Source: Blepharisma stoltei ATCC 30299
Taxonomy: Eukaryota; Protista; Ciliophora
DNA length: 64,000 nt
Direction: 5' to 3'
Assembly (NCBI GenBank): GCA_965603825.1
Contig: CBFDEM010000012.1
Location: forward strand, 1-64,000
The notes under the pieces are model-generated. The model ran no database searches and had not been told where the DNA came from. It worked only from the letters and a program-made list of their open reading frames with translations. Each line of letters opens with the position of its first letter. Within the stretch, counting starts at the first letter, position 1. This document shows, in pieces, positions 1 to 64,000 of this stretch. Position numbers and translations under genes: made by a program.

Positions 1-1216
1 ACCCTAACACCCTAACACCCCTAACACCCTAACACCCTAACACCCTAACACCCTAACACCCTAACACCCTAACACCCTAACACCCTAACACCCTAACACC
101 CTAACACCCTAACACCCTAACACCCTAACACCCTAACACCCTAACACCCCTAACACCCTAACACCCTAACACCCTAACACCCTAACACCCTAACACCCTA
201 ACACCCTAACACCCTAACACCCTAACACCCTAACACCCTAACACCCTAACACCCTAACACCCTAACACCCTAACCCCTAACACCCTAACACCCTAACACC
301 CTAACACCCTAACACCCTAACACCCTAACACCCTAACACCCTAAACACCCTAACACCCTAACACCCTAACACCCTAACACCCTAACACCCTAACACCCTA
401 ACACCCTAACACCCTAACACCCTAACACCCTAACACCCTAACACCCTAACACCCTAACACCCTAACACCCTAACACCCTAACACCCTAACACCCTAACAC
501 CCTAACACCCTAACACCCTAACACCCTAACACCCTAACACCCTAACACCCTAACACCCTAACACCCTAACACCCTAACACCCTAACACCCTAACACCCTA
601 ACACCCTAACACCCTAACACCCTAACACCCTAACACCCTAACACCCTAACACCCTAACACCCTAACACCCTAACACCCTAACACCCTAACACCCTAACAC
701 CCTAACACCCTAACACCCTAACACCCTAACACCCTAACACCCTAACACCCTAACACCCTAACACCCTAACACCCTAACACCCTAACACCCTAACACCCTA
801 ACACCCTAACACCCTAACACCCTAACACCCTAACACCCTAACACCCTAACACCCTAACACCCTAACACCCTAACACCCTAACACCCTAACACCCTAACAC
901 CCTAACACCCTAACACCCTAACACCCTAACACCCTAACACCCTAACACCCTAACACCCTAACACCCCTAACACCCTAACACCCTAACACCCTAACACCCT
1001 AACACCCTAACACCCTAACACCCTAACACCCTAACACCCTAACACCCTAACACCCTAACACCCTAACACCCTAACACCCTAACACCCTAACACCCTAACA
1101 CCCTAACACCCTAACACCCTAACACCCTAACACCCTAACACCCTAACACCCTAACACCCTAACACCCTAACACCCTAACACCCTAACACCCTAACACCCT
1201 AACACCCTAACACCCT
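1..1216 (+). repeat. Telomere, (CCCTAACA)n, ~150 units
   Basis: Near-perfect 8-mer array from base 1 with a few +/-1-2 nt variant units. CCCTAACA is the heterotrich (Blepharisma/Stentor) telomere unit. Confidence 0.99.
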
Positions 1217-1234
1217 TAAATTAGAAGTGCTCAT
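1215..1234 (-). pseudogene. 5' stub (codons 1-7, MSTSNLR) of a type-B USP paralog, truncated by telomere addition
   Basis: cttaaattagaagtgctcatatttattgaattctacaaat at 1215-1254 is identical to the start regions of the paralogs with ATG at 8372 and 16491. Confidence 0.92.
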
Positions 1235-1798
1235 ATTTATTGAATTCTACAAATCTAATATAAAAATATGGATTTCGCCTAAACTGGCTTTATCTCAGGC
1301 TATAAAATATTGATAATTAACTATCATAAAATTCTGTTGAATAGATAGGGCATAGCTTATTAAATCATGCTAAAGCTGAGATTATCATTTTAAACAATAA
1401 ATCAAAAATAGCATAAATTAAGAGCTGAAATTAAATAGATTAGTATAAGTTATCTGCTTTGTTAAGATTGAAACAAGACAGCTGAAATATTAAAAATTTG
1501 TTCGTTGAATTATTTGGCAAGAAGAATAAATTGTGAAAAGAAAAAGTTGACACATTATTTCACAGGTTATATCGAATTAATTATTAATTATTATTATAAG
1601 TTTCTGTATTTAATACCTTTGCTTTATGTGGAAGAATTGATGGAATCTTAAAAAAGATAAAGGAAAATTTAAAGCATTAAATATAAGTCATAACATTATT
1701 TTGCATCATAGCATAGCTGTTTAACCTGATTCTTTTTAATCTTTTATTAATCTTTTAAGTCAACAAGCTTAATCATGTTCAAACGAAAGAGAATAGAA

Positions 1799-4381
1799 TT
1801 AATTATTTTTCTTATAAAATGCAAGGTAAAGCCTATTCCAATCAGGATCTGTTTTGCTCACATCAGAATCATTATACTTCTCCCATTCATTTTCATCATT
1901 TTTCGTAAATGCTATAAAATTTTTCTCATATCAGCATATGACTCCGAAAAGATTGTAAAAATTATTTTCAACCTGCAAAGAACTTGGGATTTCTTGTGAT
2001 AACCGACTAGGCATATAAATTGCTAAAATGCATGGCCATTGAATGCTTTCAGTTTTCATTACAATATCTCTCATTCCTCCACAATTTGCACAATGTAATT
2101 GATTTTGCCCTGAAAAATTTTTCCAATCTTTTAGCCAATTTAAGAAGCTTTCTATGTCATTTTGCTGATTTTCTGGAATATTTATAAAATTTTGACTGTC
2201 TTCTTTTTCTTCTTTATGGTTAAATTGGCAAGTAAATGATTGTTTTTTGATAATAGAAAAGAGCTCAGGGTTCCCAACTTTACCTGAAATAATTATAAAT
2301 AAATCTTTAGGATCGTTTTTATAAAACCCGTTAAAATTTACCATCGAGTATTCTTCTGGGATGATATCTTTGATTTCTTTTATGTGGGGTCTTATTTGAT
2401 GCTCTGGAGAATTAGATTGTATTAATTGTATAACTTGTGTCAAACTTCTCAGTAATTTATCAGAGGAGCAATTCTTTATAAACTCCGCAAATTCAGTAGC
2501 GCTTGCTAAGATTTGAATAAGAGAATTCATATAGCTAGTATTTCACATATTAGGCAACCCAGATTTGCTGAAAGCTTTGCTGTGATCCGCTTTTAACCTT
2601 GGAGCTTCTTGTTGGCTACTAATACATGGGGCTTCGGCTTGAATTTCTGGATCATTTAAGAGATCTTTAACCAAATTTAGAGGAAGGATCTTTGGCTGAG
2701 GAGATATTATAGGTTGGTTACTAGGCACAATTTGAGAATAGTCGAATTCGACTGTAATTTTGGCATTTTTTTTATGTTCTAATTGCTGTATCTTATTTTC
2801 AAAGCTATCAATTTTCTCTTTATTGAATTTTTTGTCAGCTGATGATAAGGCTTCCCAATCCTTTAGTTTTTTTTCTGTTTCTTTATTTCAGCTCTCAATT
2901 TTAATTTGGAGACCCGCTAAAGTCTCATCGATTTGCTGCTTACTTGGAATATTTATAAATTTCTGGTTAATTTGTTCCAGTTTGCTTGTGAAAGAAGAAT
3001 CCAAATTGTCATATTTAAGATTAAGCATACCAATTTTAGGTTTCAAATAATTTTCCAATTCAGCAAGCTTGCATTCAGTATTTTGGTTAGACTCTTGCAG
3101 TATTTTTAAATCAATTGCAGAACTTGATTTTATTTCTTGATACAAATTATATAATTGTTTATAATTTTGATCAATAGTTGATACTAGGTCGTCATGTGCT
3201 CTTTTTCTTGCTTCCTCGATAATTGCCTCTGGATCTATATTATTCTTTGTGATATCAAATTGTTTTAATTTAGAATCAAAATTTTTGAATTTTTCATCCA
3301 ATGGTTTTATATACACATTATAAAACTGTTCATAGCTTTGATTATTAATTGATACTAGATCGCCATATGCTCTTTTTCTTGCTTTCTCAATAATTGCCTC
3401 GGGATCTATAAAGTTTAATAAATCTTCTTTGGCTTTATTGGCTTGCTGATATCTTAAAGACTCTTCATGGCTATATATTTCTAAATTTTTCTGGAGTTTC
3501 CTTTCAAATTCTTTTCTTAATCTTGCCTCTACGTCAGCTAAGGACTTTTCAATTAATATTTTTATCTTCAAATCGTCTTTTTCAGTGTCACATCCAGTAT
3601 TTTTGTCAAACTGATTTCCTATCGACTTAATCTCTCCTTTTATTTCTTTGTGATTTTCGCTATTATATTCATCACTTTCTAATATTTTTGATTCTGTACC
3701 AGACGCTTTATGATTGAACGCACTTGGAAATGGATCAGGAGATTTAAACCAATTTTTAGAAGAGAGAGCTGTAGGCTCTGCTGAAGCGTTTCTGCTGTAA
3801 AGTTCTTTTACTCTATTATCAGATAGCAATTTTTGTACTCTTTGGCTTTTCTCAGATGTTATTTTAATATCGTGATCCATCAAAGATTTTTTCAGTCTCA
3901 AATAAACCAAAGTTGTTGGGCAAACGAAATTCAACTGTCCTTTTAGTATTTTTGCTTCTTGGCTGCTACAATCATATCACTGATCATCAAATAGGCATAA
4001 GACTTGCTTATTATTAAAGCTGGAAATTAATTTATATTCACCTTCATAAATATTGAATTTTATTCTTGACTCTCTTTTTTGAACAAAAATAATATCTTTA
4101 AGATCAGTTGATACTTCGCGTAAATTTTTTTCTATTATCTGAATAAAATTATAACAAATTGGATTTCTTTTAAAAAATTCTTCAAATATATCTGATAGAC
4201 TCCTATTCAATAAGATGTAGAATTTTCAAAGAGTCCTATCAGAAATTTGGCTTCTAAAAGCGTTATTTATAATGTCATCCATCTCTTTATCACGAATTTG
4301 AAAGTTGAGGCCATGGTGAGCACTGTTATTATTTATTGTAGCTATAACCCAGCACGCAGTTCTTAAGTTAGACGTACTCAT
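1799..4381 (-). CDS. USP/peptidase C19 paralog A1, ~860 aa, predicted catalytically inactive
   Basis: One open frame with UGA=Trp from ATG 4381 to TAA 1799. Cys box reads GLPNMWNTSYMNS (C->S) and His box reads ICWYEKNFIAF (H->N). No canonical intron. Confidence 0.88.
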
Positions 4382-4860
4382 ATTTATTGCATTCTACAAA
4401 TTTTCATCAAAAGTATAAATATAACGTTTGCATTAAAAATTCTGTTTAGGCATTGTGAAATTTAGCCGCTTATAGTTCTTAATAAAATAGCTGTGTGTAG
4501 TAGATACTAAATTAAAAAGCAGCTATACTGAAAATTTATCAACACTATATCAAGTAATTGATTCTATTATAATATAAAGCCTTATCGCTATCTGTATAGG
4601 TATTGTGCTATAGCTTGAAGTTTGATTTCATAAAGCACCATTTTATATAATCAATGAATTTGGTGAACTAAAAAAGTTAGGTTATCGTAATATGAAGTCG
4701 AATTTTCATTTGTAAATGCTTAGCAGATTCTGATAAAATTGCAATAATAAAAAATGGCTTCTATTTAGCACCACTAATACCATGATATCCTAGCACTCTG
4801 AAGAAATAAGTTTAAATTAGTGCTTATCCCGAATTATTAGTATGCATTGCTGAAGTATAG

Positions 4861-5155
4861 GTATCGAAATACGAATCGTTATAAGTTGCAGTTAGGGCTA
4901 ATTCTTAGTTACACTGAAACTAAATTTAAATACCTATTATTAAAAATGAACATCTAGCAGATTGAGAGCAGGTTAACTTTAGAGGATAATGGTTATACAT
5001 GAATAAAGCGAGAGTATTGAAATACGCATAATAATAATCTGCAATTTAGGCTATTTCTTAGTTGCACTGAAACTAAATGAAATACTTATTATAGAAGTTG
5101 GATGCCTTCCAGATTGGGAGAAGGTTTTAGTTTTGGCTTTTAGAGGATAATGATT
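4861..5155. repeat. Degenerate direct repeat, two ~135-140 bp copies (4861-4994, 5014-5155)
   Basis: gtatcgaaatacg...ttcttagttacactgaaactaaat...tttagaggataatg recurs as gtattgaaatacg...ttcttagttgcactgaaactaaat...tttagaggataatg. Confidence 0.8.
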
Positions 5156-5753
5156 CATAAAATCACTGTAGCATCAAGATCGAATAAAGTAGAGAGTAAA
5201 GCTTATTTTACCTGATCAAAGGCACTTAAATGCAAAATAAATAAAGAGCTGTATCAAGTAGATTAAATATTGTTCAATTAAAGGCGGCTCTATGAATATT
5301 TTCGTGTATAGAGAAATAATTCTTTGAATAAAAAGAATAAATCTTTATAATAAAAGCAAAGAATAAACTTAATAAAATATTAGCTCAATTATTTGAATGA
5401 ATTTCTTTTAATTTTCGCTTTAATTATTTATGAAGCATTTTTACTCTGTAATTGTAATTAGAGCTCAAGAAAATTATGATTGCTGATAAACTAAAGTAAA
5501 TAATCAAGATTATTAATTTTTATCTGAGATAACAATAATAATTCTTTAAGTAATTTAGGAAAAGATGCTATACTAAATAAATTACTATCATTTTATCTTC
5601 ACGTTAGTAAGCTAGAATTAATACAATGATGGAGCCATTCCTCCTTTTAATAAGGTTAATGAGTGCCATGCAGTTATATGAATAATAATTTTAATGCATG
5701 ATTGATTAAAGTTATTTTTTACAATCAATTCTACTAAAAAATGATTTTTATCA

Positions 5754-8372
5754 TTAATTATTTTTCCGATAAAATGCAAGATAAAGCCTATTCCAATCAG
5801 GATCTGCTTTAATCACATCAGAATCATCATACTTCTCCCATTCATTTTCATTATTTTTAGTAAATGCTATAAAATGATTTCCATTAAAACATATGATTCC
5901 GAAAAGGTTGTAAAAATTATTTTCAATCTGAAATAAGCTTGGAATTTCTCCTGATGACTGATAATTTGGCATATAAATTGTTAATATATTTGGCAATTGA
6001 ATACGTTCTGTCTGCATTATAGTTTCTCTCAATGTTCCACAGCTTGCGCAATTTAACTGATTTTCCCCTGAATAAATTTCCTGTTCTTTTATTTCTTTAA
6101 AGAATTTTTCTATATCATTTTGCTTATTTGTTGGAATAATTATAAGATTTGAGCAATCTTCATTATAGATTTTATGTTGAAAAGGTTGACAGGTAAAAGA
6201 TTGATTTTTGACAACAGTAAAAAGATCTCGATTTTCAACTTTATCTGAAATTATAGCAAACAGATCTTTTGCATCATTTTTAGATGATCACATATGCTAA
6301 ATAAAAAATACCTTTGAGTATTCTTCTGAAATTATATTTTTCAATTCTATTATATGCGGTCTTATAAAATAGCTATCAGAATTAGATTGTATTAACTCAA
6401 TAAGTTGGCTCAAACTGTAGAATAACTTATCTGAGGGGCAATTCTTTATATATTCAACAAATTCAGTAGCACTTGCAAATATTTGAATAAGAGAATTCAT
6501 ATAGCAAGTATTCCCTATATTAGGTAGCCCAGATTTGCTGAATAATCCACTGTGATTATCTTTTAAACTTTTGCCAGCTTTTCTGCTGCTAATATAATGC
6601 CTTCCTTCTTGAATATCCTGAATATTTATAAACTCTTTAACTGAATTCTTTGGCTGAGGAGATATTATAAATTGATTACTAGGTACAAATTGAGAATAAC
6701 TGAATTCGATTGGACTTTTGGAATTTATTTTATTTTCTAATCGCTGAATTTTATCATCAAGATCATTCCTCAGCTTATCAATTTTCTCTTCATTAAGTTT
6801 TTGGTCAGCTAATAATAAAACTTCCCAATCCTTTAGTTTTTTTTCTGTTGCTTTATTTCAGCTCTCAATTTTAGTTTGAAGACTTGCTAAATTTTCATAG
6901 ATGTTTTGCTTGCTTGGAATGTTTATAAATTTCTGGTCTATTTTTTCCAGTTTACTTGCGATAGAATAATCAGCATTTCTTGATAAAGTTTCATATTTAA
7001 GATTGAGAACGCTAATTTCATTTTTAAGATCGCTTTCTAATACAAGATGATTACATTTAGTATTTTGGTTAGACTCTTGCGGTATTTCTAAATCATTTGC
7101 AGAGCTTGAAATTTTAGAATCTTTAATTGATTTTATTTCTTGGTATCATTTTTTATCCATTTGATCTATAGCTGCTTTTAAATTATTATAAGCCCTTACT
7201 TCTGCTTCTTTAATAATCATCTCAGGATCTATATTAATTTTCGAAGCATCAAGTTTCTTAAGCTTAAGATCAAATTCTTTGAGTTTGCCATCTAAAGAAT
7301 TTAATGCCTTAGGTAAAATTTGTAATAAACCAAAGTGCTTTTTTTCTAAATTTATAAGCTCATTTTTTATATTCATCATTTTTTCCTGTTGCATTTGAGC
7401 ATAATTAACTGCAGAGTTAAATAGTTCTTCTTTGGTTTTATTTACTTGCTGATGTTTTAAAGACTCTTCATGTTTGTATTTTTCTAAACTTTTCTGGAGT
7501 TTCACTTCAAAATTTTTTGTTAACCTTGTCTCAATATCTAAGCATCTTTCATTAAATATTTTTATAATTTGATCGATTTTAGAGTCAGAATCAGCAGTCT
7601 TGCTAGTTTCTCTATCTCTGAAAATATTACCTCTTTCTACTTCTTCTTTATTATATCTTCTTTCTGTTACTTCTGATATTATAATCATATTATTATAATT
7701 TTGCTCCCGTGATAATGGTTTAGGAGAGCTGGAAAGGTTTCTGGAAACAGAAGTAGGCTCTGCTGAAGTATTTCTTTTAGCAATTCCATTTGATTTAATC
7801 TCAAATGTTAATTGTTGTACTCTTCGGTTTTGCTCAGATGTTATTTCAACGTTGTTAGCTATCAAAGGCTTTGTTTTATCTCTCATGTAAACCAAAGTTG
7901 CTGGAAAAGTGAAATCAGGTAATCCTTTTATTAATAATTCTCTATTACTGTTGCAATCATACCACTGCTCGTTAAATAAGCAAAATGCTTGCCTTTCATT
8001 AAAACTGGATATTAGTTTATATTCGCCTTCGTAAATATTTGCATTCATTTTAGACGTTCTTTTATAAACAAAAAGAACATCTTTTAGATTAGTTGATACT
8101 TCTGGTAAGCGCAAACTTTCTATTTTCGGAGTTATATATCTGCTTCAAGTTGGGTTTCTTTGAAAAATTGCTTCAAATGTATCTGAAAGGCTCTTGCCTA
8201 ATAAGTTGTGGAACGTTTTAAGATTGCAATCTCGAATTTGGTGTCTGAAAGCGTTAGCTATAGTTTCATACAATTCTTTATCATAAAGTTGGAAGTTGAG
8301 TTTATTGTAATTACTGCTGTTGTTAATTGCAGCTATAATATAGCACGCAGTTCTTAAATTAGAAGTGCTCAT
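5754..8372 (-). CDS. USP/peptidase C19 paralog B1, ~867 aa, one 15-nt intron (6297-6311)
   Basis: Continuous frame with UGA=Trp. Cys box GLPNIGNTCYMNS, finger CASC, His box NGNHFIAF...WEKYDDS. Intron gtattttttatttag. Confidence 0.92.
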
Positions 8373-8589
8373 ATTTATTGAATTCTACAAATAAAAATAC
8401 AGAAAATGTAAGTTCGTAGAGAAACTCAAGCTGATTCTGCTTCTAAAATTAAAGGAAGTGAAATTTACAGGCTTTTTTGATGGAAGTTGATAATGGCATT
8501 TTATCAGAATTTATATTTTTAAATCAGAATGGGCTATTATTAGAAAAATTAATTCTAGATCAGATAATATTTTCCACTTTTGATGGCAT

Positions 8590-9010
8590 TAGGCGCCAAG
8601 AAGGAAAAGATTATCATGTTAGAATGAGCATCATGCAGCTTAGTGGGGTACTCATGGAAGGAAGGAGTTGATTTGGAGGAACAGGAACGACTGGAATTGG
8701 AGGAATATGGATTATGTGGGTATTTTATTAATTCTATATGGCCTGCATTGAAGGATTAAGTGGAGATTAATTAGAATATTTTGAAGTAACGAAGCGTACA
8801 ATGCATGATGCTTATTCTTGTAATAATTGTGATGCATTTGCTGAGGCTTTGACGTTTGAACCTTTACATTTGTAGTTTTTTTGAAGAATTTTATTTTGGT
8901 GGAGTTTATTTTTAATTTGTAAGCAAGAGAGATGCTGCATTAGCAGCGATAAAATAATTTCTATTTAGATCAAAGCCAAATCAGAAATTATTTGGAGGAC
9001 CTCTTAGAAT
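8590..9010 (+). pseudogene. Possible decayed PPPDE/DeSI (peptidase C97) relic
   Basis: Fragments YHVRMSIMQLSG...GIGGIW, YSCNNCDAFAEAL, EEFYFGG and KPNQKLFGGP resemble DeSI1 motifs, but with stops, frameshifts and out-of-order blocks. Confidence 0.35.
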
Positions 9011-9927
9011 GAGAAATTAATCTCCATAATTTTTATTCTTATAAAATCAGACCAAGGACATTCACTTTAAAAATAGCATAAATCAAAAGTTGATATTAAA
9101 TAAGAAATTTAATAGCTCAGAATAATTTATCTGTTAGTTAATGATTTATTAATCGTGAAAGAATAGATTGAATCTTGACATGAACTAAGTAATGTAATAA
9201 AGCTTAACTTTTTGATGTATGATAGTCATTACTAATCAATATCATATTTGCAGTTTTCTGATAACGCAAGTTTTAAATCGTGCTCCCAGAGAAAATAAAA
9301 TGATTATATGATAGAATATTCAGAATTTAGATTTATTTACTGCTTGATCGTATGTAAACTTAGCATTTATATATTTTTAGCGTAAAAAAGGCAATTTAAA
9401 TATCATATCCATATTTTTGATTAGCAAAGAAAATTTATTATAATCATTTTAATTTTTATAATATTTTTAATTAATTTATGCATCAAATAAATTTGTAGCT
9501 CTCTTAAAATGCAAGCCAACCTTTAAATAATCTTATGCATAGCTATTTTGTATAAATGATTAGCATCTTCCTGTTTGAAAAAATTTGTTTAATGTCCTTA
9601 ACTATTTTACTTTAAATCGAATAGCAATTTATCGACTTTTACGATTAGAAATTTCTTTGGTTTTAGTTTATGAATAAAGTCGATTTACATAAGATAGCAG
9701 GCTTCTAAAATTCTATAAATCAGGCTACACTAAAAGTTGTTTCCAAGGAATTAGTTTATTCAGTATTTGTGCTAAACTGAAGTTAAGTTTAATTAATTGA
9801 ATCAAAAATATAAATTCTTAAACTTATAATATTACGTGACTTCAGCTCTGTTTTGATTTCATGTTTTTTTCTGCATTTTATTTTAAATAATTTAAATATG
9901 ATTTAAAAGAGAATTCTTTATTAATAT

Positions 9928-12900
9928 TTAATGATATTCTTTCTTCTTATAAAATGAAAGATAAAGTTTATCCCAATCAGGGTCATTTTTGCTGACTCTA
10001 TTATCATCATATTTCTCCCATTCGCTATTTTTATCCTTAGTAAATGCGATGTAATGAAACCCATAATAACATATTACTCCAAAAATTTGATAAGTCTTAT
10101 ATCCAATCTGCAACTCATCTGGGATTTCATTAAAACCCTGGTAATCAGGCATATAAATTGTTAAAATATTTGGTCAATTAACTTCTACAGTTTCCAGAAT
10201 TATATTTCTCAATTCTCCACATCCATCGCACATTAATTGATTTTGCCCATAAAAATCCTTCTTTTCTCCAACAATATTGTTTAAAAATACTCTAATATTG
10301 TTTTGATAATTTTTTGGAATAATTATAAAATTTGAAGATTCTTCGGTATATGATCTATGATTGATAGGGCATATAAAAGCTTGTCTTTTAACCAATGTAA
10401 AAGGATTTGCATCTTCAATATTATCTGAGATGATTAAAAATAGCTCTTTAGAATCATTTGGAGACCTTCCAACATACTAAATAAATATTACCATCGAACA
10501 TTCTCTTGAAATTATATCTTTAAATTCACTAATATGCTGCCTTAGTGCACTTTCTGAAGTGTTAGCATACATTAATGATATAACTGAATGTAGGCTCCGT
10601 AATAATTGACTGCTATGATTGCTGCTTATTGATTTTGTAAATTCAAGAGTGCTTGCTAATATTTGTATGACAGAATTCATATAGCAGGTATTTCCTATAT
10701 TTGGCAAGCCTGATTTGCTATAAATTTGAGATTTTATTGGTAGAGTTTGAGCCTGAGTGTTTATAGGCCGTCTTTGAATTTTAGATTCTTGATAATTTTG
10801 AGAATTTATATTTTGTCTTGATGGCAGACTCACTGTTTGGTCATGCATCTGATATGCGGCTTGAAGTTCATTTGAACGAATAGCAGATTGTCTGAAAATT
10901 TCAGACTTATATTTTTCTATTTCTTCCTCAATTGTTTTAAGCTTTTTATCTGTTAATTCTTGGCTACTAGCTAGTTCAGATATTTCCTCCTTTCTAATAT
11001 TATTGCTTTTTAGTATATTTTCGATGAAATTATCAGCTTGCAATTTCAAATCCCCCAATCTCTTATTTAAATCATTACTTTGAGTCTTAAGCTTTTCGGT
11101 TTCAGATTTATTGGTTTCAGATAGTTTACCAATGCTATTAATTTGATACTTTATTTCTTCAATATCTCTTTTGAAATCATTTATTTTTGTATCATTTTCC
11201 TTTTTAAAATAACTATATGGAAATTCAAAATTCGATTTTACTTCATTTATTTCGTTTTTAATACTCTTTTTCTCTTTATCGATATATTCTTTTAAGCTTC
11301 TTTCGATTTCAATAAGTCTAGCTTGCATTTCATCTTCATCAGTTGGCTCTAATCTGAGCTCAATTGAGCTTATTTTATCTTTTAGGTTATTTATCTCAAC
11401 TTTTAAAATTTCAATATTCTTTTCTGAAATTTTTGATTCTTTCGTTGGTTTTATTTCAAGGTACAAATTATATAATTGTTTATAATTTTGATCAATAATT
11501 GATACTAAATCTTCATGTGCTCTTTTTCTTGCTTCCTCAATAATTGTCTCTGAATCTATATTATTCTTTGGGACATCAAATTGTTTTAATTTAGAGTCAA
11601 AATCTTTGAATTTTTTACTCAATGGTTTTATATACTCATTATAAAACTGTTCATAACTTTGATTATTAATTGATACTAGGTCGTCATGTGCTCTTTTTCT
11701 TGCTTCCTCAATAATTGCCTCTGGATCTATATTATTCTTTGGGATATCAAATTGTTTTAATTTAGAATCAAAATTTTTGAATTTTTCATCCAATGGTTTT
11801 ATATACTCATTATAAAACTGTTCATAACTTTGATTATTAATTGATACTAGGTCGTCATATGCTTTTTTTCTTGCTTTCTCAATAATTGCGTCTGGATCTA
11901 TATTATTCTTTGGGTCATCAAATTGTTTTAATTTAGAATCAAAATTTTTGAATTTTTTATCCAGTGGCTTTAATATATTTGGTAACAGCTGGAATAAGTC
12001 TAGGTATTTTTTTTCTAAATTTATAAACGTGACTTCTGCTTTTTTCATTATTTCCTGATGCATGTCAGAATAATTGCTTATAAAGTTTAATAAATCTTCC
12101 TTAGCTTTATTGGCTTGCTGATGTCTTAAAGGCTCTTCATTTCTATATATTTCTGAATTTTTCTGGATTTTCGATTCAAATTCGTTTCTTAACCTTGCCT
12201 CCACTTCAGCTAAGGACTTCTCAATTAATATTTTTATTTTTAAATCATCTTTTTCAGCGTCACAACAAGTATTTTTACCAGGCTGATTGCCTATCAGCTT
12301 ATTCTCTCCTTCTATTTCTGTGTACTTTTCACTATTGTATTCATCATTTTCTAATATTTTTGATTTTATATCAGACGTTTTATGATTGAACGCACTTGGA
12401 AATGGATCAGGAGATTTAAACCGATTTTTAGAAGAGGGAGCTGTACGCTCTGCTGAAGCGTTTCTACTGTAAAGTTCTTTTACTCTATTATCAGATAGCA
12501 ATTTTTGTACTCTTTGGCTTTTCTCAGATGCTATTTTAATATCGTGATCCATCAAAGATTTTTTCACTCTCAAATAAACCAAAGTTGTTGGGCAAACGAA
12601 ATTCAACTGTCCTTTTAGTAGTAGTTTTGCTTCTTTGCTGCTACAATCAAACCACAGATCATCAAATAAGCATAAGACTTGCTTGTCATTAAAGCTGGAA
12701 ATTAATTTATATTCACCTTCATAAATAGATTCTTTTATTTTAGACTCTTTTTTTTGAACAAAAAGAATATTTTTAAGATCAGTTGATACTTCGGGTAATC
12801 CTCTTTCTATTGTCTGAATAAAATTATAGCAAATTGGATTTCTTTTAAAAAATCCTTCAAATGTATCTGATAGACTCCTATTCAATAAGGTGTAGAGTTT

Positions 12901-13056
12901 TGAAAGAGTCCTATCAGAAATTTGGTTTCTTAAAGCGTTAGTTATAATTGCATCCATCTCTTTATCATGAATTTGAAAGTTGAGTTTATGACGAGCGCTG
13001 TTATTATTTATTGTAGCTATAACCCAGCATACAGTTCTTATGTTAGACGTACTCAT
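9928..13056 (-). CDS. USP/peptidase C19 paralog A2, ~1037 aa, one 15-nt intron (10477-10491)
   Basis: GLPNIGNTCYMNSVIQ, CDGC finger, YYGFHYIAF...WEKYDD. Intron gtaatatttatttag. TGA at 10174 aligns with Trp (QWP) of paralogs. Confidence 0.93.
11460..11972 (-). repeat. Intragenic tandem repeat, 3 x 171 nt (57 aa), in the coiled-coil of A2
   Basis: Unit KPLDEKFKNFDSKLKQFD.PKNNIDPEAIIEEARKRAHDDLVSINNQSYEQFYNEYI. Anchor positions 11521, 11692 and 11863 give a 171-nt period. Confidence 0.93.
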
Positions 13057-13791
13057 ATTTATTGCATTCTACAAATTTTTATCAAAATGTATAAATATAA
13101 CATTTGCATTAAAAATTCTGTTAAAGCTTTTTTTAATTGATTAAAGGCACTTAAATGCAAAATAATCGAAATAAAGATCTATATTAAATAGATGGATTAA
13201 ATATTGATCAATTTAAGGCGTCTCTATGAATATTTTTGTGTATAAAGAACTAATTCTTAAATAAAAATTATAATTTTAATAATAAACAGCAAAGATTGCA
13301 TTTAATAAAATAGCAGTTTAATGAATGAATTTCTTAAAATCATGTCTTTAATTATTATAAAGCATTTTTACTGTGTATTTTATAACTATTGTTCAATAAA
13401 ATTTTAAGCTTATTTTAATGTGCTTGATTAATGATCAAAATATTTTCAATTAAAAGCATAAATGATTGCAAATTTATGATAATTAATTTTATTTATGTTT
13501 ATTTAAGATTTATAAAAGTGATTTCTCTCTTATCAGTAAAAATTCTTAATTTTATTTCTGGTAGCAAAAAATTTTATATGTGCATTTGAAGAATATATTG
13601 TTAATCAGATTTTAAACGAATGAAAGATTAAGAAGAGAAATAAACTAATGATTCTAGCATAGCTGTAGTTATAAAACTGATATGATTTTTTATAAATTGC
13701 ATACTTCATTTTTTAATCCTTGAAAAATATTTAAGCTCATTTTTAATATAAAATAATAACTTTTAAGAGAGTTAAAGACGATTTTTAGTAT

Positions 13792-16491
13792 TTAAAATCT
13801 ATTTTTCTTATAAAATGCAAGATAAAGTCTATTCCAATCAGGATCCATTTTACTCACTAGAGAATCATTATACTTTTCCCATTCATTTTGATTATTTTTA
13901 GTGAATGCTATAAAATGGTTCCCATAATAGCATATAACTCCAAAAATGCTATAAAGATTATTATAATCAATCCTCAATGAATCTGGAATTTTACTTGAAG
14001 ACTGATAATTCGGCATATAAATTGCTAAAATTTTTGGCCATTGGATACTTTCAGTTTTCATTATAGTTTCTCTCAATTTTCCACAGTTCGTGCAATTTAA
14101 CTGATTTTCCCCTGAATAAATTTTCAATTCTTTTATTTCCTTAAAGTAATTTTCTATATCATTTTGCTTATTTACTGGGATAATTATAAAATTTGAGCAA
14201 TCTTCATTATATTCTTTATGTTGAAAAAGTTTGCAGGTAAACGATTGATTTTTGACAATAGTAAAAAGATCTCGATTTTCAACTTTATCCGAAATAATAG
14301 CAAACAGCTCTTTTGCATCATTTTCAGAAGATCCTATAAACTAAATAAAAAGTACCATTGAGTATTCTTCTGAAAGTATATTTTTCAATTCTATTATATG
14401 CGGTCCTATAAAATAGTCATCAGAATTAGATTGCATTAACTCAATAATTTGGCTTAAACTGAGGAATAATTTATCTGAGGAGAATGTTTTTATATATTCC
14501 ACAAATTCAGTAGCACTTGCAAATATTTGAATAAGAGAATTCATATAGCAAGTATTCCCTATATTAGGCAACCCAGATTTGCTGAAAGCACTGCTGCGGC
14601 TAATTATATTTTTTTTAATAGATTGTTGAAAGCTGGGATATGCTCTTTCATTTTTAATTTGCTGGTAGCCTGAGGGCTCTTTAATTGATGCATGAGGGAG
14701 GCTTTTTGATTGATTAACTAGTGATAGCTCCATACTAGATACATTCCGAGAATTACTGATGTGAGTTTGGCTCTCAGGAGAATAAGTCTTCATCGTTTGG
14801 CTCTCTGATTGCTTATAATTATCGTGTGCGTTATCTAAATTATTTTTTAGATAATTTTTCATCTCAGGTAATTTTGGAGAGATAGTCTTTGATTGGTCTG
14901 CTATTGGATGGATATTCTGCTCATTTTGATGATCACTAATTTCGATAGAATACCCGGGATAAAGTCTATTCGTTTTAATTTCTAATTCCTTTATCTTATT
15001 GCTTGCGTTACTTATCTCATTCTTATTGTCTGAAATTGATTCTTCCAGGAAGTTAATTTGCGCTTTAAGAGATTCCCAATCCTTTAAGCTACTTCCTCTT
15101 TCATCTTTTCAGCTATTAATTTTATTTTGAAGACTAGTCATTTTTGTCTCGATTTCTTCCTTATTTGGAAGATTTATAATTTTTCGGTCAATATCTTTCA
15201 ACTTGTTATTGATATCCTGAATAGAATAATCCTTATTTTTGATTTCGTTGTATAATTTTTCATACTTGGCTTTCAAATTGCTAACTTCTTTGTTGAGGTC
15301 ACTAAACTTATCTTCAGTAATTTTATAAATCTCATTCTGTACTTCTTCTTTTAATTTTTCTGAATTAATTGATGGATTTAAATTTCTAGAAACTTTGTCT
15401 TTGAGTTTGCTAACTAAAGAATTTAATGCCTTAGATAAAATTTGTAATAAACCAAAGTGCTTTTTTTCTAAATTTATAAGCTCATTTTTTATATTCATCA
15501 TTTTTTCCTGTTGCATTTGATCATAATTAACTGCAGAGTTTAATAGTTCTTCTTTGATTTTATTTACTTGCTGATATTTTAAAGACTCTTCATATTTGTG
15601 CTTTTCTAAACTTTTCTGGAGTTTCGTTTCAAAATTTTTTGTTAATCTTGTCTCAATTTCTAAGTATCTTTCATTAAATATTTTCATAATTTGATCGATT
15701 TTAAAGTCAGAGCCATCAGTCTTTCTAGTTTCTCTATCTCTGAAAATATTGCCTCTTTCTACATCTTCTTTATTATATCTTCTTTCTGCTACTTCTGATG
15801 CGGTATTCAGATCTTTATAATTTTGCTCATGTGAAAATGGTTTAGGAGGGCTGGAAAAATTTCTGGAAGCAGAAGTAGGCTCTTCTGAAGTATTCCTTCT
15901 AGCAATTCCATTTGATTTAATCTCAAATGCTAACTGTTGTACTCTTCGGTTTTGCTCAGATGTTATTTCAACGTTATTAGCTATCAAAAGTTTTTTAACT
16001 CTCATATAAACCAAAGTTGCTGGAAAAGTGAAATCAGGTGATCCTTTTATTAATGATTCTCTATTACTGTTGCAATCATACCACTGCTCGTTGAATAAGC
16101 AAAAGGCTTTTTTTTCATTAAAACTGGAAATTAGCTTATATTCGCCTTCGTAAATATATGCATTTATTTTAGACGATCTTTTATAAACAAAAAGAACATC
16201 TTTTAGATTAGTTGATACTTCTGGTAAGCGCGAACTTTCTATTTTCGGAGTTATATATCTGCTTCAAGTTAGATTTCTTTGAAAAATTGCTTCAAATGTA
16301 TCTGAAAGGCTTTTGCCTAATAAGTTGTAGAAATTTTTAAGATTGCTCTCTCGAATTTGGTGTCTGAAAGCGTTAGTTATAGTTTCATGCAATTCTTGAT
16401 CATAAAGTTGGATGCTGAGATTATTGTAAGTACTGTTATTGTTGATTGCAGCTATTACATAGCACACAGTTCTTAAATTAGAAGTGCTCAT
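13792..16491 (-). CDS. USP/peptidase C19 paralog B2, ~894 aa, one 15-nt intron (14341-14355)
   Basis: Continuous frame with UGA=Trp. GLPNIGNTCYMNS, CTNC, YYGNHFIAF...WEKYNDS. Intron gtactttttatttag. Confidence 0.92.
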
Positions 16492-17382
16492 ATTTATTGA
16501 ATTCTACAAATCTTATTACAAATATATATAAAAATTAAATATTTTTCTTCGCTCTAAAATCCCAAAAAGATTAGCCAAGAGCTAATTTATTGGCAAAAAT
16601 CATCCAGGTTAAAAACAGATTAAAATAATACAACTTTAGAGTTAATGCTAAAAATAAGAAAAATCGGCATTTTAGGGAGTGATGACTGTAATTAGATTAA
16701 ATTAAAAATTTAGAGTTAATTCTAAAGAAGCTATAAGTTAATATTTACCAAAATAATAAAGATAGAAGCTATAAATGAGTTTATTTAATATTAATTTTAA
16801 GTTATGAAGTTTATTGATTTAAGTTGAGGACTCAATGTGATTCTATATCTTAAAGAATTGAAAACTCAAAAAATAACTTATTTTATTCTCATAAACTTCT
16901 GGATACCATGATAACAGTAGTCTTTAAGAATTCCATCACTTTTGAATTAGTTTTATTAATATTTTATCGTATTTTTACTTCATTATTTAATATTTATTAC
17001 AATTTATCATACTTCTTTCTGAAATAAACTTTAAAGTACTTCAGCTTTTCTCAAATCGTTTATATAAAATTTATTAATTTTATTATTACCTAAACTTCAA
17101 GATAAAATTCTGCATTGAACTTAGAGATAGGCAAAAACGTCTAAAAGAAATAAAACTGAAAGCATAGTCTTCAAAAATTTTATTATATTTTAATTTGGCG
17201 TTGATACTTATATTATCAGCTATATTTAGTCTGTTTAAATAAGAGGAGAAACGAGCTCAATAAAATAATCAAATTAAGGAAACCCACTTGTGAGTCAATA
17301 AACTTCAGAAAAATAATTCAAATATCAAATTAACTTTAAATTGGAAAATTATAGATTCAAAATAAAATATATATTTTTATAA

Positions 17383-17640
17383 ATGGAGCCTAAAAAGTTA
17401 GTTATAATTTTAGAAAGCAGCGATGGTGTTACAAGAACCCAAGAAGTATATGAGCAATGGAAGTACTCAGGACTAGCCCAAGTTATAGAAAATATTTATA
17501 GGATACCTAAAGATACTCAATCAATTGTTTTCGAAAGGAAATTACTGAAGTATGCTGAAGACAAAGACAAAACATTGGGAGAATTGGGAATAAAAAACAA
17601 CTCTAAAATATTTGTCATGCATTATTCGCCAGGAGGTTAA
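17383..17640 (+). CDS. Small ubiquitin-like protein, 85 aa, free C-terminal Gly-Gly (UBL-1a)
   Basis: Beta-grasp pattern RIPKDTQSIVF / KTLGELGIKNNSKIFVM (ubiquitin: GIPPDQQRLIF / RTLSDYNIQKESTLHLV). Ends SPGG-TAA. Confidence 0.88.
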   Translation: MEPKKLVIILESSDGVTRTQEVYEQWKYSGLAQVIENIYRIPKDTQSIVFERKLLKYAEDKDKTLGELGIKNNSKIFVMHYSPGG

Positions 17641-18232
17641 AAAAGCTCGGATATTTAGAAATATTTTAATATCAATTTGTAGAAACCAAAGCTAAAAATT
17701 TAAGAGATAGAATAGTTTGCATGTAAACATTACTTGATAAAAAATTACTAGAGAAAGGGCAATACAAGCTTTAACTAAATTAAATGAATTTTCACTGCTT
17801 GAGCGATCTTGTCAACAATATTTTAAAATTTCTTTTTTGTATTTTACCCGAAATGGAATCACAGTTTTATTAAGAATTAGGATTCTCTTTCCCTATAATA
17901 GAAGATTTGGTGAGAAAGATTAAATGTAATCCGCCTCAGTTTGCCTTGCTTGCCTTTTTTCGCTGATTCTACAAGAGGCATGAGTTTTTATTATTTTGAC
18001 TTTTTAGCTAAAATTCTTTAAGACTGAATCAAGAAAATGCTTATTTAAAAATATTCCATTCTATCCCTAGCAAAACTTGGGCAGCTAAGCAATATACTTC
18101 TCATTTCCACTTTTTTGAATAAAATTTAGAGCTCTTTATCAAAACAAACTCAATTGAATAGCTATTTCTTCATAAATTGCTATCTTTTGAATTATAAATA
18201 TTTATAATCGTAAGCTATTAATATTTTATAGA

Positions 18233-18520
18233 ATGGCACTTGAAAGAATAACAATAAGACTAGAAGACATCAATGGTATTACCAATACACAAGAAGTCTT
18301 TAGAGACTGAAAATACTCAAATCTGGCAAAGAAAATAGCTGATATTTATGGGGTACCGAATGATCAGCAATCTATCGTGTTCCAAAAACGAGTATTGAGA
18401 TTTGATCAGCATAGTCATATAACTTTAAGGGAATTGGGAATAGTAAATAATTCAGTAATAAAAGTTATGCATCGGCAGTTGGGAGGCAAAAATCAAGGCT
18501 TGAATAATTATCAGAATTAA
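18233..18520 (+). CDS. Small ubiquitin-like precursor, 95 aa, QLGG plus 10-aa tail (UBL-2a), absent from the ORF track
   Basis: MALERITIRLEDINGITNTQEVFRDW(TGA)KYSNLAKKIADIYGVPNDQQSIVFQKRVLRFDQHSHITLRELGIVNNSVIKVMHRQLGG-KNQGLNNYQN. The TGA aligns with TGG of UBL-1a. Confidence 0.9.
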
Positions 18521-19231
18521 GTAATATAATTTCTAGTTATCGGCTAAGATTTAATGCAGTATTATTTTTTTGCTGATAATAAAGGAAACAGATATCTACA
18601 ATAATTAAGTTGGTGAAAACCACATTGATAAAATCAATAATCTTTATTGATAGAATCAAAATATTTTTGATTAATTTTGAAGCCTGAAGTATTTAAGATA
18701 AGAAAGAATGCCTGTGTAAGAATCTTATAGATTGGTATAAGAAACTTTTTGGCTTTTAATTCCAGCTGAGCTTTACGCTAAAGATGAATGACAAATTGAG
18801 TCAAAAATTGCAAAAGCAGCTTTAAATTGTTTAGTCTAGAAAAGTTAACTGAAATTTGGTACCCTTAAAAATGCTATTTAGAAATCTATTCCATTTCATT
18901 GACTATACTTTGATTATCACATAAATAATTATCCAAAACTTGGATCAATTTAATCCCAAAAATATTAAAGGCTGCAATTATAGTTTTTAGAAGAAAATAA
19001 AACTGCAAAGTCTAGTTTTCAAAAATTAGATTGCATTTTAATTTGGCGTTGATACTTATATTATCAGCTATATTTAGTCTATTTAAATAAGAGGAGAAAC
19101 GGGCTCAATAAAATAATCAAATTAAGGAAACCCACTTGTGAGTCAATAAACTTCAGAAAAATAATTCAAATATCAAATTAACTTTAAATAGGAAAATTAT
19201 AGATTTCAAAATAAAATATATATTTTAATAT

Positions 19232-19522
19232 ATGGAGCCTAAAAGGTTAGTTATAATTTTAGAAAGCATCGATGGTGTTACAAGAATCCAAGAAGTATAT
19301 GAGCAATGGAAGTACTCAATGCTAGCCCAAGCTATAGAAAATATTTATAGGATACCTAAAGATGCTCAATTAATTTTTTTCGAAAGGAAATTACATAGGT
19401 ATGCTGAAGATAAAGACAAAACATTGGGAGAATTGGGAATAAAAACAACTCTAAAATATGTTTCATCCATAAGAAACCAATGTGTTAAGTATAATTGGAT
19501 ATTTAGAAATATTTTAATATAA
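19232..19522 (+). pseudogene. UBL-1b, frameshifted copy of UBL-1a with Gly-Gly lost
   Basis: A6->A5 at ~19441 shifts the frame. Even the corrected frame ends ...HKKPMC* instead of HYSPGG*. Confidence 0.7.
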
Positions 19523-20084
19523 ATTTGTAGAAACGTAATCCAAAAATTTAAGGATAGGATAGTTTGCATATAAGCATATATCACTTGATGAGAAAATACT
19601 AGAAAGAGGACAGCACGGGCTTTAACTAAAATAAATGAATTTATCACTGATTGAACGATCTTGTCAACAATTATTTTAAAATTTCTTTTTTGTATTTTGC
19701 CCGAAATGGAATCACAGTTTTATTCAGAATTAGGATCCTCTTTCCTTATAATAGAAGATTTGGTGAGAAAGATTAAATGCAATCCACCTCAGCCTACCTT
19801 GCTTGCCTTTTTACGCTGATTCTACAAGAGGCATGAGCTTTTATTATCTTGACATTTTAGCTAAAATTCTTTAAGACTGAATCAAGAAAATGCTTATTTA
19901 AAAAATTCCATTCCTATCCGCAGCAAAACTTAGACACTAAGGCAATATACTTATCATTTCCACTTTTTTGAATAAAATTAGAGCTCTTTATCAAAACAAT
20001 CTCAATTAAATAGCTATTTCTTCATAAATCACTATCTTTTTGATTACAAATATTTATAATCCTAAACTATTAATATTTTATAGA

Positions 20085-20372
20085 ATGGCACTAGAAAGAA
20101 TAACAATAAGACTAGAAGATATCAATGGTATTACCAATACACAAGAAGTCTTTAGAGACTGAAAATACTCAAATCTGGCAAAGAAAATAGCTGATATTTA
20201 TGGGGTACCGAATGATCAGCAATCTATTGTGTTCCAAAAACGAGTATTGAGATTTGATCAGCATAGTCATATAACTTTAAGGGAATTGGGAATAGTAAAT
20301 AATTCAGTAATAAAAGTTATGCATCGGCAGTTGGGAGGCAAAATTCAAGGCTTGAATAATTATCAGAATTAA
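20085..20372 (+). CDS. UBL-2b, 95 aa, near-identical to UBL-2a (QLGG-KIQGLNNYQN)
   Basis: Same frame structure with one UGA=Trp. Differences from UBL-2a are mostly synonymous, plus N->I in the tail. Confidence 0.9.
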
Positions 20373-21222
20373 GCAATATAATTTCTAGTTATCTGCTAAG
20401 ATTTGATGTGCTATTAGTTTTTTGCTGAATGTAAAGAAATAGATATATACAATAATTAAGTTGGCGATGAAAACATTGATAAAATTGATAATCTTTTAAT
20501 TTATAGAATCAAAATATTTTTATTTATTTTTGATGCCTGAAGTATTAAAGATAAGAAAGAATGTATATGTAATCTTATAGATTGGCATAAGAAGCTTTTT
20601 GGGTTTTACCTCCAGTTGAGCTTTACGCTAAAAATGAATACCAAATGGAGTCGAAAAATTGTAAAAGCAGCTTTAAATTGTTTAGTCTAGAAAAGTTAAC
20701 TGAGTTTTGGTGCCCTCAAAAATGCTATTTAGAAATCTATTCCATTTCATGGACTATACTCTGATTATCACAGAAACAATTATTCAAATCTTGGACCAAT
20801 TTAATCCCAAAAAATATTAAAGGCTGCAATTATATATTAAAATAAATTTTAAACAGAGCAGATCAACTTCTTTAAATAAAACTAGCTGTGATATTTTTAT
20901 ATTGCATCATATTTACCTTAAAAATATCAATCATATTATATTAGAAGAGAACAATAACCTTTAATAAGCATATCTCAGTAAACGCATAAATTCGTTCATT
21001 AATCTGTAATAAATCAAAGCTTTTTAGCATATTTTGAATTTTCAATTTCAAATCCTTTAATTTAATTCATAAAAATGATTTTATTTTTGGTGAATTACAT
21101 TTCGCATAATAAATTAAACTAATTTTTCTTCATTAAGAAATATTTAAAGAGTTATACTATATATTCTTGCTCATTATTCAAAAATGTGGGTTTTCCTATT
21201 CATCAATCAATAATTAATATCC

Positions 21223-21987
21223 ATGGGCTGTGGAGGAAGCACAAAAAATAAAATAGTCCTCGAGATAGAGACCTGTGGCATTGAAGAAGTAGATAGCATG
21301 TTTATTGGAGCTGCAGAGCCTCTTAAAGCTCTCGATAAAGCCTACCATAAGCTTAAAAAACAAATTAAAAAGTTTAAAAAGGCAACAGGCTGCTATATCT
21401 TAAAAGACGCCACATTCACGGATGCACTGGAATCAATGCTATTTTGCTTTTCCGCCTCAATAGATGGTGACTTTAGTAAAATCGATCTCCAAGTAACAAC
21501 AGGAAAGCCATATATTAAAATAAGCAAGGACGGTCTTAAGCCTGAGCATTCCCATGTTGCAGATGCCTGGGATCTGATGCTTGGAGTATTAGAAGAGTCT
21601 ATAATAAAAGCGCCTCAGCTTTTTGGACAATTAAGAGATTTCTGGCTGAATATCTTGCAATTGCAATCCCAAGCTGATAAGGCATTAAAAGGGGTAAATT
21701 TTGTCAACAGAAGTAAAGGGATGAAATGCTGCCGAGCAAATACAATGATACTGGCACAGGGTAGTAAGGCTTTTGCTGATTTCCAAAACACAATTTCTCA
21801 AGTTAATCAAGATGCTGGGAGCTTTGCAAATAAATGCTGAAGAGAGCAGCAAGAATTGATAGAAAAAGTTGGAAAAGATGCGAATAAAGATAATATTTAT
21901 GAGCCAAAAGAGATTATTAAAAAGTTTTGGCCAGATCATAAGAGAGTTGACCTTTCTTTGGATAAACCTCCAAAGCAAAAAAAATAG
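21223..21987 (+). CDS. Uncharacterised helical protein, ~254 aa, N-terminal MGCGGS dual-acylation motif
   Basis: Frame continues through TGA 21838 to TAG 21985-21987. MGC start suggests myristoylation plus palmitoylation. Confidence 0.8.
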
Positions 21988-22249
21988 TCTAATGTCAAAT
22001 AAATTTGCGCTATTGCTTTAAAAATTATTGTTTGTGGGTCTGCTTTATTTTTCTGCTTAATATGGAAATTGTTATAATTTATAAAATAGAATTCGGAAGC
22101 TTCTGCCTGAAGCAGTCATAATTTTTAAAAAGCCCTAACTAAGATAATATACCTAAAATCTGCAATTTGCAATTTTATTTCCCTATGTGGCCATAAAATA
22201 TTTAATCATAGAAATATTGGCAAATTTATAGATATTTTTAATTGATATC

Positions 22250-23506
22250 ATGAAGTGCTGAAAATTAGAATGCCCTAGCGAGCCTATCTTTTTTTGTCCA
22301 TGCTCAGAAATTGGAACTAATTCATGTGAAGTCCATTTAATTGAGCATCTCAGATTTAAAGCTCAAAAAGTCCACCAGCCAGAAGCTATCTACTATAAGT
22401 CATGCCCAGAAACAAAGCAGGCTCTTTATAGTTTTCTGAAAGCGAGGAATGAAGACCTAGACAAATTGAAATTAATTATCATAAACGAAATAACTAAAAG
22501 AATTAAAGAGCTCAATTCTCATCTGATAATTGCATTGGAAGAAATCAAAAGAGTTGAGAACAAAAATTTAGAATATATGCGAAGAATTATTTCAACTGAA
22601 AATACATCAAAAACTAATAAAATCGAAAATTTTTTGACTTGGGAGCCTAACACTGCTCTTAGAAGTATAAAAAGCTGCCTCTTAAGAATCGATAAGACAA
22701 AAATTCCAAATTACATTAATTTTGACTTTGATAACTTTAAAGACCCTTATGACGAAATAGCTATTTTTCGAGATAATACAAAAAACCTATTGAGAATAAA
22801 TTTAAATGATTTTGGATATGAAGAAACTGAACTTGCAATAGATAAAAATATGAGTATGCATTTATCAATTTGCAAACTTCCAGATAGTAGACTATTCTGC
22901 TTTGGAGGATGCAATCCTTATAGTTCATCGGCATTTATGATATACCCAGATAATAGCATAAAATATCTTGCTAGTAGATCAGTGCCATGTGGGTTTTCAA
23001 GCGCTATTTATTACAATGGAGAAGTTTATGCATTTGGAGGACAAAATGCTAATGGATATGTAATGACTCCAGAAAAATACAATATTTCTCAAGATCAGTG
23101 AAGTTCACTTCCCAAATTGAGTACTGGGGCAAATTACTGCACTGGTTTTGCTTATGATAATGAAATTTACTTTGCAGGTAGCGAACATAAAGAGATTTAT
23201 ATTTACAGAAATTATCATGATCCTTACTCAAGGCAAATATCCAATTTAATTCCTAACTCCCAAAAGGTGCTTTTACTTTTCAATCATTCTTCGTATCTTA
23301 TAATAGAAGGTAATTTTAAGATGCGTGAATTTAAAGATATTAAAAATCTAAATCCTACAATAACTGATTGAAACTTTAATTGAATTGGAACTTTAGCATC
23401 TCAAGTTGTTCAATTTAATGGTGATGCATATTTTATTGATAGCAACTTCTATCTTTATAAATTTGATCTAGCCAAAAAAGTTATTCAGCAATTGAGAAAA
23501 ATATAA
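22250..23506 (+). CDS. B-box-like Zn finger + coiled-coil + Kelch-like propeller, ~418 aa
   Basis: MKCWKLECPSEPIFFCPCS...SCEVHLIEH at the N-terminus. Kelch motifs LFCFGG and VYAFGG...EKYNISQDQW(TGA). Ends TAA 23504-23506. Confidence 0.85.
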
Positions 23507-23656
23507 CTTATTTAAATAAAAATTAAACTTGGAGTAGAAATATAAGCAAAGACATACTAAACTTTTTAGCAATTAAAATTGTTAATATAATTAATTAATA
23601 GAAAAATAGATTGAAATCTCACCTAAATCTCGCGCTATTTTTAATTATTAATTAAA

Positions 23657-23765
23657 GTGATTTTCTCGTCTTAAAAGGTATTGGCTCGTATACAGAAGAC
23701 ATAGCACTCTACCACCTTCAGAACGCCAATTGCGGAGCGAAGCGATTAGTGTAGTAGGATTCTAA
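23657..23765 (+). ncRNA. GC-enriched intergenic island with U6 snRNA-like blocks followed by a U2-like block (identity uncertain)
   Basis: Colinear blocks TAAAA..TTGG..CG.ATACAGA.AGA..TAGCA, ACGCCAATT, GAAGCG, then GATTAGTGTAGTA...TTCT. The core is degenerate. Confidence 0.25.
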
Positions 23766-24290
23766 ATACTTTACTAATTTACCTAATCTAATTATTTTTA
23801 TTAAAATTCTTATTTATTAGTTGGCATGCTGAAAAAATTAAATAAATTGCTTTATTCATAAATAATTTATGCTTATCTAGCAGACAAAAGTATTTTGATT
23901 AATATGTGCATAGTAATCAAGACTCTAAAAATTATAGAAATTAAAAATGCTTAGGCCGACCGATATCGCTAACCCAGTTTTTCCTATCTGAGCAGGGATT
24001 TTGAAATAAAAAACTCAGAATGCTAACTGGCTAAATCCACGACCATGAAGTGGGTTAGACCAATTTTTCCTTATATAATGAAGTCAAAATTATTTAAAAT
24101 AAATTATTAAATGATTAGAAACCGGCATAATCTACATGCTGCTTTTTTTCGGCTCATTCCATCCCCTAAAAAATATTATAAAATTCCTTCCTAACAGCAG
24201 CTATTTTCAAATCAGCCTATGCATATGCATTTTTAAAATCAGCCCGATGCATGATAGCGGGCTAGGCCAGTTGACGTTTCTTTTATAAAA

Positions 24291-25958
24291 ATGTCAGTCC
24301 CCAATAAATTATCATCTAATTGTCAGGATATAAGTAAAAGAAGCAAAAACACTAAAAACGGGTCAAAAAACTTAGCTAGAGTTGCTAAAGCTCCTAAAGC
24401 ATCTCAACAAAAACCAAAAATAGACAAAGAGAGTCTAAACCTAAATAGAAATGAAATTCATATAAGTCATTTAAATACTTGCCGCATAGATAGAGAAGAA
24501 ATGAAAGAAATTTATGAATTCGCTTATAATATCGCTAAAAGTAAAAGCCCAAGTAATAGGAGAAATAATGATAAATCCTTTCAAAAAGATCAACTTTGAA
24601 GCCCTCAAACTCCAACCAACTCTAATCAGGCATCTAATTTAAGCAATCTACAACCTTCAAAAGATGATAAAAATAAAGGGATTCAGAAAAAGCCAAGCGG
24701 ATATAAATTTGTAGAAAAGAAATATAACTATTTCAATAAATATCATGGAAAAATTGGATATCAACCTCAAGAGCAGAATTTTGAAGCTAAAAATTTTCAA
24801 AGTAGCCCGGCTTTGCCAGTAAACGAAGATAATATAAAAATCCCTCCACCTCAGGTAAACAATTTAAGTTCCAATGATAGCTCTATTAGCAAACAGATAA
24901 AACGAAGTGCTTCATTAGGCCTCAATAAGCAAGAAAAGGTCTCCGATAATTATAGAGCAATGGATAAAGCTATAAATAGCACAAATCCTGGCGGCAACCA
25001 AATCGAATTAAAAAATGATATGTCCCAAATCTTTAGTTTTGAATTGGGAAAAATTAGCAGTCAAATAGTTCAAGCTTATCATACAGCTGAAAACTTCCAA
25101 AACATAGATAATCCTAATTCTGACATTATCTTGCCCATCCCAAAATCTAGCCCTAAAGTTAATTGCAACATTGGCTTACCTTGCATTGGTAATAGTTGCT
25201 ATATGAATTCTGTGCTGCAAATACTTGCAAGCACAGAAGGCTTTGATGGAATCATTTCTACAATTAAGATTCCTTTGTTCTCTAGTCTTGCTAATGTTTT
25301 GCAGATTATAAAAAGCAAATCAGAGCATAATTTATCTTTACATTTATCCCAATTCAAAAATGCATTAGGCTCAGAATTTTCAATGGTAACTTTTATTTAG
25401 CTTCAAGGATGAAGACAAAATGACCCTAAAAATCTATTTCAAATTATTGTTTCAAAATTAACTGAGCAAAAGCCTGCATTTAACTTATTTTTAATACAAC
25501 TAGAAAAAATTCTGATATGCAGAAGCCATGAGGCAGTTATAAAGAATGAAAATATGTCGATTTTTATGGTGGATACAAGTAAGAAAAGAAATATGCAGAG
25601 TTATGTAGACGAATTAAAGAATCCTGAGAGCTTTAAAGGGGCAAATGCACTTTACTGTGACAGATGTGGATGCTTGAGGGATATGGTAATTGAAACAAAA
25701 CATATTGAGACCTCTGCTAATTTAGTTTTTTATTTATTTCCATCTGCGTATTTTATTCCAGACAGTCACATATACATTGAAAATAACGACTATACGCTTT
25801 ATGGAGTCATCTGTTATAAAGCTTCTGGGTGTTATTCTGCTTTTACTTATTGTGAAGCTGGAAGTACCTGAATTGAATATAGTTGCTCAAAGATAGCACC
25901 TGTTGATCTGCCTGATTTTAGATATGTTTGCATGCTTTTCTATAAAAATAAAATTTAA
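24291..25958 (+). CDS. Divergent USP/C19 paralog, ~550 aa, low-complexity N-terminus, predicted inactive, 15-nt intron 25386-25400
   Basis: GLPCIGNSCYMNSVLQ intact, CDRC finger. His box reads YKASGCYSAF...WIEYSCS, so His and Asp are lost. Intron gtaacttttatttag is at the same position as in the array. Confidence 0.87.
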
Positions 25959-26171
25959 TTAGCCACTTTTAAACAAAATCTTACATATTTTATTAAGGGT
26001 TTATTACTTCTGCAAATATTAATTCAAGATCCCAAATTTTGTAATTTCAAAATTTAGAGCCCATAGGTACCACCTTTATAAGTGAGATTAATGCTTGTAT
26101 ATACCAAAATACCTTTAAATTTGCATACCCTCACATTTTTATCAGACCCTAGTATAATAACATCGTAATCT

Positions 26172-28268
26172 TTATAGCAACAAACCATGTTTTTCAAAAT
26201 TCGGTACTTCTAAAGGATAAGAAAAAGAGTCTTCTCAGCTTGAGCTTGGATGAATTTTTTCTGTTTTCATTGAATGGACATTTACAAAATTTTTGCTAAA
26301 TTGATAAGAAGCTGGCATCACATCAGGCGACTTATCAAAATCGTCTCCTAGTAGCTTGGCTTCTTCTATTAGCGCTAATCTTGAATCAAATGTCAATCTT
26401 GAAGAATCAGTCTGATAAGACCTTGCTTTCTGCATCAAAGTAGCCCTATTTTTAAAAGACCCAAAGTTTTCTGGCCTGCCAGGGAGGTTTTTAATCCCAT
26501 ACCTTCTAAATTGTTCAATCCCCGCCACTTTCTTTTTAAACGATTTATTCGAGTCATTTTTTTCATTTTTTTTAACAGTTTTTGAAATTTTGTATTTTCT
26601 ATAGTCAGATTTTCTTATAATAGAATTATAGTCCACAATATAAACATATCGTTTGCAGTCTCTAGCTGTATGCCCCATTTCTGAACAAAAATAACACCTA
26701 ACACCGAGCGCACTTAAATCTTGTTCACATTGCCTTACTAATAGCTTTGTGACCTCTTCTTCATTATGTCTTACTTTAATAAGATTATTGAATTTTGAAT
26801 GTTTCAGCTCAAAAAGCTCAGTATAGCCTGTAGAGCTTACAGAAGCACATCTTTTTTGGCCTAGAAAAAAGCCAATTTCTCCGAAATACTTTCCTTTAAA
26901 AAGTTCTCTAAAAGTGGTCAAAGTTTTTTGGTCATAAATTTCTACCGACCCATTAAAAATCCAATACATGCTCCTTTCCAGCTGGTCTTCTTTTACAATT
27001 CTATCATGAGGCCCAAACACCTCTACATCTAAAAAATGAACCAAATACCTTAAGAAATACTGGCTATAGTTCCTAAATGGAGCACTATTAATTAAATACA
27101 ACCCTCTTGTCCTTAATAAAATTTCTTCTTTTATTGTTAAAGAAAAAGACTGTAAAACTTCTGTTTCGTCCAAGATATTTTCATCAGCAATTCTTTCAAG
27201 GTTTTCTATATAGCGGAAAACCTTGGCTTTTAGCGCAGATGGCAATTTATGACTGTTCATATAGTATTTTATCTGAAGAGCTATATTTCTATAGTAAGCT
27301 GATCTTTCTCCTGATTTTGCGATGGCTTCTTTAACTCCTTCAATTAAATACCCATAAATAAGTCCAGACGTATACATGACTAATAGCACCAATATTTTTT
27401 CTCTGGGATCTGTGGCGATTGATAAATATCCGACTGTAGCCATGGTTTCAAAGACATAGAAGAAGTAATATATATATTTGTCAAACCGAGGAATATTGAA
27501 ATTACTTCAGGCTTCTGGGAGTGTCTGATATGATAGACGGTGGGCAGAAAAAACAATGCATGACATCCAATGTACAGCATAAAAGGCAAGACCTAAGAAT
27601 GATAGGACCCTTATTAGGACCATAAGAGTTGGGCTGGGGAATTGGTTCATCATATTGTATAATACTCTTTGCACTTTAGAAAACCTTAAAAGCCGTAATA
27701 ATCAAAGGGTTTTTATTAAATATAAAGAGTCAAATTCAAAAGGATTGCTTGGGTCTTCTTCAACAGCTGATAATTCCATATAAGGCAGCATATCTTCAAG
27801 TGGAATAGAAGATACTAGATCTCAAAAAAATCAGGATTTCAAGTAACGCTTGCATATAAGCTTATGATCCTTTATCAAAATGCTCCCTGTATAGTAGCCT
27901 GTGTTAAAATTGATCAAAATATCTAAATAACAAAAAACTTCAATAAACTTGATAATCAAGCTAAAGTTACTTACATTTCCATAACTTAACGCGAAAGGCA
28001 AGGTAAACGCTAAGTAAAGAATTTGAAAAACGCCTAAAATATCTCAACCCAGTTTTCATAAGCTGTCAGGCTTCAAAACTCCAAAACTTAGACGTCATTC
28101 TTTAGTTTTATGAGTATCCGGAAAATAAGAGTTTTTTTGTGGGATTTTAGTTAAATTTTGAGCAAGAAAAGTTCTGGTTATGGCCCTTTTCAAGACACTT
28201 CGAGCTATCGAAGAACTGGCTCAGCTTTTTTTTGAAGATTGAGACGCAGTGCTTTTGGTTTCATTCAT
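26172..28268 (-). CDS. Cyclic-nucleotide-binding cation channel (KCNH/HCN/CNG superfamily), ~698 aa
   Basis: With UGA=Trp: LGWDILG, DILINFNTGYY, YLKSWFFWDLVSSIP, pore TMATVGYLSI, CNBD YFGEIGFF...RCASV, then a CCHC knuckle. Stop TAA 26172. Confidence 0.92.
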
Positions 28269-29259
28269 ATTTATGTTTTCTGTATGTAGTTAATATTCAT
28301 GATGCAATGGATCTTCCATGTAAATTTTCAAAAGTAGGGTGTTAATTTGACAAAGAGAATTCCTAGGCTTATAAATTGTTTAATAATTATTTTTGATTTA
28401 TATAAAGGATTACTTGAATATTGTGTGTTTTGCTCATTGAGAACAATTTTGAATTGTTATCCTTATTCTGACAAATTTATCAAATCTTAAAAGAATAGGA
28501 TCGAGGTTTTTTTTTAAAAGAAGACTCACATATTTTATTTAATAGAGAAAACTGGTATATTTATATGTATTTTTAGATATTGATGTAAGCATCTTGAAGA
28601 AAAGAAAAATAATACTAAATCAGAAGTGATATATATTTTAAATTTGGTGAAACCGACATACTGATCAAAATTTGATAAAAAAACAACAGAATTAGAAAAA
28701 AATTTTAATTTATTAAATAGAAGGAAAATAATATTGCAAAAATAAATAGCTTGGGCATGTGCTAAAGAATTTCGAGAAGAAATAGTAAGGCTGAAGTGTT
28801 GATTTATATTTAGCATCAAAAAATTATAATTTGTGAGATCTTTCTTATATAAGAGTATATAGCCAATTAGCTATTATAATATTAAGGAATGATATAAAGA
28901 GTTTTGAAGCAAGTAACAGTGAGCGAGAAATTTTATTTGGGGAATTTTTATAGTAAGATTGATGTGGTCAAGAAATCATAAACTTTAAGCATTTTTAAAA
29001 ATACTAAAATCAATCAAATTTTTATATTATTTATTAAAAATAATTTTTATCTATTGCGAATGCGTCTAGTCTTTTACTGAGATTAACTTTAAATTCTTTA
29101 AATAATCTCAATTTATATTCGATTTATTAGTATTAATATGCATGAATAAAGAAGTTAAAACACTAGCAAAATTTTCCAATTTCTAATGCAGATCACGCTA
29201 ATTTCATTAGTCATATCTGAACATATAATTTTAACCACTTTAAATTTTCTAATAATTAC

Positions 29260-29871
29260 TTATAAATCTTCTTGTATTTTTCTCAGTTTTCGAGCTTCAG
29301 ACTCCACATACCCTGGATGGCTTCTAGACATATGCCCTCCAAGTGCTTGCCCTGACTTAAACTCTTTGCTACAGGCTTTACATACAAACTTGTATTTGAT
29401 TCCGCATTCATCGAATTCTTCATACTCATCTCTTGATACATAAATCACTGGGGTGTGATTTATTACATTTGGTCTGTATCTCGCACATAAGATTTTATCT
29501 TCTTTTTGCCCTAGACAAGGCAGCATACTTAATTGGCTTAATGAAACAGGTGGCCCTGCATTGCATTGAGATGAGATGTCTTGCTTATTTTTCATTGCAG
29601 AAATTTCAAGCTGCATCTCATCAGGAATTTTGTCAAGGAAATAAATTTCTTTGACAGTATTATGGCTTAATGGGATTGAGATGTCTTCTTCTTCGCTTTC
29701 AAAGTCTTCCGCAAATAGGGATTCATGAGCCATGCAGCAGAAGTGAGGAAATGAGTAAGAATGATAGTCCTTAAGGATGCAGTAATTCCCTTTGCATTGG
29801 AGATCAGCTATAGGTGAGGAATATTGCTCGTGACAGTGAAGATCGGACCGATCCTGAGAAGCTTGGAGCAT
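29260..29871 (-). CDS. Single C2H2 zinc-finger protein with QALGGH motif, 203 aa
   Basis: FVCKACSKEFKSGQALGGHMSRSH near the C-terminus. Confidence 0.88.
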   Translation of the reverse strand: MLQASQDRSDLHCHEQYSSPIADLQCKGNYCILKDYHSYSFPHFCCMAHESLFAEDFESEEEDISIPLSHNTVKEIYFLDKIPDEMQLEISAMKNKQDISSQCNAGPPVSLSQLSMLPCLGQKEDKILCARYRPNVINHTPVIYVSRDEYEEFDECGIKYKFVCKACSKEFKSGQALGGHMSRSHPGYVESEARKLRKIQEDL

Positions 29872-30575
29872 TGTATCTATTATAGGATACGAAAGATCGG
29901 GAATATTTTTGGATACTCTATAAGTTAGTGAAGAAAAAGATATGGAATAAAATAAATAGATGAAATTTAGTTTGAATTATAAGGAAAAATTGATAATTTA
30001 AGCAACAAGCTTTGATTATTTCATGGCTAACCAGCCATCAAAAGTTAATTTTTAAATTTGTATTTTTTGAAATTTCGCATTAAGTAAAAAAACCCTTCGA
30101 TTTATTATTTAAGCAAAATATTAGCAGAAATAAAGTGCATTCTAAGCTCTAAAATTAATTTTTTAGCTTCAATATAATAATAAATATAATTAAAATTTAT
30201 AGAGGATTTTTAATTTTGACAACAAAATAAAAAATCAATTAAAAGCCAAAAGATTTGCCCCAGAGATTATAAGAGCACTATTATATTTTTATCTGACCTC
30301 AGGCAATAATTAAATTCTATAATCCTCTTATGAATTGATTTATAATTCCAGCCACAGCCTGAAGTAATCTGACATTCTAGATAAAAATCGCTTCCAACCG
30401 CCAAAGCAATATAAGCAGCTAACCGCCACATAAATTCAAAAATTTTCTCATTAAATCCCTAATTTTAAATCCCCAGCCTAATTTCTCTGCTTCTTAGAAC
30501 TTTCCATCATTTCTTCCTTAATCAAAATTGCCAGTTTTTAAAGCCAGTGCAGTGTTGACTAATATATATGGGATA

Positions 30576-33566
30576 ATGTCAGACTCTCTCCACGAGTATT
30601 ATTCGATCTCTCCTGAGGCACTATCGAAACTGTTTGAATCAGATGGAATCCGCAATGGAAAAAGTCTCGCAATGTTGCAAGAATGAGACGGAATCACTGG
30701 TCTTTGTAAGCTTATAGAATCAGATGTCAATCATGGGATCTGTGAGGACGCAAAAGAGCTTTCTAAGCGCGCGCATCATTTTGGGGATAACCGTCCTCAC
30801 ATCTATCATTCTCAGTCCTTTTTCCACTTCTTAATTGAGCCACTCCAAGACACGGTTCTCAGGATCCTCATTGGCGCCGCCTTCATTTCGTTAATTGTAG
30901 GCGCCATTGAGGAGCCAGACCAAGGCTGGATCGAAGGGATCGCAATTCTCGTCACTGTATGCATCGTCTGTTTCGTCACTGCTATAAACGACTATAAAAA
31001 AGAAGCTCAATTCATCAAGCTAAACCTCCAAACCGACATCTGTAACTTAATCGTCATTAGGGACGGTATTGAAAAAGAAATCCACCAAAAAGACCTAATG
31101 ACTGGAGACCTGCTATGCGTGGCAACTGGGGATATTTTAGCTGGCGACGGAATTTACCTTAGAGGAAGTGGGCTGAGCATTGACGAAAGCTCTATAACAG
31201 GAGAAAGCAAACTCGTTAAAAAATTAGCACTTATTCATGGGCATGAAAAATCAAATGACCCTTTTCTCGTTTCTGGGTCAAAAATCATTGAAGGAAGCGG
31301 AGTTGTCTTAATTTTGGCTATCGGGCCACATTCAGTTACAGGGAAAAACAGAAGGATGATGAGCACCCTTGTAGACGAGCCAGACACCCCTTTACAAGAA
31401 AGACTAACTTTACTAGCAGAATTTTTGGGGAAAATCGGGCTATATGGTGCTTTATTGCTAACAGTAGCTTTACTTCTACACTTATTCATAGCCGCAGGAA
31501 TTGATAAAGAATGGGGATCTGACCAATGGAAACTGCTTATTGACGCATTTATTTTAGGAATCACCATTCTCGTTGTCGCAATCCCAGAAGGTCTCCCACT
31601 TGCTTTGACTTTGTCTATGGCTTACTCAATCCTGAGGATGAAAAAAGAACAAATCTTCGTCAGACACCTCAAAGGCTGCGAAGTCATGGGAGCTGCCACC
31701 AACATCCTCTCAGACAAAACAGGGACTTTAACCCAAAACAAGATGACTGTAACCAAAGCCTTTTTACTTGGAGAGTCCTATGATAACTCAGAATGCTCCA
31801 CATTATCTCTTGAAGAAAAGAAAATCATTGCAGAAGCCATCGCAAGAAACACTACTGCATTTATCAATGTAAAAGACGGCAAAAAAGAAATGGTCGGAAA
31901 CAGAACAGAAGGTGCATTACTTATGATGTGCCAGGACTGGAAACAAGATTATCATTTCTATAGGAATACAGAGCTGTCTAAAGCACAGTTTGCCTTTAAC
32001 CCAAGGACTAAAAGAATGACCACTGTATATGAACCAACTGATGGAGAAGTTTTGGTATATACAAAAGGGGCAGGAGAGGTCATTCTTGATATATGTGAAG
32101 ATGAACTATTAAATGGAGGAGAAAGACGAAAATTGACTGATGAGAGGAAATGGCAAATAATTGATGTGATAAATGAATATGCAGGGCAAAGCTTGAGAGT
32201 TATAAGTTTAGCTTATAGAAAAACAACGTGGAAAGGACTGGAAATTGATGATAAAGATGCAGGAATTAATCAAGCCCAAGCTGAAAAAGGGCTAACTTTT
32301 CTAGGACTTGTAGGCATTGAAGACCCGCTAAGGCCAGAATCCAGGAACTCAGTGAAAAAATGCTTAGTGGCCGGAGTCACTGTTAGGATGGTTACTGGAG
32401 ATTCTGCAGAAACAGCTAAACGTATCGCTAAAAGCTGTGCAATCCTACCGCATGGAGTCCTAGACGACGAGCTCGACAATTACGTTATGGAAGGCTCAAA
32501 ATTCAGAGAAAAAGTAGGCGGACTAGTCACTGTGACCAACACCGAAGGCAAAGTTGAGTCTTTCAAAGTCGGAAACATGGAAGCCTTTAAAGAAGTTGCT
32601 CCACGGCTTAGAGTTATAGCAAGATGCTCTCCTGAGGACAAACTTCTCTTTGTGATTGGGCTCAAAGAAATGGGAGAAGTCGTCGGTGTCACTGGAGATG
32701 GCTCAAATGACGCCCCTGCCCTAAAACAGTCTGATATTGGCTTAGCCATGATGTCAGGGACCCCGCTTGCAAAAGAAAGCTCTGATATCATTTTACTTGA
32801 CGATAATTTCGAAAGCGTCGTAAACTCAGTCAAATGGGGAAGAAATGTATACGCCTCTATAAGAAAATTCTTGACTTTCCAAATGACCTGCAATGCTGTA
32901 GCTTTAGCTATCAGCATTATTGGAGCAATTACAGTATCTGACTCTCCATTAAGCGCAGTACAAATGCTCTGGGTCAATCTAATTATGGACGCTTTGGCTG
33001 CTTTAGCCTTAGCCACAGAACCCCCAACTGACGAACTTTTCTATACAAAACCCTTTGGACGGACTGAAAAAATGATCACTAAGGACATGTGGATTTCAAT
33101 GGCGACCCAAATGGTCTACCAATGCACTATTTTGTTTATATTTTTATATGATGGGCCGAATATGCTTGACATTGAAGAAGGATATGGCCATGAAGAGTGG
33201 AGCCAAGAAAACGGGACCCATTTTACCTTGATTTTCCATACCTTTGTTATGTGCCAGGTTTTCAATGAAATTAACTGCAGAAAGCTCTCACTGACTGAAA
33301 TTAATGTATTTAGAGGGTTTTTTAATAACCCACTGTTCCTTGGAATCATGGCGGTAACTACTATTGTCCAATTACTACTTGTGCAGTATGGAGGAAACCC
33401 AGTCAAAGTGTCTGGGCTTAGCTTTGAACATCATCTGATTTGTACAGCTTTTGCATCAGGCTGCTTAGTTGTGTCTCTGATTACGAGATTGACTTATAAA
33501 GCCATGCAGAAAAAGGAGCGAGTTCTTGACGAAGGAATGTCGCCTTTGATCTTGAATCCTTATTAA
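30576..33566 (+). CDS. P2B-type (PMCA-like) Ca2+-transporting ATPase, ~996 aa
   Basis: Start extended to ATG 30576 through one TGA. Motifs DESSITGES, VAIPEGLPLA, DKTGTLT, KGAGE, MVTGD, TGDGSNDAPAL, QMLWVNLIMD. Confidence 0.96.
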
Positions 33567-34005
33567 TCTATTAATAGCCTTAGATTAATGGGCATGGATT
33601 TATTCCAATAATACGGCTTTATTCTTTTAAATTCAGGGTGACTCTTGGGAGTTTAGCTTAGGTGAACTTCATAGTAGAGAATTTATCTGATAATATGGCT
33701 AGGATAGATCTAGTGGAGAGATAAAGAGATTGGGAGTCTTTCGATGGATCTTATGGGAGAATGGCCAAATCGTAAAGGAGAAAATCCATTTTTGGATTTT
33801 TATCCAAAAACAAGATATATTGGATATCTTGATTATTTTTATTACTACACAAAAGTACATTAGAGAATAATATTTCAAATAATTTATTTGAATTTTATTG
33901 ATGTAGATACTTATAAAACATTAAGTTTTTAATAAATTTTCTAAACAAAATAGCATTTCTTAATGTAAAGCTGGTAATCTCTAAACTGACTAATTTAAAG
34001 TTAAT

Positions 34006-34884
34006 TTAATCTTCAAATAAAAACTCCCCATGTGCTAAAATATCTTCACTTGAAACATCTGGAGGTTTCGGATACCCCGTTTCAAATTTATAATTTCTTG
34101 CCTCAGTCGGAAATAGCCAAAACAGTACATCATCTCCTATAACTTGTAAAAAATTCGGTATAATCCCTTGATCATATCTTGATTCCTACATTTATTTTAC
34201 CATAGGGTATACTTTGCATAAAATAAACCCAAAATTAACTCCCATTTCTTTAAAATATTCAAGACTTGAAATATTGCTAGAAATAAGTTTAACTTGAAAC
34301 ACCAGCAAAGTCAGACAAAAATAGCTAAAAAATCCCACAATAGCAGCATGCATATAAAACAAGCCCTTTACAAGTATATTCGAAAGTGTGCTAGGACCTG
34401 GGCCTAATAAGTAAGTAATGCACAAAAATACATGTGTGGATCCTCCAAAACCTGTATAAAATATATACCACAAGAAATTCTTGTGTGTCCTTAGTCCTAC
34501 ACATGTATTTGTCCATCTACAGTGATGGTCCATTCTTAAAGTGCATTGTTTACAAGCTGTGCAATGATGGCTCCTTTCAATTCTATCAATATTGCATCTC
34601 TTGCAAAATTCGTTAGGATTTATTTGGTTTTTTGTAGTTTTTCCTGGGGATTTAAATGCAGTTAGGAGTAAATTGTACATGGTAAAGGACCATACGTGAA
34701 AATAAACTGCAAGCCAAAACTCATAGTAATATTCCGGGTAGTGATCTGGATGGGATCTTGGGTCTTCAAGGACTACGAAATAGATTGAAATAAAGCAGAA
34801 AATAGTCATGAGTAGGGTAAACATAAAAACCTTTTGGCTAGGCTTGTCTTCAAACATATGGGAGTCGTGATCGTGCTTTGCCAT
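34006..34884 (-). CDS. DHHC palmitoyltransferase, ~287 aa, 15-nt intron 34186-34200
   Basis: CKRC...RSHHCTACKQCTLRMDHHCRW. Intron gtaaaataaatgtag restores the YDQG..NFLQV.G motif. Confidence 0.94.
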
Positions 34885-35046
34885 TTTATAGTCTGAGAGG
34901 GTAATTTATTTAATCTTGCATATTAAATTAATTTAAGAAAGATTTTATAATAGAATTATTGCTATTATTTTCGTTTTTTGTGTATAAATTATTTATTTTT
35001 GTTATGCATTATAATAATATTTTTATTAGTTTAAATCTTTTATTAA

Positions 35047-35883
35047 TTATCTTTCATAGAGTTCAAATCTTTTATGTCTTCTTGTCCAGATGCTGCCTCT
35101 ATTTTCATTTAACACCCCAAAGTCAATATCTTGGACTACCAAGCCTTCATCAAACTCTGTAGAGCTTAGAATTTCTCCCCAAGGATTAACTACCATAGAA
35201 TGGCCATAAGACACATATTCACTGCTCGTATTTCTGGCTTGAGAGCATGCAGCTACAAAAATCTGATTATCAACAGCTCTTGATCTGAGCAAAAGTTCCC
35301 AGTGCTTAGGGCCTGTTGTCATGTTAAAATTCCCTGGGTATACTAATAATCCTACATCTTCTGACTTAGAAAGAGTCCATGCATATTCTCCGAATCTCAA
35401 GTCATAGCAGATCCCGACCCCAATTTTACAATAAGGAGTCTCAATGATAGTTGGCTCATTTCCTGCAGTCAAAACGTCACTTTCGAAAAAGACGATTTTT
35501 CCAGGGACGTTTATATCGAAGAGATGAACTTTTCTGTGCTTCTTGAGGATCTGGCCATCTGGGGAGACACATATCGAAGTGTTATAGAGCTTATTTCCTT
35601 CACGCTCAGGAATTGAACCACCTATAATATGAACTTGATGGTTTCTTGCAGCTTCAAGTAGAAAATGGACTGATGGGGATGTTTCTGGAGTTCCTGGGAT
35701 TTCTTCTGCATAATCTGCGAAATATTTGGTAGAATAAGGAGAATTAAAGCACTCAGGAAGAACTATAACTTGTCCGCCGGCTGCTGTAGCTTGTTGGATC
35801 AGATCTCGAGCTTTGGACAGGTTAGCAACTTTATCATGACCTGCTGAGAATTGACATAAAACTAATCTGAAATTTCTTAACAT
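35047..35883 (-). CDS. NIT2: Omega-amidase, nitrilase family, ~278 aa
   Basis: LPECFNSPY, HRKVHLFDI, GICYDLRF (E-K-C triad), FNMTTGPKHWELL, RAVDNQ. Confidence 0.92.
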   Translation of the reverse strand: MLRNFRLVLCQFSAGHDKVANLSKARDLIQQATAAGGQVIVLPECFNSPYSTKYFADYAEEIPGTPETSPSVHFLLEAARNHQVHIIGGSIPEREGNKLYNTSICVSPDGQILKKHRKVHLFDINVPGKIVFFESDVLTAGNEPTIIETPYCKIGVGICYDLRFGEYAWTLSKSEDVGLLVYPGNFNMTTGPKHWELLLRSRAVDNQIFVAACSQARNTSSEYVSYGHSMVVNPWGEILSSTEFDEGLVVQDIDFGVLNENRGSIWTRRHKRFELYER

Positions 35884-35971
35884 TATAAAAATATACAAAT
35901 TTTATTGCACCATATAATTCTAAATGTTAAATTAATTCACCTCAGAATGCAATAAAATATTGGGAAGAGTC

Positions 35972-36594
35972 TATAACATTTTTTGAGTACTTGCGTGGAA
36001 AGTGATGATATTTAAAATAGACAGTGAGCATATTACCTATAGAGAAGAATTTGGTAGACGCAAGGAGAAAAACACTACTGGGCGTAAAAGTTATTAAATT
36101 GGTTCTTTTAAGACCGCTAAAGTGCTAATTTGTTATGAACCGGTTAATTTTCTATTTTCATGTTCAGTGCTCTTTCTTCATGAAGCGTAAATTAGGGAGA
36201 TCTGAGTTAGCATGTTCTGGCAACTCATGGCAGCAGAATTGATGCATGGGCTGTGAGCGGCCTACTAGTGAACCATATAATCTTTTCCTAGCCAAGGTAT
36301 AAAAGTATTGGAGGTTTTGCTTTCTCAAGCAGAAGGAACTACGTAAAAGAAAGCTTGCATGCCCTTTTAGCTCATATCAGATGCTCCCTTCCCGACATCT
36401 CTAAGTTTTCTATTCCCTTTTAGAATCTTCTCACATCTACCCCCAACTCTTCAGATGAGATCACAAATCCAGTCCAGCTAAGATGCTGAGTGTTTTTACT
36501 CTTTACGTTTATCAAATTCTTCCCTAAAGGCAATAACCCTCACCGTCTATTTCAAATATCATAGCTTTCCACACAACTACTAAAGAATGCTATA
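35972..36594. mobile_element. Degenerate TIR element (MITE-like), ~620 bp, ~105-bp inverted arms, TATA at both ends
   Basis: 35972-36076 aligns with the reverse complement of 36489-36594 at roughly 80% by eye. No transposase ORF seen. Confidence 0.7.
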
Positions 36595-37032
36595 CTTGTC
36601 TGATATATGATCTTATAATGAGTTGTCTTATAACATCTTTTCCATATAAAGAAGGCCTTAATAAAATTCACATTAACACCACAAATCTAAATTTCAAACT
36701 TTTTATGCCCACTGTTAAGTATTTTCTGTTAAGTTTATACAAATTTAGAAATAATTTATTATTGAATAATTTTTCTTGATGATCATAAATTTTATTCTTC
36801 CTTTTGTAAAAATTTCGATCGTTAAAAATTCGGCTAAATTATCCTGGAATGAAAAGTCAGTGAATAAAAGGTTAATTAGAAATGGCCAAAACAATTATTA
36901 TATAAATCGATGAGTATTATAGATTAAATCATAAAATCTTCTTCGGCTCTTGTTCAAATAAAAAATAGTAGAGAAATAAGCCATATTAACTATATGATTT
37001 CAAGCGATAACAATCACTAAATTATAATAATA

Positions 37033-40000
37033 ATGATTAGCCTTTATCTATCCATTACTCTCCTTTCAATGGTATTTGGCCACTTGAAATGCGGCGTAGA
37101 TGAAAGCTGACAGCCAATAATTAACAACTACACCCATCCAGGACGTGAGCTTCTGGCTGGGATGTCTCGAAGCACAACCCTCAAGCCAATTAGAATTCAT
37201 TTTGAGTACACCAGCCTAGGCATGACCGCAACCCAACAAAGCCAATTTGTTGACAAAGTGGTCCCAGCTGCAAAACATTGGTTTTCATCAGTCCTAAGTG
37301 TGTATTCTTTGACTGAAACCATCGTCGTCCCATCAAGTGTGACAAGTTGCAATGGAGCTACTATCCCTTCATCGCACCACACAACTGGGGTCTCCGATGC
37401 TGACTTTATTGTCTATGTCTTTGGAAGCACCGCAGCATCTGGGTATCTTGCTAGAGCAGGAGCTTGTCTCCAAGAATCAGGAGGTCGCTATAATGTACTT
37501 GCAGGCTCTTACGAAATTAACATGAATGACTTCTTCAAATGGCCTGTGAGTGACCAAATTGTCGTGACCCTTCACGAGCTTACCCATGCTCTAGCCTTTT
37601 CATCTTGGCTTTTCAGCAGCTACGTAAAACCTGATGGCACCCACTACGCTACAACAGAAATAACTAAAACAGTTAATTATCCTAACAGAGGCAAAGATGC
37701 TACTATTCTTATCTTGCCAACTGTCGCAGCCCAAGCCCAAACCATTTTTGGTTGTTCCACTGCAGAAGGAGTAGAACTTGAAGACTATGGAGGGTCTGGC
37801 TCTGCAGGCTCCCATTGGGAAATGAAGATTGTTAAAGAAGACTATATGGTTTCCGTACTTCCTTGGAACCCAGTTACTTCTGGACTTACACTCGCCTTAT
37901 TCCAAGACTCAGGCTGGTACACAGTAAATTGGAACTATGCACAGCCACTTATATGGGGACTCAACCAAGGCTGTGCGTGGCTTACAGACAAATGCATTAC
38001 TACAGGAATTCCTCAACAAGGAATGTGCACGGATAAAGCATATGTAGGCTGCGACGTTTATAATATGGCAAAAGCTTATTGTGACATAAGCAACTGGAGC
38101 GCTGTACAATCACAATATCAATATTTCTCAGACCCAACACTTGCAGGAGGCAGTGGGTTCCCTGACTTTTGCCCAGTGCTAACTGGGTATTCTAATGGAG
38201 ATTGCAGAGATACAGCTACTACTGCTTATGATTATTTTGGAGAAACGACAGGCTCAGGAAGCAGATGCATGACATCAACGTTACTAAAGACAGCTTATAT
38301 ATTTGATGGAGATCTTCATTCAGTCTGCCACAAGGTAAAAAGCTGTGAAAGTGACAAGGCAGTCTTAGAAGTTGGAGGAGTCACAGTAAATTGTCCATTT
38401 ACTGGAGGTGATGTGACTGTGACTGGGTTTAATGGCGTCCTTAAATGTCCAAACTCTAATATATTGTGTAGCGCTATGCCTTGCAAGAGTGCTTGCTATG
38501 GGCAAGGGATTTGTAAAGCTGGAGTTTGTCTTTGTGATCCTGGATATGGAGCAAGCGACTGCAGCGTTACCTGCCCTGACAACTGTAAAGCTTGTGATTC
38601 TGCTACAACCTGCAAGACTTGTTATTCAACTGCCACTTTAGTTAATGGGGTATGCACATGTCCTACAGGCAGCACATGGGACAGCACTCAAAAAATTTGT
38701 CAAGCCGGTAGCATAGTTGGCTGTGATGCCAGCTGCAAAGGATGTGCGACAACAACTACTTGTGCTGACTGCTATTCAACAGCTACCTTGACTGATGGTG
38801 TCTGTACATGTCCTGAAACTTATGGATTTAACTATGAAACTCATACTTGCGTGATGTTTTCATGCCCAACAGATTGCAATGGCTGTAGCTCATCAGCTGG
38901 CTGTACATCTTGTTATGATGGACAATCATTAATTAATGGACAATGTCTCTGTCCTACAGGAACAGGCTGGAGCAAAAGCTCAAAAAAATGTGAGTCTTCT
39001 GTTATCACAGGATGCCCAGCTATCTGTGATGGCTGTGCAAGTACTACAACCTGTTCAGCTTGTCATTCTACAGCTACTTTAACTGTTGACAATATATGTG
39101 TTTGTCCTGATGGCGCTGTATTCCAAGCAGGCACTAAAACTTGTGTATTTACCAGTTGTCCTGTTTCTTGTAATGGCTGTGCATCCGCTAGTACTTGTTC
39201 AGCTTGCTATTCAACAGCTACTCTTACTGATGGACAATGTGAATGCCCAACTGACACAAGTTTCGATGCTAGTACATTGTCATGCAAATCTACAGCTATC
39301 ACTGGGTGTGACAATTTATGTAATGAATGTGCGTCTACTACAGTTTGCAAGACTTGCCATTCTAATGCAATTTTGACTAATGATGGGAAATGTATATGCC
39401 CTAGCGGCAGTGCTTTTGATATTGCTACTAAGTCGTGCATTACTGGATGCACAGCTGGATGCAGAACGTGCTCAGGGATCAGTGACTATAAGTGCTTAAG
39501 CTGCTATACAGGGTATTATTTACTTTCAGCGACCTGTGTAAAAGCATGCCCAACAGGGTATAATGTTACAACGACAGGCTGCGTTCTAGCGAACCCTAGC
39601 GTCTATAAAGCTGTTTTCCAGCAATGGAATAACACTTATTATAGCTCTGATTCTCCTATTCCTCTTTTCTTTGGTACCACTTCGTCATTCATGCCAAACC
39701 CAGATACAGATGATCCTATCCTCACCTATGGTAGAGGTCTTTATTATACTGGAATATCCAAATCTCTTCTGCCTCCAAACTTCAAATATTCAAGCCGAGT
39801 TTCTCTTGCCCCATCCCATACTGTCGAAATGTGGATACGGCCTGATGATTCTTCAAGCTATCAAACTTTGCTTCATAAATACGCAGACGAGTCTTTAGTC
39901 GAATTTTCTATTGTAAACACAAGGCTTAGGCTTATTCTTACCGCTTACAATACATCGTCTGTAGCTTGGGTATCAACAATGACTGATGGTACCACAATAA

Positions 40001-43000
40001 ACAGCAAACAATGGCAATGGGTTACATATACACTTACTTATGACCAGAATTCACAAAATTCTATAATAATCTTATATGTAAACTCAGCCAAAGAAAATAA
40101 AGTATATAGCGGCTTGATTTTCCTTGACCTAGACACTGCTTTATATGCAGAAAGTTTTTCAGTTGGATCTAAATACTCAACTTCTGGGTATACATCAGGG
40201 TATAAAGGCTTCATTGCGATGCTTAATATATATAACCAAGCTTATACTCCGTCTTATAGTGGGAACACATGCATAGGAAACTTCTGTTTGGCTGATTGTG
40301 ATTTCTATCAATATGCTGATACCACAGGAAGCTGTCAATCGTGTTTAACAGCCTGCTCTTTATCATGCTGCCAAGCTAATAGCTGTGTTTTAAACGTTGA
40401 TCCTAAATGCACATCTCCTATAAGCTTCACAATCTGTGCAGCTTGTGTGAGTGGAGCCAATTTAGAAGGAGGAAAATGCAATTGTATGAAAAATTCTTAT
40501 TTTGATACCACAACTTTGACGTGTGTTTGCAATAGCGGCTATACTTTGACTAATGGATATTGTGCTACATGTGGGAATTATTTTGCCAGCACTGAAGCCA
40601 AGGCTTATTTCTCTGAGGACTATAAAAAAGTAGTCATAAATTTCGCGAGATTTGTAAAAAGTGGCATTACGAGTACTTGTTCAGAGCTTTTCTATCAAAG
40701 CAGCTTAGTGAAGCTAGGAAAAGACCCAACTTGTGTATGGCAGAGTAATACAGAGCTGCAAGTCTATTTGGGTAATAAATGGAATCTGACTAATGAAGCA
40801 TTAGCATTAAACCCACTTACAGTCCAGGCTGAGGGCACTGAGTGCACCTTAAATGTCCAAGATTTAAAGCCTGTAGTCCAATATATTTATGTTAAGCCGA
40901 CACCGACAGCTGTTATTACAGCTCCAAATACATATTCTTTTGGATGCAACAAAAATGACTTAAAAATATCAGGAGACAGCTCTATAGGCTCAAATCTTCA
41001 ATATGCCTGGTCCCTGAATTCTAGCCCATCAAATACAGCTTTAACCAAATATGTTTCTTCTATAACAGACCAAAAATTCAAAATTCCTGCCACAATGCTG
41101 ACAGTTTCTGTTATTACTTTATCACTGACAGTAACAAATCAATTAAGCCAAGCCAATACTGCGAAGTTTACAATTACTATAAAAAATGAATATGCACTTG
41201 AAGTGACGATTGATGGAGGAAGCAGCTCAAGTATTAGTGCGAGCCAAGGAATCCAATATAAAGCTTTAGTAAACACTATTTGTGGAAATTCTACTTCATT
41301 GAATATTCAATGAAAATATGTTTCGTCATCCTTAGATACAGCAACCTCTGCATTTGACTCTTCTTCAATTTTATCTAACAGCAAGCTCAGCTACATTCTA
41401 AAAATCAAAGAAAACCAGCTAAAAGCAGGAAACTGGTTTGTTTATAACGCAACAGCGACTGACGGATTCGCAAATGGCTGGAGCACTCTGAACATTACAG
41501 TCAAACATTCAGATTTAGTACTCAAGCTAAACCGAGCTGATGGGACTGTATCTAATGATACAGATCTCTATATCAGCGCTTCTGATTCTTATGACCCTGA
41601 TGATTCAACCACTTCTTTAAGCTATAGCTGAACTTGTGTCCAAAATAATGCCCAATGCTTAGACTCCTCCGGGTCAAATCTACTAGGAGACGAGGTAAAA
41701 TCAACCCTAACTGTTCCAAAATCCAAGCTTAAAGTAGGCTCCGAATATACATTTACTATAGCGATATCAAAAGATACAAGAACCGCAAGCAAGTCTATTA
41801 CAATAAAAATAACTCAGCCTACAGGCAGCTCTTTATCAATCTCTTTTTCGCCTTTTAAGGTAAACCACCAGTATGGGCTTAAAATCATTGCTATAGTTTC
41901 CACCCTAAAGCAGCCTGGATTCTTATGGGCTCAGTCCTCTGGACCGACTCTATCTTCACTTTCTGAGCTGACTAAAAGCTTCATTAAATTTGCTGCCAAT
42001 TCAATGCAAGAAGGAACCTCCTACAGCTACAGCTTGACAATGACTTTTTCAACCACTTTAAGTTTAGTTGCATCAATTCCTTGGATTACTAATAAAGGAC
42101 CAATTTGTGACGGTATTGATGTGTCCCAGAATACAGACTTGACTTATACATTGTCTGGGCTAAACTGTGTAGATGGGGATGACCAAGACTATCCTTTGTA
42201 TTACCAATTTGGGGTGGTTATGAATAAAGTCCAATACTACTTAAATACTCCATGTACAGGGTCAACGTTTACTTTAGGGATACCTAGTGGTACCTGGCAG
42301 CTGACTATGAGGGTATGTGACAGTATGTGGACTTGTTCTAGCTTCTCCAAAAGTATCACAGCTACTTCTAGAAGGCTGCTTTCAGAAGTGGCATTAGCAG
42401 ACCAATATAGAGCTTCTATTCTAAACCCAGATATGATACCTTCTTCTATTATTATGTACTCTACATATACCTTAGACAACCCTACTCTAAGTTATATGTT
42501 TACTGACCTGAGCAGCTTTATTACTTCTCAAGACCCAATTGACGAAGGAATCCTTGATACCTGCATAGCTTGTCTTTCTTCTATGACAAGCCAAAGCTCC
42601 GTGATGACCCCAGACTTCCTAACCCAAACCTTCCAAATTTTGAACGAAACCTTGAAGGGCTATACAGATGAGATCACTGATTCTCAGGCCCAGTCTATAA
42701 TTGACATTATTTCTCCTTATTACAAAAATATCACTGATATAAGCCTTTTGCTAAACTTATTCCAATATATAGCTAATAGCTGGATGAGTAGCACATTGCC
42801 AGGGGACGCCAAAGAGTACTCAAATGGGATTCATTTTTCTAATACTAGAAAAAGTGGGGAAGATTTCTTGAATACTACTTATAAAGCAGGAACCCAGGTA
42901 ACTACAATTCTGCCGAACGCTACATTTACGAATGGGACTGTTTATGATTTTAGCATAACAGTATATCCAAATGCTGGAAATTATTCAGATATCATTGATA

Positions 43001-44004
43001 TTTCTACTTATAAGTCTGGAAGCTACCAAAACTATAACTTAGACATTGTAACACCTACTAGTGAGCCTTTGTCGAGCAGCTCAAGTATGATTACTATTAA
43101 TGCAAGCTTCACCCAAAACCCTGGGGAAGACTGGGATTGCTATATGCTTAATAATGGGAATTGGGAGACCGGGAAGTGCTCTATTATTTCAATCGTAAAT
43201 AATGTAGCCACTATAAGTGCCAAATCGACAGGATCCATACAGCTAGCTAAATCAGCTAAGATTATTCAGCCAGTTATCCGAGAAGACTCAGATTCAGCAG
43301 GAACAGAAGGTGCCCCTTCTATTGCTATGGGCTCAATAGTCTTTTTAGCGATTTTATTGTCAGGAGTTTTCATAGTTTTTGACCGAAAAAATATCAAAGA
43401 AAACCTCGACCTTAGTCTGCTTAAAAATCATTTGACCTTAAGCTTGCTAATTCCTCAGAAGTCTTTTACGAGGGTAATAAATGTGATCCATATAGCCACT
43501 GTGCTTTTATTAGAACTTGCTATTGTAGGAGCTATGTATGCCAGAGATAATCCAACTTCAGGAAATGAAGGAAGTTTTTCTTATCATGCCAGCAATTACT
43601 CAGCTGAAGACTTGATAAATATGGTTGTTGGGCTTCTACTTGGACAATTTGTGTCAGCACTGCTGCTAGGACTGAGTTTCGGCTTCCAAAGATCTCCTTT
43701 ATTTAAAGCTATATTTTTACTGATATGTGGGATTTTAGCTTCATTAAGTATTGCTTCAACTATAGCGATGACTGTGGATTATTCAGCAGAAATTTCAACT
43801 TATTGGATTATAAGCTTTATTATTGTCTTGCCATTTGACTTCTTTGTCTTTCAAGCAATATTTGCAGTTATCAAATATTTCGTCACAAGAGAGAAGATGC
43901 CTTTGGAGACCCCAGATGGCTTTGTTACTGATTCCCAAATTATGAAATGTGCTCCTGCGCTAGATGTAAGTGATCTATTCGAGAAAGCTCCTATTCATAA
44001 TTAA
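37033..44004 (+). CDS. Leishmanolysin (M8) protease fused to EGF/furin-like repeats, LamG-like, REJ, GPS-like and polycystin-1-like TM module, ~2323 aa
   Basis: One frame with UGA=Trp. Signal peptide, HELTHALAF...SHWEM...YM, CxxCxxC repeats, SYDPDD...YSWTC (REJ), ~5 TM segments with SFTRV. Confidence 0.9.
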
Positions 44005-44105
44005 TGAATTAATTACAGATAAGACTTGTTTTTATTTAATATAATAAGCTTTTTTCTAGACACAAATATATTATTTGCTTATTTTCAATTAATTTTTAAT
44101 TATTC

Positions 44106-46571
44106 CTAAAGATTGTATTTAATAGCCTCCAACACTTTATCCAATGAATTTCTGTAATCTAGATGATGAGGTGAAACCTTGGTCACATCAATATTTTCTA
44201 CCCCTTCCACCTCAAGAACTCCAAGTCCTACAGGGTTTTGAAAAGTGGCTAAGGTATAAGCCACGCCTAGTGTCATATCTTTATGACTATAAGCATTAAC
44301 AAACCTTCCTTTCACCAAAGGTTTAATTTTCTCAAAGCTTTCTTTGTCATTTGGAGTAGCTGCAGCTAGCAAGTAAATGTCATGGATTCTATCACAATTA
44401 GGATCTATCTTTAATAGCTCCATTAAGCAATAATGAATAATACGCCCTCCAAGCGAATACCCTATTAAGGATATTGTCATGTTTTTAAACAAGCCTTCAC
44501 AAATCAAATGAGCCAGCATAATCCCTGTCGCTTCAGCTTGTTGTGCACTAAGAGCAAATGGGTTATCTTCATATATAGACTTTGAAGCCTGAAAACTTGT
44601 AAGCAAGCTTTTCCCAAATTTTCCTCCCCAGCTAAACATATCAACTGTAGCCTCCAACAAGTTGCTCGCGTCCCATACCAATGAATACGAAATAGGCTGT
44701 TCTGGACGTTCTACAAGGAACGGCCAATGGTATTTCTCTCCATCTCTATCATCTGAAAGCCATCCAGGTATTGCAATTGTGATGCTCAATGAAGGCTTAT
44801 TAATAATCCTATCCAATGCATATTTATCGTGTTCTAAAGTTTTATATTGATCTAAAGACTCTTCAGCTATTCCTTTTTTTATGATAACTTCTGAGGTCTG
44901 CTCTACAGACTCAGGCAGATCAGCTTGCAATTTCTTTTTATTTTCGACCGCAGCTTCAAAAACATCTTTAAAATCAACTGATGCAGGGTAAAACACCCAG
45001 TCTTCTTTTTCTTTAGAAATAAGTGATTTTGATATAACTTGTTCAGCTTCTAATAAAAATTGCCATTTACTGTCTGTTTTTAGGCGCTTTTCATATAGCC
45101 GGATTATTTCTCGGATCCACTGCCTATAGATGCTGGAATATTTGTGATCAGATTTTTTTTCTGTTTGGGCTAAATCAGCATAGGTGTTAGAAAAAACAAG
45201 CAAAATACAGAGGATAATAAATAAAAAATCAGGCTCTTGGGAAAGACAGTCTTGGTCTGTATATTCTAATATAAAAGAAGCATCATATATTAGTAGCTTT
45301 TGGAGGATTTGGTCTGGAAGGTTAAGGAGTTCTAGGATTTTCATATAAATTTCGGTAGGGATTTCTGAAGTACAGGTTTGAGCTATGAGTTTGCCAACAA
45401 AAATTCTGGAGTCTTCTTTGATGATGGTATCGTCAAATAATGATATTGACTTGCTTTCTAAGGAAGATAGGTACCCTTCGAGGTATCTTATTCTTTCAGA
45501 GCTGGTAAGCTGGATAGGTTTTGGCTTAGGTGGGGCTGATCTTAATTTTTTGTAAAACCTTTTAATAGGCTTTGGGTGAGCTGACTTCTTTTCGGCTTCT
45601 ACCTTTTTTTCTTCATGTGGTTGGATTTTGAAATTGTCTTTAATGTTTGAAAATAAATCTGGATGTATTTCTTTGGCTTTTTTTACAATGCGATTGTCTA
45701 AGTCTTTTTCAATTGATTTATAGTCAATTTCAAGCATTAAGTCTTCATTTAAATTTGGAATGAACTCTTCTATGTATTTTTTTAAAGTTCTATGGGATTT
45801 TTCAGTGAATTTTTCAATAAATTGATAAACCCCTTCAGTGTTTTTTTCATTTCCAAACTCAGCAGAATTTTCTAGCTGCCCAGCTGTAATTTTATTCTGA
45901 TTTATAATATTTTCTTGAATTTTCTCAATATTCGCTTGCCAAAGCAAATGAAAAGTGCTTGATTTCAATATAAAATAAACCTTGCTTTCTTTGCTAAAGC
46001 AAAGCCCAGCACTTTCCATTAGTTTTCTCGCTTTCCCATTTCAGTTATTTTCCAGCAGTGACGTATTCATAGGCAAAACCAACCCTTCATCCCACTCATA
46101 CAATCTTTTCAGGATCTTTTTCAAATTTTTTTCATTTAAAATTGCAAGATTTAATACACAGTCTTGCCTTATATTATAAAATTCCAATTTTTTCTCATCT
46201 TGCAGTTCTTTTCTGTTATAGTATAAATTTTGGTGCTTTATTGGGATATTTTGTTCATGAAAAAGTTTCATCTTTAATGAACTGATGACGTCACCAGGCT
46301 TACAATAAAAATTCACTTGGCTCCCTGAAGGCAGTTTTATTGCTACAGCAACATCATCTCTTTCAACCAAATCTACTGCACCCTCATTAATCCCGTAATA
46401 CTGCAAATTTCTCTCATCTTCAAGATTTTTTCCATTAAAAACCAATTTCTGCTGGTGAGGCAAAATGTCTTCAGCTTCATAAATTTTTTCTTTTAGGCTG
46501 ATAATGGAGTCCCAAGGGTCAATTTCTAGCCTAATAGTCTTCCCTGAAAGAAGCTTTATAAAGATGGACAT
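44106..46571 (-). CDS. UBL-UBL + DUF726/TMCO4-like alpha/beta hydrolase, paralog 1, ~821 aa
   Basis: Two N-terminal ubiquitin domains (MSIFIKLLSGKTI...) join the 637-aa ORF through TGA 46041. Motifs IPGWL, LIGYSLGGRII, GRFVNAYS.KD, HLDY. Confidence 0.9.
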
Positions 46572-46606
46572 TATTTATATTCGCCATAATTTAATAGAAA
46601 TATCTA

Positions 46607-49015
46607 TTAAAGATTATAATTAATCTTTTCCAGCACTTGATTTAATTTTTCTCTATAATCGGCATGGGAATGGCACACTGAGGTGCAGTTAATGCTTTCT
46701 ATGCCTTCTACGTCAATTACTCCGAGGCCGACTGGGATTTGGCGGATTGCCATTGTATAGGCAACTCCAAGGGTGGAGTCCAGGTGGCTGTAACAGTTGA
46801 CAAATCGGCCTTTCACGATTTTTCTGCATTCTGCAAAAGTTTCTGGATCATTTGGAGTGGCGCCGGCTAGAAGGTAGACGTCGTGGATAGTTTGGATGTC
46901 AGGGTTTATCTTGGCAAGCTCTTTTAAGCACCAATGGATTATTCGTGCTCCAAGTGAGTAGCCTATAAGGGAGATACTGAAGTTATTGAAGACCCCGCGG
47001 CTAATTAAGTCAGCAAGCATGATGCCTGTAGCTTCAGCTTGTTTTGCACTAGTATTAAAAGGACTTTTTGTAGACGTATTAATAAACTCTGAAATCCCTG
47101 AAGTGATGCTCCAAAACCAGTCACTTCTGAACTCCCTGGTGTTCATCTTAGCTTCTTCGTCATTGCTTGCATCCCATCTTAAAGAATAGCTTAACCCTTG
47201 ATTTGGGTCCGCAACGAGCCACCTCCAATGATAGCCTTTAGCTGTCTTATCGACACTATTAGAAAGTCATCCAGGAATAGCAATAGTTATATGAAGACTT
47301 GACTTATCAATTATTCTTTCAATATGGTAAGTCCCAAATGAAAGCTCCTCCTCATAAACCTTTAAAGAATCCCCAACCTTAGACTCTTCAGAGCGCTCTG
47401 CTGCAGCTTTAAATGCTTCTCTAAAATCCACGCTTGAAAAATCAAATACCCAGCCTTGCTTTTTTTTCTCTAATAATTCTTTAGCTAGAATTTGCTCTGA
47501 TAACAATAAATCTTGCCATTTATTTTTCAATTTCAATGACTCTTCAAAGCCGTGGACAATTTTTCTTATCCATTCTCTATACACACCTGAATATTTCCCA
47601 TTTCTTGTATGCTGAATATTAGGAAGTAAAGCTTCATGAGCATTAGAAAACACTAGAAGAATACAAAGTGCTATAAAAAGTCGTTCAGGGACTCCAGTAG
47701 CTTTATCTATTTCTGCAGCAGAATACTGAGGAACGGCAGGCAATTTTTTGGAAAACAGCTGAGTAACGATTTCTGGAGTAAGAGATAGATAACTGACTAA
47801 GATTTCTAGCTCTGCTATAGGCACTTCATGAGGGTAGAACTGGCTCGCAAAATTTGCTATTGCAACTCTGATATTATTAGGAGCTAAAGAGTGATCAAAC
47901 AATTGAAGACTGCCATCCTCCAACTGATGGAGAAAATCTTTAATGATAGCTTCTCTTTCTTCTAAACTATAATTTTTTGCCTTAGCAGCTCTCAGCTTCT
48001 TATATTTTCTCTTTATTGGCTTAGGGTGCTCAACTGTGACATTTTCGTTATTTTTTATTTCTTGATTATTAATAATTGCTGTCTTTATCCCTTTTACAAA
48101 TTGTGGGTATTTTTCTTTTAGTCTTCGATTAATTCTCCCGTCTAAGTCTTTCAATATAGTTTTAAAGTCAATATCTTTTTTTATGTCATCATTTGGAGTA
48201 GTGGCGTATTGCTCTAGAAAGCTAGAAAGCAAATCAGAGGCGGCTTTAGAAATATTATTGGCAAAGCTGCAAAATCCTGGTAGGTCTTCAGGCTGATTTT
48301 CTGCTGTTTTGAAAATATCGTTTGAGATAGCTTTGGATTGGCCAAATAAACTTGATTTTAATGCATCAAGATTCAGCTGATAAGCTAGGCTAAAAGTGCT
48401 TGATTTTGCAATGGAGTAAATAGTGCTTTCTTTATCGAAATCAATCCCTGCTTGATCAAAAATAATTTGAGCTTGGTTTTCCCATTGTTTCAAAAGTTCG
48501 TTAATATTTATTGGGAAAATTAAATCATCGTCCCACTTATATAATTTCTTAAGAATTTTCCCTAACTTTTCATCATCAACTATTGCTAGTTTTAAGAAGT
48601 TTCCTTGAAACAAGCCAAAGTCTTGCAGTTTTCTATCTCCTTTTAACTCTTTACCACTGAAATATAGATGCTGGTGTCTGATTTTTACTCCAAACTGCCT
48701 TTTGGATTTTTTCTTCAATTCCTTAACAGTCTCTGTAGTATTAGATGATATTGATATAATTCCTCCTGAGGGCAATTCTACTGAGACAGCTAATTCCCCA
48801 ATTACTGATAGCTCCACAACTGCATCACTTTCTATGCTATAAAATCCGAAGGTTTGGTTATCATCTAAAGCTACGTCCCTGAATTTAAGGACTTGAGCTA
48901 AAATTTCAACCTTTTCTTCAATGCAAATTTTTTCCTTCAGGCTTAAAATTGAGTCTGAAGGCTCGATGGTGAAGTTTAAAGTCTTGCCAACTAAAGTCTT
49001 AACCAGGATTTGCAT
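46607..49015 (-). CDS. UBL-UBL + DUF726/TMCO4-like hydrolase, paralog 2, ~802 aa
   Basis: MQILVKTLVGKTL start. IPG-TGA-LS matches IPG-TGG-LS of paralog 1. Motifs LIGYSLGARII and HADY. Confidence 0.9.
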
Positions 49016-49343
49016 TAATTATTATTACAATAGAATGTAGAGAATATGAAGATCTCGACATTTTAATATTCACCAAACCGATAAAATACTATTCTTAAAA
49101 TAAGGCTTAGCAATTAAAGAGTTCATGCTAATTTGTTGCATTACTATAGGAAGCTCTGTCTCCACAGATCAAAATAATGAAATTACATTATTTTGCTCAT
49201 TTTACTTTAAAAATATAAAACTAATTAGCCTTCTGAAATATACTTGTCTTTTGGTTTTGATATTAGAGCAGATAATGGCCAAATAACGATTCTTAGAGAA
49301 TAAAGCATAATAATCCCATAAAATTGATAAAAATTTAATTTAT

Positions 49344-51869
49344 TTATATAATTATAGAAGAAACATTCACTGTAAAAGCTGTTGTTGCTGAAGAATTTAT
49401 TGGAGAGCTTCGAGCAGATTTAAATTGAGAATGCTTTGAGTCCCTGGTTTGAGGACTCTGAGAGGCTTGTGGGGTTTGTGGAGCACTTTGTTTAGATTTC
49501 CTTGAAATTCTCGAGATTTTCTTCATAAACAGCTGGTCACTTCCAATTGGTGAAGTAGGTTTTAGCAAATTTGTTGGGCTCCTTTGATGATGAAGCTTCA
49601 AATTTGCCAATTTTTTATCTATATTTCTGACTTCCTTAAAAATTTCTTCACGCTGAATTGAGCATGGAGAAAGTGGAAGCCCACCTGATAAGCTCCTAAT
49701 ATTTCCTTTTGCCTTGATCTCTGGATTTTTTTTCGGATCAGCAGAATCCTCATGCTTATTTGGCTGAGGAACTACATATTCCCTCTCTATCACCTTAAAT
49801 TTTGGAGTCCTATCATTTTCCTCTGGATTCACAAACTTAAGCTTCATTTGGCCTTGGGTTTGTCTGCTGAATCTCGGTTCTTTATACATTCCTCCAGGCA
49901 AGTTAATTTTAAGGTCTTCATAAAAAGAATTAATCTTTTTAGGGTAATTTTGTTTATAAAAATACGTGACTTCTCTCACCAGCATGTCAGTTGACCTCTC
50001 AATTACAGTAAAAAATTTTTTGAAAATTGAAAAAAGGGAAAAAGCTTGTTTTTTGAAAATATCGTGCATTTCTTCAAGCAAGATAAAGATGTCTTTTTCA
50101 GGGTCTTCATTACCTCTTTCATACTTTAATTTTTGTAAATAATTTACTAGGCTTTCTTCACTTAATACATGCCTTATAATTGGGATGGAATTTACAAATG
50201 CAATGAATTTTTTGCAGTTTTCTTTTTGGGATGGGAAAAATTTAAAGTAAACTTCTTCAATTTCGAAGTTAGTAAGAGGCAAATAAGCGGCGAATTGGTC
50301 AAAGTTTTCAATTTTTTCTTCTTCTTTTGGGAGTGCTGTATTTGATTTCGTGGCTCGGCGAGAATTTGAAGTTTTTAGACTATTGCGGCTGTGAGAACTT
50401 GTGCTTGATTTTTGGCTTCTACGAGAGTTTGGGGTCGATACTAAACTTCTATGAGACTGGCGAGAGCTTACCCTTGAAGAAGGCTTATTACTAGGACTTT
50501 GGGTTTTCTGATGCTGAATTACAGCTCGCTTTACAGGGCCTTTTTTTAGACTTGGCAGCTCTATTGAAATATGCTCATAAATTTCTTTAACATTTATACT
50601 GATATCTGGCCCATATTTGGTGATCAATCCCATGACTTTTAAGACTTTGCTTAAATCTTCGATAACGTGATGATAAATTTTCATTATCATATTGTCTGCG
50701 TTGGATGCATCTTTACATCCAGCATCTACTGAGGGACAATTTAAAGACTCTCTCATTTCTTCATAGCTTAACGGGTTATTAAGGAGCTCTTTTTTTGCAA
50801 CTTCTTGCTTCAATAAGTATAGCTCGCTTTTCAATTCTTGGCGTAAAGTTTCATTAATTATGTGCTGGCTCGCCATTTCTGTAAACATAGTTGATAATGA
50901 GAGCTCACGAGATTTTAAATCTGCAAACCCTTCAATGATTTTCAGTGCATCATCTTCACTAATTTCATTTATAGATTCAAATTGAAAACCTTCTTTAGAT
51001 AAAATTTCTTTTATGGCTCGGAATTTCTCACCATATGTCTTCAAATTTTTTTGATTTATTTTTGTTACTTTTTTCAAGTCTTTTCTTTCTTTTTCTCCAT
51101 TTTCTAGCTTTTGCAGTAAATTTGCTTTTTCTTCATATTTAACTCTATTTTTCATTCTGTTAAATGAGATTTGTTCAATTAAATTTTGGTAATTCTGCTC
51201 GATTTTTTCTTTTTTTCTTAGCATCAAGTCATAGGCCCTTTGATATGAAACCTTCATATTTTCACCATCTTTTTTGCATTGAAGTACTTCACCTTTAGCA
51301 CTTGCGAAATCGAGTTGAGCTACAAATCGTGTATTTTTTATATCGTCGAATTTAACGATAAGTCTCTTTAAAGCTTCTGCAGCTTCAAGTGACAATTTTT
51401 TGTTATCAGTCATTTCTTTTGTTTTTATCACCAGTTTCGCTTTTAACCTTTCAGTCTCAAATTCTTCTTCCTCACATTCCTCATCTGTTCTTATTATATT
51501 AGTTTTAATTTTTTCAATTTTTTCTAAATAGTAATCCGCGCTTAGCTCTTCTTCTTTCTTTTTACTTAATTCTGAGACTAAACCTGATAGGTTTCGTAAT
51601 TGAACCTCTTTTTTGCTATTTTCTTCTGTGATTTTATTGAGTATTTTGATAAGGTTTTTTGTCTCTGAATTTTGAGTGCTCTTTTGCTGCTGAGAAACCA
51701 AGTGGCTTATATAGTCTCTGCTAACTAGAGATTCTGTTATATTGTATTCATTTCTTAGCATTTCGCTTAGGTCTTCCTTTTCTTCTTTGCTTTTATCTAC
51801 CTCTGGGACGATAAATGATGACTCATCATATAATTTTATTTCTCCATCGAGCACTGGAGGTTTAAGCAT
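49344..51869 (-). CDS. Uncharacterised coiled-coil protein with S/R-rich tracts, 841 aa
   Basis: Long uninterrupted ORF, heptad-rich N-terminal half, no family recognised. Confidence 0.8.
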   Translation of the reverse strand: MLKPPVLDGEIKLYDESSFIVPEVDKSKEEKEDLSEMLRNEYNITESLVSRDYISHLVSQQQKSTQNSETKNLIKILNKITEENSKKEVQLRNLSGLVSELSKKKEEELSADYYLEKIEKIKTNIIRTDEECEEEEFETERLKAKLVIKTKEMTDNKKLSLEAAEALKRLIVKFDDIKNTRFVAQLDFASAKGEVLQCKKDGENMKVSYQRAYDLMLRKKEKIEQNYQNLIEQISFNRMKNRVKYEEKANLLQKLENGEKERKDLKKVTKINQKNLKTYGEKFRAIKEILSKEGFQFESINEISEDDALKIIEGFADLKSRELSLSTMFTEMASQHIINETLRQELKSELYLLKQEVAKKELLNNPLSYEEMRESLNCPSVDAGCKDASNADNMIMKIYHHVIEDLSKVLKVMGLITKYGPDISINVKEIYEHISIELPSLKKGPVKRAVIQHQKTQSPSNKPSSRVSSRQSHRSLVSTPNSRRSQKSSTSSHSRNSLKTSNSRRATKSNTALPKEEEKIENFDQFAAYLPLTNFEIEEVYFKFFPSQKENCKKFIAFVNSIPIIRHVLSEESLVNYLQKLKYERGNEDPEKDIFILLEEMHDIFKKQAFSLFSIFKKFFTVIERSTDMLVREVTYFYKQNYPKKINSFYEDLKINLPGGMYKEPRFSRQTQGQMKLKFVNPEENDRTPKFKVIEREYVVPQPNKHEDSADPKKNPEIKAKGNIRSLSGGLPLSPCSIQREEIFKEVRNIDKKLANLKLHHQRSPTNLLKPTSPIGSDQLFMKKISRISRKSKQSAPQTPQASQSPQTRDSKHSQFKSARSSPINSSATTAFTVNVSSIII

Positions 51870-53231
51870 TTTATCTGTTTAAGAAATGCCATTGATTCGA
51901 AAATGGTAAAAATAATTCCATCAATTGTTATAAGAAATTAAGAAATTTATTAGATTTCATGACAAAACTCGATTTTCGGAAAATTTTAAAAACCCGTAAT
52001 AATCTTTTTATTTTAGCTAACCCAAATAATATATTCTTAGTTTTATAAATAAAAGCCTATTTTATGAATATTATTGTCTATTCATTTCAATCCCTATAGT
52101 TCAGGTTTATATAAAACTGCCATTTCTCATGACTCTCCATTGATTTCGGCATGATTCTAGGCATCTTTAAGCAATATATAAATAATTTTGGCAGTGATTA
52201 TATTCCTAATCAGAACAAATTAAATATAATGGCTGGATACATGAAAAAGAAAAAACAGATAAAAGTCTTAAAAACTGGAATCTAAGACAGAAGACTGAAA
52301 ATTATAGTTTCTATATTGTGCATCTTTATGTGAATAATTAAGAAATCCTTTACTTTTCTTAAAACTTATTTTGTATATTTATTTTAAGGAAGATAGGTTT
52401 TCTTTAATTCATTAAAGATTTTAGACTCCAATAATTTAATTAGTTTACAATTACTTAGCTGATAGATATAAAATAGCTTTGGTAAATATATTAAGGGATT
52501 CCAAGCCTATTCTTGGCAAAAAAGATGACTAAGAGAGCTTAAAAAAACACTTTTTAAACATAATTTAATTTAGGGTATAGAAGAAAGCCATAAAATTTAT
52601 CATCATTCTGACATTAAACGACATCATCACCATGCGATGACTATAGATTTTCTTAAAGATTCAATTTGATTATGAAAAGCCTACATTAGTTATTACTTTG
52701 AAAAAAATTTAAAGAAAAGGGTTATATTCAGTTTTCTAACTGCTACCATCATGAAATGAACAAAAATATTCCAGATCTTTGAAAAAGCGTTTAAAAATAA
52801 ATCTATAGAGTCAATAGCCATAGATACCCACTATTGTTCTCTCAGGTAAGCAAAGGAATCTATCTATCTTAATTCAAATAAAGGACAGCCGGCCAGTCTT
52901 GAAGGGAAATTTTACCAAGAAATGTTCTGGAATTTCATTGTTGTGCTTTGCATAGTGCTCATAGAGACATTATAAGTTATAAGGATTTATAAGAAAAGAA
53001 AAAGCACTACTTTATCAAGGATTGTATAGAAAACTCATATTGAAGGATTAGAAAATATTTTTATAAGGATAGCCATATATATTATAGCTCTTCCATTCTT
53101 TATAGATTTAAAGGCGATGAAGTTATAATAAAGGTCTTATATTATTTATTCAATTTTAAGGAAATGCACTTCATAACAAAATTTTAACTTGCTGCCATTT
53201 TAACTCTTTAAATCAAAACCTCTATATTTTA

Positions 53232-54524
53232 TTACAAATTAAGCGGATAATTTAAAACATCACGTGAAAGAGTATTCAAATATTTAAGCTCATCATTTGA
53301 ATACTCTCTGTCTCCTAATGGGCAAGATCCATTCCCTTCTCGTAGACTTTTTACTCTGCAAGCAAGGCAGATTTTATGTGAAAAACATGAAACTTTTTTA
53401 AACAGCTTTTTTGGTTTCATTGTTTTGCAAACCCCACAAACTTTTCCTTGGTGCTTTATAACTTCATTAAATGGCAGAGCAATCCCGCATAAGCATTTTT
53501 CTAAAGGCAATCTAAGATAATTTTGCAATAAAACATAGCTTTTCAAACAGACCGAACAATGCTGCTTTCCACAACTGTATTTTTTTTTACTCTCACTCCC
53601 ATGGCTGCATTTAATATGAATAAATTCATTATTCTTTTGTTCATCTAGAACTCTTTCGAAATTTTTAAGCTCATATGGATCAATTTCATTAGAAATATTT
53701 TTGAGCCAATATTTTACTTTTGCAGAGGTTGTTTTTGGAATTAATACTTGTGAGTAGATTTCTGATAACAAAGAAATAGCTTCATTTAAGGATTGAGTTT
53801 TGGCGTCACTTTCGCTTGAGTCTTCATCAGTTATATCATCAGGAGCAAGGGATTGCGGAATTGCACAGGGAGCTTCTTTGATATACAGAAAAGGGAGCCG
53901 GTTTATATTATTTGTGTCGATTTCTGATATAAAATCCTTGTGATAAAGGATTCCTCAGCACAAATTATCACAGAAAAGATTAATGACAGGAGCTGCTTCA
54001 AATTCATCACTATAAAATACCTCTTTTTTCCAATTGTTAACTACAATTATATATAAGCCAACATCTTCAGCAAATTTTTGCAGTAAAATTCTTGCGTCAT
54101 GTATTATGACGTTTTGAGAATTATCCACACTTAAAGAATACTGCCTCCTATAGCAATCAATAATTTCTTTAATAGAAAATGCAAGCCCTTCAGCAGCATT
54201 ATTTTGATTATTTTGCATATATTCATTAAGCCAGCAAAGCTTAGTATTAGCATCTTCCTGAGATGAGGACATTAGCTCAATTAGTTGTTGGTAAATTAAA
54301 AAATTATCTTCATCATTAAGTATGCTGTTAAGGGTTTTCAGACGATCTCAGCAATTCTGTGCGGTAGAACTTGAGCCTTGTATTATTAAGGATTCTAAGG
54401 TTGATATTCCAAGAGTTAGGTAAAAGGAAAGATATTTTGGAGAAACATAAGCGAGACGAGTAAAGGGCTCTAATTCTTCATTTCATGAAATGGGAATTTC
54501 TTCTTCTTTTTGAAAAGTTTCCAT
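53232..54524 (-). CDS. Degenerate otubain-like (OTU/C65) domain + C-terminal RING-like Zn fingers, ~430 aa
   Basis: One frame from ATG 54524 through three TGA. SFYLTLGISTLE and FAEDVGLYIIV...PVINLFCDNLCWGILY parallel OTUB motifs. Two Cys/His clusters at the C-terminus. Confidence 0.72.
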
Positions 54525-54836
54525 TTATGAATTCTACAATAATTGTTGCAAGAATAGGATTTTCTTAGGATTTTTGTGCCCAATTTACTTAGTTCTATAA
54601 TTTTATTAAGTCTTGTATTGCTTCTTGTATGCAAAATAAATATTGCTGCAATACTCGAAAAAACTCATAAAATTCATTAACTTTTATTAATAATTTATGA
54701 CTGTTTAAAAAATATAAACAATTTTCCTTTCCTTATAAAATAATCAATCATTAAAAAAATAGACGTTTTCCCATAAAACTTTAATCTTATATAGGTGTTT
54801 TAACATTAATGTCATAATAAAATTTCAAGTATTTCA

Positions 54837-55457
54837 ATGGAACCAGAAATTCAAAACACTGTAGAAAAACGTCAAAGACGCCTTGCCAAAAACAAAGAAT
54901 CAGCCCGCAAAAGCAGAAAACGCAAAAAGCACTACATAGACTTTTTAGAAAAAAAAGTAAATGCTTTATCACAAGAAGCAGACCGTCTACGTCAGCAATT
55001 GTACAAAAAGCCAAATATTCATGGAAATAACCATGAGCTCCGGAATGCTTTGATTCATGGGGAAAATATAAAAGATACAATTGAATCAATACAAGAAAAG
55101 CTTTCTCAGTCTTGCAGTCAACGAAAAGAGCATATCCAATTTCTCGTTGATGAGGTCTTGGATGTCATGATCCCAAACCATGCAAAATTGTTATTGGTCA
55201 TGTGCCAAAATCCTGATATAGAAGTACCTGAGCTTACTCCGGAACAAATTTCGTCTATTAAACAACTGCAGCCTGACTTAGCACAAGAGCAGGCAAAGCT
55301 GAAAGAAGTTGTGGGGGAACTTAAGCAGGTTAAAGAAGAAATGAGTGAACTGCTGGATTGAGGAGGGAAAATTCCACAAGAAATGTGTGAATATTTAACA
55401 AATGAACAAGTTGCTGAAATTTTATTAAGTCTTGAGAGCGAAAATGTAGGGATTTAA
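54837..55457 (+). CDS. bZIP transcription factor, ~206 aa
   Basis: KRQRRLAKNKESARKSRKRKK plus zipper. Extends through TGA 55359 to TAA 55455-55457. Confidence 0.92.
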
Positions 55458-55748
55458 GTAGGGTTATTAACGATATACATTATGAAATAATATGCATGCT
55501 TAGTTCAAGATTAGGTAATTAAGAAATTCAATATTATGATAAGGTATTCGATAATTTGTATGACCCTAAATCGAATGGAACTTAAAGATAATTTGATTGC
55601 AAACTATAAATTAATTTTTGAAAGAATTATTTATATTACATTATTTATGCTTCAAAGCATAATTTTTTCTCAATTTATGCTAGAAGAATCTCAAAATGAA
55701 CATAAAAAAATATGAAATCCAGAAAATTAAACAGTTTTTAATATCTAA

Positions 55749-56804
55749 ATGGGTAATTGTCGAACTTTACTCTGCAATTGTGACTCAAACGTCGATATGG
55801 ATCTTCAAAATACTAAAAGAAAACAATCAGAAGAAGAGGAAGCTCCACCTGAAGTGCTGATGATAGACCAAATTGCAGAAAAACCTCAAGTCTCTCCATC
55901 TTCAACTGATGAAGAAAAGTATTCTAAAAGAAGTTTGCCTCCAAAGCCTAATACAAATCTGCAAATAAAAGCTGCTGCCCGAGGCTATTTATCACGAAAG
56001 GCTCTCAGAAGTATACCAAAACCTGCTCCTGAGCCTGCGAAAAAGCCAATTATGACTATTAGAAGCATCCCTTTATTTTTAATTGAAGATTCTAATCATG
56101 AATGGGTCGAAAATTTCCAGATAGACCAAAACGTCACTTATACAGGCCAAATGCTTGATGGGAAGCGAGATGGATATGGAACGCAAACATGGAAGGACAA
56201 AACTACATATGAAGGGGAATGGAAAAACGGAAAAGCGCATGGGTTTGGGAAACTAACTCACCCAGAAGGCGATATGTACGAAGGCCAATGGGAAAATGAC
56301 ATGATTCATGGCAATGGCCGATACACCCATACAAATCAAGCCACATATGAAGGCGAATGGAAATTCGATAAGCAAGAAGGCAAAGGCAAAGAAATCTGGC
56401 CTACAGGTGCCACATATGAAGGATACTATGCACGCGGCAAAAAGAACGGAGAAGGAATCCTCAATTTCGCTGACGGGGCCCGATACAAAGGGAATTTCAT
56501 TGAAAATGAGATTTCTGGTCTTGGAAACTATCAATGGCCAGATGGCAGAGTTTACGACGGAGAGTGAAAAGCTAATAAAATGGAAGGAAAAGGAAAATTA
56601 TCATGAAGTGACGGAAGAGTTTATGAAGGAGAGTTTGTCCAAGACAAAAAAGAAGGTCAAGGAACCTTTAAGTGGCCAAATGGCAAAATGTATAAAGGAG
56701 GATGGAAATCTGGGAAACAGCATGGAGAAGGGATTTATGTTGCTTATGGAAAAGAGCGTAAAGGAATCTGGGAAGATGGGGTCAGGAAGGAGTGGATTGA
56801 CTAA
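55749..56804 (+). CDS. MORN-repeat protein with MGNC acylation motif and IQ-like motif, ~351 aa
   Basis: Repeated YEGEW..G...G.G. TGA falls at conserved Trp positions. IQ-like IKAAARGYLSRK. Confidence 0.93.
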
Positions 56805-56934
56805 TTCACTTTGTAAATTCATAACTAATTATATATTGCAAGCATCCTGACCAGGGAATTTTATTTTCAAAATTTTTGATTTTATCAATTAGTATCGAAT
56901 AATCCTTTTTTCCGTATTTTTCCATATCTATTAT

Positions 56935-58239
56935 ATGAATTTAATTTTTTTATCATTGCCGATAGCATTTGCATCAATATCTATTGAGCTTCATTCACAA
57001 TTCACAACTAATGAAGAATTAATAGAGAATCTCATAAAAAATAGACGAAAATCAAGGCTATTGGCAGCTGCGTCTACGAAAATCACAAACTATCAAAATG
57101 TAATGTTTAAGTAGCTGCAATATTATGGAGCAATTACGATCGGTACCCCTCCTCAAAATTTTAAATGTCTATTTGATACCGGCAGTACATGGATTTGGGT
57201 CCTTAATAAAGACTGCCAAAATTGCTATATCCCGACTAGTTCATTTGACCCCAATTCTTCTTCCACTTATAAAAATACTCAGGAGATTAAAACTTTGACT
57301 TATTTAATAGGGACCACTACAGGATATATAAGCTCTGATAATATTGCCATAGGTGACAATGCAGCTATTACAGCTAATAACCAGCCTTTTATTTTGGTAT
57401 ATTCTGAGTCCAATAACCAAGGATTTATCCCAGACGGAATCGTTGGGTTTGGATTCGACCAGCTTAGTGATGATAAGCCATCTTTAATGACAACTTTAAA
57501 AAAACAAGGCAAAATTTCTAGCAAACAGTTCTCTGTATATCTAAATAACAACAATTGAGGAAGCTCATCCCCTGGATTGTCCTCAAATTTAATGATTGAT
57601 GGATATGACCTAGCTACATATTCACCAGGGAATAATTTTACTTATATCCCATTAGCGAATAATAATGGATATTGAGAAGTGAAATGCAATAGTGTTAAAA
57701 TTGATAACCAAAAATTCAGCTCTGATTTAACTGCTATTATTGATACAGGGACTAGCTTAATTTATGGCCCTAGTAGCGATGTATCTACCTTTGAGTATGA
57801 TTTTTTGAATAACTACAATTGCTATGTTAGCACTTCAGGGATTATCTGCCCATGCCACAGCCAATACCCGAATCTTACATTTGATCTTGATGGGAGTGAA
57901 TTTACCTTGACCTCAGATGACTATTTAATGCCTTATCAAAGCAGCTGCTTTTTAGCCATCCAAGAAGAAAGTAACATAGATTTTTGGCTTTTAGGAGATA
58001 TTTTTATTAGAAAATATTATGTGAATTTTGATATGGACGGAAAAAGGATCGGCTTTGCAGGAGCAAAATATTCAGGCGGAAGCGATAATTTTGATATAAA
58101 CTGGAGGATTATCATGATTAGTGTAATAGGTATAGGCGTAGTAATTTTTGGAGGTCTTAGCATTTGAGTGTGCTGCCATTTTAAGAATCGGGCTAAGAAA
58201 AATGTAAGAGATATAGAAGTCGCACCAAACCAGGCTTAA
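56935..58239 (+). CDS. Pepsin-family (A1) aspartic protease with C-terminal TM, ~429 aa, 15-nt intron 57100-57114
   Basis: Signal/propeptide, FDTGSTWIW and IDTGTS, WLLGDIFIRKYY. Intron gtaatgtttaagtag. Confidence 0.93.
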
Positions 58240-58512
58240 TTATTAATTTTCAAAGCTCGAATAATGAGTTAAATATGGTTAGCTTATAATCATGTTTTTG
58301 CATATTTAGGGAGAATTTTATTTTCTAATAGTGGAGAAAACTCATAATATGGCTTAGTATGGAACTAAAAGTGTTGCATATCAGCGATTATTTAAATTCT
58401 AATCAATTTTAACCCTTAATTATAATTAATTATCATTTTTACTTCTCGCAGCTCACTCTATAGAGTTTCAAATAATTCTAAATTTAATAAAAGAATTAAG
58501 CACTTAGCTGCC

Positions 58513-61155
58513 ATGAATTCTTATTTTTGCTTCACAAACAATTGTAAAAACCAGAGCCTTTTTAGTGTTTTTGCATCAAAATATAGATCCGCTCACACTC
58601 AGAACATGAGGTGTCAGCTAAATCATCTGGTAAATGCGATTAGTTATTCGAGAATAGCTAATGGGTTTCAATCACAACATTCCGAATACTATCACAGAAC
58701 AGTTGAGCTTAACACTCATTTTTTAAAAGCAGACCAGATTAATCTTTTTTATTTTAAAATCAGGCAAATAGTGACTGATTTGGAGAAAAATAAATTTACA
58801 ATAGACTTGGAGATTTCTCTTCTGAAAAATTATTTGGAAGAATTACGATTTATTGATTCTTTAGAAATTAGAGGAACTTATGGGGAACCACACTTAAATA
58901 ATTATCAGAAAAATTCTTGTTTTGTCACGATAACTCCTCAGGAGATCAATGATTTTATTTCCCAAAAAATCCTCCAGGATGTCGATAAATGGCGAAACGA
59001 AAATTGGCTAGTCAATTCCTATATTAACAAAATAAATTTTATTCAAAATTCGCATGTTAGTAATGGAATAAAGAAATACCTTAATCAAGAAAACGAGCAT
59101 TTTTTATTTAATATTGTTTTAGTGTCAAGTAAACTAGAAAATACTCAAAAATCAGCAAGCAATGCAATAACTTTTTTAAATCGCAATGGATTTTGTTTTA
59201 GGAATAAAAATTTTTCGAGGTGTAAAATAGCCGGTGCTGATTTGTCTTGGTCAAATTTAATAAATGTAAGCTTTGAAGGCTGTGATTTGGCAGATGTTAA
59301 CTTTTCTCAATCAAATTTAATTGACTGCAATTTCAAAGACTGCGACCTTGAAAACACCTTTTTCAGTATCCTCCCTCCTTTAGTAGGCCATAAATCAAGG
59401 ATCAATTCTCTTTCATGGTCTCCTTCTGGAAAATATCTTGCAACTGGAAGCTATTCTGACTCTGCTAAAGAGCTGAAATTATGAGATGTTGCCAATCAAA
59501 AAATTTACTACAATTTTCCTGAGGTCAATAACTACGGAAATTTTATCAGTTTTTCTCCTTGTGGGAAATTCTTGGCTTATGTCAGCCATGACTCTGCTGT
59601 AAAAATTATAAGCTTAGAGGCTACAAATAATATAAAGACACTAAACGGTTTCTGTGAAAGTTTTGTATATATCGCTTATTCCACCAGCTGAAAATATTTT
59701 GCAGCAGTCAGCAAAGATTGGCACGTCATTCTATGAGATAATTTAAATTCCCAGAAAATAGTCCTATCTGAAAGACCTGACACTACACTAAGACTAGCAT
59801 TTTCCAATGATGAAAAGATATTAGCAACTATAAACAATGAAGGCATCATAAAGCTTTGGTATCTTAACCTATACAAAGAGCATAAAAAAATCCATTTGAA
59901 GCCTTTCAAAGGCAATAAAATCTTTTTTTCGCCTTGTGGGAAATTTTTAGCAGTGTCAGGCCATAGCATGAAATTGATTTTACTGGACATTTCTTCAGAA
60001 GAAGTGACTGAAATCAGCTCAAAAGTATGAGATGCCCCTGAGGTGTCGTTTTCTCCTAATGGGAAGTATTTAGCTGTGGAGTTGTGGAACTCCATAATAC
60101 TTTTTGATTTAGCATTGCAAAGCAAAGTGAAACATTTTACTGAGACAAGAAGATTAGATATGGCATCAACGATATCATGATCCCCTCAAGGTGATTTTAT
60201 AGCTGTAGGAGTCGATAACTTGTCTGTCAAAATGTATAATTTAATAGAAAGATTCATGTATACCAAGAAACTTGCCTTTAAAATGCATAAATGTATCAAG
60301 CATGTGCTGTTTTCAAAAACTGGGCGTTTTCTTGCAGCTGTAGATGAAGCTGGAACAATTTATATGTGAAGAAGGTATTTTGTTTTTGTTAAAGTCATAA
60401 AAGATAATGGTCCACTATCAAAAATTGCTTTTTCTCCGTTAGAAACTCATATGGCATGTGGGTTTTGTAATGAAATGATTAAGCTTTGGGATCTTCATAC
60501 AGGAAGCTCTATCATTCTTAACGATGAGAAAGTCAAAGAAAAAAGCCATTTTCATAACAATAAAATTGGCCTATGTTTTTCTCCTTGTGGAAGGTACTTA
60601 GCATTTGGTGGACAAAGCACCCGCATTAAATTTTATGACATGGAAGCCCAAGAGTTCATTGAAAATTATGGTCCAAATGAAGAAATCGACTCTTTGTCCT
60701 TTTCTCCTTGTGGAAAATTTTTAGCTTTAGCTTGTGAGATGAGCAAAATCAAAATATGGAGCCTAGAAGCTCAAACATTTACAAAGCAATTTGATGAAAA
60801 ACAAAGCTGACTTGAGCTCATTTCTTTTTCTCCTTGTGGGAGCTATTTAGCAATAATAAACCGTCATGGAATTTCTTTGATAAATGCTGAAAATGGATTC
60901 GAAGAAAAAAAATTTGGAAAAAGCGGATCTCTGAGAAGGGTTGAGTTCGCCACTTTTACAGCATCTGGAAAACACATCATTTCGGTGAGCGAGAAGTGTA
61001 AAATCCAAATTTGGGACGTGGAAACTCAAAAAGAGGCAATCCATTTCAGTTGCTGTGCAAACAGGACCTATTCTGTTTCCCCTACACCCTCTGTTGAGTA
61101 CTTAGCCTCAGGAGGCTGATGTGGATGTTTTAAAGTTTTTAGAATTTGATGATAA
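58513..61155 (+). CDS. Pentapeptide-repeat + WD40-repeat protein, ~880 aa
   Basis: ASNAITFLN...IAGADLSWSNL pentapeptides, then many FSPCGKFLA WD40 blades with TGA at WD positions. Ends TGA TGA TAA. Confidence 0.9.
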
Positions 61156-61217
61156 ATTATAAGCTTATCCATAATTAAAGATATGGATTTAAAAAAGGAA
61201 AAATCTTCATAATTTAA

Positions 61218-61826
61218 ATGTTTAAAATATTGGTTATTGCGGCATTAGCTGTAAGCAGTAATGCTTTGACGACAATTTCGCTACCGGAAAAAGTAGAATT
61301 TGGGTGACTTTTTCCAACAAACCAGACTGTGAAATTTTCATTATTTGTACCAAATTCAAAAATAGGACAGAGTGACTGGGAATGGTATGGGATAGGAATT
61401 CAGACTTTGGGAAGCGATCTAGGCATGAATGATGCAGACCTTGTAACTGTTAGTTTTGATTCTGGGTTGATTGAATCAAGGACTTCTGCAGGAGACACAT
61501 ATCCTCCTGTTGATAAAGAATCAGGGTTTATTTTGACTGGGTCTGTAATTTTAGAAGGGGTGACTGAGTTTACTTGGACTAGAAATTTAAATACTAAACT
61601 CAAAGGGGACATTGAACTTGTTATTGGTGGAAAATATGATTTTATTTATGCGAGTGGACCTTTAAGCATGAATGGGAAAACTGCTATGCATAAAACTTCA
61701 GGAAAAACAGTTTTAGAGCTAAAATATGATAATTCTTTGTCAAGGCTAAGTACTAAAAGCGGAACCGTCAATTTGCTAACAAATTTTATATTATTGGCTG
61801 CTTTGCAATTATTATTTTACTTCTAA
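61218..61826 (+). CDS. Secreted/GPI-type DOMON-domain protein, ~202 aa
   Basis: Signal peptide, WYGIG...M.DADL, FTWTRNLNT..GD, FIYASG, MH, hydrophobic C-terminus. Confidence 0.85.
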
Positions 61827-62091
61827 ATTCACAAAAAAGTAAACTAAATAATTTAAATTAAAAAAAAATTGGTTATAATTTTTTAAAGTTTTAATTAGAA
61901 ACCAGACTGCAAATTACACTTCTGGCTTATTGAGATTTTTTTATAAAAATAGAGATACCTGAAATATAATATTTTCCTATCAACTCAATTAGCATAATAA
62001 AACTCCGGAAATAGCCTGCACCTGCTTCTTTTTATTTTATAACTCCTTTCCTATTCATAATTTTTAATCTTACTCCCATTATATCATAAAA

Positions 62092-63654
62092 ATGAATTTC
62101 ATTTTTCTTTGCATCTCCCTAGCATCAGCTACTATTTCTCTCAATCTCCACTCAATTTACAAATCCAAGGAAGAAGCCCTTGAAAAACGCTTCAAGCGGT
62201 ATGCAAATTCCAAAAGATTTCTGTCGGCATCATCTGATATCACTAACTATAAAAATGTAACCCACATTTAGCTCCAATATTATGCAAGTTTCACATTTGG
62301 GACACCAGCTCAAACCTTAACATGTCTTCTTGACACAGGAAGTACATGAATTTGGGTGCCACAAAAAGGCTGCACTACTTGTGGGACGCCAGAAACTTAT
62401 TATGATCCTTCGAAATCCTCAACATATTACAACACGACAACCTACACTTCATTGACTTATTTGAAAGGGTCTTCGACAGGGTATATAAGCACTGAGACAA
62501 TTGGTTTAGAGGACGGGACAAAAGTTACAGGTCAGTATTTTATTTCAGTTTATGCAGAAACTGATGCAAGTGGATATATTCCTGATGGACTTGTAGGTTT
62601 AGGGTTTGACGTACTAAGCGATGGATACCCATCACTTATGACAACCCTAAAAGCCCAAGGATTAATTTCTAAGCGCCAATTCGCAATATTCCTTGGGGAT
62701 AACGATTGGGGTGCCAGCAGCGAATCGTTGGCTTCAAATATAATGATTGATGGGTACGATTTAGCAAAATACTCAACGGTTACTGAATTTCATTATATTC
62801 CATTAGCTGTCAACAGAGGCTATTGGGAAGTTGACTGCGACTCTGTAAAAGCGGCTGGAACCAAAATAAGCTCTTCTACGACTGCAGTTATTGATACAGG
62901 AACAAGCCTTATATATGGCCCTTTAAATGACGTTAATGATTTCTTATATATGCTAATAAAGGACTACAATTGCTATAATACGAATATTGGCGTTGTCTGC
63001 TCCTGCAATCATATCAGCAGCTTACCTTCAATTACATTTGAATTGGATAACATAGACTTTGAAGTTACTGCTGATAAGTATATGGTAGAAGAGTATAAAG
63101 GCTACTGCGTTGTAGAGATTGGAGGCTCATCAAGTTTAGACTTTTGGCTCTTAGGAGATATTTTCATAAGGCAATATTATATTAACTATGATATGGATGG
63201 AAAAAGAATAGGCTTTGCTATAAAAGCTCCAAGCTCATCATCATCGTCATCGTCGTCGTCATCAATTGCTGGGTGGAAGATTGCTGTAATTGTATGCACC
63301 ATTGGAGGAGTTGCACTTATTATTGCAGTTATAGTACTGGTTACGTGCATAAGACATAGAATAAACATGAAAAATAGTAATGCAGGGGGAAGAGAAATTG
63401 TGGTGAATGCTACTGTTAGCCAACCACAGATGTATCAAAATCAGCCACCTCAGGCAGGAGGACAGGCAATTATAGTAGGTCAGCCAATACCAGGAGGTCA
63501 AGGACAAGGACAGCCAATGCAGTATCCGGTCTCATATCCTTACCAACCTTCTGGACCTCAGGGAATAGTACAAAACCAACAATATGGGGCCAATGGCCAA
63601 CCTGGATTATTTCAGCCAGTAGTAGCCCAACCAAATAATCAAAATAGCATGTAG
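62092..63654 (+). CDS. Pepsin-family (A1) aspartic protease with poly-Ser linker, TM and Q/P/G-rich tail, ~515 aa, 15-nt intron 62257-62271
   Basis: LDTGSTW(TGA)IW and IDTGTS. Intron gtaacccacatttag is at the same site as in the 56935 paralog. Confidence 0.93.
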
Positions 63655-64000
63655 GAAACTCAGCCTAAACTACTATAATATTTAGGTTAATTCTCACTAT
63701 ATTTAATTATTTTATTGAATTTTTACACCCTATTTGAGTATTTCACTGTAGAAATATTTTTGTCTTAGAAGCTTTAAATTTTCTAATTTTTCAAATAAAT
63801 GAATATCATATTTACCTTTATGAATGTTAAATCATAAAGAGCTCCTATTCTTCTAATTTAATTTGCTTATACAGCATTACTCCTACTCATTTTTTTCCAC
63901 ATTTTGTTTAACAGTCTTCACCATCACCCCAGAGTGCTTCATTTCGCTCCCTTCTCCTGTAAAATAAACTCCTGGAAACTCAAAAAACGAGTGTATTTCC

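What the first reader, a model, noticed from the sequence alone, without database searches (positions are those of the whole stretch)
1215..25958. Subtelomeric cluster of non-canonical GG-ended ubiquitin-like modifiers head-to-head with an amplified USP protease array: candidate private UBL system
Seen: four small UBL genes (17383, 18233, 19232, 20085, + strand) start ~0.9 kb from, and diverge from, an array of USP genes (- strand). A further USP and a possible DeSI relic lie within 10 kb, and both parts were recently amplified. The UBLs do not look like ubiquitin, NEDD8, SUMO or ATG8: the body is ubiquitin-like but strongly diverged, and UBL-2 ends HRQLGG, reminiscent of Smt3 HREQIGG. Known: conjugated UBLs need an exposed GG, made and recycled by cysteine proteases (e.g. 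the ISG15/USP18 pair). Inference: a lineage-specific modifier with dedicated maturation/deconjugation enzymes and dead 'reader' paralogs, possibly in defence or development. No E1 or E2 is visible in the window.
Basis: partly seen in the sequence, partly recalled or inferred. Interest (0 to 1): 0.85.

Follow-up and report, generated by a model that had tools for sequence, protein, structure and literature searches.

The report
Ciliate's private ubiquitin-like tags and erasers
At one chromosome end of the ciliate Blepharisma stoltei, four small ubiquitin-like tag genes sit beside five unusual tag-removing protease genes; matching activator and carrier genes lie in sister clusters elsewhere in the genome, which points to a separate, undescribed protein-tagging pathway that no experiment has yet shown.

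Summary
Behind a CCCTAACA telomere (1-1215) lie five USP genes and four small ubiquitin-fold genes. Three of the UBLs end in Gly-Gly, either bare or followed by a 10-residue tail.

The apparent stops in the USPs are 15-nt introns. Three USPs keep the catalytic triad; two (A1, C) have lost it. UBL-3 is a frameshifted pseudogene. No DeSI relic was found.

The window holds no E1 or E2, but the same genome does. The UBL family (40 hits) lies almost entirely inside arrays of this divergent USP type. Sister, mostly subtelomeric clusters add a fast-evolving UBA1 paralogue and a separate clade of UBE2D-like E2s. That E1 has lost Asp591 of the ubiquitin Arg72 pocket.

A modelled complex puts the UBL-1 tail at the USP active site (0.86 against 0.00 for controls). 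UBL-2 and UBL-4 are under purifying selection.

Best reading: this is a satellite array of a Blepharisma-specific UBL conjugation system, analogous to ISG15. Conjugation, expression and biological role are all unproven.

The scan noted the E1/E2 clusters before, on other pieces of this genome. No paper describing them was found.

The parts
1..1215 (.). Telomere: 149 CCCTAACA repeats (C-rich strand shown).
   Evidence: GC skew -0.75.
1216..1254 (-). Relic of the first 6 codons (MSTSNL) and the upstream region of a further USP gene, cut off by telomere addition.
   Evidence: Nearly identical (one mismatch near its end) to about 39 bases at 16478-16516. Window 1215-1749 is 89% identical to the spacer plus USP start in the C8 array (L061).
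1799..4381 (-). USP A1, 860 aa. Catalytically dead: Cys to Ser (NTSYMNS) and His to Asn. The intron site has degenerated and is read through.
   Evidence: Segments are 98.6-100% identical to a copy in the C8 array (P0274).
5754..8372 (-). USP B1, 867 aa after removal of the 15-nt intron at 6297-6311. Cys, His and Asp are intact.
   Evidence: (P0275).
9928..13056 (-). USP A2, 1037 aa, with an intron at 10477-10491. The triad is intact. The coiled-coil middle carries internal repeats at 11427-11977.
   Evidence: (P0273).
13792..16491 (-). USP B2, 894 aa, with an intron at 14341-14355. The triad is intact. It lies head-to-head with UBL-1.
   Evidence: P0276; alignment to USP2.
17383..17640 (+). 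UBL-1, 85 aa, ubiquitin fold. It ends ..HYSPGG directly before the stop, so it is born mature.
   Evidence: (P0001).
18233..18520 (+). UBL-2, 95 aa. It ends ..HRQLGG followed by a 10-aa tail, so it is a precursor form.
19232..19522 (+). UBL-3: pseudogene copy of UBL-1. A 1-nt deletion in an A run removes the GG end.
   Evidence: dN/dS 1.24 against UBL-1. No contig lies on it.
20085..20372 (+). UBL-4: copy of UBL-2 with one amino-acid difference, in the tail.
   Evidence: dN/dS 0.08. The coding sequence is 98.6% identical while the flanks are 89%.
24291..25958 (+). USP C, 550 aa, with an intron at 25386-25400. The Cys box is kept, but the His box reads GCY and NDS reads SCS, so it is probably inactive.

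Best explanation
The window holds a satellite array of a Blepharisma-specific ubiquitin-like conjugation system.

Proposed mechanism:
1. UBL-2 and UBL-4 are made as precursors. One of the triad-intact cluster-type USPs (B1, A2 or B2) trims their 10-residue tail after Gly-Gly. UBL-1 is made already mature.
2. A dedicated UBA1 paralogue, encoded in sister clusters, activates the free Gly-Gly. The C15 copy of that E1 is intact.
3. The UBL passes to E2s of a separate UBE2D-derived clade and is attached to target proteins.
4. The same USPs take it off again.
5. A1 and C, which lack catalytic residues, might bind the UBL without cutting it.

Shown here: gene structures, catalytic residues, family relations, genome-wide linkage, selection on UBL-2/4, and a modelled USP-UBL complex.

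Inferred: every biochemical step, the E1-UBL pairing, the targets and the biological role.
For: - UBL fold and Gly-Gly register match ubiquitin. AF2 pLDDT is 90.5; the best structural matches are ubiquitin and the ISG15 C-domain at TM about 0.8.
- Three USPs keep Cys, His and Asp/Asn in register with USP2.
- Modelled B2 catalytic domain with UBL-1: score 0.86, best of 3 controls 0.00. This mark was reached by 51 of 78 solved complexes and 2 of 108 mismatched pairs. The runs agree in at least 96% of contacts and the partner's pLDDT is at least 89. Gly84 of UBL-1 touches Cys648.
- Of 40 own-genome hits to the UBL family profile, 37 lie inside arrays of the low-scoring USP type (C8, C9, C11, C12, C15/C35, C18, C55).
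- 33 of 70 such USP hits, against 2 of 70 canonical USP hits, lie within 20 kb of an E2.
- The C11 cluster carries two E1s, three E2s, three USPs and two UBLs. The C15 cluster carries an E1, about seven E2s, about 11 USPs, and mono-, di- and tri-UBLs ending in GG.
- The cluster E1s form a long-branch clade (stem 0.79) sister to heterotrich UBA1.
- The cluster E1s have replaced Asp591 of the ubiquitin Arg72 pocket and lost the DPPE motif. That motif is kept in 16 of 17 canonical UBA1s, with one variant, DPPG (pocket residues from PMC3731359).
- All 9 cluster E2s fall in one clade with 100/99 support, apart from the canonical E2s.
- dN/dS is 0.08 for UBL-2 against UBL-4 and 0.35 against the C1 copy.
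Against: - No E1, E2 or E3 lies in the window.
- Expression is not shown. The runs are only guessed to be RNA, and their contigs also cover ORF-free spacers.
- Decay is common. UBL-3 is a pseudogene and USPs A1 and C are dead. One C11 E1 has lost its catalytic Cys and the other is frameshifted.
- The complex model cannot tell this UBL from ubiquitin, and may pass from memory of solved USP-ubiquitin complexes.
- The proximity counts are not independent, because the genes sit in tandem arrays, and C35 partly duplicates C15.
- No relative's genome could be examined.
Confidence: 0.55

Rival explanations
1. A subtelomeric gene nursery with no separate pathway. Ordinary ubiquitin-system genes were duplicated together and are drifting. 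On this reading the USPs still act on ubiquitin, and the UBLs are unconjugated leftovers or stand-alone ubiquitin-fold proteins.
For: - Many broken or dead copies: UBL-3, A1, C, two of the three cluster E1s, and an E1 relic in the C8 array.
- Mosaic identity and 99-100% identical segments between chromosomes show ongoing duplication and conversion.
- GC is low (26-31%) in the first 30 kb.
Against: - UBL-2/4 show purifying selection, and their coding sequence is far better kept than the flanks.
- The Gly-Gly end recurs across mono-, di- and tri-UBL members of the family.
- Four different gene families each form their own divergent clade and co-localise repeatedly.
- The E1 Arg72 pocket has changed, while many family UBLs lack Arg72.
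Confidence: 0.25
2. The UBLs are non-covalent partners of the USPs (regulators, decoys or inhibitors) and are never conjugated.
For: - The model gives a confident USP-UBL interface.
- Dead USP paralogues could serve as binders.
- The window itself has USPs and UBLs only.
Against: - A strictly kept terminal Gly-Gly, cleavable tails, and E1/E2 genes beside family members in C11 and C15 would all be unnecessary for a pure binder.
Confidence: 0.12
3. A cassette of foreign origin (giant virus or mobile element) carrying its own ubiquitin-system genes.
For: - Low GC.
- A reverse-transcriptase gene lies beside the C15 cluster.
- Weak language-model look-alikes of the USP N-domain among Nucleocytoviricota, at 0.81-0.84, which is chance level.
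Against: - The cluster E1s branch beside heterotrich UBA1.
- The genes use TGA = Trp and the host's typical 15-nt introns.
- No viral hallmark genes were seen.
Confidence: 0.03

Closest known systems
ISG15 system of vertebrates (ISG15, UBA7, UBE2L6, USP18)
   Same: - A lineage-restricted UBL about 30% identical to ubiquitin, which occurs as tandem UBL domains in some members.
- An E1 that is a diverged UBA1 paralogue.
- A dedicated E2 and a dedicated USP-family protease.
- Some forms carry a short tail after GG.
   Different: - The genes here are physically clustered and amplified many-fold.
- The tails are not LRLRGG.
- The USPs carry a long coiled coil and an unknown N-domain.
- There is no evidence of induction or of an immune role.
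- There is no sequence-level orthology.
FAT10 / UBA6 / UBE2Z
   Same: - A di-UBL modifier that ends in GG without processing, like UBL-1.
- It is activated by a UBA1-derived E1.
   Different: - UBA6 also charges ubiquitin.
- The genes are not clustered with USPs.
- The Blepharisma family includes mono-, di- and tri-UBL forms.
Prokaryotic UBL operons (bacterial Bil-type defence systems; the Caldiarchaeum E1/E2/RING operon, PMC5654768)
   Same: The tag, activator, carrier and protease genes lie side by side as one module.
   Different: - Those systems use JAB/Rpn11-type proteases and minimal E1/E2 proteins.
- Here all parts are eukaryotic types: a full multi-domain UBA1, a UBE2D-like E2 and a USP.
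- They carry host introns, and each gene is presumably transcribed on its own.
Canonical ubiquitin with USP2-like deubiquitinases
   Same: - Beta-grasp fold and GG register.
- USP catalytic motifs.
- The predicted binding pose.
   Different: - About 30% identity, with a 4-residue insertion.
- A shared NNS motif in place of ubiquitin's KES.
- Position 72 is Tyr in UBL-1.
- PF00240 is only just passed.

Membership tests
Ubiquitin family (Pfam PF00240, beta-grasp) | Profile match above the curated cut-off. | tested here: met
   UBL-1 scores 26.9 bits and the UBL-2 piece 27.7 bits against a cut-off of 25.4. Whole UBL-2/4 score 33 bits in the genome scan. UBL-3 fails.
Ubiquitin family (Pfam PF00240, beta-grasp) | Beta-grasp fold. 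| tested here: met
   The AF2 model has pLDDT 90.5, with four strands, a helix and a final strand. Foldseek TM is 0.78-0.86 to ubiquitin, ISG15 and SUMO.
Conjugated (type I) UBL modifiers | C-terminal Gly-Gly in the ubiquitin register, free or followed by a short tail. | tested here: met
   UBL-1 ends GG-stop. UBL-2/4 end GG plus 10 aa. The spacing from the last strand is the same as in ubiquitin. UBL-3 does not meet this.
Conjugated (type I) UBL modifiers | A cognate E1 and E2 exist. | tested here: inconclusive
   None lies in the window. Divergent E1 and E2 clades sit next to family UBLs in the C11 and C15 clusters. The pairing itself is not shown.
Conjugated (type I) UBL modifiers | Covalent, GG-dependent attachment to targets. 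| not testable with these tools
   This needs biochemistry or proteomics.
Ubiquitin proper, NEDD8, ISG15, SUMO | Close sequence kinship and the family's tail motif (LRLRGG, LALRGG, QTGG). | tested here: not met
   - About 30% identity to ubiquitin.
- phmmer against the PDB gives E about 0.03-0.1 to mono- and di-ubiquitin, and no NEDD8, ISG15 or SUMO hit at E up to 1.
- The tails are HYSPGG and HRQLGG.
- The only close relatives among 1.84 billion representatives are B. stoltei cluster UBLs, plus two short metagenome fragments.
USP / peptidase C19 (PF00443) | Cys box, His box and Asp/Asn of the catalytic triad. | tested here: met
   Met for B1, A2 and B2. Not met for A1 (Ser and Asn) or C (His box GCY; SCS in place of NDS).
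UBA1-type E1 (sister clusters, outside the window) | Full domain set, catalytic Cys, and the ubiquitin Arg72 pocket (Asn574, Gln576, Tyr586, Asp591). | tested here: inconclusive
   - All five Pfam domains are present.
- The catalytic Cys is kept in the C15 and C11-left copies and lost in C11-right.
- Asn, Gln and Tyr are kept, but Asp591 is Gln, Gln or Trp (PMC3731359).
- So this is a UBA1 descendant with an altered specificity pocket.
DeSI / PPPDE (PF05903) | Profile match in the window. | tested here: not met
   The genome has four hits, none of them on this contig.

The most novel reading that the evidence does not exclude
Blepharisma runs a rapidly diversifying family of ubiquitin-like modifiers (mono-, di- and tri-UBL). 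Each variant co-evolves with its own USPs, E2s and a re-tuned UBA1 paralogue. The genes are organised as mostly subtelomeric islands that exchange cassettes between chromosomes. This would be an ISG15-like, possibly defensive or self/non-self system that arose independently in a protist. The window would be one of its variant stores.
Probability: 0.3. Interest if true: 0.85.

Novelty: new variant of a known kind. Interest (0 to 1): 0.7.

Why it matters
Dedicated UBL cascades built from a UBA1 paralogue are known mainly from vertebrate immunity (ISG15, FAT10). An independent case in a ciliate would matter for three reasons:
- The tag, activator, carrier and eraser genes sit physically together and are amplified. 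That would show that new modifier pathways can arise repeatedly by duplication of the whole ubiquitin toolkit.
- It would give a rare eukaryotic example of a functionally coherent gene cluster.
- It would offer natural series of co-varying E1, E2, USP and UBL sets for studying how specificity is re-tuned.

It is directly testable with a handful of recombinant proteins.

Tried and rejected
- DeSI relic: PF05903 gives no hit on this contig.
- USP N-terminal domain (about 170 aa) as a miniature pseudo-USP:
  - Pfam finds nothing there.
  - The AF2 model has pLDDT 44 and is unusable.
  - hhalign against the catalytic domains gives probability 0.05.
  - Atlas look-alikes score only 0.81-0.84, which is chance level.
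  - The domain stays unknown.
- B-box-kelch gene at 22250-23506 as a linked E3 adaptor: the family has at least 139 genomic hits, so its nearness here and beside the C1 UBL copy is probably chance.
- Relatives outside B. stoltei:
  - Word-based searches found only the species' own proteins.
  - The exhaustive profile search added only polyubiquitins and two short metagenome fragments.
  - The metagenome locus scan could not run, because the alignments lack a conserved enough stretch.
- Intron confirmation by reads: no contig bridges the intron sites. The database annotation does splice them as predicted.
The C8, C9 and C18 clusters are therefore known mostly from hit tables.
- Joined exon models were used only inside scripts, to count length and to align. 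No self-joined model was sent to a search tool; searches used single exons by reference or the database's own annotated proteins.
Full report
WHAT THE WINDOW IS

The window starts with 149 CCCTAACA telomere repeats at 1-1215. TGA is read as Trp: UBL-2 has TGA where its paralogue UBL-1 has TGG. The genome is 41.5 Mb in 64 contigs. Protein hits name Blepharisma stoltei, assembly GCA_914767885.1. GC is 26-31% over the first 30 kb and 33-42% beyond.

THE USP GENES

With code 4 the - strand carries four long USP genes, and the + strand carries a fifth.

Introns:
- Four of the genes seem to end in ..MV(I/L/T)FI-stop and then resume in frame.
- The DNA at that point is a 15-nt GT..TAG unit: GTATTTTTTATTTAG, GTAATATTTATTTAG, GTACTTTTTATTTAG and GTAACTTTTATTTAG.
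- These are short introns at 6297-6311, 10477-10491, 14341-14355 and 25386-25400.
- Removing them gives 867, 1037 and 894 aa. These are exactly the lengths of the deposited proteins P0275 (B1), P0273 (A2) and P0276 (B2), which are spliced at the same place.

Catalytic residues:
- An alignment to human USP2 puts the Cys box (GLPNIGNTCYMNS), the QQDA-like motif, the His box and the Asn/Asp in register.
- B1, A2 and B2 keep all three catalytic residues.
- A1 has Ser for Cys and Asn for His, and its intron site has degenerated.
- Gene C keeps the Cys, but its His box reads GCY and its NDS reads SCS.

Architecture: each array USP has an N-terminal domain of about 170 aa of unknown fold, a long coiled-coil middle, and a compact catalytic domain of about 260 aa.

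THE UBL GENES

- UBL-1 (17383-17640, 85 aa) ends HYSPGG-stop.
- UBL-2 (18233-18520) and UBL-4 (20085-20372), both 95 aa, end HRQLGG plus 10 residues.
- UBL-3 (19232-19522) is a copy of UBL-1 with one A lost from an A run, which destroys the C-terminus.
- Pfam ubiquitin is passed narrowly.
- Identity to ubiquitin is about 30%, with a 4-residue insertion. The Gly-Gly sits in exactly the ubiquitin register.
- The AF2 model has pLDDT 90.5 and is a beta-grasp. Its best structural neighbours are ubiquitin and the ISG15 C-domain at TM about 0.8.
- By sequence, PDB ubiquitin scores only E 0.03-0.1. No NEDD8, ISG15 or SUMO chain appears at E up to 1.

DUPLICATION AND SELECTION

- The UBL-1 plus UBL-2 unit is a 1.85-kb tandem duplicate at 90.8% identity.
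- B1 and B2 are 92% identical in the N-terminal part and 86% in the C-terminal part, with an unalignable middle.
- A1 and A2 share 87% only in the N-terminal half.
- The array is therefore mosaic.
- UBL-2 against UBL-4: dN/dS 0.08, with the coding sequence 98.6% identical and the flanks 89%.
- UBL-2 against the dispersed C1 copy: dN/dS 0.35.
- UBL-1 against UBL-3: dN/dS 1.24.
- UBL-2/4 are therefore constrained, and UBL-3 is a pseudogene.

THE CHROMOSOME END

- About 39 bases at 1216-1254 nearly repeat the start codon region and upstream sequence of B2 at 16478-16516, with one mismatch near the end.
- Window 1215-1749 is 89% identical to the spacer and USP start that follow the A1-like gene in the C8 array (L061).
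- A1 itself has 98.6-100% identical segments in that array.
- The telomere was therefore added at about codon 6 of a further USP gene, and the two arrays exchanged sequence very recently.

THE REST OF THE GENOME

This part changes the reading. Searching the genome with UBL-1 found copies on C1 and near the far end of C11. ORF reading and Pfam gave the following.

C11 cluster:
- Two UBA1-type E1s with the full domain set (one of them frameshifted before the UFD), three UQ_con E2s, three USPs carrying the same intron, and two UBLs.
- All of this lies within 23 kb of the telomere.

C15 cluster, partly duplicated on C35:
- One E1, about seven E2s and about 11 USPs.
- UBLs of 82, 180, 181 and 244 aa, which are mono-, di- and tri-UBL forms ending GGF, GG plus 12 residues, GG plus 6 residues and GG plus 6 residues.
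- In the NCBI record it reaches to within a few kb of the contig end.

UBL family scan:
- A profile of the family (A3) finds 40 places in the genome.
- 37 of them lie inside arrays of the low-scoring USP type, on C8, C9, C11, C12, C15/C35, C18 and C55.
- The exceptions are C1 and C41.

USP and E2 proximity:
- 33 of 70 low-scoring USP hits lie within 20 kb of an E2 hit, against 2 of 70 canonical USP hits.
- At the level of loci, four of six multi-gene arrays have an E2 nearby.
- The hits are not independent, because they sit in tandem arrays.

E1/E2 relics:
- The window and C8 are the two arrays without an E2.
- C8 still holds a 100-aa E1 relic.

ARE THE E1 AND E2 GENES SPECIAL?

E1:
- The three cluster E1s (P0003, P0004, P0005) are only 45-47% identical to the species' canonical UBA1 (P0006) and to the Stentor UBA1s. 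Nothing closer exists among 5.8 billion proteins.
- In a tree they form a clade with 100% support. Its stem is 0.79 changes per site, and it sits beside the heterotrich UBA1s.
- Yeast Uba1 binds ubiquitin Arg72 in a pocket made of Asn574, Gln576, Tyr586 and Asp591, and the ubiquitin E1 is strict for Arg72 (PMC3731359).
- In my alignment these four residues and Cys600 fall at the right spacing in the canonical sequences.
- The cluster E1s keep Asn, Gln and Tyr. They have Gln, Gln or Trp in place of Asp591.
- They have also lost the DPPE motif, which 16 of the 17 canonical sequences keep and one varies to DPPG.
- Position 72 of the family UBLs is Arg, Tyr, Lys, Gln, Phe or Cys.
- The C15 copy and the left C11 copy keep the catalytic Cys. 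The right C11 copy has lost it, and the left one is frameshifted before the UFD.

E2:
- The cluster E2s are nearest to UBE2D among solved structures, and they keep HPN and the catalytic Cys.
- All nine that I could extract, plus three dispersed genes, form a clade with 100/99 support. That clade is separate from the canonical E2s, including the UBE2D orthologue.

DOES THE USP BIND THE UBL?

- The B2 catalytic domain with UBL-1 scored 0.86. The best of three controls scored 0.00.
- This mark was reached by 51 of 78 solved complexes and 2 of 108 mismatched pairs.
- The runs agree in at least 96% of contacts, and the partner's pLDDT is at least 89.
- UBL-1 residues 79-85 lie in the cleft, and Gly84 touches Cys648.
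- This shows a ubiquitin-like pose. It does not show specificity, and it may be recalled from solved USP-ubiquitin complexes.

EXPRESSION

- Four runs of one study hold parts of the stretch. Their kind is only guessed to be RNA.
- Their contigs lie on the B2 gene body, on UBL-1 (17432-17644) and on UBL-2 (18249-18470). None lies on UBL-3.
- They also cover spacer DNA at 17960-18115 and 19603-19947, where there is no ORF of 35 aa or more conserved between the two copies.
- This is suggestive at most.

READING

Four gene families (UBL, USP, E2, E1) each have a divergent, species-restricted clade, and those clades sit together again and again. The most economical explanation is a separate conjugation pathway that arose by duplication of the ubiquitin toolkit. 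The window would be a USP-plus-UBL outpost of that pathway, relying on E1 and E2 genes encoded elsewhere.

The main rival is a decaying gene nursery with no separate pathway. The many broken copies fit it. The constraint on UBL-2/4, the conserved Gly-Gly ends and the altered E1 pocket do not.

A non-covalent role for the UBLs and a foreign origin for the cassette are less likely; the rival entries give the reasons.

KNOWN AND NEW

- The system works like ISG15/UBA7/UBE2L6/USP18 or FAT10/UBA6, but it is not a member of either by sequence.
- Its clustered layout recalls prokaryotic UBL operons, yet every part is of the eukaryotic type.
- Full-text searches for Blepharisma with ubiquitin, and for lineage-specific UBL systems in ciliates, found no description.
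- The deposited proteins are unnamed or labelled generically.
- Earlier notes of this scan describe the E1/E2 clusters on other pieces of the same genome. I had reached them independently, before reading those notes.

Noticed in passing
window 1216-1254 (and 1215-1749): The telomere abuts the first 6 codons and promoter region of a lost USP gene. The matching spacer and intact USP start exist in the C8 array (L061:15256-15812, 89%). The chromosome end was therefore made by breakage inside the array.
   Followed up: partly
window 44106-49015 (-): Two paralogous genes carry two N-terminal ubiquitin-like domains (PF00240 hits at 46140-46565 and 48581-49009). Their C-terminal part has a GYSLGGR lipase-like motif. 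These are built-in UBL domains and are not GG-ended modifiers. The second copy seems split into two ORFs (46041-46571 and 46607-47146).
   Followed up: no
window 22250-23506 (+): A Cys/His-rich N-terminus plus kelch-repeat protein. It belongs to a very large family, with at least 139 hits and 491 candidates in the genome, often in tandem arrays (for example C44:636-688k).
   Followed up: partly
window 21223-21987 (+): A 254-aa ORF starting MGCGG, a possible N-terminal lipidation motif. It has no Pfam match.
   Followed up: no
window 17960-18115 and 19603-19947: Public contigs of unknown kind cover these spacers between UBL genes. No ORF of 35 aa or more is conserved between the two repeat copies. 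The cause could be UTRs, a non-coding RNA or DNA carry-over.
   Followed up: partly
L061:22883-23162 (C8 array, NCBI contig 8): A frameshifted relic of about 100 aa of the cluster-type E1 (residues 230-329) lies inside a USP-only array. This is a sign that the arrays descend from complete E1-containing clusters.
   Followed up: partly
L013:4800-7871 and L009:372-3406 (C11 cluster): Two E1 copies flank the C11 cluster in inverted orientation. The right copy has lost the catalytic Cys motif (ILTDNL) and has altered ATP-site residues. The left copy keeps the Cys but is frameshifted before the UFD.
   Followed up: partly
L057:11464-14359: A 774-aa reverse-transcriptase (RVT_1) gene lies next to the 82-aa UBL at the edge of the C15 cluster.
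   Followed up: no
window 11427-11977: Internal direct repeats of about 170 nt (82-92% identical) lie in the coiled-coil part of USP A2. The coiled-coil middles of B1 and B2 are unalignable although both ends are 86-92% identical.
   Followed up: no
G000:C1:223384-224298: A PP-loop ATPase resembling the tRNA-thiolation protein that works with URM1 lies about 3 kb from the dispersed UBL-2 copy on C1. This is probably coincidence.
   Followed up: no
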